Assembly (NCBI GenBank): GCA_039815375.1
Contig: JBCBZJ010000004.1
Span: 96,001 to 160,000, forward strand
Reading direction: 5' to 3'
Origin: Verrucomicrobiota bacterium
GTDB taxonomy: Bacteria > Verrucomicrobiota > Verrucomicrobiia > Opitutales > Coraliomargaritaceae
Length of the DNA: 64,000 nt
Every line of letters starts with the position of its first letter. Within the stretch, counting starts at the first letter, position 1. Below, piece by piece: positions 1 to 64,000 of this stretch. The notes beneath the pieces were generated by a model that was given only the letters and a program-made list of their open reading frames with translations, was not told where the DNA came from and did no database searches. The position numbers and the translations under genes were made by a program.

Positions 1-306
1 GATATCGAAAGCCTTAATCCTGGCAGGCTCTTTAATCGCGGTGCATATCAGATCACGCGATTCCGCAAGTTTCTTGGAAGGCGGCACAATGAAAATCATT
101 GTTAAGTTTATACTAATGAAGCCCACAATCGCGAATGAAACAATCGCGATTGGCAACATATGCGTAAACGAATAGAAAACATAGGACAGCCCTATCGTAA
201 AGACACCCACAAGAAACGCGGCGAGCGACACCCGCTTCGCAGAGTAACGCTCGTAGTAACGAGCTATACTTCCCTCGAGTTCGGCTATGGCATCTTTGCT
301 GGACAT
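1..306 (-). CDS. Partial (runs off window edge) small membrane protein, downstream of metW
   Basis: Manual translation from ATG at 306 is open to base 1 (MSSKDAIAELEGSIARYYERYSAKRVSLAAFLVGVFTIGLSYVFYSFTHMLPIAIVSFAIVGFISINLTMIFIVPPSKKL...). Two hydrophobic segments; starts 11 nt after the metW stop. Absent from the ORF track because there is no stop in the window. Confidence 0.7.
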   Translation of the reverse strand, partial: MSSKDAIAELEGSIARYYERYSAKRVSLAAFLVGVFTIGLSYVFYSFTHMLPIAIVSFAIVGFISINLTMIFIVPPSKKLAESRDLICTAIKEPARIKAFDI

Positions 307-317
307 CGTGTTCGGTT

Positions 318-929
318 TTAAGCGCTGGCCTCCAAATCATAGATGGCATAACCGGAAAAAAGATTTGGCAAAAAAGAGCATTCGCTACGCCAGTTCCCTG
401 CCAGGTGAACCTTATTCTCAACCCTGATTCCGCGTTCCAGGCAAAACTCCTCGAATTCGCTTACCGAGAAGGGATTTGCAGGTATCGCCGCATACCATGG
501 ATCGGGGTAGACATCATTGATCGTGCGGCGTCCGCGAAGCATCGCGTTGACGCGGTTTATCCAGTAGCCTTGATTGACAAAACCAACCGTAACGCGTTTA
601 CCGACTCGCAGGCCCTCGGCTAGAGTCGCCGCAGGATCATCCAACTGCTCCACCGTCCGACTGAAGATAACACGGTCGAAAGCATCATCCGGAAAACTGG
701 CCAATACCTCATTCACATCGCCTTGATATACTGGCACGCCGCGTTTTACACAGCTCAAAATTTTGTCAAAATCAATGTCTACGCCAACACCGTAAGTGCC
801 TTTGGTCTGTTTCAAGTACTCCAGTAGGACGCCACGACCACAACCCAAATCGAGCACGCGATCACCCTCGGCCACCCATTGGGCGATGACCTGAAAGTCA
901 ACTTGGCGCTTTTTTGCATTAGCGTTCAT
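318..929 (-). CDS. metW: Methionine biosynthesis protein MetW (SAM-methyltransferase fold)
   Basis: VLDLGCGRG SAM-binding motif; ~200 aa; directly downstream of metX. Confidence 0.9.
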   Translation of the reverse strand: MNANAKKRQVDFQVIAQWVAEGDRVLDLGCGRGVLLEYLKQTKGTYGVGVDIDFDKILSCVKRGVPVYQGDVNEVLASFPDDAFDRVIFSRTVEQLDDPAATLAEGLRVGKRVTVGFVNQGYWINRVNAMLRGRRTINDVYPDPWYAAIPANPFSVSEFEEFCLERGIRVENKVHLAGNWRSECSFLPNLFSGYAIYDLEASA

Positions 930-934
930 AGCGA

Positions 935-2071
935 TTAACGGGAGAGGAAGTTACGAATGAGATCGTAGAGCTTCGGTGTGCGAAGCAGAAAGGAATCATG
1001 CCCCGCATCCATCTCAAGCTCTGCGTAGGTCGCGTCCTTACCGAGACGCAGTAAAGACTCAACGACCTCCCGATTCGCCTGAGGTGGGTAGAGCCAATCC
1101 GATGTGAAGCCAACCACAAGCCCAGGTGCTGTAACCGCTGCCAGGGTCGTATCGAGAGAAACCGGGCTATGTAAATCGAAGCGGTCCAGTGCCTTAGTCA
1201 GGTAAAGATAGGTGTTGGCATCAAAGCGTGAGACAAAGGCTTGGCCCTGATAACGTAGATAACTCTCCACCTCGAATTCCACGTCGAAATGTTCCTTGGC
1301 TTCATTCTTCCGGCGCTTGCGCCCGAACTTCGCCTCAAGCCCTGCGTCTGAAAGGTAGGTGATGTGGGCCATCATACGGGCTACAGAAAGCCCCTGAGCG
1401 GGCTGCTCACCGTCGGGATAGTTACCGTTCATCCAAGCAGGATCACTGATAATCGCCTGACGGCCTGTATCATTAAAAGCAATGGCTTGCGCATTGTGCC
1501 GTGCGCAACACGCCAGCGCGATGTAGCTGCCCACCCGATCAGGATAGTCGATGGCCCATTGTAGAGTCTGCATGCCTCCCATGCTCCCACCGACGACGGA
1601 ATGCAGGCGGTCGATTTCGAGGTAGTCGAGCAACATCGCCTGTGCCTTTACCATGTCACGCACGGTAAGTTTGGGAAAGCCGAGGTTATAGCGTTGACCA
1701 GTCGCTGGATTGATCGACTCCGGACCGGTCGAACCGCTACAGCCACCCAGCACGTTAGAGCAAACCACAAAATACTTTTTCGTATCGATGGGCCTTCCCG
1801 GACCAACCATGAAGTTCCACCAGCCATGTTTACGGTCGTCGGCGCTATGTACCCCGGCGCAATGGTGGTTTCCTGTCAGAGCATGACAAATGAGAACCGT
1901 ATTGTCCTTTGCTGGATTCAACCGTCCATAGGTCTCATAGCGAAGCCTTAGTTCAGGGATGCTGCCACCCGACTCGAACACAAATGGCTCATGGGAAACA
2001 AAATCCTGATACTCAACAATGCCGACTTCTCCCTCGACCGGGAGTTGTGCTGCCTGTGACGAATCGTTCAT
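935..2071 (-). CDS. metX: Homoserine O-acyltransferase (MetX family)
   Basis: CHALTG, GGSMGG nucleophile elbow, RFDANTY and GHDSFLL motifs. Start adjusted to ATG at 2071 (MNDSSQ...). Confidence 0.95.
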   Translation of the reverse strand: MNDSSQAAQLPVEGEVGIVEYQDFVSHEPFVFESGGSIPELRLRYETYGRLNPAKDNTVLICHALTGNHHCAGVHSADDRKHGWWNFMVGPGRPIDTKKYFVVCSNVLGGCSGSTGPESINPATGQRYNLGFPKLTVRDMVKAQAMLLDYLEIDRLHSVVGGSMGGMQTLQWAIDYPDRVGSYIALACCARHNAQAIAFNDTGRQAIISDPAWMNGNYPDGEQPAQGLSVARMMAHITYLSDAGLEAKFGRKRRKNEAKEHFDVEFEVESYLRYQGQAFVSRFDANTYLYLTKALDRFDLHSPVSLDTTLAAVTAPGLVVGFTSDWLYPPQANREVVESLLRLGKDATYAELEMDAGHDSFLLRTPKLYDLIRNFLSR

Positions 2072-2164
2072 GCAAAGAATAAGGCTAAACAAAAGGGCTA
2101 TGGTTTACTAGACCTCAAATCCAGTTCAAAAGTTGATGGCTTCATGCCATGGAAGGAACACTAT

Positions 2165-2989
2165 TCACAATACCGGTTGAAATCCTTTACGATACTTGGC
2201 CGGAGAGACACCAACGAGCTGCTTGAACTGTCGACTGAAGAAGTAGATATCCTTGTAACCGAGTGATTCGGCAATTTCACCGACGCGGAGATGGCTACTC
2301 TCGAGATAACGGCGTGCTTCGATGATCTTACAATGAATCAGGAACTTCCGCGGAGGCTGGCCAACCTGACGGGTGAATTCACGGTCAAAGTGCGAACGCG
2401 ACGCTCCCAATTCAGAGGCGAAGCGCTCAATCGAATCGACCGAGGCAGGGTCTTCGCGAAAAACACGCAGCGCGGTGCTCACTGCGGGACTCAGAGCCAA
2501 TTCGGGTGAGACTTCCGGAGAACCTGCTAACGTCATGATCAGTTCATAGAGTTTTCGGGCGAGAACCGTGTCGTCCTCTCGTCGCATTGCGATCCGCATA
2601 ATCGCATCGATCTGACGCTGCGCATACTCCAGGTTTTCCACCTCTCCACCAAGTAGCGGCAGACCTTCCACCTGCTCTCTTTGAAGACCATTTTTGCTCG
2701 GAAAGAAGTGTGCCGAGAAGCGTGTGATCCTCGGACCAATGTAGTGCGCCGCAGAAATATTCTGCCGTGGAGAAAAGATAAAAAAACGACCAGGCCGTAT
2801 GCGAAAAGTCCGCCCATCACAGCTCAAATATCCATCGCCGCCCAAAGCTAGCCAAAAGTTAAAATGGCCGTCTCCAGCAGTCTTCCACCTCCAGTATTCT
2901 ACTTCAGTGCAGAGGTAAGGGAACCAAGGCCGGTCAACCAACTGGATGGCATCAAAAGCGCCATTTAAATCGTATCCAGACTTACACAC
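2165..2989 (-). CDS. AraC-family transcriptional regulator
   Basis: C-terminal double HTH (IAESLGYKDIYFFSRQFKQLVGVSPAKYR) and cupin-like N-terminus. True start uncertain: the track start at 3088 overlaps the divergent SDR gene, so GTG at 2989 was chosen. Confidence 0.85.
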   Translation of the reverse strand: MCKSGYDLNGAFDAIQLVDRPWFPYLCTEVEYWRWKTAGDGHFNFWLALGGDGYLSCDGRTFRIRPGRFFIFSPRQNISAAHYIGPRITRFSAHFFPSKNGLQREQVEGLPLLGGEVENLEYAQRQIDAIMRIAMRREDDTVLARKLYELIMTLAGSPEVSPELALSPAVSTALRVFREDPASVDSIERFASELGASRSHFDREFTRQVGQPPRKFLIHCKIIEARRYLESSHLRVGEIAESLGYKDIYFFSRQFKQLVGVSPAKYRKGFQPVL

Positions 2990-3064
2990 AGAATGAGGAA
3001 ATAATACAAGTTTATGCTGGAGCAATCCATTTATCAATCTCTCCCTATATGATATTCTAGTCTC

Positions 3065-3850
3065 ATGACTTCCTCCGAATACCTTCAATCTATCTTCTCT
3101 GTAGAAGGCAAAGTAGCTGTCGTCATTGGCGGCACTGGCGAACTCTGTGGAACCATGGCTGAGGGCCTCGCCTCTGCCGGTGCCGAAACCGTGCTGGTTG
3201 GTCGAAGCGAAGAAAAAGCTGCGGTGCGCCTTTCCAGGATCGATGACTCAGGAGGCAAAGCTTATTTTGAACAAGTAGACGTCAATTCCAAGGAATCCAT
3301 CCAAACTCTGCTCAATACGGTTCTCGAAAAGTCCGGCAAAGTCGATATTCTGATCAATGGAGCGGGCGTGAATTCACCCACGCCAATCTTCGATATCGAG
3401 GAAGATGAGTTTGACCGGATCCTCGACACAAACCTAAAGGCTGTGCTGTTCGCCTCACAGATCTTTGGCAAATACCTGGTCGAGCGCGGCGAAGGCGGCA
3501 GCATCATCAACATTGGTTCTATGAGCGGCATCATTCCGCTCTCTCGAGTCTTTACTTACTCCGCAACCAAAGCCGCCGTTCACAACCTCTCTAAAAATCT
3601 CGCTCGCGAATGGGCCGCGTCCAATGTGCGCGTCAATACGATCGTTCCCGGGTTCTTCCCGGCCGAGCAGAACAAAAAGGTGCTTACTCCGGATCGTGTC
3701 GCCAGCATCATGGGGCACACACCCGCTAACCGTTTCGGCGAGGCGCATGAGTTGGTCGGAGCCACCCTGCTGCTTGCCTCAGATGCCTCCAGCTTTATGA
3801 ATGGCGCAGAGCTGGTCGTCGACGGAGGCTATGCCTCAATGACAATCTAG
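3065..3850 (+). CDS. SDR-family oxidoreductase (sugar-acid/fructuronate reductase-like)
   Basis: GGTGELC Rossmann variant, NGAG, YSATK catalytic YxxxK, PGFF; first gene of the uxaC operon. Confidence 0.85.
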
Positions 3851-3856
3851 TCCACT

Positions 3857-5269
3857 TTGACTACGGTGAACTACCTGAACAAAGATTTCCTCCTCCCGAA
3901 TGAGACCGCCCAGCGTCTCTTTCACGAAGTCGCGGCCGAACAACCGATCATTGACTACCACTGCCACCTGATTCCCGAGGAGGTGGCCGCTGACGTCAGT
4001 TTCGAAAGCATTACACAAATCTGGCTGAGCGGCGACCATTACAAGTGGCGTGCCATGCGCGCCGCAGGCGAGTCCGAAGCACTCATCACCGGCGATGCTG
4101 ATCCGAAGGACAAGTTCCTTGCTTGGGCGAGAACTGTTCCGCAGACCGTCCGTAATCCCCTCCATCACTGGACACACCTTGAACTTCAGCGCTATTTCGA
4201 TTGCGAATTAGTGCTCAACCCCGATACGGCAGAAGAGATCTGGGAGCTGACCAATGCTAAACTTGCGGGACCCGAATTCACCAGCCAGTGCATTCTGAAG
4301 AAGTTTGACGTGCGCGTCGTGGGCACGACCGACGACCCTACCGATTCACTGAAGCACCATCAGACTTTTGCGGGCAGCCACCACCCCACCAGGATGTTCC
4401 CGACCTACCGCCCGGACAAAGGGATGATCACGAACGACCCCGACGCTTGGAATATATGGACCGATAAACTCGCAGAGGCCTCCAAGCAATCGATTCACTC
4501 TGCAACCGATTTCCTGGCCGCGCTCAAGGAGCGGCACGACTTCTTTCATGACAACGGCTGCCGCCTGACCGACCACGGTCTCGAAGGCTGCCCGTTCATT
4601 CCATGCAGCGATGTTCAGGCTGAAGCGATTTACAAGAAACTCCGAAATAGCGACAAACCGACTGCAGACGAAGCCGAACAATGGATGACCTTTGTACTCC
4701 AGAAAGTTGGTCGCTGGAATGTCGAAAAGGGCTGGACGATGCAACTTCACCTGGGACCGATCCGGAACAACAATACGCAGATGTTTGAAAAGCTTGGACC
4801 GGATACTGGATACGATTCCATGCTCGATGAGCCTGTCGCTCGAAAGATGGTCGGCTTGCTCGATAGCCTCGCCATAAACGACGCCCTCCCGAAATGCATT
4901 TTTTATCATATCAACCCTTCGCAGCTCTATCCCCTTGCTACGCTGATGGGAAGCTTTCAGGACGGAAAGACCCCCGGCAAAATGCAGCTCGGCTCCGGCT
5001 GGTGGCATGTCGATACACTCCATGGGATGCGCACGCAGATCGAAACACTCTCCAGCGTTGGACTGTTGAGTCAGTTTGTCGGCATGCTGACTGACTCGCG
5101 CAGCTTCCTTAGCTATCCACGCCATGAATACTTTCGCCGCCTGCTATGCGGCATCATCGGTAATGATGTCGATGCTGGCCTCATTCCCGACGATAAAGAC
5201 CTCCTTGATTCCCTCGTAAGCGGCATCTGCTACGAAAACGCAAACCGCTATTTCAACTTCCCCGCATAA
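3857..5269 (+). CDS. uxaC: Uronate (glucuronate/galacturonate) isomerase
   Basis: PIIDYHCH, GDHYKWRAMR, NPLHHWTHLEL and GMLTDSRSFLSYPRHEYFRR motifs; TTG start. Confidence 0.97.
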   Translation: MTTVNYLNKDFLLPNETAQRLFHEVAAEQPIIDYHCHLIPEEVAADVSFESITQIWLSGDHYKWRAMRAAGESEALITGDADPKDKFLAWARTVPQTVRNPLHHWTHLELQRYFDCELVLNPDTAEEIWELTNAKLAGPEFTSQCILKKFDVRVVGTTDDPTDSLKHHQTFAGSHHPTRMFPTYRPDKGMITNDPDAWNIWTDKLAEASKQSIHSATDFLAALKERHDFFHDNGCRLTDHGLEGCPFIPCSDVQAEAIYKKLRNSDKPTADEAEQWMTFVLQKVGRWNVEKGWTMQLHLGPIRNNNTQMFEKLGPDTGYDSMLDEPVARKMVGLLDSLAINDALPKCIFYHINPSQLYPLATLMGSFQDGKTPGKMQLGSGWWHVDTLHGMRTQIETLSSVGLLSQFVGMLTDSRSFLSYPRHEYFRRLLCGIIGNDVDAGLIPDDKDLLDSLVSGICYENANRYFNFPA

Positions 5270-5275
5270 GTTATC

Positions 5276-6262
5276 ATGCTTCGTATACTACTCACCACCA
5301 CTTCCTATCAGGACACACCGGGCCCACATCACGAGCTGCTTGAAAGCATCGGCGCAGAAATCGTGCGCGAGCGCGGCCCACTCCCCGAATCCCGCATGCT
5401 GGAACTCGCCGGCGAGTTCGACGCATTCCTTTGCGGTGACGACGAGATCACACAAGCCGTAATCGACAAGTCTCTGCCACGCCTCAAAATCATAGCCAAA
5501 TATGGCATTGGCGTCGACAAAATCGATGTAAGCTACGCCAGCGAAAAAGACATTCCCGTCAGCTTCTGCCCCGGCGTGAATCACACGACCGTCGCGGAGC
5601 ATGTCTTCATGCTCCTACTTGCGCTCAACAAGAATCTGATGGAACAGGCCAACGCAACTGCATCCGGCGGATGGAAACGCATGACCGGCCACGAGATCAT
5701 GGGCAAGACGATCGGTATTATCGGCTTGGGCCGAATCGGGCGCGAAGTTGCAATCCGTGCCAACGCATTCGGCATGAACTGCATCGGCTACGACCTCTAC
5801 TGGCCCGAGGAATTTGCAGTGCAGCATAATATCAAGCGGATGGATGGCGTCACCCAACTTCTACGTGCCAGCGACATTGTTTCGCTCCACACGAATTTGA
5901 CTGAAGAGACCCGTGACATGATTTGCGAAGTATCGATCAAAAACATGAAAGACGGTGCGATTCTGATCAACTGCGGCCGCGGCGAACTCACAAACACGGC
6001 CGACATCGCAGTGGCACTCGAAAGCGGGAAGCTCGGTGGCTACGGCGCTGACGTGCTGGATCAGGAGCCGCCACCCGCAGACCATCCGCTGCTCGGTGCG
6101 AAGAATTGTATTATCACGCCACACGTCGGCTCACGAACCTACGAAAGCGTCCAGCGCCAAGCAGGCATGGCCACGCAAAATCTCGTGAATCTGCTCAAGG
6201 GCGAAAAGGCCTTGGCCCAAGTTAACTCGGAAGTCGAACCACCTACAGCTTTACTCAAGTAG
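5276..6262 (+). CDS. D-isomer-specific 2-hydroxyacid dehydrogenase (phosphoglycerate dehydrogenase-like)
   Basis: GIIGLGRIG, INCGRG, DVLDQEP and TPHVG motifs; no ACT domain. Confidence 0.9.
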   Translation: MLRILLTTTSYQDTPGPHHELLESIGAEIVRERGPLPESRMLELAGEFDAFLCGDDEITQAVIDKSLPRLKIIAKYGIGVDKIDVSYASEKDIPVSFCPGVNHTTVAEHVFMLLLALNKNLMEQANATASGGWKRMTGHEIMGKTIGIIGLGRIGREVAIRANAFGMNCIGYDLYWPEEFAVQHNIKRMDGVTQLLRASDIVSLHTNLTEETRDMICEVSIKNMKDGAILINCGRGELTNTADIAVALESGKLGGYGADVLDQEPPPADHPLLGAKNCIITPHVGSRTYESVQRQAGMATQNLVNLLKGEKALAQVNSEVEPPTALLK

Positions 6263-6379
6263 ACCCATCGCAATCCTAATCGCAATCGAACTTGATCATG
6301 ACCCGGGTCGATTTCGATTTGAAAAGCGTAGAGCCCAAAATCTTCAAGCTTCCTAACATCTACACTCCTTAACTTAGAC

Positions 6380-7474
6380 ATGTCCGAAACATTCTACATC
6401 GTTCCAAAAGAACAGCACAATGATCTCGTCAAAAACGCGTATCAACATCGTGGATACACTGCAGACGAAGCAGCACAAGCTGCCCGCTTTTCCGAGTTTG
6501 CCGCGCACCACGGGATCCGCACACACAATGCAATCAAGGCACTCCATCTAGACCATCTCTTTGGCAGTGCAACCGGTGGCTGTGTGCCCGCAGCACAAAT
6601 CGAGAAACTTGATTCAAAATTCGAAGCCAGCCAGATCTGGAACGCCAACAAAAAACTTGGACAGGCGACGGCCTACGAGGCAATTGACGAGTGCATTGCA
6701 CTCGCGGACAAATACGGCATCGGCCAAATCTCTGTGGATAACGCCTTCCACTACCTATGGGGTGGCGGTTACGTCATGGAAGCCGCCAAACGCGGCTACA
6801 TCGCCTACACAAACTGCACCGCAGCACTTGCGGAGGTCGTTCCTTTCATGGGCAAATATCCGACACTCGGCACCAACCCCCATAGCTGGGGCTTTCCGAC
6901 AACGGACGCGGTGGGCTTCCCTATCGTAATTGACTGGGCCACCTCCGTCATCGCAATGGGCCGTGTCCAGCAATTCCTCCGGGAAGGTGCACCCCTTCCT
7001 CCGAATGCAGCCGTCGACAAAGATGGCAACATGACTACCGATGCAAACGAAGTTGCCGCACTCACCACTTTCGGAGCCCACAAGGGCTACGGCCTCTCCC
7101 TCATCAACGAGCTCGTCGGGGCATTCATTGGCGGCAGCTTGCCGACTCTGCGCAGCCGCGAGATTCCGGAAGGTGAGAAGCGCACACCGGTCTTCTACTT
7201 CCAAGTCATCCATCCGGACGCCATTAGTGGCGGTGCCTTCGCTCAAGGTCGCAATCAGGCCGACAACGTCAAGGCTGTGATCAAAGACATCCTCGGTCAC
7301 GGCAACGAAAACTGCCTCCTTCCAGGCCAACTCGAAGCAAAATGGGCCGAGCGCGTCGTAAAGGCAGGCGGCCTACTCTTCACCGAGGCCGAGATCGAGG
7401 CCTTTAACGAGCTCGCCGAAGAGTGCGGAATAGCAAAATTGATTCTAAGTTCTTTTCAAAGCGAAGCGAACTAA
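6380..7474 (+). CDS. Ldh_2-family (type 2 malate/L-lactate dehydrogenase-like) oxidoreductase
   Basis: GIRTH, LGTNP, DWATS, HKGYGL and LPG motifs typical of the YiaK/AllD/ComC family. Confidence 0.9.
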   Translation: MSETFYIVPKEQHNDLVKNAYQHRGYTADEAAQAARFSEFAAHHGIRTHNAIKALHLDHLFGSATGGCVPAAQIEKLDSKFEASQIWNANKKLGQATAYEAIDECIALADKYGIGQISVDNAFHYLWGGGYVMEAAKRGYIAYTNCTAALAEVVPFMGKYPTLGTNPHSWGFPTTDAVGFPIVIDWATSVIAMGRVQQFLREGAPLPPNAAVDKDGNMTTDANEVAALTTFGAHKGYGLSLINELVGAFIGGSLPTLRSREIPEGEKRTPVFYFQVIHPDAISGGAFAQGRNQADNVKAVIKDILGHGNENCLLPGQLEAKWAERVVKAGGLLFTEAEIEAFNELAEECGIAKLILSSFQSEAN

Positions 7475-7694
7475 CCAATTGATAGATATTGCTTTAGAGT
7501 AAAGTTAGCCTTCATCGGTAGAAAAGGCTGAATTCCGAGCCACAAAAAAGCCCCGCTTATGGCGGGAAGCATACGGAACGGTAATGTTTCTAACTTAGAG
7601 CGATTAAAGATACCATTTTCGCCGCACAGAATCACTTATCGGTGCTACGATGCCGTGCCGACAGGCCACGAATCATTGACAGGCGTGCAAAGGC

Positions 7695-7709
7695 TGGCAC
7701 AACGGGTGC
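7695..7709 (+). promoter_or_regulatory. Candidate sigma54 (-24/-12) promoter upstream of eno
   Basis: TGGCACAACGGGTGC = GG-N10-GC, about 60 nt before the eno ATG; also embedded in an inverted repeat. Confidence 0.35.
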
Positions 7710-7732
7710 CTTTGTCCGCGATTGGCGGATAG

Positions 7733-9091
<1,359 letters not shown>

Positions 9092-9113
9092 TCGATCCGA
9101 GACCTACTTTTTC

Positions 9114-9149
9114 AAAAGGCCTGCTGGTTCATATCAGTAGGCCTTTTTT
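9114..9149 (+). terminator. Rho-independent terminator after eno
   Basis: aaaaggcctgctgg-ttcata-tcagtaggcc followed by tttttt. Confidence 0.85.
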
Positions 9150-9273
9150 CATGAATCGAAGTCCAAAACTGTATCGAAATTGAATTCTTCAAAAACCGAT
9201 TCCAATAAGACTCTACAGAACAAGTCTCATTTTTGACTTCTAAATACGAACTCTTAACTTCTATCGTCTTAAA

Positions 9274-9693
9274 ATGAACCTAGAAGAAAAGAAAGCAAAC
9301 CTCTTGGAGGAAATCACTTTGATTCCAGACGCCTACGAACGCCTGGGATATGTGGTTGAACAGGGAAAGAAGGCGGAAGGCCTGCCGGACGACCTGCGTA
9401 TCGACAGCTTTAAAATCGAAGGTTGCATGTCCTCCCTATGGGTCGTTCCGGAGTTTCGCGAGGGGCTCTGCTACTTCATCTCAGAGTCGGATTCGGCGAT
9501 CGTCAAAGGCATCGCTTCCCTGCTCTGCGACTTCTACAGCGAGGCTACACCGGAGGATATCGTTGCAAATGATGCAGACTTCCTTGGTGAAGTTGGCATT
9601 ACCCAGCACCTCTCTCCGAACCGCCGCAACGGCCTCAGCAGGATCGTCGAATCGATCCAGCGCTTTGCTAAGTCCTGCATGGCGGGGTCCTGA
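9274..9693 (+). CDS. sufE: SufE-family sulfur acceptor protein
   Basis: KIEGCMSSLW (active Cys), ESDSAIVKG and HLSPNRRNGL motifs. Confidence 0.92.
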   Translation: MNLEEKKANLLEEITLIPDAYERLGYVVEQGKKAEGLPDDLRIDSFKIEGCMSSLWVVPEFREGLCYFISESDSAIVKGIASLLCDFYSEATPEDIVANDADFLGEVGITQHLSPNRRNGLSRIVESIQRFAKSCMAGS

Positions 9694-9715
9694 TTCAAAA
9701 CGGGAAGTGAGGAAC

Positions 9716-10516
9716 ATGTCCCCGTCCTTCTATGACGCACATGTCCACTTGGCCTCACCCGTCCTTTCTCAGGAAATCAAGGGTTTATCGGCGGCTTACG
9801 ACACCATCAACCTGAATCGGGCTATTGTCGTCGGCACCTCACCGGATGACTGGGCTCAAGTTCTGGACCTTGCCGGCAGGGACAAGCGCTTCGTCCCTGC
9901 CGTGGGTTTGCATCCCTGGCATGTCAATGAAGTGCAAAACGATTGGCAGGGACGATTCCTCAGCTTTCTCGACAAAGGCATCTCCGTGATCGGAGAAATC
10001 GGGCTCGATCAATGGGTTGATCGATACGACATTGAGCTTCAAAGAGAAGCCTTCGAATACCAGCTTGCTGCCGCAACCGAGCGCAACCTGCCCACCTCGA
10101 TTCACTGCCTGAAGGCGCATCAGCCCCTAATGGAAGTCCTTCGAGGCATGGAACTGCCGAAGCGAGGTTTCAAGCTCCACGCCTACAACGGTCCAATCGA
10201 GACAATGAAACCCCTACTCGACCTTGGAGCACATTTCTCATTCAACGCCGGTCAGTTAAAACCAAATGCGAAAAGAGTTTGCGAACTCATCAAACTGGTG
10301 CCGGATGAACGCCTGCTTATTGAAACCGATGCCCCTGATTTCCTGCCACCTCGCGAATTACAGGAATTCCAGCTGGGGGATCCGAATCTTTGCCACCCCG
10401 CTAACATAAGGGCAGGATACCGGGCTTTGGCTACCCTCCGTGGTTGCCGCCTGGAGATTTTTGCAGAGAGTATTGGGAAAAATTTCTTACGCTACTTTAT
10501 GGATGAATTTGAATGA
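9716..10516 (+). CDS. tatD: TatD-family DNase
   Basis: DAHVH, GLHPW, IGEIGLD and LLIETDAP motifs. Start adjusted to ATG at 9716. Confidence 0.9.
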   Translation: MSPSFYDAHVHLASPVLSQEIKGLSAAYDTINLNRAIVVGTSPDDWAQVLDLAGRDKRFVPAVGLHPWHVNEVQNDWQGRFLSFLDKGISVIGEIGLDQWVDRYDIELQREAFEYQLAAATERNLPTSIHCLKAHQPLMEVLRGMELPKRGFKLHAYNGPIETMKPLLDLGAHFSFNAGQLKPNAKRVCELIKLVPDERLLIETDAPDFLPPRELQEFQLGDPNLCHPANIRAGYRALATLRGCRLEIFAESIGKNFLRYFMDEFE

Positions 10517-10946
10517 TATAGAACCACTGCCGCCTGTTCGAAAAAGAGACATTCTATATCGTGGAGCAAAGTGCCTTTGCCCGAACTGCGGTAAGTCTGA
10601 GATTTTTGAGAAGCCGCTGAAAATTCACCGTCGCTGCCCTGAGTGCGGCATGACTCTCGAGCGTGGCGACGGCTTTTTTCTCGGCCCGCTTTGCATAAAT
10701 TACGGCCTCGTCGCATTCTTCTATGTCGCGCCGCTGCTGCTATGTGGTTTTCTCTACGATTGGCTGGCACTGAAAGTGGCAATCCTCATCGCATTCATCG
10801 GGGGAGTCACGTTGCCTCTCATCCTGTATAAACGGACATGGGGCTTGTGGCTGATGGCCTATTACTTTTGCCTTCCCGACGAGCTACATGCCAATCGTCC
10901 TGAGGACAGCGATGACCTATCCTTTGAAGAAGAGAGCCGGCACTAG
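10503..10946 (+). CDS. DUF983-like membrane protein with zinc ribbon
   Basis: CPNCG...CPECG, ERGDGFFLG and two TM segments. Start adjusted to ATG at 10503. Confidence 0.8.
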   Translation: MNLNDIEPLPPVRKRDILYRGAKCLCPNCGKSEIFEKPLKIHRRCPECGMTLERGDGFFLGPLCINYGLVAFFYVAPLLLCGFLYDWLALKVAILIAFIGGVTLPLILYKRTWGLWLMAYYFCLPDELHANRPEDSDDLSFEEESRH

Positions 10947-10953
10947 GATTTGT

Positions 10954-11721
10954 CTACTCCTTGACCGCAGCACGGCGGAATTGAGTATAGCCATTCCTGA
11001 TCGAACTGTAGGGATCGATTGCCGGACCCTTGAGCTGCTCATAAAGCTCCATGATTGATGGGCTCGATACTGTAAATTCAGTAACTCCCAAAATGAAGCC
11101 AGGCTCCCATCCCCAATTCCAGTTATCCTCGTCAGTCAAGTCGAACGGCTGTTGCAGCGGATTCACTGCACGATCTCCGATGTAACCGGCAAGGTCTCTT
11201 AAATTAGATGGCCCAAGAAGAGGGAGGACGAGATAGGGGCCCTCGCCGATACCCCAACTGCCAAAGGCTTGTCCCATGTCTTCCGGTGGAATTGATTCGA
11301 GCATCTTGATTTCGTCGGCAGGTGTCGCAAGTCCAAGCGAGCAACCGGTGTTCACCACAAAACGACCGGTCTCCACTGCCGCTCCCTTGACTCTTCCCTG
11401 CAGAAGATTTGCTGCCAAGCGGACAGGATACTTTAAGTTATAGAAGAAATTGTCCGCGCCATCTTCAACTGGATCGGGTGTGACAGCCTGATAGCCATCT
11501 GCCAGCGGTCCCACTAAATTCACATAAACGAAATCGTTAAACCGGAATGTGTAGCGGTTGAAGGATTCGAAGGGATCGCTGACCGGAGCACCTTCTGATA
11601 TCTCTTCATCGTAGAGATCCTCATCAGTCAGGAAATCTTCGTCAGCAGACGCTGGTCCAGCGACAAGGCACAGCCCAATACCTACAAGTAATAAACGTGG
11701 ATCAAATGTTAATTTCTTCAT
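10954..11721 (-). CDS. mlaA: MlaA/VacJ-family lipid asymmetry protein
   Basis: DPFESFNR, EDMGQAFGSWG, GPYLVLPLLGPSNLRD and DPY motifs. Confidence 0.93.
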   Translation of the reverse strand: MKKLTFDPRLLLVGIGLCLVAGPASADEDFLTDEDLYDEEISEGAPVSDPFESFNRYTFRFNDFVYVNLVGPLADGYQAVTPDPVEDGADNFFYNLKYPVRLAANLLQGRVKGAAVETGRFVVNTGCSLGLATPADEIKMLESIPPEDMGQAFGSWGIGEGPYLVLPLLGPSNLRDLAGYIGDRAVNPLQQPFDLTDEDNWNWGWEPGFILGVTEFTVSSPSIMELYEQLKGPAIDPYSSIRNGYTQFRRAAVKE

Positions 11722-12316
11722 CTAAGTTCTCTTTGGATAGTAATTCTTCGAGTTTACTAATCAATTCCTTACCATCACCCTTACGAAAATGGTCGTCAAT
11801 TTGTTCGCGGTAGTTGGAGACGACACTGATGTCCTCCGCGACGATATCGTAGATCTGCCAGCCGGACTGCAACTTGCCGAGGCGATAGAGAACCTTGATT
11901 GCCTGCCCGTCCAAAACGATGGTTGAAGGGATCTCCGCGCGCTTTTCAGAAACCGACACCAGCTTGCCAAGCTTAACCACCGGGCGGTCTTTACCATTCA
12001 TTCCACTAACATAGGCCTTAACCACCAATTGCTTCACGAGTTCCAATACACGCTCTTGCTCCGGTGGACTCATCAAATTCCAATTCCGCCCGATTGCGCG
12101 GCGAATGATCACAGTCAGGTCATATTCCGCCTCGATAACTTTGCGCACGCGGGCCTGTTTTTGCTCAGCTGTATTCTCGAGGTAAGGCTCGCCATAGATT
12201 GCCTCAATTGCGGCATCAATCACCGTGTTTAAGCGCTCTACTTCGCCAGTGCTCCCATTGACAATCGAAAGGCTGACTGTCAGATAAACCAAAAGAGCTG
12301 AAAGGTATTTCTTCAT
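11702..12316 (-). CDS. mlaC: MlaC/Ttg2D periplasmic lipid-binding protein
   Basis: Signal peptide, WQIYDIVAEDISVVSNYREQ motif and operon position. Confidence 0.9.
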   Translation of the reverse strand: MKKYLSALLVYLTVSLSIVNGSTGEVERLNTVIDAAIEAIYGEPYLENTAEQKQARVRKVIEAEYDLTVIIRRAIGRNWNLMSPPEQERVLELVKQLVVKAYVSGMNGKDRPVVKLGKLVSVSEKRAEIPSTIVLDGQAIKVLYRLGKLQSGWQIYDIVAEDISVVSNYREQIDDHFRKGDGKELISKLEELLSKENLDEEINI

Positions 12317-12334
12317 CGTTTGTTCTGATAGAGA

Positions 12335-12793
12335 TTATTCTTCATCATCGTCTATTCCACCAAGAGCGAAACGGCTAATCAAGCCTTCGATATCCATTGC
12401 CGCTTCGGTATCGACAATCAAGTCCCCGGGTTCGAGGGCAAATCCGGAGCCACCCGGTGAGAGTTCGATGAAGCGATCACCAATCAGGCCGGCTGTCTTA
12501 ACGGAGGCAATCGTATCATCATCCAACTGGAGACTCTTTGGCAGCTCCAGAGTAACAATCGCATAAAACGCTTCATTCAGAACAATGTCCTTAACCGTCC
12601 CGACTCGGACACCTGCAATCTCTACTCGGCTACCGGGATTCACACCAGCTGCACTTGAGAAACGTGCCTCCAATTCGTAGCTATCGCGGCTAAAGAAACC
12701 TGCACTACCAACCTGAATAGCCAGATACAGGACTGCAACCAAGCCCGCCAACACAAAGCAGCCCACGAGAAATTCAATTTTACGATTATTCAT
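12335..12793 (-). CDS. mlaD: MlaD MCE-domain protein
   Basis: N-terminal TM, VEIAGVRVG and TAGLIGDRFIELSPG motifs. Confidence 0.95.
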   Translation of the reverse strand: MNNRKIEFLVGCFVLAGLVAVLYLAIQVGSAGFFSRDSYELEARFSSAAGVNPGSRVEIAGVRVGTVKDIVLNEAFYAIVTLELPKSLQLDDDTIASVKTAGLIGDRFIELSPGGSGFALEPGDLIVDTEAAMDIEGLISRFALGGIDDDEE

Positions 12794-12803
12794 CTCTGTA
12801 AGA

Positions 12804-13547
12804 TCATACCGACCGTCCGAATGTAGCCTTGTTCAAAAAGCCTGCAAGCGCGGACTCGGCCTCCGTGTCGAGGACCTCAGGTGCTCCAAAGAACTTAATT
12901 CTACCCTCGTCCAACCATGCCACTCGATCGCTGATTTCAAACACTTCCGGAATATCATGGCTGACCAACAGAGCGGTAAAACCAAAGCGTTGACGATAAT
13001 CGGCAATCATCTCGAAGACACCGAACTTTCGTTCAGGGTCCAGACCAGTCGTCGGTTCATCGAAAAGCACGATCTGGGGATTCGTGACCAATGCACGGCC
13101 CAGAGCGACGCGTTTCTTCATCCCGCCGGAAAGCTCTCCAGGGTAACGATTCGCGGCATCACTTAACTCCAGTTGCTCAAGCATGGCCTCTACCTTTTCT
13201 CGAGTCTCCGTAGGCTTCAGCCGAGTCGCTTCATTCAACGGCAGGGCAATATTGTCGTAGGCCGTCAGGGAGTCAAAGAGCGCATTGTTTTGGAACATAT
13301 AGCTAAAGACAGGAACCCCTGCACCCGCCTGATTGCTATAGTCGATCGGTCGCCCATTCAATTCGATTTGACCGGTATCCGGCTCGAGCAAATTCGCGAT
13401 ACATTTGAGAAGGACAGATTTGCCAATACCACTCTTACCGATGATCGTCGTAACCGAGGCTTCAGCTACATCCAGATCAATCCCATCAAGCACCCGGTTT
13501 TCTCCGAAATGCTTTTTCAAGCCGCGAATCTTCAAGTTGGCTTTCAT
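12804..13547 (-). CDS. mlaF: MlaF ABC ATPase
   Basis: GKSGIGKS Walker A, LSGGMKKR signature and FDEPTTGLDP. Confidence 0.93.
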   Translation of the reverse strand: MKANLKIRGLKKHFGENRVLDGIDLDVAEASVTTIIGKSGIGKSVLLKCIANLLEPDTGQIELNGRPIDYSNQAGAGVPVFSYMFQNNALFDSLTAYDNIALPLNEATRLKPTETREKVEAMLEQLELSDAANRYPGELSGGMKKRVALGRALVTNPQIVLFDEPTTGLDPERKFGVFEMIADYRQRFGFTALLVSHDIPEVFEISDRVAWLDEGRIKFFGAPEVLDTEAESALAGFLNKATFGRSV

Positions 13548-14324
13548 CTAGAGCAAGAAAGAGGTGATCAGATAGTCAGCGGCAAGGACTCCTACGCTCG
13601 ACCAGACGACTGCACGAGTCGCCGATTCGCTCACACCGCGCACGCCCGGGAAGGAAGCCTTTCGGTGGGTATTGAATCCACGATAGGCACAAACGGAGAT
13701 CGTTAGTAGGCCGAATACCAAAGCCTTGATGAAGCCACCCCGCACATCCGCCCAAGTTACGCTTTCAAAGACTCGGTTCCAATAAACGCCAGCATCGACG
13801 TTGAGTAGAACCGAACCCGTCAAATAGCCGCCAACTATACCGATCAAGTCAAACGCCGCGGTTAAGATCGGATAACAGATCAGAGCTGCGACAAGCCGAG
13901 GGCCGACGAGGTAGCCCTTAGGGTCGATACTCATAGTCGAAAGTGCATCAATCTGCTCGTCATTACGCTGGATGCCGAGCTCGGACGACATTGCAGAGCC
14001 AGCCTGACCCACAATCATCAAGGCGGTCAAAACCGGTCCGAGTTCTCGTATCAGAGCAAGTGCTACGGCAGTGCCAAGAGCCGACTCTGCACCAAACTTT
14101 ACCAGTGTGTAATAAAGCTGTAGGCCCATGACCAAACCGGTAAACAAACCTACCGTTAACACAATCGGCGTGCAGCGGACACCAATTTCATGAATCGCGC
14201 TCACCAACTTGGCCAAACGATGGCGCTGCGAGCCGTAGCCTTTCAGCGACAAAAAGCCAAATACACTGATTTCGCCCAACTCGTGGACGATAGCCAGTGC
14301 GGCACTGCCAAATGTGCGAATCAT
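13548..14324 (-). CDS. mlaE: MlaE ABC permease
   Basis: RELGPVLTAL, EQIDAL and GVSESATRAVV motifs. Confidence 0.95.
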   Translation of the reverse strand: MIRTFGSAALAIVHELGEISVFGFLSLKGYGSQRHRLAKLVSAIHEIGVRCTPIVLTVGLFTGLVMGLQLYYTLVKFGAESALGTAVALALIRELGPVLTALMIVGQAGSAMSSELGIQRNDEQIDALSTMSIDPKGYLVGPRLVAALICYPILTAAFDLIGIVGGYLTGSVLLNVDAGVYWNRVFESVTWADVRGGFIKALVFGLLTISVCAYRGFNTHRKASFPGVRGVSESATRAVVWSSVGVLAADYLITSFLL

Positions 14325-14908
14325 AGAAAGTAAGTAAGCAAAAAGTCGGAGACCATATGCAGTTGCTTGCTTAACTGCACAAATGGATTCCTAGATTGCA
14401 GATCGTGTATATGAGATGCATGAGCTGAATATATCTGCCAAGACGCAAATTGCTCATATTTTTTGAGGAGCCTACCTGCAGATAATAAAAAAGAACTACG
14501 AAAACATGGAGTGCTATAAGATCACTCTCTGGAAAGACTCAGCCGACGAAGCTTTTCAGATTTTTTTAAATCAGTGCATTTTTTTCGCGCGAGGCCAATT
14601 CTTGAGCTGTCGTTTACGTGGAATGATATCGGAGCCCAATGGTAGAAATCCCGGCGCAAACTAGCTCGAAATGGCAATTCATCTTCGTATGTTTTGCTCT
14701 GTCGTTCTTCGTATAAAGGCTCATCCGAAGCTGCAGATTACTCGGCCGGTCAAAATAAAAAATTCCGTCTGAGCAGTGCAAAATGCCGATAAACACTAGC
14801 CCTACGGCCGACTCAGAGCAGTCGACAGACCCGAACTACTCTGACATGTCGCCCGTTCCGCAAGACGGGCTTGCCACGGACAGGCGCCGCTCTGCTGCGC
14901 GCGCCGAA

Positions 14909-14983
<75 letters not shown>

Positions 14984-15041
14984 TCGAAGGGGCAGGACAG
15001 TAGGATTCGCCTGAAGTCCGTCAAGCATGTGATTGAAGAAA

Positions 15042-16646
15042 TTATTGAGCAGGATTAAGCAGCGCAAGAACCGTCTCGAGCTTGTCGGCCTCGGATACCG
15101 GCTTATCCCGCCGCCAGCGATGAATGCGTGGAAAGCGCACCGCAATACCCGATTTATGTCGTTTCGATTCAGCAATGCCTTCGAAAGCGATCTCAAAGAC
15201 CAGCTCGGGCTCGACGACACGCACCGGGCCATGGCTTTCCAGCGTGTGCTGGCGTATCCAGCGGTCGACTTCTCGAATCTCTTTGTCGGAAAGCCCTGAA
15301 TAAGCCTTTGCAAATGGCACCAATTCTCCATCGCGCCAAATCGAAAAGGTATAGTCCGTATAAAGCCCGGCTCGGCGGCCATGCCCCTGCTGGGCGTAAA
15401 CCATGACTGCATCGACCGTGTAGGGATCTACTTTCCATTTCCACCATTCACCTTTCCTTCGCCCGGCAAAGTAGGCGGAGGATTTCATCTTCAACATCAA
15501 GCCCTCAACCCGGAGCACACGGGAACGTTTCCTTTCCTCGGCGACTTGTTGCCAGGATCCGGCTTCGATGAGAGGTGATAACCGGAACGATTCCCGATCG
15601 AGTGATGCAAATTGCTCCAGCAATTCCCTGCGCCGACTCGTCGGTGACTGGCGTAAATCTTCGCCTTTCAATTCAAGAAGATCATAGGCCATGAAGACCA
15701 CAGGCACCTCCTTGCGCAACTTTGGACCGACTTTCTTTCTACCGAGCCGACGCTGCAGCTCGGAAAACGGGGCAGGTGCATCGCCATCCCAAGCCAGCAA
15801 CTCCCCGTCGAGCACAACATGCTCCGGCCAGTTCCGGGCAGATTCAACGACTTCAGGAAACTGCTCGCCAACCAATTCCTCACCGCGCGACCAGAGTAAG
15901 ACCTCACTTCCCCGTTTAATGAGCTGTGCGCGGATGCCGTCCCACTTCCATTCGATCTGCCAGTCTTCTGCAGCACCGAGTTCCTCGATCGGTTTATCAT
16001 CCAGAGGATACGCCAGACAAAACGGATAAGGTCGCGAAGTATCTTCCTCGGCGGAATCCGGTTCCAGCAAGGCCCGGTATCGCGCAGCCTCAGGCTTCCA
16101 ATCTCCCATCAAACGATGCGCCATCGTAGCCGGTTCGACACCTGCCAATTCCGCAAGTGCCCGATTCACCAAGGTCTTGCTCACCCCAACGCGGAAGCCC
16201 CCGGTGATCAGCTTGTTAAAAACGAAGCAGGCATCGCCTTCCAAACTGTTCCAGTTCGCCGCAATGCTCTCGCGCTGCTCGCTTACCTCAAGGTCCTTTA
16301 GAGGCAGAAGCTTCTCCTCAACGAGTCGATGCAATGGGAGGTCCTTCTCCGGCTCTGCCATAACTTCGCGACTGGCCAGGAGCAGGGCTAGCGTCTCTGC
16401 CAAGTCTCCAACATGGCCATAGCATTCCTCCACCATCCAGAGCGGGTATCCGCATGACTCTGCTGCCCACTCGCGGAGATCGCCTGTCTTCACGATTCGT
16501 TTAAGACGCTTTCCGGTCAGAAAATAGACCGCCCAGGCAGCATCCTTGTCGGGAACATCGGAAAAATACCGCTTCAACGCTGCCAGCTTGCTTGTCGTCC
16601 GGTTCGACGCATCCAGCTCCATGTAGAGTTCTGTGAAGCGTTTCAT
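15042..16646 (-). CDS. ATP-dependent DNA ligase (ligase-associated DNA damage response type)
   Basis: EWKWDGIR adenylation motif, LDGE, EGLMLK, WWKWK and RFPRI motifs; VGDLAET in the N-terminal domain. Confidence 0.95.
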   Translation of the reverse strand: MKRFTELYMELDASNRTTSKLAALKRYFSDVPDKDAAWAVYFLTGKRLKRIVKTGDLREWAAESCGYPLWMVEECYGHVGDLAETLALLLASREVMAEPEKDLPLHRLVEEKLLPLKDLEVSEQRESIAANWNSLEGDACFVFNKLITGGFRVGVSKTLVNRALAELAGVEPATMAHRLMGDWKPEAARYRALLEPDSAEEDTSRPYPFCLAYPLDDKPIEELGAAEDWQIEWKWDGIRAQLIKRGSEVLLWSRGEELVGEQFPEVVESARNWPEHVVLDGELLAWDGDAPAPFSELQRRLGRKKVGPKLRKEVPVVFMAYDLLELKGEDLRQSPTSRRRELLEQFASLDRESFRLSPLIEAGSWQQVAEERKRSRVLRVEGLMLKMKSSAYFAGRRKGEWWKWKVDPYTVDAVMVYAQQGHGRRAGLYTDYTFSIWRDGELVPFAKAYSGLSDKEIREVDRWIRQHTLESHGPVRVVEPELVFEIAFEGIAESKRHKSGIAVRFPRIHRWRRDKPVSEADKLETVLALLNPAQ

Positions 16647-17683
16647 TCGCCGGAAGCCTTCTCCTCATTTCCAACCGCCTCGCCAATAAAGCGCGTCGGC
16701 ACTTCAAACGCATCCAAGCCGCGATTTTCTTTTAGCCACCGAATCAATGGAGCCGCATAACCATGAGTCACACCAATCCGACTGGCACCGCTGGCCTCGA
16801 TAGTTGAGAGAATGCCGCTCCAGTCGACATGATCCGATAGAACGAAACCCCGGTCGAGTGCCTGCCGTCGGCGCGCACCACGCACCGCCATCCAACCTGA
16901 TGCAAAGGACAGCGAGTATGGCGCGAAGCGTCGAATCCATGGTGTATTCTGAGCAGATCCGGGAGCCACAATCAGGCCGCGGCCTTTTAACACATCCTGC
17001 ATCTCTGCTCCGGCTTTCACCGTTGCGGGAATAGGCCGGCCAGCCGCGCGATAGTGAGGCAGCATTTTATCGACTGAACCATGAACGCCGATCGGCCCGA
17101 TCGAAGCGTCAATCCCACAAAGCACACGCTGAGCTTTACCCAGCGCATAGGCAAACAAGATGCTGGTGCGCCCTTCCTTCTGATTCCCCTGCCACCACTC
17201 ATTAATTTGCCGAAAGACTTCTTGCGGCTCCGGCCAGCGATAGACCGGTAGCCCGAACGTCGATTCCGTGATCAGCGTATCACAACGCACCGACTCGAAG
17301 GCTTCACAGGAGGTATCCGAAGCATTCTTATAATCTCCGGTGACGACCCAGATCTCACCTTTATACTCAATCCGTATCTGCGCCGACCCGAGCAGGTGAC
17401 CCGCAGGATGAAACGAAACCTCCACCTCACCAATCCGCCTTTTCTCTCCAAAGGCGATGCCTTCGATCGGCGATTTTTCACCGATTCGCTCACGCAGGAC
17501 ACCGAGACCACTCGCTGCTGCCAGATAGGCCCCCATCCCACTCCTGGCATGGTCGCTGTGTGCATGCGTGATCAGCGCTCGACTTACATTGCGCCATGGG
17601 TCGATGTAAAAATCGCCCGCCGCGCAATAGAGCCCATTCACTGTGACCCGAACCAAGGGGCTTGTTGTTGACCTAACTATCAC
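16643..17683 (-). CDS. Ligase-associated DNA damage response exonuclease (beta-CASP-like metallo-beta-lactamase)
   Basis: THAHSDH, PAGHLLGS, ESTFGLP, YALGKAQR and SDHVDW motifs; 4-nt overlap with the ligase. Start approximate (GTG at 17683). Confidence 0.92.
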   Translation of the reverse strand: MIVRSTTSPLVRVTVNGLYCAAGDFYIDPWRNVSRALITHAHSDHARSGMGAYLAAASGLGVLRERIGEKSPIEGIAFGEKRRIGEVEVSFHPAGHLLGSAQIRIEYKGEIWVVTGDYKNASDTSCEAFESVRCDTLITESTFGLPVYRWPEPQEVFRQINEWWQGNQKEGRTSILFAYALGKAQRVLCGIDASIGPIGVHGSVDKMLPHYRAAGRPIPATVKAGAEMQDVLKGRGLIVAPGSAQNTPWIRRFAPYSLSFASGWMAVRGARRRQALDRGFVLSDHVDWSGILSTIEASGASRIGVTHGYAAPLIRWLKENRGLDAFEVPTRFIGEAVGNEEKASGE

Positions 17684-17730
17684 GACCCACACCTTAACGA
17701 CCTCAATAGACAAATCAACTTTGCCTCGAA

Positions 17731-18351
17731 ATGGACACCACACTGGTCCTCATCCTAACTCCATTCATCACCGCTGCCATCGGCTGGTTTACAAACTGGG
17801 TCGCCATCCGGATGCTCTTCCATCCGAGAGAGCCGCTGCGTCTCTTCTTTTGGAAGTGGCAGGGGCTTATTCCTCGGCGCCAGAAGCAGCTCGCAGCAGA
17901 AGCTGCAGAAATCATCGAACGCGAAATCATGCAACAGCACATGATCGTCAACGAGATCAAGAAGATCGACTTAGGGCCCTATCTTGAAGAAGCCGCCCAC
18001 AAAGTCGTCTGGAACAGAATTGGGCCACAACTTCAGGCTATTCCACTGCTCGGCAGCTTCATCAACGAAGGCATCCTCGCGAAGTTCGAAGTGATCGCCG
18101 CATCCTCAATGAAGGAAGAAGCCGGGCAACTGATGGAAAAAGTCGCCACTGAATTCGAGGCCTCTGTCAGTCTCAAACAACTGATCGAGGACAACATCGC
18201 CGCCTTTGACCTGGTTCGCCTTGAAGAGATCGTCAATCAAGTTGCCAGACGGGAGTTCCGGACTATTGAGCGACTGGGTGCTTTCCTCGGTTTAGTCATT
18301 GGATGTGCACAAGTCGCACTGCTAACCGCCACCGGCACTATTCAATTTTAG
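17731..18351 (+). CDS. DUF445-like membrane protein
   Basis: IGWFTNWVAIRMLFHP...QGLIPRR N-terminus and REFRTIERLGAFLGLVIG C-terminus. Confidence 0.85.
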   Translation: MDTTLVLILTPFITAAIGWFTNWVAIRMLFHPREPLRLFFWKWQGLIPRRQKQLAAEAAEIIEREIMQQHMIVNEIKKIDLGPYLEEAAHKVVWNRIGPQLQAIPLLGSFINEGILAKFEVIAASSMKEEAGQLMEKVATEFEASVSLKQLIEDNIAAFDLVRLEEIVNQVARREFRTIERLGAFLGLVIGCAQVALLTATGTIQF

Positions 18352-18361
18352 TTATTGAAAC

Positions 18362-19177
18362 ATGAAGAAGAAAGAACTCCAAAAACTACCCAACAAATCA
18401 ATGATGCTTATCGCCGGTGTAGCATTCGTTGAGCTCGTAATCTGGGTCACCTATGCCTTTAACAAGCCGGAAGAGCCCACACCGGAAACGCCACCCATTG
18501 CACAGCAGCCCGTAGTCGTCGTCGAGCCGGTAGAACCCGCTCCTGTCGAACCGGAGCCAGTCGAGCCAACACCCATTCCGGAGCTAAGTTGGCAGGAATT
18601 CTCCTCCTTAAGAGAACTCTGGCCAGCTAGTGTCAATATCAGGGAAAATCAGATCGTTGAACTGCGCTTCCGCCAAAAATCTTTCGGGGAAATTTCTTTC
18701 ATGGCAGGCGATACGATCCAGGTAAGTAGCATTTCGAAAGATGGCTTCATCATCGGCCAGCTTAACCGGAGTGGCATCAAGGTTCAGTCGTATGTAACCA
18801 ATCTACAGAGCTGGTTTGATCAAAACCACGGCACAGAATACACGCTCTTGCCCGCAGAATCCGCCAATTTCCAAACGGACACCAATACAGAATTGCAGGC
18901 ACTTGATGTTGATGTGCTGACCGACTTGCGCATCTGGTGCGCCCAGAATTTCGATACACCAATGATCAAAATACTAGAGGACAAGGTTGTGCTCAAATGG
19001 AAACAAAAGGGACTTAATGGAATCGAACTGAAGCAGGAAGCCAACGCCATCGCGCGCGCCTACCTTCGGTTCAACAAGGAGCACGGCGGAGTCGACAACT
19101 TCGCCAATAGTGAGATTCACGACCCACAGACGGGGGCCCTCCTCGCTACAGGGAGTGCTTTCCACCCCGTGCTTTAA
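18362..19177 (+). CDS. Hypothetical membrane-anchored protein with Pro/Glu-rich linker
   Basis: 271-aa ORF filling the gap between genes; N-terminal TM helix and (VEP)-repeat linker. Confidence 0.75.
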   Translation: MKKKELQKLPNKSMMLIAGVAFVELVIWVTYAFNKPEEPTPETPPIAQQPVVVVEPVEPAPVEPEPVEPTPIPELSWQEFSSLRELWPASVNIRENQIVELRFRQKSFGEISFMAGDTIQVSSISKDGFIIGQLNRSGIKVQSYVTNLQSWFDQNHGTEYTLLPAESANFQTDTNTELQALDVDVLTDLRIWCAQNFDTPMIKILEDKVVLKWKQKGLNGIELKQEANAIARAYLRFNKEHGGVDNFANSEIHDPQTGALLATGSAFHPVL

Positions 19178-19240
19178 AGAGGAGTTTACGGTTGCGGCAG
19201 AGCCCAAGCCTTCCAAATTCACGAACTTTTAGGGCTACCA

Positions 19241-21289
19241 ATGACGAACTCTGCCTCCATTCAGCTCAGCTATTGCGATTCCCGCTTGATCGCAAAGCGC
19301 CGGGTCTCACGCGAGATCAAGGTCGGGCATATCGGTGTCGGCGGCACCAACCCGATCCGAGTGCAGTCGATGACGACAACCAATACACAGGATGTCGAGG
19401 CCACCGTGAAGCAAACTCTCGCGCTTGCCGAAGTCGGGTGCGAGGTCGTTCGTATCACAGCACCCAACAAGAAGGCCGCAGAGGCCCTCGGAGAAATTTC
19501 AAAACAGGTCCGGGCCGCGAAATGTGATGTCCCCCTCGTAGCCGACATACATTTTCTGCCCTCCGCAGCCATGGAGGCCGCCAAGCACGTCGAGAAAGTC
19601 CGGATCAACCCCGGCAACTACGCCGACAAAAAGAAGTTTGCAGTCAAAGAATACAGCGATGCCGACTACGAAGCCGAGCTGGAGCGCCTGCACGAAGCGT
19701 TCACACCGATTGTTCTCCGTTGTAAGGAATTAGGCCGCGCCATGCGAATTGGCACCAACCACGGTTCTCTCTCGGACCGGGTCATGAATCGCTACGGCGA
19801 TTCGCCGCTCGGTATGGTGGAGAGTGCACTCGAGTTCATTCGCATCGCTGAAAGCCATGGCTTTCGGGACATCTGCCTCTCCATGAAAGCGAGCAACCCG
19901 AAGGTCATGATTGAGGCCTACCGCCTTGCGGTTGCCAGAATGAACCAGGAAGGCATGAACTATCCACTACATCTAGGCGTGACCGAAGCCGGCGATGGTG
20001 AAGATGCGCGAGTCAAAAGCGCTATCGGAATCGGAACGCTTCTCTACGATGGCCTCGGCGATACCATTCGCGTGTCACTCACCGAAGACCCCATTCACGA
20101 AGTTCCTGTGGCCAAGGACCTTGCCGATAAGGCCACGACTCTTTGGCAACGACAGGAAAGTCTGCAACTCGGCGAAACGACCCAAGACAGTATCGATCCT
20201 TTCGACTTCCGTAAGCGCCAGACCCGGGTCATTGAGCTGGGCCCCGACAGCAGCGTCGGAGGCGAAAACGTGCCGGCCGTCATTGTTAAACATCACCAGC
20301 CGGTTTCCGAACTGCAGAAAATTATCACCGATGTTTGCGGCACCCAAACTAAATTCAAGGATGCCAAAATCGAAGGACTTCAACTCATAATCGAAAACGC
20401 GGCGGACCTGGAGATATTCCAGAGTCTCCACGAAGCGCTCCACAGCGTAGTCAAGTGCTTCGTTCTCGAACTGCTCCATGTGGATCTTTCCGAGCTCGAA
20501 ACCTGCGAATGGCCGAAAGGACTGGCTAGCATAACGCTTCTTCAGCACATTGAAAAGGAGGACGCCTTCTACGCGGCAAGCCTCCTCCAGTTTTGCCGTA
20601 GTAAAGGCTTTAACCTCGCTATCGATTGCACACCCGAAGCACTGAACGAAGAGATCGGCATGCAACTCAAAGACATGGGCAGTGCGAATTTGATTTTAAC
20701 ATGTAGTGAGAAATCGGATACTGTGCACCCGATCGGCAACTACCGTGCACTTGTTGAAGCTGCCCGGGACTTCGTTCCTGACACACCGATTTGGATCCGC
20801 AACACGCCGGGCAATACGATCGCGCCGAAGGATTATTTTTCTGACCGCCTGCTCGAGAACAGCATCTTTAGTGGCGCACTTCTCTGCGATGGCATTGGCG
20901 ATCTCATTAGTATCGAAACCGAGCCGCTAACCGATAAGGCCACTACCCTTGCCTACAACATCCTTCAGGGCGCACGAGCCCGTATCTCCAAGACCGAGTT
21001 TGTGGCCTGCCCGAGCTGCGGCCGAACCCTCTTCGACTTGCAGGAAGTCACCCAGACCATCCGCGCCCGCACCGATCATCTCAAAGGTGTCACGATTGCG
21101 ATCATGGGCTGTATTGTAAACGGACCAGGCGAGATGGCTGATGCGGACTTTGGCTACGTCGGCGGAGCACCCGGAAAAATCAACTTATACGTCGGCAAAG
21201 AATGCGTGAAATATAACGTCCCTGCCCTCGAAGCCCTCGACCGCCTGATCGACCTGATCAAAGAGCACGGCAAGTGGGTGGAGGCTTAA
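19241..21289 (+). CDS. ispG: HMBPP synthase (GcpE), long three-domain form
   Basis: RVQSMTT, PLVADIHF, RINPGN, LHLGVTEAG and CPSCGR...MGCIVNGPGE Fe-S motifs; 682 aa with a central insertion. Confidence 0.98.
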   Translation: MTNSASIQLSYCDSRLIAKRRVSREIKVGHIGVGGTNPIRVQSMTTTNTQDVEATVKQTLALAEVGCEVVRITAPNKKAAEALGEISKQVRAAKCDVPLVADIHFLPSAAMEAAKHVEKVRINPGNYADKKKFAVKEYSDADYEAELERLHEAFTPIVLRCKELGRAMRIGTNHGSLSDRVMNRYGDSPLGMVESALEFIRIAESHGFRDICLSMKASNPKVMIEAYRLAVARMNQEGMNYPLHLGVTEAGDGEDARVKSAIGIGTLLYDGLGDTIRVSLTEDPIHEVPVAKDLADKATTLWQRQESLQLGETTQDSIDPFDFRKRQTRVIELGPDSSVGGENVPAVIVKHHQPVSELQKIITDVCGTQTKFKDAKIEGLQLIIENAADLEIFQSLHEALHSVVKCFVLELLHVDLSELETCEWPKGLASITLLQHIEKEDAFYAASLLQFCRSKGFNLAIDCTPEALNEEIGMQLKDMGSANLILTCSEKSDTVHPIGNYRALVEAARDFVPDTPIWIRNTPGNTIAPKDYFSDRLLENSIFSGALLCDGIGDLISIETEPLTDKATTLAYNILQGARARISKTEFVACPSCGRTLFDLQEVTQTIRARTDHLKGVTIAIMGCIVNGPGEMADADFGYVGGAPGKINLYVGKECVKYNVPALEALDRLIDLIKEHGKWVEA

Positions 21290-21339
21290 GCTGCAGCGAT
21301 TAAGTAGGCATGTGAACGAAAGTAGGACTGTCGCCCTTC

Positions 21340-21361
21340 AAAAAAAGCGCTAGCGAGCGCT
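21340..21361 (-). terminator. Possible intrinsic terminator of the three-gene orphan operon
   Basis: Minus strand agcgct-cgct-agcgct followed by a T run, overlapping the stop codon at 21350. Confidence 0.4.
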
Positions 21362-23530
21362 GTCGCGGAACTTCTCCAACAACTTCATCGCGTCTTTGTT
21401 TTTAACCTCTGCGATGACCAGACTGCTACCTCTTTTATAAATATCCACCTCGACGCCGAGTTCTTTGGAAAGCTCCCTAGCCATTGGAAAATTGCTCTCA
21501 ACAAGTTCTGCGCTTCGATATTGGAATACCCGTCCAAGTTCCGGATTGATCTCGGAATTGTAGTAATCGAAGACATCCCCTTTCCCGGAAAGGAAATCTT
21601 TGAACTTCGTGTGTAGCTCTTCCGAGCCAAAGACCTCCATTAAGGCAATCCGGCCTAATTCATTCACCTCGGCGACATTCTGTTTGTATTTCTCAAGAGC
21701 CTCCAGTCGAGCGACCCGAGCGGCAACTACACCCGAAGCCGTCTGCAGCGCACTGTAAGGATCCTTGTCACGATGCGTCAAAGGACGGATCCCCAACGGA
21801 TCAAAGTTGCCCTGATTATTTCTCGTGTCGTGGATTCTTCCATCAATGATCTCTGCCTTGGCGACAAACATGTCCTTATCCTTCGTGAACCACACCTTCA
21901 GTTGCCCTGTAATTAGCATATCGACGCCATTGTCCGCACTTGAGGCTTCTACCAGTGCATCAACAGTTGCAGCGAAATCTTCATCGAATGCACCATCGAC
22001 ACCACGGTAGCCATCAAAGATGTCCATCGCTTTACCCTTTAAACGTCTGCTCAGCCCCTTGCCTTGAAAGCCTTCAGCTTTGTCAAACTCGGCAAGAACT
22101 TGATTCGCTATCTTCCGGTCGAATTGTTCGAGTTCGCTGAGAACCCCTTCCAGAGCGGCCGCGTCATCAGCACTTATTCTCGGTGGGAGAATTTGGAAGT
22201 AGGCAGCTACCTCATTTAGCTGCGTGCTCTTGCCGCCTGCAGTGCTATTCGTAACAGAAGAAGCCGAACCAAAAGTCACATTCGTATTCCTCAAAACAGG
22301 CTTACGGAGCTGCCCCCAAGTGGCTTGATCTTCGAAGACCCGCTGGAAAAGCTTCGCGGCAGCGAGGTAGAACTGAGACTCAGGATACCCGACAAAGATC
22401 TTCGGGATATGCACTCGATGTGCATTCATATACTGCTCTGCAATAGATGGAGTCGAGATATCGGCGACAGCGGCGAAGGTCACTTCGTTTAATCGAAGAC
22501 CTTTCTCCTGATGCCGCGCCATCGTTTTCAATGTAATGTCGATAGGATTTTGAACCTTGCCAAACCGATATCGCACCAAAGGACGACCGGCCTCGACAAA
22601 CGCATACTCATGATCCGCATCATCCGGCACGAATGCCATCGAACCCATTACCTCGACCGCGTAAATCGCTGCATTTTGGCGTTCTTCATCAATCTCGCTG
22701 GGGGGCAGCAAAGAAAAGCTGTTGGAGAATGCCGAGCTAGCGACCAATTCCACAAATCGTGCGAACCGCTCAATGTTTTGAATCCCATCCGAAAACGCAG
22801 GATCGATTGCGACCGAATTAATTCGCCCCGCATCCTGATAGGCAAAACCTTCATGCTCGACCGAGACAAAAGCCTGCTGGATGGAACGATTCTTCGTCTC
22901 GTCCTGCCGCATGACCGCTTCCAACTGTGAGAAAATCGAAATTGACCGTTCTCCTATCGAACCCTTCGGCTTCACCAGGATCGGCAAATGCGCCAACAAC
23001 TTTTGCGAACGAGTTGAAATGAAAAAGAGGTCAAAAAAGGCCCAGTTCGCATCCAACGAGAGCGACTCTCCATTGGGTAGTTCTGCAGAATCTGTAAAAT
23101 CATAGGAGCCCTGGTAATTCAGAAAAACCGTCACCCCGAGTTCCTCGTCAATCCGAACAATCTCCCTTTCTCCGCGATACTGTTGTTCCACTCGACTCAC
23201 CGAACTGTAATTGGAACGGTCCGATTTTAGATAGTCCCATGGGTCCTGAGGTCGCGCACGTTTGATGTCTTCAAAAAATCCGTCCACCATCCGGCCGATA
23301 CGGTCGGCCTCAGTCGTGATCTGTTTCAGAACAGCCCGGTCGAGATCGCTCATTTGGCTATCGCGAAGCGTCGTCGTTACACCCCCATAGGTGTAGAGGA
23401 CCGGCTTGCTTAACTGGGTATCAACGAGAGAAACCGCCGAAGGACTATCCGACGCAAAAATAGAGAATGGCATCCACAAAAATGCCAGAAATCCGAGAAG
23501 GTAAAAAGTCGTGCGTCGTTTCATAACCAT
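21350..23530 (-). CDS. Hypothetical exported protein (726 aa)
   Basis: Long ORF with a Sec-type signal peptide (MKRRTTFYLLGFLAFLWMPFSIFA); no family recognised. Confidence 0.8.
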   Translation of the reverse strand: MVMKRRTTFYLLGFLAFLWMPFSIFASDSPSAVSLVDTQLSKPVLYTYGGVTTTLRDSQMSDLDRAVLKQITTEADRIGRMVDGFFEDIKRARPQDPWDYLKSDRSNYSSVSRVEQQYRGEREIVRIDEELGVTVFLNYQGSYDFTDSAELPNGESLSLDANWAFFDLFFISTRSQKLLAHLPILVKPKGSIGERSISIFSQLEAVMRQDETKNRSIQQAFVSVEHEGFAYQDAGRINSVAIDPAFSDGIQNIERFARFVELVASSAFSNSFSLLPPSEIDEERQNAAIYAVEVMGSMAFVPDDADHEYAFVEAGRPLVRYRFGKVQNPIDITLKTMARHQEKGLRLNEVTFAAVADISTPSIAEQYMNAHRVHIPKIFVGYPESQFYLAAAKLFQRVFEDQATWGQLRKPVLRNTNVTFGSASSVTNSTAGGKSTQLNEVAAYFQILPPRISADDAAALEGVLSELEQFDRKIANQVLAEFDKAEGFQGKGLSRRLKGKAMDIFDGYRGVDGAFDEDFAATVDALVEASSADNGVDMLITGQLKVWFTKDKDMFVAKAEIIDGRIHDTRNNQGNFDPLGIRPLTHRDKDPYSALQTASGVVAARVARLEALEKYKQNVAEVNELGRIALMEVFGSEELHTKFKDFLSGKGDVFDYYNSEINPELGRVFQYRSAELVESNFPMARELSKELGVEVDIYKRGSSLVIAEVKNKDAMKLLEKFRDSAR

Positions 23531-23572
23531 TTCCTAATCATCACTTGCTTCATTCGATACTGGTAGATAGGC

Positions 23573-26416
23573 CTAAATCGTATCTTCACCGGGTGGAACG
23601 GAGGCTGACCACTCCTTGCTCATTTCAAGAATATTGATCAGGCCGTTAATACGCTGAGGCGCTTGCGCCAGCTCGGTCAGAAGTGTAACGGCATCGCGAT
23701 CAAACCAGGCTTTCTTATCAAGCGCATTCTCCAGAGCTTCGATACGCGCTTTGCTCTGAGCCATGAGTTCCTCTCCAAAGGAGGGGTCGAGAAGCTTCGC
23801 ATAAACCTTGAGCGAATCCAAAGCGAACTCTTCGATTTCATGCTCATCCTCAAGGTAACGAAGCAGCTCGGCATAATCAGATGTCAGCGCAGCGACCTCA
23901 CTTTCGATCGTCTCGACCTGCACGAACGAATTATCCAGCTCCCCGAAAGTCACGTCCAATCCAGTCGTAAAAGCGGGCCAGTCCTGAACCTTGGCAAAGG
24001 TTTTCGTCTGAATTTTCTGCAGTTCCTTTATTAGATCAGACTGACTGCTGTTTAACGCGTTTCCTGCCTTTCGTGCATCTGCAAACGGTCCCGAGCGCCC
24101 ATAGGAATTCTCGACGGGAACCTTTTTCCAAGCCTCACGAAGCTGACCCTCAAACAGGGACGCATCTGAAGGCTTCTTTTGAATCTGCTTGAGGAGCTTC
24201 GTGTAGAACTCGATTCCATTTTCGAGACGCGACGATTTCGAAACAACTGTAAACAGTTGTCCGTAGAGCTTCTCTTCACGCTGCAGTAGATCCTTGAGAT
24301 AAATTTCGCGGCGCGATTGAGCCGTCTCGACCGCCTGCCATAACATATCGAGATCGATCTCAAGGAGTGGCCACTTGTCATCGGGTCGGCTCGCCTCCCA
24401 ATCCGCCCAATTTGAAGCAAAGATCGCTTCGCGCGGTTCGGGGTCGGCAGTGCCGCGTGGCTTAACGATCGACAGCGCGATCTTCATTTTGCCAATATTT
24501 TCACCGAGCTTAACCAACGCCTTTCCACCGGAAGCAACCTTGGATTCAAAAGAGCGAGTTTTGCGGAATATCGATTTCATCGCGTCGTGTTCCGCATCAA
24601 GGTCCTCGGCAAAGGTGCCGATCTCCTCGGTCATCACCGCCAGCCCCGCCTCGTCTTCGATCACCTCCAGAAGAGCCATCACTTTTAACTGATCTTTTAG
24701 AAGATTTCGCCAGCCTTTGAGGCGGTCAATCTGCCCCTCGATCTTCTTGCGGTCTTCTTCCAAGCGAGATTCCAACTCAAGTGCTTTGGCTCCGATTAAG
24801 GCCCCCTCACTTTGAAAATATGTATCCAGTGTCAGAAAGGTCGCTGAATATTTCATACTTAAAGCGTCTTTTTTTGCGATTTTTAGAAGAGCTGTAATAC
24901 GGCTCCCAGCCGAACTCGCACGCGCCTCCAACTCCAAACTCAGTGCGCCGATTCGCTCGGCCGCTTCCTCCGCGTAAGCGATGTCGTAATACTCCAATTC
25001 ATTTTCTGAACCGCCTGCTGAGGCTTTTTTTCCGTCCAACAAATACAGCTCCTCTTCAAGCGTCTTGATGTAAGCGATATTCTGCCGAAGAAAGAAAGCA
25101 CACTCGTTTAAAAGGCCGACAAATTCACTCTTGATTGGGTAGATACTGGCCAGTTTCGCATCGGCTGCTTCGAGATTCGCAACGATAACGGGGTCGAGTT
25201 GACCGAGCTCGTCGCCGGCGATAAGCAACGTCTGCTCGACCGGTATCGTCTCGGCTTTCTCCTGCTCGAATTTTTGCGACTTTTCCTCCATTCCAGCCAT
25301 CAGGAGAAACATATCCGCAGACACCGTATCGTTTTCTACATCGAGGTCCTCAACTCCTTGAGCAATGCTTGATGCCTCATTCGCAATCTCTGCCTCAAGC
25401 GCTTCCGTATCTGCAATCGATTCTCTCAACCGAACCGACTTTTGGGTTGTGGCGACACGTCCACTACGGACGCGTGCATAAATCTGCTCCGTCTGAATCC
25501 GCGATTTCTTAAAGACGGGGACCTGCTCCGAATAGACCTCCATTGAGTCGTTCAGACGCTTCGCATTGACAATTGCTTCGTAAACCCTCGGGTCCTGCAT
25601 CACATCGTCGACCATGCGCTCCAGAAGTGCAATCTTCACCACCAGTTTGACCAATTCAGTTCTCAATTTCGCAGTGCTACGCCGGTAGAGCTGTTCCCCA
25701 TGCCGAAAGGCCCGTTTCGCCGCATCTGACTGGACTGCCATCTCGCTCGTTGCCTCAGTAAAAATCCTGTTCAGCGTTTCAAGTCGTGCAGCATACTTTT
25801 GTTTCAGCTCCGGATCCGCCTCAAAAGCGGCCGCGATCTGGCTCGTGACATCGCTAAACGCCTCTTCACTCTGGGCTAGAGCGCCAGCACTTTGTTCCAG
25901 CTTCAGAATCAGGTCCGGAAGTTCGTCTGCTGATTCCATCCGGGCAAATTCTGCAACCACTGCAGTCGAAGCTTCTTTAATCGTCAAATCCGTGAGGACT
26001 CCAGATAGCCTGACAGCTTCCACGTAATCCGCTAAAAGTTCCGAATAGAACTGATTCGATCGCATATAACTGTTCAAGCTTTCCAGCATCGTCGCTTGAG
26101 CACCTTTGATGTCCTGCTCGATCCCGTCGAGATTGTCCAAGGCAGTTAGAACGATATAAAGAATCTCATTACCACCCACGTCCCCTTCATTTGCAGTCGT
26201 CTGGATGGCCGCAGCCTTGCTCGAATCCGCGACCACTTGACCTTCGGTTGCAGGCTCTTCTGATTCCTTATCACCCTTGAATCCATCGGATATACTACTC
26301 CCCAGATCGCCAGCGCCCTTCATGATTTTGTCCCAAACCGCCAAACTCTCAGACGGCAGAAATACTATCGCTGAGATCGATAGTATTATAAGTATCAATT
26401 TTTCTATCTTACACAT
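23573..26416 (-). CDS. Hypothetical exported coiled-coil/alpha-helical protein (947 aa)
   Basis: Long ORF with a signal peptide (...SESLA-VW) and A/E/L/K-rich heptad-like character; no family recognised. Confidence 0.8.
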   Translation of the reverse strand: MCKIEKLILIILSISAIVFLPSESLAVWDKIMKGAGDLGSSISDGFKGDKESEEPATEGQVVADSSKAAAIQTTANEGDVGGNEILYIVLTALDNLDGIEQDIKGAQATMLESLNSYMRSNQFYSELLADYVEAVRLSGVLTDLTIKEASTAVVAEFARMESADELPDLILKLEQSAGALAQSEEAFSDVTSQIAAAFEADPELKQKYAARLETLNRIFTEATSEMAVQSDAAKRAFRHGEQLYRRSTAKLRTELVKLVVKIALLERMVDDVMQDPRVYEAIVNAKRLNDSMEVYSEQVPVFKKSRIQTEQIYARVRSGRVATTQKSVRLRESIADTEALEAEIANEASSIAQGVEDLDVENDTVSADMFLLMAGMEEKSQKFEQEKAETIPVEQTLLIAGDELGQLDPVIVANLEAADAKLASIYPIKSEFVGLLNECAFFLRQNIAYIKTLEEELYLLDGKKASAGGSENELEYYDIAYAEEAAERIGALSLELEARASSAGSRITALLKIAKKDALSMKYSATFLTLDTYFQSEGALIGAKALELESRLEEDRKKIEGQIDRLKGWRNLLKDQLKVMALLEVIEDEAGLAVMTEEIGTFAEDLDAEHDAMKSIFRKTRSFESKVASGGKALVKLGENIGKMKIALSIVKPRGTADPEPREAIFASNWADWEASRPDDKWPLLEIDLDMLWQAVETAQSRREIYLKDLLQREEKLYGQLFTVVSKSSRLENGIEFYTKLLKQIQKKPSDASLFEGQLREAWKKVPVENSYGRSGPFADARKAGNALNSSQSDLIKELQKIQTKTFAKVQDWPAFTTGLDVTFGELDNSFVQVETIESEVAALTSDYAELLRYLEDEHEIEEFALDSLKVYAKLLDPSFGEELMAQSKARIEALENALDKKAWFDRDAVTLLTELAQAPQRINGLINILEMSKEWSASVPPGEDTI

Positions 26417-26418
26417 GT

Positions 26419-27111
26419 TTAGTTCTTTAAGCTCTCGTTGACTAATTCTTGAATTCGGAACGAAAATGCTTCGAGAGCTTCCATTGCGTAGCTCCTATCA
26501 TCTCCGAAAGCATCAACTGGAATATCCTCGATCGATATCCTCTCCTCCCCTTCGACCTTACCAAACTTCCAGGCGACTCGCCCCGAGATGGTTTGAGTCG
26601 CGAAATTTCCGCTTCCCCGTCGAGTTCTTGGATGCGCGAGAGAAATCTCAACCCTCCCTGTTTGACCAAGCAAATCGTAGTAGCGCTGAAGCAGATTGCC
26701 CAGAAGCTCGGAACTTTTCTCCAACGAAGCCTCGCTCTCCGGCGCTGAATCTAAGGAAAGGACGTGAACACCGACTTCATCATCACTCTCATAAAACCAC
26801 TTGAGGCCCCAGCTCTCCGTTTTAGAGTCCCACTCTATTTCCAGAATAGAGAAGGAAACGACTGAAAACGTGGCTAACGTGAATCCGAGAATAGTGACCG
26901 AGTAGACGAGAAATTCTCTTCTTTCAAAATCGATGCCGAAAATCCTAATTTTATGCCTATTTGTAACTGCTGAACGGCTCCCGTATTCAGAATCAGAGTA
27001 TGGACCAGGAAGATTCTTATCATCAGAAGCTTCCTGTCCAACTTCTTGATTTAGCTTCTCTGAATCTTCAGGATTTTCGACCTTATCTTTATTTTCGTTG
27101 GCTTCTGTCAT
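26419..27111 (-). CDS. Hypothetical single-pass membrane protein
   Basis: Acidic N-terminus and one TM (FLVYSVTILGFTLATFSVVSFSIL); stop 2 nt before the next ATG. Start adjusted to ATG at 27111. Confidence 0.72.
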   Translation of the reverse strand: MTEANENKDKVENPEDSEKLNQEVGQEASDDKNLPGPYSDSEYGSRSAVTNRHKIRIFGIDFERREFLVYSVTILGFTLATFSVVSFSILEIEWDSKTESWGLKWFYESDDEVGVHVLSLDSAPESEASLEKSSELLGNLLQRYYDLLGQTGRVEISLAHPRTRRGSGNFATQTISGRVAWKFGKVEGEERISIEDIPVDAFGDDRSYAMEALEAFSFRIQELVNESLKN

Positions 27112-27286
27112 ACTTCTAACTACGTTTGGTATGCCATAAAATGAACCAATCAAATCAATTTGTTAAAAAATTTTTACATAAATAAGTATAGGAAATTAAG
27201 AGTAACGAGGACATCCGAACATCCTTATATTTATCGCCTACCTAACGAGGATAGGATTAAAAGAATGTCCTTCGAAAAAATTGACT

Positions 27287-27733
27287 TTAAGTCGCATCAT
27301 CCAGCTGCTCATGAATTGCATCGAGCAGGCGAATACTGGCATTGAGGTCGTTGGAATCCGGCAGCCAACCAAGCCGCCGGATGTAGGCATTTTCAGCATC
27401 GGTCATTGATTGGACGAGTTTCTGGCCGCTGGCTGTGAGCGTAATCAGTCTCGAGCGTTTGTGCTCTGGGTTTTCTCGTGGCTCAAGATAGCCTTCGGCC
27501 TTCAGCTCATTAACCTGCGTCTGAATGATCTGACGGCTGATGTAGCGTGAGGCAGCCAATGCCGGTACGGTTTGAGGCCCGAGGCGGAAGATATCCATAA
27601 GCAAGGTCCGCTTTGGGGCACTGATGCCCACTTCCTCATGAATCTGGTCCGTGGCGTGGCGTAGGGAGTTATAGGTGCGCCGCACGGAGTTGGCGAGTTC
27701 GTGCATCTGTTCAAGAGAGGGTTGTGAGCTCAT
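27287..27733 (-). CDS. MarR-family transcriptional regulator
   Basis: Winged-helix TVPALAA...SRQIIQ...NPEHKRSRLITLT; 148 aa. Confidence 0.92.
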   Translation of the reverse strand: MSSQPSLEQMHELANSVRRTYNSLRHATDQIHEEVGISAPKRTLLMDIFRLGPQTVPALAASRYISRQIIQTQVNELKAEGYLEPRENPEHKRSRLITLTASGQKLVQSMTDAENAYIRRLGWLPDSNDLNASIRLLDAIHEQLDDAT

Positions 27734-27754
27734 CGCTCTATTCGAAATGACAGG

Positions 27755-27805
27755 ATTCTAAATGACAATAAAATTGTCATTTAGAATTTGACAACTTTAT
27801 TGTCA
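27755..27805. promoter_or_regulatory. Two tandem palindromic operators TGACAA-N5-TTGTCA (probable MarR sites)
   Basis: Perfect 15-bp-arm inverted repeat attctaaatgacaat-aaa-attgtcatttagaat (27755-27787), plus tgacaa-cttta-ttgtca (27789-27805), between divergent marR and aas. Confidence 0.8.
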
Positions 27806-27839
27806 TAATATCAATAGAGACTAATTCCACACCAAACCC

Positions 27840-30800
27840 ATGAAAACATCTCAGAACCAATCACTTCCTCGCACCTTCTGGTGGCACAACATCACTGCGT
27901 TCTGTGGCGCCATGAACGACAATCTGTTCAAGCTGCTAATGGTCTATGCCCTAATTACCTGGCATGGAGAAACGGTTTCCGGCACTATCCTCGCCTCCGT
28001 CGGCCTGGTCTTCGCTCTCCCCTATCTGCTTATCGTGCCGATCGCAGGTAGCTTTGCCGACAAGTTCAGCAAGCGAAAGATCATCGTCGGCCTGAAGGCC
28101 GCAGAAATCGGAATCATGGGATTTGGTGTGCTCGCACTCGCTTTGCACAGCAGCGTGTTGCTCTACATCACCATGTTTTTGATGTCCTCACAGAGCGCAT
28201 TCTTTGGCCCCTGCAAATACGGACTGATCCCGGAACAAGTCGGAACCGAGCGACTTTCCAGAGCCAATGGTTCGATACAGCTCTTCACTTTCCTCGCGAT
28301 TATTATGGGAACGATTCTCGCACCAGAGCTCAGTAACCTGCTCAACGGTAAATATGCTCTAGCCGCCTCCGCCAGTTTACTCATCGCGGCCATTGGCTTT
28401 GCCTGTTCACTTCAAATTGAGACCTCGCCTTCCTATCCTCACCGCAAGATTAGTTTCAACGGTTTCGGCAACTTAAAGCAGTCTTTCCGCCAGATCAAAA
28501 ATGACAGCTACCTATCACTGTCAATTCTGGCCCTAACATCCTTCAGTCTAATCGGAGCTTACATACAGCTGAACGTGCTGAATTTTGGATTCGAGCACCT
28601 CGGTCTGAGCCATGAGCACGCCACTCGACTTTTCCTTGTCACTGCTATCGGCATCGGCATCGGCTCGACCGTAGCAGGCTGGCTCAGTGGGCGCTCTATT
28701 GAGTTTGGCATCGTTCCGATTGGAGCGGGCATCATGTGTGGCTCTCTACTAACCCTAGGTCTATTACCCGAAGGAAGCATTGCGCTGGCATCCCTAAGTA
28801 TGCTTAGTCTCGGCTTTGCGGCTGGTCTCTTCGTTGTTCCGTTGGAATCCTTCTTGCAATACCGTTGCCCGGAAGATCGACGAGGTTCTATCCAGGCCGC
28901 AAATGCATTCTTTAACTGGATCGGCATTCTTGCAGCAAGCGTGCTGATCTATTTAAATTCCTCCGTTCTCGGGTGGACCGCACAGCAGGGCTTCCTCATT
29001 CTGGCAATCGGACTGTTCGGGCTGACGCTCTTCAGCCTATGGATTCTACCGGACTTCCTGGTCAAGTTCATCCTCCTGATCATCACACGCTTCTGTTATC
29101 GCATCAATGTTCGCGGCATACGGAATCTCCCGGCGGATCAACCGGCTCTTCTCGTTTCAAATCATGTTAGTTTGATGGATGCCCTCCTCATCTCGGCCTG
29201 TCAGCAGCGGCGCATTCGTATGTTGATGTCGCGTAATTTCTACAAAGAAGCCAGTTGGCTCACAAAAAAGATTTGCGACCTTGCTGGAGTTATCAAAATC
29301 CACACAGAGGATAATCCGAAAAAACTGATCCATTCTCTGAGAGATGCCCGCAAAGCTTTGGACGAGGGCTATCTGGTATGTGTCTTCGCGGAAGGTGCTT
29401 TAACAAGGACTGGTATGATGCGCCCGTTCAAGTCCGGGTTTGAGCGTATCGTCAAAGGCACCAACTACCCAATCATCCCGGTCTATATCGGTGGCATCTG
29501 GGGCAGCATCGCCAGTTATCGTTATGGCATGCCCAAAATGCGCCCATTGCGAGATTTGCGTTACCCTGTGAGTATTCACTTTGGCCAGGCTCTACCCACT
29601 CAATCGACGACCTTCGAAGTCCAGCAGGCCGTTAGCGAGTTATCCGTAGACACTTTCGAAGTCCGAAAAGAAAACCGGAAAAGCCTTCCTCACGAATTTA
29701 TTCTTAGTGCCAGACGAAACTGGAACAAACTCGCCATTGTTGAGAGTAATGGCCGCAAACTCAAGTTCTCGGAGACACTCACAGCTGCAATACTTCTTCG
29801 CAATTCGCTCCGCAGCCATACTCAAAACGAAGAACAACATATTGGCATTCTTCTGCCTAACAGCGCTGGATCCTGCCTGTCCAACCTCGCGATCTCCCTG
29901 AGCCGCCAGATAAGCGTCAACCTGAATTATACGGCTCCATCCGATGTAATCCGCTCTGCCCAGGAACAGTGCAAAATCCGCACACTGATCACGTCACGCC
30001 AGTTCATTGAACGATTTCCAAACCTGCCTCTCCCTGAGAACACGCTCTACATCGAAGATCTATTTCAGCAGGCATCTAAACTCTCAGGGCTGATGGCATA
30101 TCTTAAAGCCCGCTTTCTGCCGGCCGGCCTCCTAAGCCAAGCCAACCGTTTTCAGGCCGACGACACCGCGACCATCCTGTTCTCCAGTGGCTCCACCGAT
30201 GAGCCCAAGGGCGTGATATTAAGCCACCATAATCTACTCTCCAATATCGAATCCTTCCGATCCGTCCTCGGACCGAAACGTGAGGACGTTATGCTTGGGA
30301 TCCTGCCTCACTTCCACTCTTTCGGATATACTGCCACTTTTTGGTTCCCGCTAATTTCAGGTCTATCCATAGCAAATCATCCAAATCCATTGGAGGCTGA
30401 GAGCATTGGTCGTCTTGCTGAGAAATCCAAGGCAAGCATCCTCCTCACCACCCCCAGCTTTTTGCTGGCCTATACCCGAAAGATAAAACCCAAGCAGTTT
30501 GAACATCTCCGCCACGTCTTCACCGGTGCCGAAAAGCTCCCATCACGCATTGCGGATATGTTCGAGAAACGCTTCGGTCGACGCCCGCTTGAAGGCTATG
30601 GTGCAACTGAGCTTTCCCCGGTTTGTGCACTTAGTTTACCAAACGTAGAAATCGACTCACTCGAAGAAACCGGCCATCGCCAGCAACGCCTGGGCCGCGT
30701 CCTGCCCGGCATGGCAATACGCATTGTCCATCCGGAAACTTTTGAGAAGCTTGGCCCCGGCAAGGAAGGAATGATCTGTATCAAGGGCCCCAACGTCATG

Positions 30801-31253
30801 CAGGGATACCTCAATAAACCCGAGCTGACAAACTCGGCAATTCGGGATGGATGGTATATCACGGGTGACATCGGCCTGATCGATACAGACGGCTTTTTCG
30901 CCATTACCGGACGTCTCTCCAGATTCAGCAAAATAGGAGGCGAGATGATCTCACATGGCGCGATTGAAAAGGCACTGCAGAGCGCGCTCCAGGTCACTCC
31001 CGAAGCCCTTGCGGTGGTTGCAAAGACCGACGACCGAAAGGGTGAAAAGCTCGTCGTTATTCATACATGTGAGGTCAGCATCGTGGGCCTTGCTGAACAC
31101 CTCAAGAGCCTGAACATTCCAAACCTGTGGAAACCCAGTCCGCGGGATTGGATTTGTGTAGAAAGACTCCCTTTATTGGGTAGCGGAAAGCTCGACTACC
31201 GCACGATGAAGGATTTGGCCGGATCGCATGAAGCAGGGTCTGTCGCTTCTTAA
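27840..31253 (+). CDS. aas: Acyl-ACP--phospholipid O-acyltransferase / acyl-ACP synthetase (MFS LplT + PlsC + AMP-binding fusion)
   Basis: MFS (NDNLFK, FFGPCKYG), NHVSLMD/FAEG acyltransferase motifs and FSSGST..PKG, EGYGATE, GWYITGD adenylation motifs. Confidence 0.93.
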   Translation: MKTSQNQSLPRTFWWHNITAFCGAMNDNLFKLLMVYALITWHGETVSGTILASVGLVFALPYLLIVPIAGSFADKFSKRKIIVGLKAAEIGIMGFGVLALALHSSVLLYITMFLMSSQSAFFGPCKYGLIPEQVGTERLSRANGSIQLFTFLAIIMGTILAPELSNLLNGKYALAASASLLIAAIGFACSLQIETSPSYPHRKISFNGFGNLKQSFRQIKNDSYLSLSILALTSFSLIGAYIQLNVLNFGFEHLGLSHEHATRLFLVTAIGIGIGSTVAGWLSGRSIEFGIVPIGAGIMCGSLLTLGLLPEGSIALASLSMLSLGFAAGLFVVPLESFLQYRCPEDRRGSIQAANAFFNWIGILAASVLIYLNSSVLGWTAQQGFLILAIGLFGLTLFSLWILPDFLVKFILLIITRFCYRINVRGIRNLPADQPALLVSNHVSLMDALLISACQQRRIRMLMSRNFYKEASWLTKKICDLAGVIKIHTEDNPKKLIHSLRDARKALDEGYLVCVFAEGALTRTGMMRPFKSGFERIVKGTNYPIIPVYIGGIWGSIASYRYGMPKMRPLRDLRYPVSIHFGQALPTQSTTFEVQQAVSELSVDTFEVRKENRKSLPHEFILSARRNWNKLAIVESNGRKLKFSETLTAAILLRNSLRSHTQNEEQHIGILLPNSAGSCLSNLAISLSRQISVNLNYTAPSDVIRSAQEQCKIRTLITSRQFIERFPNLPLPENTLYIEDLFQQASKLSGLMAYLKARFLPAGLLSQANRFQADDTATILFSSGSTDEPKGVILSHHNLLSNIESFRSVLGPKREDVMLGILPHFHSFGYTATFWFPLISGLSIANHPNPLEAESIGRLAEKSKASILLTTPSFLLAYTRKIKPKQFEHLRHVFTGAEKLPSRIADMFEKRFGRRPLEGYGATELSPVCALSLPNVEIDSLEETGHRQQRLGRVLPGMAIRIVHPETFEKLGPGKEGMICIKGPNVMQGYLNKPELTNSAIRDGWYITGDIGLIDTDGFFAITGRLSRFSKIGGEMISHGAIEKALQSALQVTPEALAVVAKTDDRKGEKLVVIHTCEVSIVGLAEHLKSLNIPNLWKPSPRDWICVERLPLLGSGKLDYRTMKDLAGSHEAGSVAS

Positions 31254-31514
31254 GTAAAAGATCTCTACAAAACTGATTGCATAGCTGTCGCACTGGATGT
31301 GCTGTGAAATAGTAACGTTTTTATAAAAAATGATATATTAGCAATAGACCCATTGCCTTCAACTATGGGAAGGATTCGGGCAGGCAAATTCTCTACGGTT
31401 ACCAGCAATAGAAAACCGGCTTTCAATACTATAACGATTTTTTCAGAAGTAGAAACAAGTGCTTTACTAACGCACTCGTAGAAGCTAGTTTTTATACCCT
31501 ATTTTGATCCATTA

Positions 31515-32267
31515 ATGACGGTATCCGAAAAAGAAACTATCGGCTCTCGAGCGAGCGAAAATCTGGAGGATAGCTTTTGGGGAAATGAAATTCTCTCGGG
31601 ACGGATTGAACAGTGGGAAAGAAAGGCTCGCCTCCGTAGTTTGCGTTGGGCGTTCGTAATTCGTATGGCACTCTTGCTCAAGCGACTACTTGATATCGTA
31701 GGATCGATTTTCGCAATTATCGTTAGCGCGCCGATTACGATTTTCACCTGCCTTGCCATTAAGTTGAATGACGGTGGCCCGGTACTCTTCAAGCAGTTGC
31801 GTGTAGGCGAAAGCGGGAGGCTATTCAAGATTTGGAAGTTCCGCTCAATGGTTCTTAATGCGGACCAGATCAAGGACGAGATTCTCGAGCAAAACCAGCA
31901 TGCAGACGGCGTGACCTTCAAGATGAAAGACGACCCGCGCATCACCAAACCGGGCAAATGGATCCGCAAATTGTCGATCGATGAATTCCCACAATTTATT
32001 AACGTATTGAAAGGTGACATGTCACTGGTCGGGCCACGACCACCAGTGCCGCGGGAGGTTGCACTCTACGGTGCGCGTCATCTGCGGAGGCTGCGAGCCA
32101 AGCCGGGTATCACCTGCCTTTGGCAGATCGGTGGACGAGCGGATATCGACTTTGAAGGTCAGGTTCGCCTCGATCTTCAATACATCCATTCGCAAAGCGT
32201 CCGGCAGGACATCATCATTTTACTGAAAACCATACCAGCCGTCCTACTCGGCAAAGGAGCCTACTAA
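31515..32267 (+). CDS. Priming (undecaprenyl-phosphate) sugar phosphotransferase, Bac_transf family
   Basis: KRLLD, FKIWKFRSM, DDPRIT, SIDEFPQFINVLKGDMSLVGPRP and KPGITCLWQ motifs. Confidence 0.95.
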   Translation: MTVSEKETIGSRASENLEDSFWGNEILSGRIEQWERKARLRSLRWAFVIRMALLLKRLLDIVGSIFAIIVSAPITIFTCLAIKLNDGGPVLFKQLRVGESGRLFKIWKFRSMVLNADQIKDEILEQNQHADGVTFKMKDDPRITKPGKWIRKLSIDEFPQFINVLKGDMSLVGPRPPVPREVALYGARHLRRLRAKPGITCLWQIGGRADIDFEGQVRLDLQYIHSQSVRQDIIILLKTIPAVLLGKGAY

Positions 32268-32272
32268 CAAGC

Positions 32273-33439
32273 GTGACGGACATACCCACCCAGAATCGTA
32301 ATGGGCCCAAGCACTGGCGACTTGCGCTACCGGACTGGGGAGAACTAGATACAATTTGGAAACGCAAGCTACCCTTTGTGCTGTGGAACGTCGGCGAGCA
32401 AGCACTGCTTTTTCACTGGCTCGATGCCGCAGTGGATCAAGGTAGCGAGAGCATTGAGTTGACCGTTGTCGACCGCCCCGTGGATGTGCGTCAACATATT
32501 GCGGATGCCTCACTCTGGCCGATTGAAATCAAGGTGCGCTCGGTCAATTCGATCGATCCGGATAATGTCGATGATATCGTGGACCGGCTACCCGGAACGC
32601 CTACCCTCTCGAAATCTCCGGCAGATGGTTGGTCACTGCTTCGGCATTGGTTCGAAATCGAACAAGATTGGCTTATTCAATTTGCTGAAGACACTAAACA
32701 ATACGGTAAATACGCCGCCATCGGCCGGAGCTGTAAGATCGCCCCTGACGTAAAACTGAATCCTCCATTCTGGATTGGGAATTTTGTCTCTATCGGCCCC
32801 GGCAGCGTCATCGGGCCGGGTGCCGTGGTGGAAGATGGAAGCATCTTACCCGGCGGAAACCGCGTCGAGCGAGGACACGTTGGCGCCTATACCTATCTTG
32901 GCCCGGAAACCAGCCTCTCCGATGCGGCCATCCACAAAAACGAACTCGTTAATTTCAAGCATCAGGCCCACATCAAGAATCTCGAGTCTTTCGTCGCCGG
33001 TGGGCTGGATAAAAACAAACAGGACCATGCCCCAAGTCCTGCCTTCAAGGAGCGCTGGGCTGCATTAAAGCTCTACCTTAAATGGACCTCTCAAGGATCC
33101 GGCAGCGAAATGACATTCACCGACTTAAGTGGCCAAGAGCGGCCCGCTTTGAGCGACAGTTCGGTCGAGGCTCGGCGACCCTGGCTTAAAGAAGTCGTCA
33201 AAGGCAAACTCCTGCTCTTTGGCGTGACTCCGAGAACAGCCGAGAAGCTTAAAGGCGTGCCGGAAGACTGGCAGGCGATTCTTCGCGAAGCCCCGACCGG
33301 TGCTTTCAGCTACGCGGATGTGATGGGGGCACATGACATTGGTTCTGATGAAGAGACCCTCCACAGCGTCTACCAGGCAGGCGTAAATGCAGAGCGCTGC
33401 CACGAACTTTTTAATAACTGGCTCAAAGAACTTACTTAA
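32273..33439 (+). CDS. Chimeric protein: degenerate NTP-transferase N-terminus + left-handed beta-helix + degenerate Bac_transf-like C-terminus
   Basis: QALLFHWLD...DASLWPIEI resembles an NDP-sugar pyrophosphorylase N-terminus without GxGTR; hexapeptide repeats (IGRSCK, IGNFVS, IGPGSV, IGPGAV); PWLKEVVKGKLLLFGVTP...PTGAFSYADV resembles Bac_transf. Confidence 0.65.
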   Translation: MTDIPTQNRNGPKHWRLALPDWGELDTIWKRKLPFVLWNVGEQALLFHWLDAAVDQGSESIELTVVDRPVDVRQHIADASLWPIEIKVRSVNSIDPDNVDDIVDRLPGTPTLSKSPADGWSLLRHWFEIEQDWLIQFAEDTKQYGKYAAIGRSCKIAPDVKLNPPFWIGNFVSIGPGSVIGPGAVVEDGSILPGGNRVERGHVGAYTYLGPETSLSDAAIHKNELVNFKHQAHIKNLESFVAGGLDKNKQDHAPSPAFKERWAALKLYLKWTSQGSGSEMTFTDLSGQERPALSDSSVEARRPWLKEVVKGKLLLFGVTPRTAEKLKGVPEDWQAILREAPTGAFSYADVMGAHDIGSDEETLHSVYQAGVNAERCHELFNNWLKELT

Positions 33440-33452
33440 CCCACTACAAAAT

Positions 33453-33986
33453 ATGAAAGGCATGGTTTTCACCAACTTCCTCGACATGGTTGAGGACAAA
33501 TTCGGCATCGAAACAGTCGATGCGATTATCGAAGATTCGGATATCCCCTCCGGAGGCTCCTACACTGCTGTTGGCACTTATCCACATACTGAAATGGTCG
33601 CACTACTCGTGTCGCTGGAAAAAGCAGTCTCGATTCCAATCCCTCAACTGATGAAGGTCTACGGCGAACATCTTTTCGGAATTCTGGCCAATGGCTACCC
33701 GGTCTTACTTGAAGGCTGCGAGACTAGCCGGGCACTGCTTAAAAAACTCGATGGCGTGATTCACGTCGAGGTGCAAAAGCTCTACCCCGACGCAGAACTC
33801 CCACGCTTCAAAGCTATCGAAAAGCCTGACGGCAAACTTGAGATGCACTACCTTTCGGATCGACATATGGAAGACTTGGCTGAAGGACTTTTGACCGGCT
33901 GCTTTTTGCACTTCAACGAGAAAGCAAATATTACACGCGAATCGGGATATGATGAAACTATCGTATTTACCATTAGTTACGAATAG
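33453..33986 (+). CDS. H-NOX heme NO/O2-binding protein
   Basis: MKGMVF start, YTAVGTYP, proximal His in IHVEVQKLYPDAELP and YxSxR (YLSDR). Start adjusted to ATG at 33453. Confidence 0.95.
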   Translation: MKGMVFTNFLDMVEDKFGIETVDAIIEDSDIPSGGSYTAVGTYPHTEMVALLVSLEKAVSIPIPQLMKVYGEHLFGILANGYPVLLEGCETSRALLKKLDGVIHVEVQKLYPDAELPRFKAIEKPDGKLEMHYLSDRHMEDLAEGLLTGCFLHFNEKANITRESGYDETIVFTISYE

Positions 33987-33991
33987 AAAGC

Positions 33992-36037
33992 ATGGAAGAA
34001 TCCGAAAAGTGGCAAAAACGCTACCAGCGCGAGCGCAAGGCCCGCACTGAGGCCGAGCAGCTACTTGAGGAAAAGAGTCTCGCGCTCTACACGAAGACAC
34101 AGGAGCTCGACGAGCTCGTCGCGAAACAGAAGAATCTTATTGAGGAACGCACACGCGAACTTGCGACTGCCTCCGAGGAAGCAAGGCTTCTTTCCGACGC
34201 GGTCAGCCGCACCGAAAATGGTGTTATCATTACCGGGCCAGACAACAAAGTCATATGGGCAAATCAGGCTATTTGCAAAATATCCGGCTACGAGACCGAA
34301 GAGCTTATCGGCAGTGTCCCCGGGCATGTTCTACAGGGTTCGGAGAGCGAGCAAGACGTCCGCAAATATATGCGCGGCAAGATTCGCTCACGGGAACCTT
34401 TCGAAGCCGACATCCTGAACTACCATAAAGAGGGACACCCCTACTGGATACATCTGCAAGCCACTCCGGTTCTGGATGAAGCAGGCAATTTCAAATACTT
34501 CGTCGCGATCCAGTCTGACATCACCGAAGAACGGGAGACCCGCACTAAGTTAGTGAGCGAAATGAAACGTGCGAACATCATGGCGAAGCGCGCCAAGGAA
34601 GCGAACGCAGCAAAAACGAAGTTTCTCGCGACCATGAGCCACGAGCTGCGCACACCGCTCAACGGAATTATCGGATACGCCCAGATTCTGGAAAAGAGTG
34701 GTTCCATCGAAGAAAAAGCCGGCAACCAAATACGTATCATGCGTCGTAGTGGGGAACACCTGCTCTCGCTGATCAATGACCTTCTTGACATCTCTAAAAT
34801 CGAAGCAGGTAGCCACAATTTAACGCCCTCACGATTTGACTTGAAGGGTATGCTCCAAAGCGTCGTCGAGATTATTAGCTCAAAAGCCTACGAAAAAGGA
34901 CTTGAGCTTATCCTCGATTACAACGAAGGCAAATTCGTTCCAGACAGACACCGCGCACGTCTTTTTGCCGACTCTCGCGCCCTAAGGCAGGTGCTGATCA
35001 ATTTGTTAGGTAACGCAATCAAGTTTACAGACAAAGGCTCAGTCACTATCAAAGTCGAGATCACAGACTTTCGTGGGGAAAACGCGATCTTGAACATCTC
35101 TGTGATCGATACAGGACGAGGCATTCCTGAGGATAAAATCGACACACTGTTTGACGCGTTTAAACAAGTTGATGAGGAACGCGATGTGATTCAAGGCTCA
35201 GGGCTAGGTCTCTTTATCGCACTGCGCCTCGTCCAAGAGATGGGCGACGAGATTCATGTCGGAAGCACACTCGGAGTGGGCAGCTCATTCTCATTTAAGA
35301 TTGAGTGCCCAATGGACTTCACCGAAGATCGCAAAAGTTCTGTCGACCCAAGAAATAGACCCAATGAAGAAAAGTTCTTTCCCTCAGCATATGACGGGAG
35401 GACGCGCAGGTTACTCATAGTCGATGACGTTGAGGACAATCGAAATTTCCTCATCGATCTACTCCAGCCAATCGGATTCGAACTGGAGGAGGCCGAGAAC
35501 GGAACGGAAGCCTTAAAGAAAATCAAGAATAGCAAATACGATCTCGTGCTCAGCGATGTCATCATGCCGTTCATGAGCGGTTATGACTTGATTAAAACAC
35601 TGCGAGCCGATCCAGAATGTAAGGATCTCTGTGTGATCGCAGTGTCGGCCAGCTTGATGCAACTCTCTACCTTAGAGAAAGATAAGATGAAAAATTTCGA
35701 CGGATTTATTTCCAAACCAGTTCAAGCAAGCGAGCTGCTCGCCACCCTTCGAAACAAACTCGAGCTCGACTGGATCTACCCTGAAACTGAAGAGGAGAAA
35801 AGCAGTGCAAGCCAAAATCAGGAAGGCAGTGAAATCAGTTCCGAGAGCAACTACTTGATGCGCTTGCATTGGCTGGCACGCATTGGCGACATCAAGGCAT
35901 TCAAGACGGAATTCAAAGCACTCAAAGACATTGACGAGGATTTCTACAAGAGACTCTCGATCCTGGTTCGTGGCTACAAGGCGCAACAGTCCGCCGAAGC
36001 TATCGAAAATTACATGCATGAGCACAAACATGGCTAG
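33992..36037 (+). CDS. H-NOX-associated hybrid histidine kinase (coiled coil-PAS-HisKA-HATPase-REC)
   Basis: RERKARTEAEQLLEEKS N-terminal coil, PAS/PAC, SHELRTPL H-box, NLLGNAIKF, DTGRG, GSGLGL and REC (VDD..SDVIMP..KP); no TM helix. Confidence 0.93.
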   Translation: MEESEKWQKRYQRERKARTEAEQLLEEKSLALYTKTQELDELVAKQKNLIEERTRELATASEEARLLSDAVSRTENGVIITGPDNKVIWANQAICKISGYETEELIGSVPGHVLQGSESEQDVRKYMRGKIRSREPFEADILNYHKEGHPYWIHLQATPVLDEAGNFKYFVAIQSDITEERETRTKLVSEMKRANIMAKRAKEANAAKTKFLATMSHELRTPLNGIIGYAQILEKSGSIEEKAGNQIRIMRRSGEHLLSLINDLLDISKIEAGSHNLTPSRFDLKGMLQSVVEIISSKAYEKGLELILDYNEGKFVPDRHRARLFADSRALRQVLINLLGNAIKFTDKGSVTIKVEITDFRGENAILNISVIDTGRGIPEDKIDTLFDAFKQVDEERDVIQGSGLGLFIALRLVQEMGDEIHVGSTLGVGSSFSFKIECPMDFTEDRKSSVDPRNRPNEEKFFPSAYDGRTRRLLIVDDVEDNRNFLIDLLQPIGFELEEAENGTEALKKIKNSKYDLVLSDVIMPFMSGYDLIKTLRADPECKDLCVIAVSASLMQLSTLEKDKMKNFDGFISKPVQASELLATLRNKLELDWIYPETEEEKSSASQNQEGSEISSESNYLMRLHWLARIGDIKAFKTEFKALKDIDEDFYKRLSILVRGYKAQQSAEAIENYMHEHKHG

Positions 36038-37136
36038 TAAAGGCGTCATACTTGTCGTTGATGACAACCCGGTGAACCGGGCGGTTCTTTTCGATTACCT
36101 TGACGGGCAGGGCCATCGCGTGCTTGTTGCCGAGACGGGTGAAGCAGCGGTTGAGATCACCGCTCTTACACGGCCCAATGTGATTTTGATGGATATCATG
36201 CTGCCAGGCATAGACGGCTATCAGGCCTGCCGGCAGATCAGGAGCCAGCCAAAAAATAAAGCGATTCCGATTATTTTCATGTCGGCGATGGACGACAATC
36301 AATCCAGAGCAGAAGGTTTGAAAGCCGGCGGTAATGCCTATGTCACAAAGCCCGTGCTCTATGATGAAGTCAGCTCTCTGCTCCACACCTACCTAAAACT
36401 ACAGACATACGAAACAACTGAGCAAACCAGTAAGAGTGGTCAAACACATGCACTATCGGAGTTCAATGCGATCATTGATATCATCGCGCATGACATGAAA
36501 AGCCCACTCGTTTGTATTCTCGGATTTGCGAGTGAACTTGCCGGCGATTTTGCGGACAAGGACGTTCCCGAGGAATGGGCCGAATACGCGTCTATCATAC
36601 AAAAGTCCTCATCCGATGTGGACGTCATTCTTGAAGCACTCGTGCTATTGAAGAACCTTCGTCTGCGTGAGTGGCATGGAAGCGAGCGGATTTCTTTAAC
36701 CGAAACGCTGGAGGCAGTAGCTGCGCGCTATAATTCAATTGAGAATCTGAAGTTCCTTGAACTTGCGCAAAACCTGAAGGCCTTGGAAGTCATGTCGGTC
36801 AGAACGCTGCTCGAAGAAGTTATCCTGATTCTCTGGCGGAACTTTAGCAATTTGAGTGAAGACGAAGCGCCGTCCCTCCTCGTCGAAATAGATAGCTATG
36901 TTAACGAGAGTGGTATGTCTGTTCTCTGCATGGAAGCGACAACCAGAGAGATTAGCAAACAGGAACTACCCTACATCCTTGAGCCAATGACGGGGGGAAA
37001 GCGCAAGAAGGTCAAAGATACCAATATCCTCACCATTTGTGCTCAGAAGATTATCGAATACCTCGCCATCAACGCCTGGGCTGAGGCAACCGATAAAGGC
37101 CTGAAAATCAGCCTCTCTTTTCCTGCACCTGAATAA
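36030..37136 (+). CDS. REC-DHp protein with degenerate ATP-binding domain
   Basis: Intact REC (VVDD, MDIMLP, KP) and H-box AHDMKSPL; no DxGxG or GxGL boxes in the C-terminal part. Start adjusted to ATG at 36030. Confidence 0.8.
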   Translation: MASKGVILVVDDNPVNRAVLFDYLDGQGHRVLVAETGEAAVEITALTRPNVILMDIMLPGIDGYQACRQIRSQPKNKAIPIIFMSAMDDNQSRAEGLKAGGNAYVTKPVLYDEVSSLLHTYLKLQTYETTEQTSKSGQTHALSEFNAIIDIIAHDMKSPLVCILGFASELAGDFADKDVPEEWAEYASIIQKSSSDVDVILEALVLLKNLRLREWHGSERISLTETLEAVAARYNSIENLKFLELAQNLKALEVMSVRTLLEEVILILWRNFSNLSEDEAPSLLVEIDSYVNESGMSVLCMEATTREISKQELPYILEPMTGGKRKKVKDTNILTICAQKIIEYLAINAWAEATDKGLKISLSFPAPE

Positions 37137-37144
37137 CGCAGAGC

Positions 37145-38863
37145 ATGGTCGAAAACGAGTCAGTCATTTACTTTTCTGAATACCGTATCCAGGCGGATGC
37201 GAAACTGATACAACCTATCCGCCAACGTTTTATCGAATTTCTGCTCTCGCTCGGAATCGACGACCGCGAGAAGGAAGGATGGAAGCTTACCTTCACTGAG
37301 GCCGTAAACAACGCAATCGAACATGGCAGTCAGGACAACCCGGAAAAATCGGTCCGCATTCGCTGGTGGTCGACCGAGCAGTCGGTCTGGCTGGAAACCC
37401 AGGATGAAGGAACAGGGCCCGATGAGGAAAAGGCAGCCAACCCGACTCTCCCGGAAGACCCGCTCGCAGAAGGTGGGCGCGGTCTCTTCATCATTCATAA
37501 TTTCGCAGACGACTTCGTTCATTGGCGCAGCCGTGAGGGTTACATCGCCCGGATTGGGAAAACATACCCGCGCTTAAACAGTGTCATGCCACAGAATGCG
37601 GAGATGGATGCGATTCTTGACGAGCTCTCGGACTGCTATGAGAGCCTGTCACTCTACGACCGAATGGCCGAAACGCTGATTCAGGATGAACGTGTGGACA
37701 AGTTCATCGATTCAAGTTTGGAAATCTTCATGGACGCACGGGATTACGATGTGATCGACATCGAGGTCAAAGAACCGGATAAGTCCTCCGAGTATAAATG
37801 GATCGCGACTCTGGTTTCACATGCTGCATTGGGAAAATTAAGGCCTGAGCTTTGGCGAAATCTGGAAGATCAGGAGTCACTCAGTTGGCATGCCGAAAGC
37901 CAAACACATCCCTTGGAACCAAAGTCCGAATACAAAGCTGGAGGTGCCGTTCCAATTTATGTGAACGACCAAGTCGTCGGCCTAATCGCAGCAGCCTACG
38001 AATCAGGCGAACGAAATATGCGCTCAAACGACCTCCGCAACTTGCGGGCGCTCGGCGACATAATCGGTATCGCACTCTCACGCGCGGTGATGCAGCGTGA
38101 ACGCGACGAAAAGAAGCGGCTCGCCACCGAAATCAACATTGCAACCAAGCTGCAGCATCAGCTCCTGCCAATAAGCAAGGAACCGCCGGAAATCGCCGGC
38201 TACAACATATTCATTGACAGTATTTCGGCGCTGGAGATCGCCGGCGACTACGTCGAAGTGCGCCGGAGTTCATCCGACGAGTATCTGGGTTGTGTCATCG
38301 ATGTGATGGGGAAAGGCGTCTCCGCAGCAATTCTAGCCGGCATTTTCAGAAACCAGTTTCTCGCCTTCAGCGAACGTGGCGGAAAGCTGGTTTCCTTCCT
38401 GGAATCAACCAACAAGGCTCTGGAGACTCAGCTTGGTGATGCGACCATGTTCATCACAGCCTTCGTCTTTAAGCTAAACAACCTATCCCATGAGTTTTCC
38501 TACGTTGCTGCGGGGCACCCACCGGCAATCTTCTTCAAGCATGGAGAGGAAACGGAACAATTGCTCTCCAAAGGACCGCCGATTGGCCTCTTTAATGAAA
38601 TCGAATACAGCGAAGACTCAATTACCCTGAATCCACAAGACCGAATCGTTATCGTAACCGACGGTCTCTACGAGTTCAGCACTTCCAAGGACCACATCTA
38701 TGGGTGGGACAGAATGGTCGAGTGGTTCGAAGCCAATAAAAAAGAGGCCTCTGAAATTATATGGCATGAATTCCATGATCTCATCGTCGAAAGCCGGGCA
38801 AAACTTGGTATCCAGCAGGAAGACGACGAAACACTTTTAATTCTAACCCGTGATGCAGAATGA
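37145..38863 (+). CDS. Bifunctional RsbW-like Ser kinase - GAF-like - SpoIIE/PP2C phosphatase
   Basis: Kinase boxes TEAVNNAIEHG, QDEGTG and EGGRGLFII; PP2C motifs AGDY, DVMGKG, AAGHPP, TDGLYE and EDDET. Confidence 0.92.
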   Translation: MVENESVIYFSEYRIQADAKLIQPIRQRFIEFLLSLGIDDREKEGWKLTFTEAVNNAIEHGSQDNPEKSVRIRWWSTEQSVWLETQDEGTGPDEEKAANPTLPEDPLAEGGRGLFIIHNFADDFVHWRSREGYIARIGKTYPRLNSVMPQNAEMDAILDELSDCYESLSLYDRMAETLIQDERVDKFIDSSLEIFMDARDYDVIDIEVKEPDKSSEYKWIATLVSHAALGKLRPELWRNLEDQESLSWHAESQTHPLEPKSEYKAGGAVPIYVNDQVVGLIAAAYESGERNMRSNDLRNLRALGDIIGIALSRAVMQRERDEKKRLATEINIATKLQHQLLPISKEPPEIAGYNIFIDSISALEIAGDYVEVRRSSSDEYLGCVIDVMGKGVSAAILAGIFRNQFLAFSERGGKLVSFLESTNKALETQLGDATMFITAFVFKLNNLSHEFSYVAAGHPPAIFFKHGEETEQLLSKGPPIGLFNEIEYSEDSITLNPQDRIVIVTDGLYEFSTSKDHIYGWDRMVEWFEANKKEASEIIWHEFHDLIVESRAKLGIQQEDDETLLILTRDAE

Positions 38864-39228
38864 AAAAAGTTCTCGTAGTCGATGACGACATTGTAATGTT
38901 CCGCCTGTTTCAGGTGCAGGTAAAACGAGCCGGTTGCGAAGGCTTCTTCTTCCGCGACGGCCAGTCCGTGCTCGACCAGTTCGAAAGCATAAAACCGGAC
39001 CTCGCGGTGCTGGACTATAACCTGCCCGACTACAATGGCGCAGAGCTATATCGCCGCATCCGGGAGATGTCCTGCGGGAAGGACATCCCCATCGTTTTTG
39101 TGACGGGAACAGTTCAGGATGATGAACTGGAAGACATAAAGGCCGTCGGCGCGGATGCCTCTCTCTCCAAACCGTTTAGCCCACGTAAGCTACAGAACCT
39201 CATTAAAGAGCTTCTGGATATCGAATGA
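38860..39228 (+). CDS. Single-domain response regulator
   Basis: VLVVDDD, LDYNLP phosphoacceptor, VTG and SKPF; 122 aa; ATGA-coupled on both sides. Confidence 0.93.
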   Translation: MKKVLVVDDDIVMFRLFQVQVKRAGCEGFFFRDGQSVLDQFESIKPDLAVLDYNLPDYNGAELYRRIREMSCGKDIPIVFVTGTVQDDELEDIKAVGADASLSKPFSPRKLQNLIKELLDIE

Positions 39229-40379
39229 GCCGAACGCTCCATCTCTTCGTCTTTGCAGACGCGCTCGGCTGGGAGCTCGTCCAACACTATGGCATACTGA
39301 AGTCAGTCGCGCCAAACCAAAGCAAATGCGAGACACTCTTAGGCTATTCTGCAACTTGTGATCCAACTATCTTGACCGGGGTTTCACCTCGGGACCACGG
39401 TCACTTTTCCTTTTTCGTGAAGTGCGATCCTGACGAATCGCCATTCAAGGCAATGCGTTATTTCGGTTGGCTTCCGGATCGAATTGCCGGCTATCATAAA
39501 ATCCGCAACAGACTCAGCCGCTATGTTGCCAAATCGAAAGGTTACACCGGCTATTTCCAACTCTACAGTGTGCCTTTCCGTTTCTTGCCCTGGCTCGACT
39601 ACACAGAAAAGAAAGATATCTACGAATCTGGCGGAATCATCGGAGGGCAGGAGTCCATCTTCGAAGCATGGAAGCGTAGCGGAAAAGCATGGAACCGCTC
39701 AGACTGGCGTAATGGCGACGTGAAAAACTACGCCGAGGCCGAAGGCTTAATTGAGAAAGGAGAGGTCGAGTTGATCTACCTCTTCACCGCTGGACTTGAC
39801 GCGATCATGCACCGCTACGGACCCTGGGCCGAACAAACCCACGAGGCATTCAAATCCTTCGAAGCTCGTATTGAGAAACTCATTCAACTGGCTGAAAGCA
39901 AATACAGTGAGGTGCGCCTCGCCATGTTCAGCGATCATGGCATGACGGAAGTTAGGCAGACCTCCGACCTGAGAGTGCGTTGTGAGAAATTACCACTGAA
40001 GTATGGGACTGACTATGTTGGGGTTTGGGATTCGACCATGGCACGATTCTGGTTTAACAACGAGAAAGCTAAAACGCTCATAACCGACTTACTCGAAAGT
40101 GCCCCGGAAGGCCGTATCCTTTCTGCGGATACACTCGCAGAATGGCGCTGTGACTTTCCCAATAATGAATACGGCGAGCTCTTCTACCTGCTTAATCCCG
40201 GCGTCTTGTTCGTCCCCTCATTCCTAAATCTGAGCATAGTCCCCGGCATGCACGGCTATGCTCCGGACAACAAGGATAGCGCGGCATGCTGGCTGACAAA
40301 TTTTGAAACGCATCAACCGGTCACACGGCTGGAAGACATTTACCCAATCATGAAACACGCTGCCCTCGACCATGGCTAA
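39225..40379 (+). CDS. Alkaline-phosphatase superfamily (nucleotide pyrophosphatase/phosphodiesterase-like) protein
   Basis: Metal-site motifs FADALG, ILTGVSP..HG, LDAIMHRYG, FSDHGM and GMHGY; no signal peptide. Confidence 0.85.
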   Translation: MSRTLHLFVFADALGWELVQHYGILKSVAPNQSKCETLLGYSATCDPTILTGVSPRDHGHFSFFVKCDPDESPFKAMRYFGWLPDRIAGYHKIRNRLSRYVAKSKGYTGYFQLYSVPFRFLPWLDYTEKKDIYESGGIIGGQESIFEAWKRSGKAWNRSDWRNGDVKNYAEAEGLIEKGEVELIYLFTAGLDAIMHRYGPWAEQTHEAFKSFEARIEKLIQLAESKYSEVRLAMFSDHGMTEVRQTSDLRVRCEKLPLKYGTDYVGVWDSTMARFWFNNEKAKTLITDLLESAPEGRILSADTLAEWRCDFPNNEYGELFYLLNPGVLFVPSFLNLSIVPGMHGYAPDNKDSAACWLTNFETHQPVTRLEDIYPIMKHAALDHG

Positions 40380-42015
40380 CGAAGCGCCCCATTTTGTTGT
40401 CGGGCATAAGAATCCGGATTCAGACACCATCGTATGCGCCCATGTGCTTGCTTGGATGTATCGGCAAATCACTCCGGATTCAAGGGCCACGGCAATCCGC
40501 CTGGGAGAGGTTAATCGGCAGTCCGCGTGGCTCTTTCAGCAGGCTGGCTGCGAGTTGCCGGTATTCAGAAAGAGTTGCCTCTACCGGGCAGACGAAATCG
40601 CCAAACCCGTCCCGCGCGTAGATGCCGATTGTTCGCTACGCGAAGCACTGGAAACAATGCAACGGGCGAAGACAGACTTCGTGGCAGTCGTTGACAAAGA
40701 GAATTGTCCTCTCGGAGTCATCAGCGATCGGACTCAGCGAACCAATTACCTTTTGCAGTGCAATGTGGAGGATTTCGTCGGCACCCTACTTAACTTCGAT
40801 CACATCATCAGTGGTTTGCCACTGGAAGCACTTGACGATAAACCTCCGCCAAGAATCCAGCGACTGGAAGTGCCGTTGCATAAATCCGACGTATCGGGCA
40901 ACTGGGATGAAGGAACGGCAATTGTGATCGGAGACCGGGAACTCTTTCTGGAAAGAATCAATCAACACCTGCCGGGAGCTGTCATTGTTACCGGCGTTAG
41001 CACAACCAGGGCCAGGGAAATCGCCGACCAACTGAAATGCTCAACATACTACTTCGGCGGCAGTGTGATCAGTATGCTCACCCGACTTCCGGGCTGCTTT
41101 CCTGCTTCTGCTGCGATGGTCGAAGAATTTGCCGCCGTTGAAGAGAAAGCCAGAGAAGACGAGCTGGGCCGCCAACTCAAAGACTCGCACTGGGGCCTTA
41201 TGGTTCTGGACAGCGAAGGACGTGTCTCCGGTGCAATCTCTGCTATGGATATCCTCAATCTCAAACGTCCGCTTATCAGCCTGGTCGACCATAGCGAACG
41301 CGGACAGAGCATCGACGGACTGCAGGATGCCCAGATTGTCGAGATCATCGACCATCACCGGCTCGGCGATATCGAGACAATTCAACCGCTCTCCATTGAT
41401 GTTCGACCACTCGGCTCGACTGCATCGATCCTCTACGACCGTATTCTTGAGGAGGGTATTGAACTGCCAACATCAATCGCGAAGCTACTCCTCGGCGCCC
41501 TGATTTCAGACACGCTTCTACTCACCTCACCAACCTGCACACAAAGCGATATACGGCGCGCTAAAGAACTCGCGAAGCTTGCTGATGTTGATCTTCAGGA
41601 ATTCGGCATTGAAGTGCTTCGCCAGAATGACGAGCTCGGCACGGCCTCACCTCAGGCTCTCGTCCGTCGCGACTGTAAGCGCTTCACCTCAGAGGGCGTC
41701 TCCTTTCTCGCAGCACAAATTGAAACCGTAGACCTGAAAACACTCACCGAGCAACGCGAATACGAAATCAGCGAAGCCTTTTCCAGCTCGATTCACGCCG
41801 ATGGCGTCGCCTTCGGTGCCCTGATGATTACTGATGTCGTCGAGAGTCGTAGCCGTATCATCATCCTGAGCGAAGACGAGAAATGGCAACAAATTCACCT
41901 GCCGGCTGATGTCCGAAAATCGAATCAGCTCTGGGTCGAAGAGTCCTTCGTCTCTCGCAAAAAACAACTGATCCCACTCCTCCTGAATAACATCAAAGCA
42001 TCCCTACAAGGATGA
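40372..42015 (+). CDS. Family II Mn-dependent inorganic pyrophosphatase with CBS/DRTGG insertion
   Basis: GHKNPDSD, LVDHSE, IIDHH, ISDT and VSRKKQ motifs; central CBS-like segments and an IGDR motif. Confidence 0.9.
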   Translation: MANEAPHFVVGHKNPDSDTIVCAHVLAWMYRQITPDSRATAIRLGEVNRQSAWLFQQAGCELPVFRKSCLYRADEIAKPVPRVDADCSLREALETMQRAKTDFVAVVDKENCPLGVISDRTQRTNYLLQCNVEDFVGTLLNFDHIISGLPLEALDDKPPPRIQRLEVPLHKSDVSGNWDEGTAIVIGDRELFLERINQHLPGAVIVTGVSTTRAREIADQLKCSTYYFGGSVISMLTRLPGCFPASAAMVEEFAAVEEKAREDELGRQLKDSHWGLMVLDSEGRVSGAISAMDILNLKRPLISLVDHSERGQSIDGLQDAQIVEIIDHHRLGDIETIQPLSIDVRPLGSTASILYDRILEEGIELPTSIAKLLLGALISDTLLLTSPTCTQSDIRRAKELAKLADVDLQEFGIEVLRQNDELGTASPQALVRRDCKRFTSEGVSFLAAQIETVDLKTLTEQREYEISEAFSSSIHADGVAFGALMITDVVESRSRIIILSEDEKWQQIHLPADVRKSNQLWVEESFVSRKKQLIPLLLNNIKASLQG

Positions 42016-43271
42016 GTTCGAGCACCGCAAAACGCATTCTTCACATTCCCCGTCGATTCAGCCTCGACGAATGGGGAGGAACGGAAGCAGTGATCACCAA
42101 TATCTGCGAAGCTCAGCTTGCGGATGGCCTGAGACCGGAAATCCATACTTCTCTTGCCTTATCTAAAACACACAACGAAGAGTTCCGCGGAGTCCCGATT
42201 CAACGCTATAGCTATTGCTATCCCTTTCTTGGCCTCAGCACGACAGACAGACACCAGCTTGATAAGAAAGGCGGTAACTTACTTTCATGGCCGCTCTACC
42301 GCGCGATGCGGAAGGCAAAGGACGTTCGCATCTTCCACGCTCATGTCACCAAGCGGACCGGTGCTTCGGTTCTAAAAGCAGCAAAGTTGGCGAAGCGTCC
42401 CTGCGTCGTGACGCTCCACGGCAACATGTTTGACGTGCCAAAGATTGAGGCGGATGACGTCGTTGCGCCTCAGGAGGGCAAGTTGGAGTGGGGCCGCCTC
42501 TTCGGCGCATACTTCGGTAGCCGTAGCATGCTCGACGAAGTCGATGCCATTCTTTGCGTGGGCTTCTCCGAATACGAGAAAGCAAACAAGGCCCTCGGCA
42601 AAGGCCGTGTTCACTTCCTGCCAAACGGTGTGCATCCTGAACGCTTTCAGGCCAGTGACGCGGAGCGCGAAACCACACGTGAGAAACTCGGCTTTAAAAA
42701 AGAAGATTTTGTTTTCGGCTGTATCTCACGCCTTGATCCACAGAAGGATCAACTGCTGCTGATCGAAGCCTTCAATCGATTGCAGGCAGAGCACCCGGAC
42801 CTCGGCCTCGTGCTCTGCGGTCCACAGACCAACGCAACTTATGTTGAGAGACTAAAGACTGCCGCCAAAGCTTCACCGGGAGGGTCGCACATTCACATCC
42901 TTCCTCCGGTCACACCGGATACAGTCGAGCACCGCAGCCTTTTCGCTTCGCTGGACTGCTTCACCCTTCCCTCACGTCATGAACCGTTCGGCATCGTCGT
43001 CCTCGAAGCATGGTCCGCAGGTCGACCTGTCATCGCATCCGAAATCGGCGGTCTGGCAAGACTCGTCAGCCACGAAAAAACCGGGCTGCATTTTGAGCCG
43101 GGCAATGCTGACGAACTGACTGCAGCAATGAAGCGTATGCTTAACGAAAGCGCGCTTCGTAACGCTACCATATCCAAAGCCCAAGCCGAAGTCCAGGAGC
43201 ACTACACATGGAAGGGCATCGCGGGCCAACTCGAATCCATTTATCAACAAGTCGAAGCGAAATACCAATGA
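42012..43271 (+). CDS. Glycosyltransferase family 4
   Basis: GGTE, NGV, SRLDPQK and PSRHEPFGIVVLEAW motifs. Confidence 0.93.
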   Translation: MSSSTAKRILHIPRRFSLDEWGGTEAVITNICEAQLADGLRPEIHTSLALSKTHNEEFRGVPIQRYSYCYPFLGLSTTDRHQLDKKGGNLLSWPLYRAMRKAKDVRIFHAHVTKRTGASVLKAAKLAKRPCVVTLHGNMFDVPKIEADDVVAPQEGKLEWGRLFGAYFGSRSMLDEVDAILCVGFSEYEKANKALGKGRVHFLPNGVHPERFQASDAERETTREKLGFKKEDFVFGCISRLDPQKDQLLLIEAFNRLQAEHPDLGLVLCGPQTNATYVERLKTAAKASPGGSHIHILPPVTPDTVEHRSLFASLDCFTLPSRHEPFGIVVLEAWSAGRPVIASEIGGLARLVSHEKTGLHFEPGNADELTAAMKRMLNESALRNATISKAQAEVQEHYTWKGIAGQLESIYQQVEAKYQ

Positions 43272-44137
43272 GCACACTACCGGACAGAATCAGTCTAGTC
43301 ATGCGTTCTTACAACGAAGCATGGGCTATCGAAGACACGCTTAATGGCATCTTCAATCAGGACTACGACGGTGAGATCGAGCTCATCGTCATTGATAGCG
43401 CCTCGACCGATGGCTCGCATGAAATCATACCTCGATTCAACCCTAAGGACTTCATCATTCTGGAGCCCGGAACTTACGTTCCTGGCAAAGTTCTGAATCA
43501 GGGCTTCAAACTCGCAACCAACGACTGGGTTGTCTTTCTGAACTCCGATGCCACTCCGGCCAACAATCAGTGGCTCCCTGAGCTACTCAAAGCCGCGGTC
43601 AACTCGCCCAAACTCGGTGCCGCTTTCAGCAGACAGATCCCGCGCGACGACTGCCAGGCGGTCTTTGCCCACGACTACGATCGCTGCTTCGGACCCGAGC
43701 GCGAATCGAAAAACTGGGATCACTTCTTCTCCATGGTCAGTTGTGTTGCCTACAAACCGACCTGGCAGGAAATCCCGATTCGTGAAGACCTTCAGTATGC
43801 TGAAGACGATGAGTGGACCCGACGCCTGAAAGACCTGGGCTATGAAATCATACTGGTTGAAGAATCGGTCGCTATCCATTCCCACAACTACACACCGGCT
43901 CAGGCCTACAAACGTGCCAAGGGTGATGCAATCGCCGTCGCCCAGGCGGGCAATATATCGAATGTGAAACGGGCCTGGCACCGTGATGTCTTTCTACCTA
44001 CAATCAAGGATACCCTCCGCGACCTCAACTACTGCAAACGCACGGGGCAGCTCGGTCAGATTTTCCACGCCTATCAAGTCCGCTACCAACAGCGTTTAGG
44101 TCGGATGCACGGCTACGAAGAAGGCCTTCAAAGCTAA
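43268..44137 (+). CDS. Glycosyltransferase family 2 (rhamnosyltransferase-like)
   Basis: SLVMRSYN, IDSASTDG, FLNSDA, FSRQIPR, YAED and HSHNY motifs. Start adjusted to ATG at 43268. Confidence 0.9.
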   Translation: MSTLPDRISLVMRSYNEAWAIEDTLNGIFNQDYDGEIELIVIDSASTDGSHEIIPRFNPKDFIILEPGTYVPGKVLNQGFKLATNDWVVFLNSDATPANNQWLPELLKAAVNSPKLGAAFSRQIPRDDCQAVFAHDYDRCFGPERESKNWDHFFSMVSCVAYKPTWQEIPIREDLQYAEDDEWTRRLKDLGYEIILVEESVAIHSHNYTPAQAYKRAKGDAIAVAQAGNISNVKRAWHRDVFLPTIKDTLRDLNYCKRTGQLGQIFHAYQVRYQQRLGRMHGYEEGLQS

Positions 44138-44154
44138 ACTCAAACTGCCCTATC

Positions 44155-45387
44155 ATGAAAATCCTAGTCATCAGCAACCTATACCCCCCGCACGGTATCG
44201 GCGGCTACGAGGAACGGTGCCTGCATACCGTGGACAGCCTCCGAGCCCGCGGCCACGACGTCCATGTCCTGACCTCAAACCATCAGGTTGAAGGCCACGA
44301 CGCCTCCGGAGAATCGCAGATTCACCGCAAGCTTCGGGTTCATGGTTTTTACGGACACCCCTGGCTGTCGATCAACAAGCTCTACGAGCTGGAGCAGGAA
44401 AATCAGCAAACCCTCCGCAAGTTGCTGGATAATATCAAACCCGAGGTCGTGCACGTCTGGAACATGGGAGGGATTACCAAGTCCTTGCTCCATACCCTGG
44501 AAGCCGAACCCACTCCACTTGTCTATGATATTTCCGACCACTGGATCGCACGCAGTTTGAAAGCCGATGTTTGGCTCTCCTGGTGGAATGATCCAGGCTC
44601 TATCTTTAGAAATACCCTGCGTGGTCTCGCAGGGATCACAGGTGTCCGGAAATTCATCAGCAAGAAAGTGCCGACCGACCCGGTCCGTAGTCTGAAATTC
44701 GAGAAGATCTATTTCTGCAGCCAGTTCATGCGCGACTTAACTGCTCAACAAGGCTACCCGGTCAGCCATGCCAACATCGTCTACTGCGGTGTCGAAACAG
44801 AACTCTTTGACCGAAAAACCGCATTCAATCCACCGCGTAGGTTTATCTGGGTCGGCCGCCTTGCTGAAGACAAGGACCCGATGACTGCGCTAAGAGGTTT
44901 CCTCCGAGCACGTGAGGCATCGGAACTGCCGCTTGAGCTCGACATCTATGGCCGTGGTGATGCCGCCTACGTGGAGCAATTGGAAGACGAGATTAAAAAA
45001 GCTCATGCCGAAGATTTCGTTCAAATCAAGTCTGCCACGCACAAAGAAATGCGCACACTCTACTCGCAATACGATGGTTACATCTTCTCCAGTAACTGGG
45101 GAGAGCCCTTTGCACTTACCCCACTGGAGGCCATGTCGGCAGGCGTACCAGTACTGATGTGTCCGGATGGCGGTGATGCGGAGCTAGTGGACGACGGTGT
45201 CAACGCACTGAAGTTTGAAGCCAACTCACCCAGCTCACTGACTGGAGCGATCATACGTTTGCTTCAAGTTCCTGATCACGGCGAAAAGATGAGCCGCATC
45301 GCATTCGACATCGTCCAGGAACGCTACACTGTCGAGGTTATGACTAACAAAATCGAATCGATTTTGGAAAAGGCTTCCAAAGGCTAG
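44155..45387 (+). CDS. Glycosyltransferase family 4
   Basis: SNLYPP..GGYE, GRLAEDK and EPFALTPLEAM motifs. Confidence 0.92.
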   Translation: MKILVISNLYPPHGIGGYEERCLHTVDSLRARGHDVHVLTSNHQVEGHDASGESQIHRKLRVHGFYGHPWLSINKLYELEQENQQTLRKLLDNIKPEVVHVWNMGGITKSLLHTLEAEPTPLVYDISDHWIARSLKADVWLSWWNDPGSIFRNTLRGLAGITGVRKFISKKVPTDPVRSLKFEKIYFCSQFMRDLTAQQGYPVSHANIVYCGVETELFDRKTAFNPPRRFIWVGRLAEDKDPMTALRGFLRAREASELPLELDIYGRGDAAYVEQLEDEIKKAHAEDFVQIKSATHKEMRTLYSQYDGYIFSSNWGEPFALTPLEAMSAGVPVLMCPDGGDAELVDDGVNALKFEANSPSSLTGAIIRLLQVPDHGEKMSRIAFDIVQERYTVEVMTNKIESILEKASKG

Positions 45388-46752
45388 ATGGTTGATCTCA
45401 TCAAAGGCATCGTTCTAGCAAACGGCTACTTTATTATCGGCCCGATCGGAGGTTTCATCCTCGCCAAAGATCGCCGGATGGAGGACTTCGCGATGGGCCT
45501 GTTGATGTTTCTTCTTGGCCTGCACATCAACACCACTGTGCTCATGCTCGGGTCAATCGAATGGTATCGTGGCGTTACCAAGGGCTACGAGTTCACCATG
45601 ATGGAAATTCTCTCCGTAAGCCTCATCTTTGCCACCGTCTTTAATTCGAAGCGCAAATTTGTCTTACTCCCGCTCGGCACCTTACTTTGGTTTCTCTATA
45701 TTGGGGCCAGCAGCCTTTCGATCCTGAGTGCCTTGAACGCGAACTACGTCTTGATGAGTATTCTGAAACATGCGAAGGTCTGGCTCATCGTCTGGGCGGT
45801 GTGCAACTACGTGCGCACACGCCGCGAAGTTCACGTCGTGCTCACCGGGGTCTCGATCATGCTGATTTACCAGTTTCTTATCGTCGCAAAGATGAAATGG
45901 ATCGACGGCTTTTACCAGGTCCGGGGGCTATTCGAGCACCAGAACCCGCTGGCTATGTTCACCTATATGGCTGCCCTACCCCTCCTCGCGGTGGCCATGT
46001 CACCGGCAACGTCAAAGATTCGAAGCCTCATTTACTTTGCTGCCTTCGCCTGCTCCGGGATCATCGTCCTTGCCTCCCTCTCCCGGGCCGCGCTGGCATT
46101 TTTCGCAATGGGAACGGCTGCCGTTGTTGCTGCCGGATTCTTCGACCGTGTTTCCGCAAAACGAATACTCATTGTCTGCCTGATGGCTATGGGCGGCACC
46201 TTCGTTCTTGCCATGACGCTGGAAACGATCATCGGAAGATTCAATGACGAAGGCAACGAAGCAAGTGGCGAAACCCGGGATGTCATGAATCTGGCATCGA
46301 AGGCCATGATTGACACAAACCCGCTCGGCATCGGCTGGAACAATTTCGGCAAGGCGATCAATCACCCCTACCCCTACGGCGATGTCATCGATGATTGGAA
46401 CCGCGATCGCGGCCAGACAGTTGACTATGACTATGCCAAGGGTGTGGTCGAGAGCCACTACTGGCTGCTTAAGGGCGAAACCGGCTGGCCGGGTTATCTC
46501 ACTTACATGCTTTTTATTGTGGTCGTTACCGGCGCTACGCTTCCGCTCATCATCCTCCGGCGCGGCAGCCTCGAAGCAGCTATCGCTATCGGCATTCTCA
46601 TTGCCTTCGGCATTACCTACGTCCACAGCAGCCTGGAGAGAGTGCTGACACAGACCAAAAACCTTGCGCTTTGGATGACCTACATCGGATTACTGGGAGC
46701 ACTCATTCGCTTGCCGAAACCCAGGAACAAAGGACAGCGCACAATCGAATGA
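45388..46752 (+). CDS. Wzy polymerase / O-antigen ligase family membrane protein
   Basis: About 11-12 TM segments; GLFEHQNPLA, SLSRAA and NPLGIGWNNF motifs. Confidence 0.85.
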   Translation: MVDLIKGIVLANGYFIIGPIGGFILAKDRRMEDFAMGLLMFLLGLHINTTVLMLGSIEWYRGVTKGYEFTMMEILSVSLIFATVFNSKRKFVLLPLGTLLWFLYIGASSLSILSALNANYVLMSILKHAKVWLIVWAVCNYVRTRREVHVVLTGVSIMLIYQFLIVAKMKWIDGFYQVRGLFEHQNPLAMFTYMAALPLLAVAMSPATSKIRSLIYFAAFACSGIIVLASLSRAALAFFAMGTAAVVAAGFFDRVSAKRILIVCLMAMGGTFVLAMTLETIIGRFNDEGNEASGETRDVMNLASKAMIDTNPLGIGWNNFGKAINHPYPYGDVIDDWNRDRGQTVDYDYAKGVVESHYWLLKGETGWPGYLTYMLFIVVVTGATLPLIILRRGSLEAAIAIGILIAFGITYVHSSLERVLTQTKNLALWMTYIGLLGALIRLPKPRNKGQRTIE

Positions 46753-47366
46753 AGACACCTCACATCATCCTCGTGGCCGGTCCCTCCGGCTCGGGAAAGT
46801 CGACTTTGGCTCAAGGTCTCGCAGTTCAGTTGAAAGCGGAGGGGCATGCCTGTGAAGTGATTGAACTCGACAACTACTACCGCGACCTCAGCCATATAAC
46901 TGAAGAAGCGCGCAACCGTCAAAACTTCGACCAGCCGGATGCCTGGGAGAAGGAACGCCTTATCTCGGATGCCCGCTCTTTCAAGTCAGTTAAAGCCATC
47001 GAAATGCCGATTTATGACTTCAGCACACACCTGCGCACTCCGGAAACGAAGACCGTCCTCCCCGCCGACTATATTATCATGGAAGGCCTCTTTGCCCTCT
47101 GCTATGACGAGCTCAACGCTATAGCGGACCTGAAAATATACGTCGGACTGGAGGATAGTATAGCGCTCGTCCGACGCATCGAACGTGATACCCGGGAACG
47201 CGGACGAAGTCGTAGATCTATTATCGCGCAATACGAAACCACCGTCCAGCCTGCCAATGAAAAATACATTCGGCCCAGCGCCTCAAACGCCGACGTCCAG
47301 GTGCACGGAACCCTTTCATTGGTAGAGCAACTAAGAGCGATTGAAGATCTGATCAGGCCCGGATAA
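46749..47366 (+). CDS. udk: Uridine kinase
   Basis: GPSGSGKST, LDNYYRD, NFDQPDA, PIYDF, EGLFAL and RRIERD..ERGR motifs. Start ATG at 46749 overlaps the wzy stop. Confidence 0.88.
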   Translation: MKTPHIILVAGPSGSGKSTLAQGLAVQLKAEGHACEVIELDNYYRDLSHITEEARNRQNFDQPDAWEKERLISDARSFKSVKAIEMPIYDFSTHLRTPETKTVLPADYIIMEGLFALCYDELNAIADLKIYVGLEDSIALVRRIERDTRERGRSRRSIIAQYETTVQPANEKYIRPSASNADVQVHGTLSLVEQLRAIEDLIRPG

Positions 47367-47562
47367 GGCAACCGTAATCCCAGCCCAAACAACTCGAACC
47401 GAAACGATACAAACAAACTTCTCGACCATTCTCGATCTTTGCTTCGCTGACTTCGATTTCGAGGCACATGAGAAGTAAAGTAACACTTTTAGCAATTGAT
47501 TAGATACACGCTTAGGACGCGGGCCATAAGTACACCTGCTTCGAAAAGTCGCTTTCAGATGA

Positions 47563-47964
47563 TTATCTACCATGGGTCGGATCCCACTCGTGATAGTGCA
47601 GATCCCGCCCTTCGATCAGATTAATAAGATTGTTGGCTAGAAGAAGGCCGAGGCAGCCTACAATAATGACCCATGACAGGATGAGCAGATACCAAATCTT
47701 TCGGAAAGCCATCTGCCTAAAGAAACGTCCAACAGCAGAACGTGTAATTGTTAAACCCACAGTCAGAACAAACAAAAGATAAGGATAGTAGAGAGACTTG
47801 ATTACATCACGCAGCCAGATCGGATACCCTCCTGCATCAATCCAGAAAAGCCGGCTTTCCTTCCACGTGGTGAACTGAATCAACGAGAAAGAAAACGCCA
47901 GTAACCCGACGATACTTATTCGTTCCGTCCAGCTTGAAGGTTGGTATTTTATCTTTATAGCCAT
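47563..47964 (-). CDS. Hypothetical small membrane protein (3 TM)
   Basis: 133 aa with three hydrophobic segments; overlaps the upstream GT4 stop. Confidence 0.65.
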   Translation of the reverse strand: MAIKIKYQPSSWTERISIVGLLAFSFSLIQFTTWKESRLFWIDAGGYPIWLRDVIKSLYYPYLLFVLTVGLTITRSAVGRFFRQMAFRKIWYLLILSWVIIVGCLGLLLANNLINLIEGRDLHYHEWDPTHGR

Positions 47965-49106
47965 CCGCTAAGGGCAGTATTGAAAGCACGCTGAAAGCAA
48001 CCCACCGAATGCCGATTCCACACCCGCTGCTTTAAAGCATCGATGGTTGAAGCGTTGGCTCGACGGACCGCTATCATTGCCTCCAGGCCGGATGTTTGAT
48101 CGCGATAAGCGAAGCGCCACGCATCCGGCAACCAGTCTCGCATACCGTCGCGGTCGGTCGATGCAACTGGCACGCCGTTTGCCAAAGCTTCCAACATGGC
48201 TAGAGGAACGCCTTCGTAGCGTGAGGGCATAATCATCGCATCCAATGCCGCATAGAGCGGTGCCGGATTGTCTGTCCATGATAGAAAGTGCACATTGGCA
48301 TGTTTTGATGCGGTCTCCTTCAGTGCTTCAGCGTCAGGCCCACTTCCAAGAAAAACCAAGTGCTCGTCGCTGTGTCGCTGGGCCCGTTCAAGAAACAGCT
48401 CGAGCGCAAAGTCCTGCCCCTTTTGCTTGAATTCGGTTCGTCCGATCTGCCCCCAGAGGTAGCCGTCCTGTGGCAAGTTAAATTGCTCACGTGCTTCGCT
48501 GCAAGTCGGTTGATTCTTGAAACGCTCCAGAGGTATGCCGTTCTCCACAACTTGAATTCGACCGGAGGCACCATAATTCCGGAGCATCCGGGCAAGGGTC
48601 TCAGAAATAGTGATAAACCCATCCGGCTCGGCATAGAGGCCTCGACAGGTAACATCACGAAACGAGCTCAACTTAGCGCCCATCTCCGCATGCTTATGCG
48701 GAACAGGTAGATAACTCACAATCGGGCAATCGACTTTTCCCTTCAGGAGAAAAACTGAAGAACACTGCTCGATATTACCCTGGATGACCAAGACGACGTC
48801 AGGACGTTCCTGCTCGACCATCTCACACAATTGCTTGATCGAACCCTTCTGGAAATACCGGCGTAAGGCCTGAAACTTAGCAGTTCGTGTCGGTGCCTCT
48901 TCAACTCGTAGTCTCCCAGGCTCAGTTTTTTCTGCAATTGCCGACCAGCGGTCCCGATTTCTAACGTTATTCGGATGCAAGAGAGCCAGAACATCCCATT
49001 CCCCGAATTCAAGAAGCCCTTCTAAACCATAAGCCGCCATCACCTGATGCCCACCAAAGTCGGGATTGTCATCGATCAATAAAAGCTTTGGCCGCCTTGA
49101 ATTCAT
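47955..49106 (-). CDS. Glycosyltransferase family 4
   Basis: FGGHQ, ENGI, GR...QKGQ and PSRYEGVPLAMLEA motifs. Confidence 0.9.
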   Translation of the reverse strand: MNSRRPKLLLIDDNPDFGGHQVMAAYGLEGLLEFGEWDVLALLHPNNVRNRDRWSAIAEKTEPGRLRVEEAPTRTAKFQALRRYFQKGSIKQLCEMVEQERPDVVLVIQGNIEQCSSVFLLKGKVDCPIVSYLPVPHKHAEMGAKLSSFRDVTCRGLYAEPDGFITISETLARMLRNYGASGRIQVVENGIPLERFKNQPTCSEAREQFNLPQDGYLWGQIGRTEFKQKGQDFALELFLERAQRHSDEHLVFLGSGPDAEALKETASKHANVHFLSWTDNPAPLYAALDAMIMPSRYEGVPLAMLEALANGVPVASTDRDGMRDWLPDAWRFAYRDQTSGLEAMIAVRRANASTIDALKQRVWNRHSVGCFQRAFNTALSGWL

Positions 49107-50059
49107 AAGCCGTAACGTTTGATCAAATTATAAATCGTCTTCTGACTCACGCCAAGTTGTTCGGAAGCAAGGCGCCGATTGCCCTCGTTTTCATCTAAAG
49201 CGAGCTGCAAAGCATCCCGCTCAATTTGCTCCATCGTCTTGCCTGACAGGCTGTATCCCAACTCACTTTTTTTCGAATTTGAAGGTTCGATCTGCTTTGG
49301 CAAATGCTCCGGCTCCACGCGTTCCTCGGGGTCAACCAGAGTTGCGACGCGTAACATGACGTTACGCAACTCTCGAATGTTACCCGGCCAGTCGTAATTC
49401 AGCAGCACATCCAAAGCACTGTCCGAAAAGCGAGGATGCGCTTCAGGGCCAAGCGCTTCAGTGAGAAATTTCAGCGCGAGAACCGGAATATCACCCGGTC
49501 GTTCCTTCAAGGAGGGCAGTTCCAGTTCGAAAACATTTAGACGGTAGTAGAGATCCCGGCGAAAACGACCTTCAGCGATGGCTTCGTTCAAGTCCTGATT
49601 CGTCGCTGCAATCAGGCGCACATCGACTTCATGCTGCTCTGCGCTGCCAACAGGATAGAATCTCTGGTTCTGAAGAAAAAGGAGCAGCTTCGGTTGGAGC
49701 TCGGGCGACATTTCACCGATTTCATCGAGAAAGACTGTTCCGCCATCTGCCTTTTCGAGAAGACCGACCTTATCCTTAAACGCACCGGAGAAGGCACCTT
49801 TACGGTAACCGAAAAGTTCGGACTCAAGAAGATTCGCCGGGATACTTGCACAGCTTAGTTCGACGAACTCCCCTCCTGCACGCTGGCTATTCTGATGAAT
49901 CGAATACGCCAGGCGGCTCTTTCCGGTGCCGGACTCACCAGTTAACAGCAGGGCGTGTTCGCTCTGCGAAATTCGATCCAACTGCCGCCGCAGAGGCTTA
50001 AATGCATTCCCTTTAAAATCCGCCTCAAACGGGCTCTTCTCTTTTCGTCCGGCTGTCAT
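49103..50059 (-). CDS. Sigma54-dependent enhancer-binding protein lacking an N-terminal sensor domain
   Basis: GESGTGKS, ESELFG..KGAFSGA, FLDEIGE, FRRDLYYRL, WPGNIREL and a Fis-type HTH. Start at 50059 chosen from the ATGA overlap with the wzx stop. Confidence 0.93.
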   Translation of the reverse strand: MTAGRKEKSPFEADFKGNAFKPLRRQLDRISQSEHALLLTGESGTGKSRLAYSIHQNSQRAGGEFVELSCASIPANLLESELFGYRKGAFSGAFKDKVGLLEKADGGTVFLDEIGEMSPELQPKLLLFLQNQRFYPVGSAEQHEVDVRLIAATNQDLNEAIAEGRFRRDLYYRLNVFELELPSLKERPGDIPVLALKFLTEALGPEAHPRFSDSALDVLLNYDWPGNIRELRNVMLRVATLVDPEERVEPEHLPKQIEPSNSKKSELGYSLSGKTMEQIERDALQLALDENEGNRRLASEQLGVSQKTIYNLIKRYGL

Positions 50060-51567
50060 CGCATCGTTTTTTTTGCATTCCATAAAATCCAGGCAAAAGC
50101 CGGCCCCGCCGAAAGCGCACCGCGCATTCCAAGGGGAATGAACCCACCTTCAGGAGGGATTGGTAAAAAGTAGAGTGTTGCCCCCAGGCAGGCGGCAAAG
50201 AGTAAAATAGGTGCACCTGCGGAAAGGATATACCTGGCGTACTGCCATGGTCTGATTTTAAGGTAACTCAATGCCAGTGGAAGCACGAGTACCCACCCCA
50301 CCAATACAGTCGGAATAAGTGTGCCGAAGGCCACGCCCACGATCCCAAAGGTAAAAGCCAGCGCGATACTTATACCAACGTTACTTAAACCATCAATCAG
50401 CGCGAGGCCTAGCAGCTTCTTTTCATAGCCGCACATCATTAGAACCCGTTTGGAGCAACTGTTTGTCAGCTGCGAAGAAAAGATCGCAAAGAGAAGGACC
50501 TGGCCTACCATCAGCGTCGATTCCTCAATTGCTTCCAAACCGGTAAGCAGCTGAATGAGTGGTTCCAGATAAGCGGCACAAAGACCGTAAAGCGGCGTGC
50601 TGATCAGGAAGGTCAGACGGGAGGTTTTGAGCAATAAACTCTTCAACCCATCGGAATCGCCGGAAGCGTTCATACTGGCCGCTGCGGGGCTCAGCGCATC
50701 CTGGAGCTGGATCGTAAACAGGTTAAACATCTCCGCGACTTTGAAACCTGCCTGGTATGCGGCAATGACACCTACCCCCAAGGTGAAGCCAAGCACGGCC
50801 TGATCACTCTTGGCCATCAAGAGGTTGCTGAATGTGATTAAATACGCAGCAATGGAAAAACCCAACTGTGACTTCACCGCCGACCAGCGAAAATGCCTGG
50901 GCGAAAGCGAAACCTTCGGCAACTTGGCCCGAGCTACAAAAAGTGCACCAACATTGGGTAGAAGCGTGGTCATCACACTTACTGCAACAATGACCGGAAA
51001 GCTCGCACCAAGCCAAAGCGCAACCGCAATGCCTATGAAATTCAAAACGACCGAGCCCGTATTCAACCAATTCGCCAAGTCGATCCGCTGCAACCCGCGC
51101 AGAACTTCAGGGAAGAGGCCAAAAGGAAATGTCAGCGCCAGACCGGCAAAGAAGATCAGGTACGCCAGCATGTAAGTGCCACCGCTTTCTTCCGGAGTAC
51201 CGATCGCACCAAGGAATAGACTGCTAATCGCAAAGAAGAAAATCGCCAGCACTGCAGCAAGGCCAACAAAGGTCCAGAGCAGTGTGCTCAGCAAACAACT
51301 CAACTCTTCCCAATCACCCGTTGTGCTCTTTTCGGCAACCGCTTTCTGCGCCGTAAAACCAAAGCCAAAGTCCAGAAGGACACCATATCCAAAAAAAGAC
51401 CAAAGCAGGGACCAAAAGCCGAAGTCCGACTCGGAAAGACCACTGAACAATAAGCGAAAGAGCACCAGACCGAGCAATAGCCGCGTGATCGTGCGAATGT
51501 AGTTACTCACTGTGTTGCGCCAGAAATGGAGTTTCCACAGCGGCACTTCTTCAGCAATTTCGCTCAT
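50056..51567 (-). CDS. Wzx-type flippase (MATE-like polysaccharide transporter)
   Basis: Multi-TM, 503 aa; FGFWSL..LLDFGF, SDQAVLG and FGIVGVA patterns; EPS context. Confidence 0.85.
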   Translation of the reverse strand: MSEIAEEVPLWKLHFWRNTVSNYIRTITRLLLGLVLFRLLFSGLSESDFGFWSLLWSFFGYGVLLDFGFGFTAQKAVAEKSTTGDWEELSCLLSTLLWTFVGLAAVLAIFFFAISSLFLGAIGTPEESGGTYMLAYLIFFAGLALTFPFGLFPEVLRGLQRIDLANWLNTGSVVLNFIGIAVALWLGASFPVIVAVSVMTTLLPNVGALFVARAKLPKVSLSPRHFRWSAVKSQLGFSIAAYLITFSNLLMAKSDQAVLGFTLGVGVIAAYQAGFKVAEMFNLFTIQLQDALSPAAASMNASGDSDGLKSLLLKTSRLTFLISTPLYGLCAAYLEPLIQLLTGLEAIEESTLMVGQVLLFAIFSSQLTNSCSKRVLMMCGYEKKLLGLALIDGLSNVGISIALAFTFGIVGVAFGTLIPTVLVGWVLVLPLALSYLKIRPWQYARYILSAGAPILLFAACLGATLYFLPIPPEGGFIPLGMRGALSAGPAFAWILWNAKKTMR

Positions 51568-52688
51568 TACAATCCTATCGGTATAACTACGTCCGGAGAT
51601 TCGCCATCAAGGGTTTCCACAGAATTGGCACCTTCGCGAACAGCAATCGTAGTCGCTGCCGCATCGAAGATCACCCAAAAATAACGTTCTAATATTTTGA
51701 AAGGCCGATCCGGCACCCAAACAATATCAAAGGGCTTCAGCTCCACGTTTGTGACACGCCCGGCCAGGATACCCTTCAAGTCCACAACCGCTACCTTCGG
51801 CGAACTCAACGATCCACGAATAATCAACACCTTGTCGAGGTTCGCATCCGGAGTCGGCCCTTTTGCATGAGCAATCGCGGCGACCAGATTAATCTTATCC
51901 TTGTAACCCAGTGCTTGTGGCTGCATGACCGCACCGAGAATATGGATATTCTGCGATAGCGAAGAAGGCAGATAAACGTAGTCACCATCCTCAAGATAAA
52001 TGTTCTGGGACATGTCGCCCTGCTTGATGAGTGCCAGCAAGTCGACCGGGAGCACTTTGCCATCCCTTAACACAAAGCTGTTATCAAGATCTGCCAGTTC
52101 TTCGGTCGAACCGCTGAATCGCGAGGTAAACAAACCACCCGCAAGGGAAATCCCCTCCAACAAGGTCGTGGGCTGGTTCAGCGGATACAGTCCCGGCTTA
52201 TTCAAACGTCCTAATAGCCAGGCGCGCCGGCTCTTCACCTCTCGCAGGGTAACATTCACGCTAGGGCTGGAATAATCCTTACTGAGAGCGTCTTTCAGGC
52301 GATCGCTGATCTCGGCAATCGTTAAACCGTCGACCCGCACACCACCCGCCAAATCATAATAGACTCGACCATCCGGCATAACAAAGGTCTCGGAACGACT
52401 GCCACCAATACCCGTGATCTCGATTTCAAGCCAGTCTCCAACCCCAACCCGATAGGCCTTTAAACTCGGCTCCAACCATTTTGGATCAAGCTCTCGTTCC
52501 GGCTGAAGCAACTCAAAGGCTTCTTCGTCCAGAAGAGAATCATTGAGATCTCTCGGGTCGAAAATTTCCCGTGAGCCTAAGGCTTTATTAGATCCGATAT
52601 CAGGCAGATTGACCCTCACATGCTGACAGCCGGAAAAGGCCAGAAGCCCGACGTAGAGAAGAAAATGAGGAACCGCCCAGCGCATCAT
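51567..52688 (-). CDS. Polysaccharide export (OPX/Wza-like) lipoprotein with SLBB domains
   Basis: Lipobox-like LAFSGC, YRVGVGD...PDG PES motif and two SLBB-type repeats (LEDGDYVYLP, LKPFDIVWVP). Confidence 0.87.
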   Translation of the reverse strand: MMRWAVPHFLLYVGLLAFSGCQHVRVNLPDIGSNKALGSREIFDPRDLNDSLLDEEAFELLQPERELDPKWLEPSLKAYRVGVGDWLEIEITGIGGSRSETFVMPDGRVYYDLAGGVRVDGLTIAEISDRLKDALSKDYSSPSVNVTLREVKSRRAWLLGRLNKPGLYPLNQPTTLLEGISLAGGLFTSRFSGSTEELADLDNSFVLRDGKVLPVDLLALIKQGDMSQNIYLEDGDYVYLPSSLSQNIHILGAVMQPQALGYKDKINLVAAIAHAKGPTPDANLDKVLIIRGSLSSPKVAVVDLKGILAGRVTNVELKPFDIVWVPDRPFKILERYFWVIFDAAATTIAVREGANSVETLDGESPDVVIPIGL

Positions 52689-53761
52689 TCTTCATCCCTC
52701 CATCCCGTTCGATCAAACCATGGGTCCTGAATCAAGTCAGGCACGTTTTCGTTTACCCAAGTCGATGTGGCACTCTTGAGGAAATTCTGAATCGCAACAT
52801 CGATTATCTGCTCGGCCTTATACCATGGCCTGTTGTTCACATAAACGATATCCCCCGGCTGCAGCGCAAAGTCACGATCCCGTCCTTCGAGAATAGCTTC
52901 GACATTAATGACAAATTTCTCCGGATCACTGAGGCTGCCGCGAATGACAAGAACCCGCTTCTTCCATGAACCTTCGGTAAAGCCTTCCCTGCGGGTGACG
53001 GCAGAGATCACGCTGGCACGGTTGGAGAAGCCCTGCGCACCAGGCTGGGCAACCGCTCCCAAAACATAATATTCATTGGAAAGATTGGACGCGAGAAAGA
53101 TGTAGTCCTGCGGTTCGAGAAAAACGTTTTGCTGCAGATCACCCTCAAAGTAGAGCTTTGAAAAGTCCACATCGAGGCGTTCACCATTCCGTATGATAAA
53201 GGAGCGCTCCATGTCGGCAACTTCCACAGTCGATTGCTCAAAGAGTCCGGTCTCGATGCCACGGCTCCGGGCAATGGCTTCCAACAAGGTGATTGGTCGA
53301 TCCAGCGTGAAGACGCCCTTGTCGATCACTTTCCCAAGAATCACGTAGCGCTTACTCTTTAACTCCCAAGGCGTAATAATCAGCCGTGGGTTGCGGTAGT
53401 AATCGCCCAATGCTTTCTCCAATGCACCACGCAGCTCGTCGATCGTCATTTTATCTACCTGCAAACTATTCACCTGTAGATAGCTGAGCGTGCCGTCCGG
53501 TGCAATACGCACTCCTGGCCGGTCCAATTCGCCCCGACCATAGAAACGGATATTGATCACATCACTGGGGCCGAGGGTATAACGTTCGCGCCAGGAAACC
53601 AATGCTTCCACCAGATCTCGCTCAGACTCGGGCTCAGCCGCCTCCACGTCTTCAGGCTGCTCATTCACCGAGGCAATCTCGGCAGGCTTAAGCTCTTCTT
53701 CAGCCAAAGCTATCGTAGCCATAGCGAAAAGGCCGAACCATTTTCGGATACTTCGCATCAT
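52685..53761 (-). CDS. Second polysaccharide export (OPX-like) protein with SLBB domains
   Basis: Signal peptide without Cys; YTLGPSD...IAPDG, LEPQDYIF and LQPGDIVYV motifs. Confidence 0.87.
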   Translation of the reverse strand: MMRSIRKWFGLFAMATIALAEEELKPAEIASVNEQPEDVEAAEPESERDLVEALVSWRERYTLGPSDVINIRFYGRGELDRPGVRIAPDGTLSYLQVNSLQVDKMTIDELRGALEKALGDYYRNPRLIITPWELKSKRYVILGKVIDKGVFTLDRPITLLEAIARSRGIETGLFEQSTVEVADMERSFIIRNGERLDVDFSKLYFEGDLQQNVFLEPQDYIFLASNLSNEYYVLGAVAQPGAQGFSNRASVISAVTRREGFTEGSWKKRVLVIRGSLSDPEKFVINVEAILEGRDRDFALQPGDIVYVNNRPWYKAEQIIDVAIQNFLKSATSTWVNENVPDLIQDPWFDRTGWRDEE

Positions 53762-55743
53762 GTCTCTTCAGCCTTCGGTTCACGGCTTGCCAACATATTG
53801 AGAACCATCATCTCGATCCACTTCAGGACACGTGGAAGTGTGTTGTCTGTTTCCTGATCCACGATCAGCAAGCCATCCGCAGGGCCCAGCAACTTGCGCA
53901 TGATGTCACTTTTGTGGCTAGTCTCGTTGCGCTCTGCGATACTAGGGGAGTTGATTAAGTAATAGGCCTCCAACTTCTTCAACTGGGCGACCTCGTCAAC
54001 GATCGGGATTTTTGCCATCCGCACGAAGACCAGTTCATCCCCACTTTCAGGAATATCATCTAAAGAGTCATAAAAAGACTTCACCGCTTTGTGCTCACGA
54101 AGCCCAGCCACCAGATCATCGCTATTCGCACTTACGCTAATGAAGATCACCTGCCGATCTTCCGAGTGAACCAAATCAAGCAGGTCTCCCCAGAAGATCA
54201 TCTCCTCATCGCAGACATCGGTCGGCACAAAAAGAAAGTGCTTTCGTTGCACACCATCACCCGAAATCGCATGGGTGAGCCAAAAGCTCCGCAGGGCACG
54301 ACCATTTAAGGCACTTTCCTCTTTTCGGAATAGACGCCGAACACACCAAGAGGGTTTCTTTGCGCCCTCAGTAACATAGTTGAAAATCGGGAGTGCTCCA
54401 GTCGCAATGGCGGCTTCAAGCGGGGTGCGCAGACCCGGCTGGAGGGCCTCCCAAAAGAGCGCAATCAGCAGCGCAATCGCTAAACCACCGGCAAAGCCGA
54501 CAAAGCCAAGTAGAAGTGCTTTCACATTCTGAGAGCTGTAAGCCACTTCATTGAGGTCTGGCTCCTGAAAAACGCGCCAGTATCCAGGTGCCTTTGTTTC
54601 ATAAAACGAGGCTTCCTTACGGCGACTATCAAGCAGAGCCTGTGCATCAATCAGGAGATCACGGCGGCTCTTCAATTCGGAAAGTCGGAGCGCTTTCTCC
54701 GGCAAATCAGCAACGAGCACTTCCTGTTCAATCAGTCGTTGCTCCAGACTCTTTAACATTTTTTCCGTCTGCGTGCGCTCGTTCTGTAAAGCGATGATCT
54801 CGAGGTAAAGGTTGTTGCCGAGGTCGCTTCCGGTGAAATCCTTCAAATCTTCAACCGAAGCATCGGCAGTCGCCTCGAGCTGCTGGTTGATGTATTCGAT
54901 CTCGTAGAGCTTCTCCTTCACCAACGGATTTTCATCGGTATAGCGCCCACGAAGGAAAGTCAGTTCCTCACGCTTCTTCTTTATGTCGGCCTCGAGGGGA
55001 CTTTGCGCGCGCAGCTCCTCACGATAACGCTTGATCTGGACGTCTTTCGTCTCGAGAGCAATACGCATATTGGAAAGCTGTATCTTCGTATTTTCGAGCG
55101 TAGAAAGTGCGGTCTCAGTCTGTTTATCGACATCGACGAAGTTATTCTTTTTTGCGAAGTCGAGGATCTGCTGGTTTACCGCACCAAGCTGGCCCTCTAT
55201 CGCATCCAGTTGCTCGGAAATAAACTCCGCCATCTGGCGGGCCTCCTCTTTCTGAAGGTTATTGGTGAATCGGATAATTTCTTCCGCCCATACGGAAACC
55301 GTTTGAATCGCATCCTCGGCGCTGAGCCTCGAGTGGGCGGTTAAATAAAACAGCGAGGTATTCCGCTGCTTCGCAATCTCGACCATCGACTTGACCTGAC
55401 CGGGACTGCGTTCCGGCTCAAGCCGCACAGAAGTTCGATTCAGAACCTCGGTTGAATAAGTCGTCGAAAGCAAAGTATCGTCACTTAACTCCCGAGGCTT
55501 AAAGGCCTGTCCCGATTCGCTCGTCTGCACTGTATTCGGCACTTCTGATTTGATCAGCTGAAGGGAAACGGAGTAACGGTTATCCGTTTTCAATCCGCCG
55601 ACGAACCAACCGATACCACCCAGAACAATGGGCAAAATAATGAACCAAAGCCAACGCTGGCGGACACCGTAGAGCAAACGAAGCGGGTCAATCGGTATCG
55701 GAAAACTAAAGGCTTCTGGTGTTCGGTTTGAAGGAGGCGTCAT
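53758..55743 (-). CDS. Polysaccharide co-polymerase (Wzc/GumC-like) with degenerate kinase domain
   Basis: Two TMs flanking a coiled coil with RYTDENPLV; the C-terminal domain lacks a Walker A GxGKS and a Tyr cluster. Confidence 0.85.
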   Translation of the reverse strand: MTPPSNRTPEAFSFPIPIDPLRLLYGVRQRWLWFIILPIVLGGIGWFVGGLKTDNRYSVSLQLIKSEVPNTVQTSESGQAFKPRELSDDTLLSTTYSTEVLNRTSVRLEPERSPGQVKSMVEIAKQRNTSLFYLTAHSRLSAEDAIQTVSVWAEEIIRFTNNLQKEEARQMAEFISEQLDAIEGQLGAVNQQILDFAKKNNFVDVDKQTETALSTLENTKIQLSNMRIALETKDVQIKRYREELRAQSPLEADIKKKREELTFLRGRYTDENPLVKEKLYEIEYINQQLEATADASVEDLKDFTGSDLGNNLYLEIIALQNERTQTEKMLKSLEQRLIEQEVLVADLPEKALRLSELKSRRDLLIDAQALLDSRRKEASFYETKAPGYWRVFQEPDLNEVAYSSQNVKALLLGFVGFAGGLAIALLIALFWEALQPGLRTPLEAAIATGALPIFNYVTEGAKKPSWCVRRLFRKEESALNGRALRSFWLTHAISGDGVQRKHFLFVPTDVCDEEMIFWGDLLDLVHSEDRQVIFISVSANSDDLVAGLREHKAVKSFYDSLDDIPESGDELVFVRMAKIPIVDEVAQLKKLEAYYLINSPSIAERNETSHKSDIMRKLLGPADGLLIVDQETDNTLPRVLKWIEMMVLNMLASREPKAEET

Positions 55744-55772
55744 ATGATATTAATTTATTCAGAAACCGGATG

Positions 55773-56930
55773 CTATTTATCAGTCAGCCTAGCGGTCTCT
55801 AGATAGCTCTGGCAAGTAGCCATTGCAGCACGGCCCCAGTCAAACCTGGACGCATGAGAGCGCCCTTTGGCAAGACGCGCCTCACGTTCTAAAGCATTTT
55901 CAGTGCATAACTTTGTCATTGTGCGTGAGATTTCGTGCACATTTTCCGGATCAAAGTAAAGCGCTGCATCGCTACCGACTTCTGGCAGGCTGCCTCGGTC
56001 CGAAGTTGCGACTCGACAACCGCAGGCCAACGCCTCGAGGACCGGCAAACCGAAGCCTTCGATCAGACTGGGAAAAACCAATCCCTCCGCAGAAGCATAC
56101 CAGAGCGGCAGGTCGGCCTCATCGATAAAGCCGGGCATCCGAATATCCGCCGCAAATGGCGAACTTGCGGCCCGGGCTTCGATCACCTCAGCACCATGCC
56201 AGGGCGCACCGCCAAGCACCAACAGATGCTCCTGCCCTGTCTTCTTTCGGTAATCCTCATAAGCCTCAATCAAGCGAACGTGGTTCTTGCCCGGATGCTC
56301 CAGACGCGAAATAAACAAAAGAAAGGGTCGCTCGATGCCCTGTTTCGTGCAGAACGCCGCCGTCTCTTGAATTGTGCGGGGACGATAGACGCTGTGGTTC
56401 AATCCATTGTAAACGACATCCACACCAGTTTCCGGAAGTTTGAAGAATTCGACCAGATCTTGTTTCGTAAACTCGCTTACCGTGAGCACGTGCGCACAGC
56501 GGCGAGCCATCCAGGGCGCAACCTGACGACCAAACAGCCCACGCAGAAATCCGTATTTTTCGCGCAGGCGAAAAGGCGCACAATCATGAATCGTCGCAAG
56601 TTGTGCGATCGGGGAAAAAGCAAGGATGCGGCGATAGCTCGGGATATGGAGAAGATCGTAGCCTCCGGCCTTCAGCAGCGAGGGCAGCCTTCGCTGATGC
56701 CAGATCAGGTTTTTCAGGCCGCCTGCAGCCGCTTCGGGAATGGAAACCCAGCTCGCATCATCAATCGCTGCAAAGAGCTTTCGATCCGCATCAAGGCCTG
56801 CGATATGCAAATCCACTGTATCCATTTCAGCAATACGTGCAGCAAGCTCAACGACATAACGCCCCACTCCGGACAGACCACCCTGAATCATTCCGGCAGA
56901 GAGTAATACCTTGGGTCTCGAACTAAGCAT
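55773..56930 (-). CDS. Glycosyltransferase family 4 (mannosyltransferase-like)
   Basis: SGVGRY, TIHD, TVSEFTK, KNHVRL and FPSLIEGFGLPVLEA motifs. Confidence 0.92.
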   Translation of the reverse strand: MLSSRPKVLLSAGMIQGGLSGVGRYVVELAARIAEMDTVDLHIAGLDADRKLFAAIDDASWVSIPEAAAGGLKNLIWHQRRLPSLLKAGGYDLLHIPSYRRILAFSPIAQLATIHDCAPFRLREKYGFLRGLFGRQVAPWMARRCAHVLTVSEFTKQDLVEFFKLPETGVDVVYNGLNHSVYRPRTIQETAAFCTKQGIERPFLLFISRLEHPGKNHVRLIEAYEDYRKKTGQEHLLVLGGAPWHGAEVIEARAASSPFAADIRMPGFIDEADLPLWYASAEGLVFPSLIEGFGLPVLEALACGCRVATSDRGSLPEVGSDAALYFDPENVHEISRTMTKLCTENALEREARLAKGRSHASRFDWGRAAMATCQSYLETARLTDK

Positions 56931-58389
56931 TTACCCTCCCCTCGACCAGGAGATCGTAAACGCCCGTCATACGCATGGTTTGCAAAGCTTGCTCTTTGGG
57001 ACGAATGACCCGAAGCCGCAGTCCCCTTGAGTGCAGTGAGCGGTATGCATTGAGAAGCTGGGAGATAGCGAAGGAATCGAGCATCTCTAAATCGGACAGA
57101 TCGAGCATAAGGATTTCGCCTTCCAAGAGCTCCTCTACGGCTTGGTTCAGAACTTCCTGGCACTCAAGATGATCTTTCCTACCAAAAGGTGATAGCAGCT
57201 TAATGACTTTTTCCTTGAGAACATGGGCAGGGCCGAGTTGAGCCATAACGAAATCCATCGCCTCGCGTTCGTCATGATAGGAGGGGAGCTGAGCATCAAG
57301 ATGCATGGCCTGAATCACTTTTTCGACGACTTCAGATGGATGAACGAGACCAAAGATCACACCAGCTGCATGGGACTCACGGGCAACCTTTGCCAACAAG
57401 CCTATGCCGGAACTGTCGATAAAGCTGACGCCACTAAGATCAAGAAAGAGAGGACGATCATAGCCTGGAGGCAGCGGTATCGTATCGAGATTTCCTCGTT
57501 CGACTTCTCCACCCCACGACAGGAAGTTGCACTCGTGCTCCCCTGCCTGAGGCACGTAGCAAGTTGGAGCTTGAGAGATGGCTTCTTCCTCAAGGCGCGG
57601 CGATTTCTGATCTGAGACAACAGGCTTCTGAGCCGTTAACTGGCGTTGGCGATTCGCGAGCACGGCGAGATAATAAAAATCTTTTGCGTAGCGTTTCACC
57701 AAGCGCTTCGGATTCATTGCCATCCGCCAGCACCACTCCATACCGACCTTCTGCACCCAGACCGGTGCACGGGTTTGCGTGCCGCAGATGAAATCAAGTG
57801 AGGCACCAATTCCTATTGAAAGAGGGACGCCAGCCTGCTCGTAAAAACGCGAAATCCAATACTCCTGCTTCGGGCAGCCCACCGCGACAAGTAGCAGATC
57901 CGGCCTTGTCGCATGGACATCCTTGATGATTTCTTCATTGGGCCATGCGTCGACGGAGCAGAAAGGCGGCGAGAACGCCCCCACTACTTCCATGCCTGGA
58001 TAGTCCTTCGCCAGAATCGATTTGGTCTGGGCAAGCGTCTCCGTATCGGAGCCGAGAAAGTAGACTTTCCAGTTTCGCCCATCGGCCTCCCTGAACAATC
58101 GAAAGACCATATCAGAGCCTGCCACACGTTCGGGCAGAACCGGCTTGAAGTAGCGGGAGAGCCAGACCAGAGGCATACCATCACAGACCACACGATCGGC
58201 ATGAAAGAGAATATCCTTCAGCCCTTCGTTGCTGTAGGCTTGAGCAATGAAGTCGGCATTTGCTGTAACATAATAACCGGGCTTGCGGGCTTCAACCTGC
58301 GCCACGGCATCGCCAACCGTCTCCTCCATAGTGATAACATGGAAAGGCAAGCCCAGTAGAAAGGCTACATCACGGTCAGTTTTGATCAT
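56923..58389 (-). CDS. WecB/TagA/CpsF glycosyltransferase fused to two STAS domains
   Basis: TANAD, CDGMP, ERVAGSD, VAVGCPKQE and GMEWCWR..PKRLVKRY, then STAS 1 (LDLSGVSFIDSSGIG) and STAS 2 (LDLSDLEMLDSFAI). Start at 58389 from the ATGA overlap. Confidence 0.92.
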   Translation of the reverse strand: MIKTDRDVAFLLGLPFHVITMEETVGDAVAQVEARKPGYYVTANADFIAQAYSNEGLKDILFHADRVVCDGMPLVWLSRYFKPVLPERVAGSDMVFRLFREADGRNWKVYFLGSDTETLAQTKSILAKDYPGMEVVGAFSPPFCSVDAWPNEEIIKDVHATRPDLLLVAVGCPKQEYWISRFYEQAGVPLSIGIGASLDFICGTQTRAPVWVQKVGMEWCWRMAMNPKRLVKRYAKDFYYLAVLANRQRQLTAQKPVVSDQKSPRLEEEAISQAPTCYVPQAGEHECNFLSWGGEVERGNLDTIPLPPGYDRPLFLDLSGVSFIDSSGIGLLAKVARESHAAGVIFGLVHPSEVVEKVIQAMHLDAQLPSYHDEREAMDFVMAQLGPAHVLKEKVIKLLSPFGRKDHLECQEVLNQAVEELLEGEILMLDLSDLEMLDSFAISQLLNAYRSLHSRGLRLRVIRPKEQALQTMRMTGVYDLLVEGRVNA

Positions 58390-59594
58390 AGCTTCGTTAG
58401 ATATTGGTTCAGCTTGGCCCCGAGTTGCTCCCAAAGGTAATTGGATCGAACGGTTACAAGTCCGACGGCTTCAAGTGACAGGCGCAGCTCCTCATCATTC
58501 AACAAACGAACCACTGCATCAGCCATACCGGTCTCGGTATCGGCCAGGAGAATATCCTTCTCATTTTCGAGATCGAGCCCCTGTGCGCCCAAGGTGGTGG
58601 ATACGACGGGGCAGCACATACCGAGCGACTCGACAATCTTGAGGCGGGTACCGCCGCCAATCCGCAGCGGAACCACCTGTGACCAGGAAGACTGGTAGTA
58701 CGGGCGAACATCAGGCACTTCGCCAACCAGCTCGATACCATCAATTGCGGTCCAACGTTCGGAGCGGGCATCTGGTGATTTACCGACTATGCGCAGGACT
58801 GCCTCCGGTATTTCCTGATGGATTTTTGGCCAGATCGAATCGGCAAACCAATTCATCGCGTCGACGTTGGGCGAGTAATCGAGTGCACCGCAAAACAGAA
58901 CCGTCGGGCTATCGGTGAGTTGGCGCGGGTAGGCCTCAGCGTCAAAAAACTCTGCCGTGTAACCGTTCGCGAGAACAAAGACCTTGTCGGCATCACCGAG
59001 CTTTTCCTCAAGGAAAATCTTATCATCCCAGCCGCAGACAATCATTCCGGAAAGGGCCGCGTAAGCCTCGCGCTCAAGTCGGGCGATTTTTCCAAGATTC
59101 TCTTTTCGCAGAAAGCGTTCCTTAAAAGACAACTTGAGCGTGTTGAACTCTTCCGTCTGAAAAAGCCAATCCACCCGGCTGCGGTCCATGATACGGCAAG
59201 GGTGATCCGGGAAGAGCTCACGTATATAGGGCCAAAGCACGAGATCGATAAAGACGACGCGGTCATAATCCTGGCCCTGGACAAATCCTCGTAATGCGTC
59301 AGCCACGCCCTCGACCTGCCAATGCTGCACCGTAGTGGGCAAAGAGTTCAGCAAACGGTCGGGAAAGAGCCGCTGCCATGGAGCATTCTTGAATGGTATC
59401 GCCAGCCTCCGTGCGGTGTAGGGCTCAAAGGGCTCCATCGTGCGGGAGGCATCTTCCTGTAGGCAGGCCAGATCAATCTCAAAGGACTTCGACAATTCAA
59501 TAAAGAGATGAAACACGCGTTGGTAAGTGCCCCGATCTACCGGAAAGGGAATGTAGGGCATAAAAAGAAAAACACGTGGTTTTGCCGAAGACAT
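58386..59594 (-). CDS. Glycosyltransferase family 4
   Basis: PFPVDRG, FCGALDYSPN and VPLRIGGGTRLKIVE motifs. Start adjusted to ATG at 59594. Confidence 0.9.
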   Translation of the reverse strand: MSSAKPRVFLFMPYIPFPVDRGTYQRVFHLFIELSKSFEIDLACLQEDASRTMEPFEPYTARRLAIPFKNAPWQRLFPDRLLNSLPTTVQHWQVEGVADALRGFVQGQDYDRVVFIDLVLWPYIRELFPDHPCRIMDRSRVDWLFQTEEFNTLKLSFKERFLRKENLGKIARLEREAYAALSGMIVCGWDDKIFLEEKLGDADKVFVLANGYTAEFFDAEAYPRQLTDSPTVLFCGALDYSPNVDAMNWFADSIWPKIHQEIPEAVLRIVGKSPDARSERWTAIDGIELVGEVPDVRPYYQSSWSQVVPLRIGGGTRLKIVESLGMCCPVVSTTLGAQGLDLENEKDILLADTETGMADAVVRLLNDEELRLSLEAVGLVTVRSNYLWEQLGAKLNQYLTKL

Positions 59595-59596
59595 CT

Positions 59597-60682
59597 TCAA
59601 CTGTAGTATTGCCACCACTTCGTGTAAGACGAGACTGAATCCGCTAAGTTTTCAACCGTTTGTCCAAAAATTCCAGAAACCGCTTCATAATCCGGTTCAG
59701 CCTCAAGCAAAAGGACAAGCGCACGCTGCAGTGCACCCCTAGGGTAATCCGTATTCGGATGCAGGCAGCCGCCCCGTTTGAGCCGATCACGGAGACTTAG
59801 AAGTAGATTTCGAAGCGCCGGGGAGTCGGTGAAAAGTTTACCAGAATAGGTCGCATACGCCTGGGGCCTATTGAAGTTTGCTTTGAGGCGAGCTGACTCA
59901 ACCTCCAGGAAACAGCGCCGCCAGAGATTGGTCAATTCCGCCTGAGTCGCCCGGAGCTCTTCGATCGGTGGTGTGGCAGTCGGCCGAAGCTTGAAGGAAA
60001 CGCCAATTTCATGTAGCTCGGCAATACGCGGGTCGATATCAGTCTGCTCACGAAGCGCTAACTGACGCTCGCGGACATAGGCACGATACTTCCCACGAAT
60101 GGTCAGCAGAGCATCGCCGAGAGCGAGCTTCGCTTTGGCCTGATTGCGATGCACCACACTGAGGTCAACGTTAGCCTCAAGATCGGCCCGCGCAAAAAGC
60201 AGTCCGGAGCCTCGATTCCAGAGTAGACGTGTTGCTTCGATCAGCTCGATCGTATCCGGCTTTGCCATGACTTTGTAGTCATCGAAAAAATTCTTGGGGC
60301 CGGAGACAATCGTCTGCGCTGCAACCAGATCATAGAACATCATCGAACCAGGCGTTTGGCTGAGGTCCGACCGGGGAAGGCATTTGCCCTCCACATCGAT
60401 TCCCATGATCTTGCTCTCCTCACGCTCCCACTCGCGTAGGGCATAAATGATTTCAGGGTCTTCGGGTAAATCCGTGAAGATGAAGTAATCCAGATCATTG
60501 AAGAAGCAGGGTGATCCATCGGGAGCTGTCGCGATACCGCCCTCACCTCGTCCATAGCCGCCACCAAGCACAATAGCCTGTGGCGCTTTTGAGCCGAGAT
60601 TATCAAAGTGAGCGATGGTGCGCTCGAAGTGAGCCCTCAATTGCGCATCTAAATCTGATGGCAATGGCACCGGCTCAAACAT
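59597..60682 (-). CDS. Putative pol-beta-superfamily nucleotidyltransferase with helical C-terminal domain
   Basis: IVLGGGYGRGEG...FNDLDYF matches the hG[GS]..DhDh NTase signature; a third acidic residue is possible in IDVE. Confidence 0.65.
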   Translation of the reverse strand: MFEPVPLPSDLDAQLRAHFERTIAHFDNLGSKAPQAIVLGGGYGRGEGGIATAPDGSPCFFNDLDYFIFTDLPEDPEIIYALREWEREESKIMGIDVEGKCLPRSDLSQTPGSMMFYDLVAAQTIVSGPKNFFDDYKVMAKPDTIELIEATRLLWNRGSGLLFARADLEANVDLSVVHRNQAKAKLALGDALLTIRGKYRAYVRERQLALREQTDIDPRIAELHEIGVSFKLRPTATPPIEELRATQAELTNLWRRCFLEVESARLKANFNRPQAYATYSGKLFTDSPALRNLLLSLRDRLKRGGCLHPNTDYPRGALQRALVLLLEAEPDYEAVSGIFGQTVENLADSVSSYTKWWQYYS

Positions 60683-60697
60683 GGGACTGTTTTTTGT

Positions 60698-60997
60698 TTA
60701 GTCCGCTTCGATTTCAAATACACGGTGCAATCTGAGAAGCTCAAGAACACTCAAAACCGTGGCCGTGGGCTTTCGCAGAATCACCTGCCGATTCATTTGC
60801 TTATAAAAGCTGAGCAATGCACCGATACCGGAACTGTCGATAAAATTGACCGACTCCATGTTCAGCACAACCATGTCCATTCCTTGCAAGTCCAGATCCT
60901 TTAGTTCTGCCTTTGCCTCAGTCGCGTTTGAGGCATCAAGTGAATCAACGCCGATCACAACCTCGAGCATTCCTTCTTCTAGCTTTGAAGATAACAT
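60698..60997 (-). CDS. STAS-domain anti-sigma-factor antagonist (SpoIIAA/RsbV/SypA-like)
   Basis: LDASNA and VNFIDSSGIGALL with the phosphorylatable Ser; 99 aa; first gene of the minus-strand arm. Confidence 0.92.
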   Translation of the reverse strand: MLSSKLEEGMLEVVIGVDSLDASNATEAKAELKDLDLQGMDMVVLNMESVNFIDSSGIGALLSFYKQMNRQVILRKPTATVLSVLELLRLHRVFEIEAD

Positions 60998-61092
60998 AAT
61001 CGTGGCTAATTATGTATGCGTATAAGCACTACACTGCAACCTCAAATTCTAACGGGAATATCACAAAGCAGGACGAAGAGCCTCTGTAATCT

Positions 61093-61108
61093 CGAAATTC
61101 TCATGCCA
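61093..61108 (-). promoter_or_regulatory. Possible sigma54 promoter for the minus-strand EPS arm
   Basis: Minus strand TGGCATGAGAATTTCG: good -24 element, imperfect -12 (TTTC vs TTGC). Confidence 0.25.
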
Positions 61109-61174
61109 TGAATCGAGCAAATCGATACTAATTTCACCGGTTGACAAGGAGCCGTCAGCCACTTCTAACTACAA

Positions 61175-61275
61175 GCCTTCCTTAGGGGCGACCTTTATGG
61201 TCTGAGATGATTTCAAGCTTTGCGCGAAACGGTCCCTCTGAACCTGATCCGGTTGATACCGGCGTAGGGAAAGGA
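61175..61275 (+). ncRNA. TPP (THI-box) riboswitch
   Basis: AGGGGCG...CTGAGA...CCCTCTGAACCTGATCCGGTTGATACCGGCGTAGGGAA conserved core; ccttcc / gggaaagg P1. Confidence 0.93.
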
Positions 61276-61314
61276 ACGAAGGGCCATTGGTCCTTCCCTT
61301 TCGTCGCCAAAACC

Positions 61315-61341
61315 GGATCTCAACAACAGTCATTGAGATCC
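61315..61341 (+). promoter_or_regulatory. RBS-sequestering hairpin (expression platform of the TPP riboswitch)
   Basis: Perfect 9-bp stem ggatctcaa/ttgagatcc ending 4 nt before the ATG at 61346; no U-tract. Confidence 0.55.
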
Positions 61342-61345
61342 AAAT

Positions 61346-63484
61346 ATGAAACACATCAATAGCACACTCGTGCTCTCCGCTGCGCTGGTCGCCAGTCTAT
61401 CCGCGCAAAACAACAACGAGCTTCCGGTTTATGAGCTTTCACCCGTCATCGTCACAGGCGACATATGGGAATCTGAACTGCAAAAGACCACTGCGAGCGT
61501 CAGCGTGCTCGGCGAGGAAACCCTCAAGAGCAACGGCACACAGCACTTTGAAGACGTCATCAATTCGATCCCAAATGTCACATGGACGGGCGGCACCTCA
61601 CGCCCCCGCTACATCCAGATCCGTGGCATTGGGGAAAACTCCCAGTTCGAGGGTGAAACTCCCGACAGCACAGTGCGCTTTTTAATTGATGAGTTCGATC
61701 TCACTGGTGTCGGCACAGTCGGAAACCTCTTCGATGTGCAACAGGTCGAAGTGCTTCGTGGTCCCCAGGCCGGTGCCTTCGGTGCCAATGCAGCCGGTGG
61801 CGTGGTCCAGATCGTAAGCAACGGACCAACCGCCTACTGGACCGGCCAAGCGGAAGCAACCCTAGGCAACGACGACCTTTTTGCATTTGGTCTGGCCTTC
61901 GGCGGCCCACTTATTGAAAGCGATCCGGAACAGCTTACCTTTCGCTTCTCGATCAATAGCCTTAACCAGGACGGCTTTCGCGAGAACCAGTTCTTCGGTA
62001 TCGACGATAGCAACGAACGGGACGAACTGACCAGCCGCCTCAAAGTCCGCTGGAAACCAAACGAGCTCTGGCAAATCGAAGGGGGCCTGCTCTATGCTGA
62101 CGCAGACAACGGCTACGATGAATTCACCCTCTCGAATGAGCAGACTAAGACCTTCTCGGATTTTCCCGGCCGCGACGAACAGGAGACCGCCGGCCTAAGC
62201 CTCAAAGCCAGCTACCTCGGACTCGATGACGTAGAAATTACCCATACGTCGACCTACATCGAGACGGACAGTTTCTACAGCTTTGACGGTGACTGGAGTA
62301 ACCCGACGCTCACGCTAAACGTTGATTACTTCTACGACGGGTTTCTCGAACTCGAGCGCGATCGCGAGGTCTTCACTCAAGAACTACGCTTCGACTCATC
62401 GGCGACGGAAGACGCGCTCGGCTTCATTGATCGATGGACACTGGGTGCTTATTACCAGTCCTTCGAAGAATCCACGGCGACGACAGGATTCGGCGACTTT
62501 GCTACCGAATATGAAAGCGAAACACTGAGTTTCTACGGTCAGGGCACTCACCTGATTAGCGAAACGACCCGGATCATTTTAGGGCTTCGCGCCGAATACT
62601 ATGATCTTGAAACGGAAATGGACTTTCGCCCTGATGTTGACTTTGACGATTGGCTCTTCGGCGCGAAGCTCACGCTCGAGCACGATCTAAGCAAGGATCA
62701 AACCGTATTCGCGTCGATCACACGCGGCTACAAAGCAGGCGGGGCCAATGTATATCCATTTCTGGAAGTGCCTCCATTTCCCGAAGAATACGACACAGAG
62801 AACCTCTGGAACTACGAGCTGGGCCTTCGCTCCGCCTGGCTCGATGGAAAACTCAGATCCAGCATCACTCTTTTCGTCCTGGATCGTGACCAGGCTCAAC
62901 TTCGCGACTCCGAGGGAGAAGGTATTGGATTCACTTATTTCACGACCAACGGCGAAGGCGCAATCCACTACGGTCTGGAAGCCGAGGCAACTTACTATAT
63001 CGATGAGAACTGGTCGATCACAACAACCCTGGGTTTGCTTGAAACGGAACGCGACAGCTACTTGATCGACGTCTTCGATGAAGACTTGGACCCAGGCCTC
63101 GACCCTGACAACGACAATGACATCGTTCAGGAATTCATCGACGAGCGCGACTTGGCCAACGCACCCAGCTACACGTACAGTGCCCGGATCGACTACCTCC
63201 CAGCCGATGGCTTCTTCGCAAGCGCAGAGATCGTCGCCAGCGACGATTACTTCGAATCCAATAGCCACAATGAGAAACGCGACGCCTACACCGTCGTGAA
63301 TGCTTCGATCGGTTATCGCTATGAAAATTGGACTGTCACACTCTGGAGCAAGAACCTCTTCGATGAGGAATATGCCGAACGGGTATTCTTCTTCAATAAT
63401 ACCGACTTTGTAAGCCCGCCGAGTCGCTTCGAAGCACCGGCTGCTCCGCAAACATTTGGCATAACTGCCAACTATAGCTGGTAG
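61346..63484 (+). CDS. TonB-dependent receptor, probable thiamine/precursor uptake
   Basis: Signal peptide, TonB-box-like PVIVTG, plug motifs IRGIG and VEVLRGPQ, NLFDEEY, terminal aromatic (YSW); preceded by a TPP riboswitch. Confidence 0.93.
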   Translation: MKHINSTLVLSAALVASLSAQNNNELPVYELSPVIVTGDIWESELQKTTASVSVLGEETLKSNGTQHFEDVINSIPNVTWTGGTSRPRYIQIRGIGENSQFEGETPDSTVRFLIDEFDLTGVGTVGNLFDVQQVEVLRGPQAGAFGANAAGGVVQIVSNGPTAYWTGQAEATLGNDDLFAFGLAFGGPLIESDPEQLTFRFSINSLNQDGFRENQFFGIDDSNERDELTSRLKVRWKPNELWQIEGGLLYADADNGYDEFTLSNEQTKTFSDFPGRDEQETAGLSLKASYLGLDDVEITHTSTYIETDSFYSFDGDWSNPTLTLNVDYFYDGFLELERDREVFTQELRFDSSATEDALGFIDRWTLGAYYQSFEESTATTGFGDFATEYESETLSFYGQGTHLISETTRIILGLRAEYYDLETEMDFRPDVDFDDWLFGAKLTLEHDLSKDQTVFASITRGYKAGGANVYPFLEVPPFPEEYDTENLWNYELGLRSAWLDGKLRSSITLFVLDRDQAQLRDSEGEGIGFTYFTTNGEGAIHYGLEAEATYYIDENWSITTTLGLLETERDSYLIDVFDEDLDPGLDPDNDNDIVQEFIDERDLANAPSYTYSARIDYLPADGFFASAEIVASDDYFESNSHNEKRDAYTVVNASIGYRYENWTVTLWSKNLFDEEYAERVFFFNNTDFVSPPSRFEAPAAPQTFGITANYSW

Positions 63485-63487
63485 CTC

Positions 63488-63521
63488 AAAAAAAGAGCGG
63501 AGGCACCCCTGCCTCCGCTCT
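63488..63521 (-). terminator. Rho-independent terminator between the convergent TBDR and hsp20 genes
   Basis: agagcggaggca-cccc-tgcctccgctct stem preceded by A7 (a U-tract on the minus strand). Confidence 0.85.
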
Positions 63522-63554
63522 ACCTACTTACTTAACTAACCTAACAAATCGTTC

Positions 63555-63938
63555 TTAACTGACCTTGATTTTACGCAACTTGGCTGCATCCGCCTTGGGC
63601 AAAGTCAGCTCGAGAACACCGTTCTCGACGCGGGCTTTTATCTTTGCCTCGTTCACCTCAACGTTAAGACGCAGGCTGAGACGGTAATCACCCGCAGGCA
63701 GTTCCCGACGCAGGGCTTGCCAACCATTGTCGGCTACCCCGGTTCGGGTGCCGGTAATCTGGAGCGTATCATCTTCGACCGAAATATCGACTCCATCGCG
63801 GCTCACACCTGGCAGGCTGACCTCCAGGTTAAAGGCATCGGCATTTTCACTGACGTCGTAGGCGGGGCGCCGCCAAGTGCGGGGGGCGGCTTGGGCCACC
63901 GTGTTGCTGTTACAATTATCGGAAGCTGTGCTATTCAT
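63555..63938 (-). CDS. Hsp20/alpha-crystallin small heat-shock protein
   Basis: PAYDVSE, LPGV, LQITG and ENGVLELTLPK motifs. Confidence 0.95.
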   Translation of the reverse strand: MNSTASDNCNSNTVAQAAPRTWRRPAYDVSENADAFNLEVSLPGVSRDGVDISVEDDTLQITGTRTGVADNGWQALRRELPAGDYRLSLRLNVEVNEAKIKARVENGVLELTLPKADAAKLRKIKVS

Positions 63939-64000
63939 CTGTAATTTCCTTTCTTTTCTGGTTTTGTTTAAATCGTATTAGTCGACCGTGATTTGACGTG

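Follow-up and report, generated by a model that had tools for sequence, protein, structure and literature searches.

A Wzx/Wzy-type polysaccharide locus in Verrucomicrobiota with a candidate serine switch on a WecG-STAS glycosyltransferase and an optional H-NOX input

The closest described systems come from Vibrio fischeri, Anabaena, Caulobacter and Bacillus. In V. fischeri, SypE is a response regulator that carries its receiver on the kinase/phosphatase chain. SypA is reported to be inactive when phosphorylated (PMC4517449), with its target given as unknown in papers from 2015 and 2021, and HnoX is described as inhibiting HahK, with NO inhibiting the syp biofilm (PMC12369376). In Anabaena, All4160 is reportedly inactivated by STAS phosphorylation, in a module where an RsbW-type kinase is opposed to a SpoIIE-type phosphatase, and the authors call this type of control lineage specific (PMC13555669). 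In Caulobacter, the WecG family enzyme HfsJ is reported to be inhibited through its C terminus (PMC3900383).

We analyzed a 64-kb stretch of DNA (the window) from a Verrucomicrobiota bacterium that contains a Wzx/Wzy-type polysaccharide locus at 31515..60997 (Table 1). Its two gene arms run toward each other and leave a 196-bp gap (47367-47562) between them, and all 24 junctions between genes fall between -10 and +29 bp, with 4-bp overlaps in 10 of the 24, which agrees with the two convergent, tightly coupled arms of an earlier model-made note on this DNA (the sequence-only reading). The convergent layout belongs to the family of the window, however, as most relatives are divergent (33/47). 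Gene order is kept across the Verrucomicrobiota, so the arrangement of the locus is not due to chance. For H-NOX, REC-DHp and WecG, translation probably begins at 33453, 36030 and 58389, respectively, each downstream of the start of the longest ORF.

Table 1. Genes of the polysaccharide locus, with positions in the window
Feature	Position	Strand	Remark
Priming phosphoglycosyl transferase (Bac_transf)	31515..32267	+	Family-specific N-terminal extension; invariant W22, W34, W45
Cluster-marker protein	32273..33439	+	Truncated NTP-transferase-like domain, left-handed beta-helix; C-terminal part weakly phosphoglycosyl-transferase-like
H-NOX heme gas sensor	33453..33986	+	177 aa
Soluble hybrid histidine kinase	33992..36037	+	PAS-HisKA-HATPase-REC
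REC-DHp	36030..37136	+	Predicted His shuttle
RsbW-GAF-PP2C	37145..38863	+	Predicted bifunctional Ser kinase/phosphatase
Free receiver domain (REC)	38860..39228	+	
Phosphodiesterase/nucleotide-pyrophosphatase family protein	39225..40379	+	
Family II inorganic pyrophosphatase	40372..42015	+	DHH-CBS-DHHA2
GT4 glycosyltransferase	42012..43271	+	
GT2 glycosyltransferase	43268..44137	+	
GT4 glycosyltransferase	44155..45387	+	
Wzy-like polymerase	45388..46752	+	Below Pfam cut-off; 11 hydrophobic segments
Uridine kinase	46749..47366	+	
Membrane protein	47563..47964	-	133 aa; no known family; seen in the window's family
GT4 glycosyltransferase	47955..49106	-	
Sigma54-type AAA+-HTH protein	49103..50059	-	GAFSGA loop; no receiver or sensor domain
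Wzx flippase	50056..51567	-	
OPX export protein 1	51567..52688	-	
OPX export protein 2	52685..53761	-	
Polysaccharide co-polymerase-like protein	53758..55743	-	Weak TIGR03007 match; two hydrophobic segments
GT4 glycosyltransferase	55773..56930	-	
WecG/TagA glycosyltransferase with two C-terminal STAS	56923..58389	-	Predicted phospho-acceptors Ser326, Ser439
GT4 glycosyltransferase	58386..59594	-	Fused to WecG-STAS in two relatives
Pol-beta-like nucleotidyltransferase	59597..60682	-	No Pfam family; invariant GGGYGRGEG and N62-D63
Free STAS protein	60698..60997	-	D54-S55-S56 invariant in 32/32

Pfam and NCBIfam profiles, together with translation, recovered both the biosynthetic genes listed before (Bac_transf, five GT4, one GT2, WecG/TagA, Wzx and two OPX) and the signaling genes (H-NOX, PAS-HisKA-HATPase-REC, REC-DHp, RsbW/PP2C, free REC, free STAS and sigma54 AAA+-HTH). 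The full Wzx/Wzy set that had been announced is thereby found for the priming transferase, glycosyltransferases, Wzx and OPX, while the Wzy-like protein (28.8 bits against a Pfam cut-off of 31.7) and the co-polymerase-like protein score under curated cut-offs; topology and synteny fit in both cases. The list was right in what it named but left out six cluster genes, coding for the truncated NTP-transferase/LbH (marker) protein, the phosphodiesterase-family protein, the family II pyrophosphatase, the uridine kinase, the Pol-beta-like nucleotidyltransferase and the 133-aa membrane protein. For the marker protein, whose C-terminal part weakly resembles a phosphoglycosyl transferase, hhalign gave a probability of just 5%.

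The conserved core of these loci consists of free STAS, RsbW-GAF-PP2C and free REC within the Wzx/Wzy cluster. RsbW was present in 42 of 47 anchored loci, and free REC was coupled to, or directly after, RsbW-GAF-PP2C in 40/41. A gene-neighborhood comparison, proposed with the sequence-only reading, showed the signaling genes to be conserved beside EPS genes in relatives, and the syp-like Ser partner switch predicted inside the polysaccharide locus is there, with STAS and Ser kinase/phosphatase both encoded in it. Residues of the kinase domain (E52, N56, D87 and G111-R112-G113) and of the phosphatase domain (D368, D386, D506 and D560-D561) are invariant in 12/12 sequences. As in Vibrio syp, the polysaccharide locus itself encodes a STAS protein together with a bifunctional Ser kinase/phosphatase and the partner is no sigma factor, but here the central domain of the kinase/phosphatase is GAF instead of REC, and the next gene encodes the receiver on its own. 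The folds and catalytic residues of kinase, phosphatase and STAS are those of Bacillus RsbW/RsbV and SpoIIAB/SpoIIAA; unlike in those switches, kinase and phosphatase share one chain and the sigma factor that RsbW/RsbV/SigB encodes with the module is missing, as no cognate sigma factor was found in the locus or among the 29 nearest neighbors of stand-alone modules. These stand-alone copies are composed of STAS, RsbW-GAF-PP2C and REC, with an Hpt gene next to them in 6/15, which suggests that the module is built to take His-Asp input.

The most informative feature of the locus had been overlooked: the TagA-type glycosyltransferase, correctly assigned to its family, carries two fused C-terminal STAS domains. 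Profile searches gave 187 bits for WecG plus two STAS stretches, and the predicted structure (pLDDT 84.6) matches TagA 7mpk and SpoIIAA-type chains. In the first STAS, 117/118 aligned homologs share the predicted phospho-acceptor Ser326, whereas the median conservation across STAS columns is 43%. D-S of the second STAS is retained in 60-61/66, and the D54-S55-S56 of the free STAS aligns on the DSS motif of SpoIIAA. The locus has, as in All4160/XssP-type proteins, a STAS with a conserved predicted phospho-serine fused to a polysaccharide enzyme. Within the order sample, where kin are not independent, RsbW-GAF-PP2C was detected in 15/18 genomes with WecG-STAS and in 30/283 of the remaining ones. 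Among the three fusion genomes in which it was undetectable, one has Cys replacing the serine and one an intact D-S-T-G motif. In 33 metagenomic WecG-STAS loci, many of them short, RsbW was visible in one and H-NOX in none.

The Anabaena All4160/Alr3423/HenR module, as described in PMC13555669, likewise has a STAS with a phospho-acceptor serine on a polysaccharide enzyme and an RsbW-type kinase opposed to a SpoIIE-type phosphatase. It differs in that STAS is N-terminal on the priming Bac_transf, whereas here it is C-terminal on WecG/TagA and Bac_transf has none; kinase and phosphatase are separate proteins there and one fused chain here, and the upstream kinase is given as unknown there, while here the operon includes a candidate sensor. 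In the HfiA-HfsJ system, as reported in PMC3900383, a WecG/TagA-family enzyme is also the posttranslational control point of adhesive polysaccharide synthesis, via its C terminus, but the agent is a small inhibitor protein instead of a fused STAS or serine phosphorylation. STAS fused to a glycosyltransferase also sets this locus apart from Vibrio syp. On balance, we favor a reading in which RsbW-GAF-PP2C phosphorylates and dephosphorylates the WecG-fused STAS domains, along with the free STAS, and switches synthesis at the enzyme, with the upstream H-NOX cassette letting NO set the switch.

It seems unlikely that the switch works solely via the free STAS on another partner, be it the priming transferase, the marker protein or some sigma factor encoded outside the locus, with the WecG STAS domains serving as docking sites or decoys. 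The free STAS accompanies stand-alone RsbW-GAF-PP2C in 14/15 copies, even without EPS genes; the generic module thus has a substrate of its own already, and its action would not have to fall on the fused STAS. A trio of STAS, priming transferase and marker protein also occurs in three Myxococcota/Deltaproteobacteria loci that have no adjacent RsbW or WecG-STAS, the STAS of All4160 is on a Bac_transf, and, besides many ECF-sized sigma factors, the genome encodes a second one with region 1.2. However, the lack of a sigma factor beside the module, in the locus or in stand-alone copies, does not fit such a partner, and few STAS residues are as well conserved as the fused serine, which would not be required of a mere decoy.

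Enzyme control by the WecG STAS domains, our preferred reading, would take its input from H-NOX, the hybrid kinase and REC-DHp. The H-NOX gene lies within the coupled polysaccharide arm, just as the sequence-only reading had it, and this sensor inside the operon is a difference from Vibrio, with which the locus shares an H-NOX, here predicted to sense NO, coupled to a hybrid kinase (HnoX-HahK/SypF/SypE-SypA/SypG). H-NOX scores 135 bits against a cut-off of 25.5 (HNOB profile), with solved-structure relatives to E 8e-42; it contains the Y133-x-S135-x-R137 motif, and His104, Pro117, Y133 and S135 are invariant in 16/16 sequences, R137 nearly so. Tyr at the distal position, typical of the O2-binding subclass, was found in none of the 16; the window has Leu142 at what we take to be the equivalent of Tyr140, a position that was located by counting from YxSxR. 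PMC10411614 mentions Tyr140 and calls its influence on NO kinetics not preponderant. By analogy, H-NOX likely binds heme and NO and regulates its kinase. The latter has an N-terminal segment common to other H-NOX-linked kinases and intact catalytic motifs, and a profile search of the protein gave no Hpt match. REC-DHp appears to replace the Hpt of the Vibrio system, and its His154 is invariant; the window's family has a degenerate ATP-binding domain in this protein and family f12 an intact one, so REC-DHp may be a kinase and not a shuttle. The locus has no Hpt of the SypF type, and Hpt matches lie on other contigs, so "self-contained" overstates the case: genome-wide there are 35 HisKA matches and three Hpt over the cut-off, which could cross-wire the relay.

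The three genes form an optional cassette that occupies one slot directly upstream of RsbW, and H-NOX is not the defining part it had been taken for. Among 47 loci, the slot holds the H-NOX cassette in 10, another hybrid kinase with REC-DHp in 2 (L099 and L100) and nothing in 31. H-NOX was in or beside the polysaccharide cluster in 12 of the 16 order genomes having it, in two architectures, with a third placement in L122. We consider it improbable, somewhat more so than action through the free STAS alone, that the cassette is merely co-transcribed and signals elsewhere through a distant Hpt while the Ser switch has other inputs. The empty slots, loss of the cassette beside sister taxa (L098 vs L097), its presence without polysaccharide genes in G116 and the Hpt domains elsewhere would all suit this explanation, but in two deep clades the cassette sits precisely in the slot ahead of RsbW, other hybrid kinases use the same slot (also in L147, which lacks EPS genes), and H-NOX adjoins polysaccharide genes in all three architectures. 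The empty slots and G116 also count against our preferred reading, as do the fusion genomes without detectable RsbW-GAF-PP2C and the scarcity of RsbW in metagenomic fusion loci.

As H-NOX and its kinase directly precede the Ser kinase/phosphatase, and a glycosyltransferase carries the predicted phosphorylation domains, NO likely stops production at the enzyme. Without NO, phosphate would move within the hybrid kinase from His to REC. The His of REC-DHp (a transfer that we assume) or an Hpt encoded elsewhere would receive it next and hand it on to the free REC. Phosphorylated REC would hold RsbW-GAF-PP2C in phosphatase mode, leaving STAS unphosphorylated, WecG active and polysaccharide being made. 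NO-bound H-NOX would inhibit the hybrid kinase and flip RsbW-GAF-PP2C to kinase mode, in which phosphorylation of Ser326 would halt repeat-unit assembly at its second step. Phosphorylation and dephosphorylation of the STAS domains on WecG would therefore turn synthesis off and on at the enzyme. The sign of the switch is inferred from Vibrio and Anabaena, and the ligand (NO, or redox state) is likewise borrowed from other organisms.

The sequence-only reading had placed the output of the relay at the sigma54 activator. That this protein drives transcription of both arms, as SypG does, is very unlikely, even though it is found in the locus of the window and of four relatives of its family, its Walker motifs are intact and rpoN is present in the genome. 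It has no receiver, unlike SypG, and none of the five f12 genomes with a full H-NOX cluster yielded an ortholog, nor did G001 (93% complete). Neither arm of the window has a -24/-12 site upstream, and the search gave one weak match in 26 divergent intergenic regions and none in 11 upstream regions of family relatives. We regard the sigma54 protein, found only in the window's family, as an accessory of the locus and not as the end point of the relay.

Neither the whole genome (99.9% complete) nor 4/5 cassette-bearing relatives yielded a GGDEF match, which extends the absence of c-di-GMP synthesis from the window to the genome. The "rewired syp equivalent" of the earlier reading thus retains its Ser switch, its sensor in the locus and its lack of c-di-GMP synthesis, but not its sigma54 output or self-containment. 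Least probable of all is a local nucleotide signal that is made and erased by the nucleotidyltransferase and the phosphodiesterase and sensed by the STAS domains in place of c-di-GMP: both genes are common (22/35 and 29/35 loci with enough flank) and fused in one Atlas cluster, and the transferase motifs are invariant, but with pyrophosphatase and uridine kinase alongside, substituent activation or nucleotide recycling fits equally, no solved relative was found, and the most strongly constrained STAS residue is the phospho-serine.

More tentatively than for the enzyme switch itself, we suggest that Verrucomicrobiota may carry a plug-in socket (REC, RsbW-GAF-PP2C and STAS) that phosphorylates a glycosyltransferase directly, to which two Opitutales families would add the H-NOX cassette as a one-locus path from NO to enzyme without transcription factor or c-di-GMP. 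Control of a polysaccharide enzyme by STAS phosphorylation, shown in 2026 for one cyanobacterial enzyme, would then extend to another phylum and another enzyme family; the locus names a candidate sensor, which the Anabaena system lacks, and suggests how NO could reach matrix synthesis without c-di-GMP. If the fusion truly is an enzyme switch, it would imply that the target of Vibrio SypA is an early glycosyltransferase, a testable lead. Thalassobacterium sedimentorum SDUM461004 lacks H-NOX and its kinase, whereas its sister T. maritimum SDUM461003 is one of the cassette carriers in culture, together with Cerasicoccus maritimus NBRC 105382 and C. frondis NBRC 105381.

The TagA-type enzyme of the locus consists of a WecG domain, a linker and two C-terminal STAS domains (WecG-STAS), a fusion overlooked in the sequence-only reading. 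Its predicted model (pLDDT 84.6, pTM 0.71) matches TagA (7mpk) plus SpoIIAA/RsbV-type chains, and its STAS D-S-x-G motif aligns on that of SpoIIAA; from established knowledge of the family, we take the first serine of this motif to be the phospho-acceptor. Among 120 homologs, 118 cover the first STAS, where Asp325 is kept in 118/118 and Ser326 in 117/118, with a variable residue after Ser326 and a median column conservation of 43%. In the second STAS, D-S is kept in 60 to 61 of the 66 rows aligned there. The RsbW-GAF-PP2C serine kinase/phosphatase is held by 15 of the 18 genomes with WecG-STAS versus 30 of the 283 other genomes of the order, a contrast inflated by kinship. The three genomes without it have a Cys in place of the serine (G118), a degenerate first STAS (G210), and an intact motif (G259). 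Metagenomic WecG loci with long matches (n = 33) carry a D-S/T motif downstream in 32 cases, and within the recovered DNA, RsbW was found in 1 and H-NOX in 0. No description of the fusion or of this locus was found in the main text of the open-access literature searched.

Kinase and phosphatase catalytic residues of RsbW-GAF-PP2C are both invariant in 12/12 sequences, and the His of REC-DHp is likewise kept in 12/12; the ATP-binding domain of the latter is degenerate in the family of the window and intact in f12, another family with the full H-NOX cluster. H-NOX retains His104, Pro117, and YxSxR, and a Leu occupies what we presume to be the distal Tyr position, so that NO is a more probable ligand than O2. 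From these observed parts, residues, and conservation, we infer a relay, which we consider somewhat probable as a whole, from NO and H-NOX to RsbW-GAF-PP2C, STAS phosphorylation, and a stop of synthesis at the enzyme itself. The hybrid kinase would pass phosphate through REC-DHp (or a distant Hpt, of which the genome has three) to the free REC, which would set the mode of RsbW-GAF-PP2C; once phosphorylated, the STAS domains, both fused and free, would halt repeat-unit synthesis at an early step. Binding of NO to H-NOX would inhibit the kinase and so turn synthesis off.

We propose direct action on the enzyme because of the precedent of Anabaena All4160 (PMC13555669), and WecG as the control point because of Caulobacter HfsJ (PMC3900383). 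The sign of the switch follows the precedent of Vibrio fischeri, where HnoX inhibits HahK and SypA is inactivated by unphosphorylated SypE (PMC12369376, PMC4517449). The target of SypA is given as unknown in PMC8256260 and PMC4517449. The locus of the window would work like syp and All4160 and belongs to neither, as it lacks the defining domain arrangements of both.

The switch module (free STAS, RsbW-GAF-PP2C, and free REC) is generic. RsbW-GAF-PP2C is present in 45 of the 301 genomes of the order, and of its 54 listed places we examined 16, selected for distance from any WecG-STAS match, a single one of which is an EPS cluster. Stand-alone modules (n = 15) have a divergent STAS in 14, REC next in 14, and Hpt after REC in 6, and no sigma factor was found among the 29 nearest neighbours scanned. 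In one of them (L147), which lacks EPS genes, a hybrid kinase and REC-DHp occupy the slot that in the window holds the cassette of H-NOX, hybrid kinase, and REC-DHp. This make-up indicates that the switch receives its phosphorelay input through the free REC and that the slot takes different kinases. Six Opitutales loci (L142, L143, L145, L146, L153, and L157) consist of stand-alone RsbW-GAF-PP2C, REC, and Hpt, with a divergent STAS in five and no sigma factor or polysaccharide gene adjoining.

The sequence-only reading had placed a sigma54 activator at the output, a role we could not retain, since a receiver is absent from the window protein and its orthologs. The protein is accessory. It is common in the family of the window: G019, G564, G578, and G628 carry it at the corresponding position, and G017 contains an 84% ortholog. 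G001 and five f12 genomes that have a complete H-NOX cluster yielded none. The genome codes for rpoN, and no -24/-12 match was found upstream of either arm. A 10/10 sigma54-site match near 48168, antisense inside a GT4 gene, is taken as chance, because there are 12 such matches genome-wide and it was not found in the corresponding arm of G019 or G001.

Of the 301 genomes of the order, 16 were found to have H-NOX, and in 12 of these it lies in or next to a polysaccharide cluster, which is of the window type in nine and of a second type in the other three. The second type (G014, G152, and G163; also G015) groups H-NOX with a hybrid kinase and a sigma54 activator that has a receiver, next to other transferase and export genes, an architecture nearer than that of the window to the SypG model proposed previously. 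The second-type H-NOX proteins form their own clade (support, 0.98), so the association with polysaccharide genes is of either repeated or old origin. The second-type loci (L020/L021 in G014, L018 in G015, L080/L081 in G163, and L079 in G152) carry a priming transferase, OPX, and a WecG-GT2-GT4 multi-enzyme fusion, which in G015 also includes Bac_transf. H-NOX lies away from a polysaccharide cluster in G116, G295, and G011 and is cut off in G124; GT4 genes are found 6 to 17 kb from it in G011, with no priming, WecG, or export gene. At locus L122, H-NOX and a kinase occupy a third site in the cluster.

With the marker protein, which adjoins the priming transferase, as an anchor, we collected 47 named loci (44 Verrucomicrobiota-type clusters and 3 from Myxococcota/Deltaproteobacteria), a set that overlaps the handle-based one, so that counts are not additive. 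RsbW follows the marker protein in 42 of the 47, the exceptions being the three Myxococcota/Deltaproteobacteria loci and two early-ending contigs. Between marker protein and RsbW, the slot holds H-NOX and a hybrid kinase in 10 loci (accompanied by REC-DHp if the contig extends that far), a different hybrid kinase with REC-DHp in 2, and REC-DHp alone in 1, and is empty in 31. The free REC comes after the phosphatase in 40/41 loci, and a divergent free STAS lies <400 bp from the priming transferase in 33/47 (five are truncated). WecG-STAS is within 10 kb in 21 of the 31 loci with enough flank, and 5 of the 10 misses are in the clade of the window, whose relatives have rearranged arms. The convergent layout is also seen in G019, G564, G578, and G628, and G001 is divergent. 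The cluster is patchy, as the marker protein was found in just 14 of 401 genomes of the phylum, 4 of these weak. One of the 44 (L096) belongs to the clade of the window, with 56-77% identity to its proteins, in a bin titled Zhongshania aliphaticivorans, a gammaproteobacterial name; it is possibly misbinned or transferred.

In the concatenated tree of four markers, two deep clades carry the cassette at an identical site, and losses appear next to closely related loci (L098 beside L097); support at the root is 0.47-0.50, so the tree does not fix the order of cassette gain and loss. It leaves out L126 (stop codon) and, for one absent marker of the four, L101, L104, L131, and the three non-Verrucomicrobiota loci. 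These three (L118, L124, and L129) retain just the trio of free STAS, priming transferase, and marker protein, an arrangement that may correspond to a split All4160.

The contig belongs to a 3.56-Mb genome, 99.9% complete. A verrucomicrobial host had been suspected, and the names of close homologs of the window proteins indeed point to Coraliomargarita, Lentimonas, and other Opitutales. The arms converge across a 196-bp gap with no terminator-like site found between them; within arms, 24/24 junctions are at -10 to +29 bp, with 4-bp overlaps in 10. Pfam and NCBIfam recovered the genes listed in the sequence-only reading, although for two of them, the co-polymerase and the Wzy-like protein, the matches fall short of the curated cut-offs. 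Its statement that no c-di-GMP synthesis enzyme is present extends to the whole genome, where no GGDEF domain was found (the control search was positive in 8/14 reference genomes); the domain is likewise absent from 4/5 relatives carrying the H-NOX cassette. A recent horizontal arrival is not indicated, since the GC content of the locus (49-54%) matches the rest of the window.

Features of the locus and of the rest of the window
Feature	Position	Strand	Remarks
Mla-type ABC operon	10954-14324		
tRNA gene	14912-14982	-	
ATP-dependent DNA ligase	15042-16646		
Three ORFs	21350-27153	-	726, 947, 244 aa; no Pfam match
MarR-family gene	27287-27733		
Plus arm	31515-47366	+	14 genes
Marker protein	32273-33439	+	truncated NTP-transferase-like domain, left-handed beta-helix
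Phosphodiesterase-family protein	39225-40379	+	
Minus arm	60997-47563	-	12 genes
WecG-STAS	56923-58389		
Nucleotidyltransferase	59597-60682	-	Pol-beta-like; of no Pfam family
TPP riboswitch	61174-61287	+	71 bits
TonB-dependent receptor	61346-63484		

An Atlas cluster with 103 members has the nucleotidyltransferase and the phosphodiesterase-family protein in fused form; the two are uncharacterised and are predicted to act as a writer/eraser or a donor/transferase pair. A search for solved relatives of the nucleotidyltransferase found none, ACK1 matches at E 0.08 being noise. The family II pyrophosphatase of the locus is an extra copy, because a second, distant one (26% identity) lies near 21445 of the same contig (C40 of G000). 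We keep as a lead the reading of the marker protein C-terminus as a degenerate priming transferase, to which an hhalign comparison gave a probability of only 5%. A predicted complex between the free STAS and the priming transferase scored 0.00, which carries no weight for or against binding. In relatives, the second arm includes exosortase, EpsI-like, TPR, and DUF4114 genes (L057:8736-13432, L059:10347-15032), and the exosortase/TPR/DUF4114 block is absent from the locus of the window.

Elsewhere in the window, the tRNA gene adjoins the DNA ligase and the Mla-type operon, and the three ORFs come after the MarR-family gene. The TPP riboswitch is upstream of the TonB-dependent receptor, which is likely a thiamine receptor.

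Follow-up and report, generated by a model that had tools for sequence, protein, structure and literature searches.

A 64,000-nucleotide window of a Verrucomicrobiota genome (the window being the whole stretch of DNA analysed) encodes a glycosyltransferase of the WecB/TagA/CpsF family (GT26) that continues into two STAS domains, which raises the question of whether the enzyme itself is the substrate of a partner switch. The preliminary description had proposed as much, with the kinase/phosphatase of the same locus controlling polysaccharide synthesis post-translationally. The features on which the question turns are as follows.

31515..32267, plus strand: priming sugar-phosphate transferase (Bac_transf), without a STAS domain (Pfam)
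33387..37136, plus strand: H-NOX protein, PAS hybrid histidine kinase and REC-HisKA protein, upstream of the kinase/phosphatase
37145..38863, plus strand: RsbW-type kinase-GAF-SpoIIE/PP2C phosphatase, 572 residues (Pfam, homologue alignment)
38860..39228, plus strand: single-domain response regulator, directly behind the kinase/phosphatase (Pfam, neighbourhood comparison)
42012..46752, plus strand: GT4, GT2 and GT4 glycosyltransferases and a Wzy_C-like membrane protein, the last under the Pfam cut-off (Pfam)
49103..55743, minus strand: chain-length-determinant-like gene, two Wza-type export genes, Wzx-type flippase and a sigma-54 activator without a receiver domain
55773..56930, minus strand: GT4 glycosyltransferase, downstream of the fusion (Pfam, NCBIfam)
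56923..58389, minus strand: GT26 (WecB/TagA/CpsF)-STAS-STAS fusion, 488 residues (Pfam, NCBIfam)
58386..59618, minus strand: GT4 glycosyltransferase, upstream of the fusion (Pfam, NCBIfam)
60698..60997, minus strand: free STAS protein (SypA/RsbV-like), first gene of the fusion's gene run (Pfam)

The fusion gene sits inside a Wzx/Wzy-type polysaccharide cluster. Its ATG at 58389 overlaps the stop codon of the upstream GT4 gene, and its own stop codon overlaps the ATG of the downstream one.

The GT26-STAS-STAS protein and its distribution

The reading frame is free of internal stops. In the encoded protein, Pfam places Glyco_tran_WecG (PF03808) at residues 64-234 (E 2.5e-55; 187 bits against a cut-off of 27.4), STAS at 311-377 (two stretches matched in all, whole-protein E 5e-23) and STAS_2 at 404-477, and the NCBIfam models TIGR00696 (126 against 69 bits) and TIGR00377 exceed their cut-offs as well. 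The AlphaFold model (mean pLDDT 88.6; pTM 0.75, against 0.54 for the Atlas model) contains three folded domains, of which Foldseek matched the enzyme to TagA (7mpk, TM-score by target 0.94) and the STAS part to SpoIIAA/RsbV (1th8_B and 6m36_B, probability 1.00). The parts of the protein, all on the minus strand, are these.

57631..58368, minus strand: GT26 domain and C-terminal tail, residues 8-253 (Foldseek, alignment to TagA)
57529..57630, minus strand: variable, low-confidence linker, residues 254-287 (AlphaFold model and homologues)
57235..57528, minus strand: STAS1, residues 288-385, motif FIDSSGIG, acceptor S326 with codon 57412-57414 (Pfam, AlphaFold, alignment)
56941..57216, minus strand: STAS2, residues 392-483, motif MLDSFAIS, S439 with codon 57073-57075 (Pfam, AlphaFold, alignment)

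At the membrane, GT26 enzymes transfer a sugar to a lipid-linked acceptor, for which they require their C-terminal tail. As judged from its residues, the enzyme part is intact: D70, E218, W219, R222, R229 and R233 correspond to D65, E210, W211, R214, R221 and R224 of TagA, and all ten catalytic or tail positions checked, each mapping onto a TagA residue of demonstrated importance, are conserved in 135-136 of the 136 alignment rows. Family membership follows from PF03808 and TIGR00696, the TagA fold and the presence of D70, R222, R229 and R233. Assignment to TarA or WecG proper is not supported, with the equivalog models far under cut-off (NF041710, 115 against 350 bits; NF002980, 90 against 323 bits), and the donor and acceptor sugars are therefore left unassigned. 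Between enzyme and STAS1, pLDDT falls below 50 at residues 261-282, and the linker ranges from 17 to 48 residues among homologues.

The preliminary description had read the protein as an intact catalytic domain, a linker and two STAS domains, which these results bear out, and had named a sequencing artefact missing from homologues as one of the findings that would undo its proposal. An artefact can be ruled out: PF03808 and PF01740 occur together on 118 of the 120 best listed homologues (query included), and a contig from a second study runs unbroken through the linker, reaching ~31 bases beyond it at one end and ~45 at the other. The fusion was found across Verrucomicrobiota and also in Chloroflexota, and its cultured hosts, going by record names, include Coraliomargarita, Lentimonas, Cerasicoccus, Luteolibacter and Rubellicoccus. 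All 33 proteins retrieved with residues 200-488 as the query were GT26 enzymes. The Atlas holds 21 clusters combining GT26 and STAS, with taxa shown for three; no score reached 0.9 when it was searched with the STAS part. Fused STAS domains were absent from 60 GT26 loci, nearly all of other phyla (L040-L099; patterns taken from the query clade, 11 of 64 parts scanned). In some relatives a GT4 domain is fused to the N-terminus of GT26, in others behind STAS.

Acceptor serines and the cluster kinase/phosphatase

STAS1 combines the STAS fold with a serine directly after an aspartate (D325-S326), the arrangement of the anti-anti-sigma type, and its FIDSSGIG is identical in all eight residues to the motif of the free STAS. 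STAS2 has the variant MLDSFAIS (D438-S439), so that both motifs are as the preliminary description had given them. S326, the first serine after the aspartate, occupies the position of SypA S56. It is kept in 130 of 132 STAS1 rows, across which median identity to the query domain is 38%, and the residue that follows it is not fixed (S in 87 rows, A in 21, T in 17, G in 7). S439 is kept in 71 of 73 true STAS2 rows. In distant clades the aspartate is often lost and the serine kept (27/29 STAS1 and 19/19 STAS2 domains in the phylum sample), with at least one acceptor serine in all 29 fusion proteins of that sample; in Chloroflexota it is present in both STAS domains of 13/13 fusions.

The SypA docking positions D20, D22, F53 and S57, mapped by motif, correspond to E295, E297, F323 and S327 in STAS1, and an acid stands at the D20 position in only 49 and at the D22 position in 90 of the 132 rows. 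Judged by these residues, STAS1 retains the acceptor serine and most kinase-docking positions. At the same four positions, again mapped by motif, STAS2 has P401, G403, M436 and F440, and around its serine it looks degenerate, with most docking features lost. Since STAS2 is missing from about two in five homologues, the tandem arrangement is not essential. STAS2 is likely an accessory domain in the source lineage.

The protein at 37145..38863 gives the only full-length HATPase_c_2 match among the seven in the genome and is the one complete RsbW-type kinase found there. The locus encodes both this kinase and a SpoIIE-type phosphatase with intact motifs, which hardly vary across 60 homologues. 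Among 25 genomes of the family, the six with the fusion are the same six with the 570-aa kinase-phosphatase; related genomes in the counts of fusion, serine and kinase are not independent. In 12/12 Chloroflexota loci fetched, a stretch of ~7 kb takes in the fusion together with the kinase, PP2C, free STAS and Bac_transf genes. In many second-clade genomes the kinase match is weak and the kinase is unlinked to the fusion. Two relatives speak for the same association: L030 has lost the serine in both STAS domains and L035 lacks STAS. A quick tree, in which the placement of these long branches is unsure, puts the two inside the group of fused proteins. An RsbW-type kinase was not found in either genome (drafts, completeness unstated). 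L034 also lacks STAS, yet partial kinase matches occur next to STAS genes in that genome. The response regulator at 38860..39228 and the H-NOX/histidine kinase genes at 33387..37136 are candidates for the input to the kinase/phosphatase and for the signal input, respectively.

What the fused STAS domains might do

A precedent exists in Anabaena sp. PCC 7120, where the STAS-Bac_transf protein All4160 (acceptor S74), whose kinase is Alr3423 and whose phosphatase is HenR, was shown in vitro and genetically to be phosphorylated (Harada et al. 2026, PMC13555669). The precedent speaks for direct enzyme control here. We consider it probable, with moderate confidence and going by sequence, that the locus kinase/phosphatase reversibly modifies S326 and so turns the GT26 step off and on with no sigma factor involved. 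The RsbW-type kinase would phosphorylate S326 of STAS1 and the PP2C phosphatase would remove the phosphate; by analogy with All4160 and SypA, the phosphorylated state would be the inactive one. STAS1, tethered right behind the tail, may shift tail docking or the monomer-dimer balance. The enzyme would presumably build on the sugar that the Bac_transf at 31515 puts in place, and an early sugar-adding step would then be switched post-translationally, with no sigma factor in the output.

The most serious challenge comes from the free STAS, which the same kinase probably phosphorylates as well. It could be the working switch on its own, with the fused domains anchoring or buffering the kinase/phosphatase or pathway proteins and GT26 catalysis unchanged; possibly even phosphorylated, the fused domains would then place the switch at the membrane assembly site. 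Nearly all well-covered fusion loci include a free STAS, with the full canonical motif (serine 20/20) and an invariant glutamate in its third helix, and gene linkage therefore fails to single out the fused domain. The module of kinase, free STAS and regulator also occurs where the fusion was not found nearby (L111, L115-116 and L117), the linker is long and variable, and STAS lies between GT26 and GT4 in some relatives, as an assembly module might. We nevertheless hold this reading to be unlikely, though a serious contender, given that All4160 is a fused STAS able to control its own enzyme and that the serine is conserved while neighbouring motif positions drift, a pattern that fits turnover at the serine better than plain binding. 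That same drift bears on a further alternative, in which the fused domains act unphosphorylated in a ligand-binding or structural role, like SulP or MlaB, with a serine inherited from an anti-anti-sigma ancestor. In its favour are two single-contig genomes in which the D-S pair is kept in the fusion and such a kinase is missing (in G059 the best matches are histidine kinases; G286 has, read from sequence, only a 153-aa RsbT-like protein elsewhere), the shortening of the first STAS1 helix to ~6 residues (298-303) in the AlphaFold model, and GTP binding reported for SpoIIAA in the available text of PMC8256260. However, SulP STAS controls from the same phylum (n=30) have the aspartate in 30/30 and the serine in 0/30 at the S326 column, a relic serine is unlikely to outlast the adjacent aspartate and glycine in several clades, and kinase and phosphatase are tightly linked to the fusion in two phyla; we regard this alternative as improbable.

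That the locus is a classical partner switch targeting a sigma factor, with the fused domains as extra anti-anti-sigma units, is very improbable. The genome has 16 sigma-70-family matches, most of them ECF-sized as read from sequence, one of which could be a target; however, TIGR02980 (SigB/F/G-type) has no match over cut-off in the source genome and none at E 1e-45 in 22/22 other fusion genomes, the 28 scanned locus proteins include no sigma factor, the locus has a sigma-54 activator, and SypA acts below transcription. As far as SigB/F/G-type factors go, the earlier suggestion of a switch acting other than through a sigma factor agrees with these searches. No sigma-70 promoter or terminator was found at 60600-61400. 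A candidate sigma-54 promoter ahead of the free STAS gene (~61108, 8/10 consensus matches) was rejected: 12 related upstream regions do not conserve it, and it is near the chance rate of 0.11 such matches per 350 bases.

Direct control of the GT26 step might be one half of a wider arrangement, in which the kinase/phosphatase sets the first two lipid-linked steps, through the fused STAS on GT26 and the free STAS on the priming Bac_transf. We offer this only as a speculative and rather doubtful extension. Its basis is gene order, the free STAS adjoining the Bac_transf gene in L020-L026, L100, L117, L195, L201 and L203, which suggests that the free STAS partners the priming Bac_transf. If it were true, the cyanobacterial STAS-Bac_transf and GT26-STAS would be frozen forms of one general scheme, and the missing target of Vibrio SypA would be the priming transferase of its locus. 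The GT26-STAS system bears on what SypA-like proteins act on. The earlier hint in that direction was reasonable, but, going by gene order, the free STAS is at least as likely to have the priming Bac_transf for its partner.

Relation to known systems

To our knowledge, the syp locus of Vibrio fischeri has no GT26 gene. Like the locus described here, it combines polysaccharide genes with a free STAS, a protein that is both serine kinase and phosphatase, and two-component genes. In the available text of PMC10120452, PMC11112999 and PMC8256260, SypA is a single-domain STAS whose target is unknown, control lies below transcription, the motif around S56 matches that of STAS1, and SypE belongs to the response regulators; the kinase of the present locus carries a GAF domain but lacks a receiver. 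The enzyme part shares its GT26 fold with WecG and with TagA/TarA of Thermoanaerobacter italicus (5WB4, 5WFG, 7MPK, 7N41), and the six residues compared above are the same as in TagA, which, as far as described in the accessible part of PMC8784642, ends with its tail, whereas the fusion continues for ~235 residues. With the SpoIIAA-SpoIIAB-SpoIIE and RsbV-RsbW-RsbU switches of Bacillus, the system shares the STAS fold, the acceptor motif and the kinase and phosphatase families; it differs in that STAS is carried on an enzyme, a SigB/F/G-type factor was not found and the equivalog models stay under cut-off.

Partner-switch control of a polysaccharide enzyme is already known from All4160, the single published case of direct control, whose authors called STAS-Bac_transf rare outside cyanobacteria and the strategy lineage-specific (PMC13555669). 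In the literature searched, mostly without subscription journals, we found no description of a WecB/TagA/CpsF-STAS fusion, including in Verrucomicrobia. Both systems place STAS with a kept acceptor serine on a polysaccharide-building enzyme, alongside an RsbW-type kinase and a SpoIIE-type phosphatase, with no sigma factor in the output (for GT26-STAS, as predicted from the search for SigB/F/G-type factors). GT26-STAS is nevertheless a separate fusion, with another enzyme fold and in other phyla (Verrucomicrobiota and Chloroflexota rather than cyanobacteria), and not of the All4160 type proper, since its enzyme is GT26, and the Bac_transf of the locus, a member of the family that carries STAS in Anabaena, is without it. 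All4160 has one N-terminal STAS and separate kinase and phosphatase proteins; here one or two STAS domains are C-terminal, and a single kinase-GAF-PP2C protein is encoded in the cluster together with a free STAS. Phosphorylation of All4160 is demonstrated, whereas that of S326 is a prediction. With enzyme, kinase, phosphatase and free STAS all predicted to be cytoplasmic or peripheral, and carriers in culture, the system would make a clean one for the bench. If direct control is true, a second fusion, built on a different enzyme fold, spread over at least two further phyla and encoded in one cluster with its kinase/phosphatase, would make of the Anabaena case a recurring design.

Architecture and spread of the GT26-STAS-STAS fusion

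The ORF at 56923-58389 on the minus strand encodes 488 residues without a stop, and both its start and its stop overlap the flanking GT4 genes. As the preliminary description had it, a WecB/TagA/CpsF (GT26) enzyme and two STAS domains lie in this one frame, where Pfam places them as follows:

Residues 64-234, WecG/TagA/CpsF domain
Residues 311-377, first STAS match (STAS1)
Residues 404-477, second STAS match (STAS2)

The motifs also read exactly as described, FIDSSGIG in STAS1 (S326), with the identical eight residues in the free STAS protein at 60698-60997, and MLDSFAIS in STAS2 (S439). The AlphaFold model, based on 48 aligned homologues, has a mean pLDDT of 88.6; confidence is low in the linker at 261-282, and the first helix of STAS1 spans no more than some six residues. 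When searched with Foldseek, this model matched TagA, and also SpoIIAA and RsbV, at weaker E-values but with probability 1.00.

In an alignment to Thermoanaerobacter italicus TagA, residues D70, E218, W219, R222, R229 and R233 correspond to D65, E210, W211, R214, R221 and R224, which are described as important in the TagA study (PMC8784642). These six residues together with T42, N44, R88 and D93 are conserved in 135-136 of 136 rows (the best 120 of 493 homologues and 16 locus-derived ORFs, part of which may duplicate listed proteins), which agrees with the earlier view of an intact catalytic domain. The fusion scored far below the cut-off of the TarA and WecG equivalog models.

The proposed census of architectures confirmed that the fusion recurs. 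Both domains are present in 118 of the best 120 of 493 homologues, in one-STAS (~385 aa) and two-STAS (~485 aa) forms and in versions with an extra GT4. Among 301 Verrucomicrobiota genomes 37 matched at E 1e-42, and in every one of the 30 of these with retrieved loci the enzyme is followed by one or more STAS-like domains. In the phylum of genome G349 (Chloroflexia by title), 17 of 251 genomes matched, 13 with the full two-STAS form, and the Atlas holds 21 clusters with the GT26 and STAS domain set, one of them mostly Chloroflexota. The fusion is thus real and conserved. Its closest named homologues among the matches listed are from Coraliomargarita, Lentimonas and Puniceicoccaceae, and the sequencing runs containing the window DNA are marine metagenomes, the best-matching of which may be its source.

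Several variants were seen. Larger fusions (proteins P0056, P0063, P0065, P0069, P0072; P0088 and locus L110:5770-8415) are of the types GT26-STAS-GT4 (order established for P0056) and GT4-GT26-STAS(-STAS), and their existence suggests that adjacent transferases may act as a complex. In genome G058 the GT26-STAS-STAS gene (L037:9884-11473) is broken by an in-frame stop, and a free STAS and a kinase-PP2C lie ~24 kb from it. In an Aphanothece record (L079:311-1605), a free STAS gene with a FIDNSG motif, Asn taking the acceptor place, stands immediately upstream of an unfused GT26 gene; by our reading, sulfotransferase-like genes come next.

Conservation and loss of the putative acceptor serines

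S326 immediately follows an Asp, as does S56 of Vibrio fischeri SypA. It is conserved in 130 of 132 STAS1 rows, at a median identity to the query of 38% and with the following position variable. STAS2 is absent in 54/132 rows (59/132 counting the GT4 fusions); where it aligns, 71 of 78 rows show Ser, or 71 of 73 when the five GT4 fusions misaligned there, among the seven non-Ser rows, are removed. In 30 STAS domains of SulP proteins, also from this phylum, these columns show Asp in 30/30 and Ser in 0/30; therefore, the STAS fold does not require Ser. By our own mapping, the counterparts of SypA D20, D22, F53 and S57 are all present in the window's STAS1, and none of the four is in STAS2.

In one distant clade the canonical motif stands in STAS2, and STAS1 usually lacks its Asp and carries Glu in place of Gly, with Ser retained; in Chloroflexota it is STAS1 that has the canonical motif, and STAS2 lacks the Asp but retains Ser. 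The domain bearing the full motif thus varies by lineage. In the clade of L135-L137 and L139-L156, STAS1 reads about W-L-x-S-x-E-L-G beside a canonical STAS2, and six genomes of one genus have this altered STAS1 only.

Losses were also found. Ser is gone from both STAS domains at L030, and the L035 protein carries no STAS domain at all; a quick tree places the two inside the fused proteins, and a search of their draft genomes gave no RsbW-type kinase, which speaks for the switch proposed below. L034 also lacks STAS, yet its genome has partial kinase matches. Against that switch, the single-contig genomes G059 and G286 retain D-S in the fusion and have no kinase of the RsbW type; their clusters are reduced and so may be relics. 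HATPase_c_2 at E 1e-10 gave no match in 8 of 34 phylum genomes, among them G252, in which a REC-PP2C-kinase distant from the fusion appears at a weaker E-value.

Gene neighbourhood and the proposed switch

The window cluster is of the Wzx/Wzy type. Its plus strand carries genes for Bac_transf, H-NOX, a hybrid kinase, REC-HisKA, kinase-GAF-PP2C and a small regulator, with several GT4 and GT2 genes and a Wzy_C-like gene; its minus strand carries the free STAS, an unnamed protein, GT4, the fusion, GT4, a chain-length-like gene, two Wza, Wzx and a sigma-54 activator. Members with coordinates are:

31515-32267, plus, Bac_transf (priming sugar-phosphate transferase)
37145-38863, plus, kinase-GAF-PP2C (RsbW-type kinase and phosphatase)
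39225-42015, plus, phosphodiesterase-family gene (found again in most related Verrucomicrobiota loci) and DHH-CBS pyrophosphatase-like gene
49103-50083, minus, 326-aa sigma-54 activator with no receiver or sensor domain before the ATPase
59597-60682, minus, 361-aa protein between the free STAS and GT4 genes, conserved across most related loci
60698-60997, minus, free STAS

The 361-aa protein has no match in Pfam or NCBIfam; its N-terminal GG-x-GRGEG...D-x-D pattern is, we presume, reminiscent of Pol-beta-type nucleotidyltransferases.

The source genome is 99.9% complete and has seven HATPase_c_2 matches, of which only the window's kinase covers the model. Of its six STAS matches, two are SulP proteins and three are the free STAS and the pair of fused domains; the sixth is a 198-aa protein encoded next to another PP2C. 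This last pair (L016:2842-4906, contig C11) is unlinked and has no adjacent kinase, the 198-aa protein reads FLGILAG after D-S-T, and G051 (L161) holds a similar pair. No SigB/F/G-type sigma factor matched up to the model cut-off in this genome, nor at E 1e-45 in any of 22 other fusion genomes.

Of 25 genomes in the window's family, six carry the fusion, and the same six and no others carry a 570-aa kinase-phosphatase; in five of them the two share a contig. Loci titled Akkermansiaceae, Verrucomicrobiales, Cerasicoccus and Phragmitibacter contain the cluster too, with its genes rearranged, and in the distant clade (L195, L201, L203) the linked enzyme is ordered PP2C then kinase where seen. In each of 12 of the 13 Chloroflexota loci, a stretch of ~7 kb contains genes for Bac_transf, the fusion, a free STAS, PP2C and a small kinase (kinase matches E 1e-6 to 1e-10). 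Since the genomes are related and non-independent, these counts are patterns rather than statistics. In L221-L240 (Chloroflexota), fusion and free STAS are separated by the gene of a 570-600-aa protein that partially matches Bac_transf close to the C-terminus; this protein may be the counterpart of the window's 388-aa hexapeptide-repeat protein (32273-33439).

We propose, as the probable reading, that the locus kinase phosphorylates S326 and the PP2C domain reverses this, switching the enzyme. The RsbW-type kinase would act on S326 and the PP2C domain of the same protein would dephosphorylate it, with the phosphorylated form presumably off, a direction taken from All4160 and SypA. The route might be the membrane-binding tail directly upstream of STAS1, a guess from TagA, whose arginine-bearing tail is also reported to take part in membrane binding and to compete with dimer formation (PMC8784642). 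Judging from gene order, the likely input would be the small response regulator encoded directly downstream of the kinase, with the H-NOX and hybrid kinase genes feeding into it. The main rival, which we consider less likely, is that the free STAS does the switching and the fused domains merely anchor or buffer it. In its favor, nearly every well-covered locus has a free STAS, and the module of kinase and free STAS also occurs with no fusion detected nearby (L111, L115-116, L117), so linkage cannot identify which STAS substrate matters.

Comparison with known STAS switches

In Anabaena, the Bac_transf All4160 has an N-terminal STAS whose S74 is phosphorylated by Alr3423 in vitro; an S74A change bypasses HenR, the phosphatase, and this STAS-enzyme strategy was termed lineage-specific (Harada et al. 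2026, PMC13555669). In cyanobacterial All4160 the STAS and Bac_transf are fused, whereas at L020-L026, L100, L117, L195, L201 and L203 they are separate neighbours, the Bac_transf gene adjoining the free STAS gene divergently or in the same run. The target of SypA was still reported as unknown in papers from 2021, 2023 and 2024 (PMC10120452, PMC11112999, PMC8256260), and no paper on GT26-STAS proteins was found in the literature searched. The fusion would work like All4160 but does not belong to that family: it has a different enzyme, C-terminal tandem STAS domains, a bifunctional and linked kinase/phosphatase, and occurs in other phyla. By this analogy, GT26-STAS may be a variant form of the recently demonstrated enzyme-fused partner switch.
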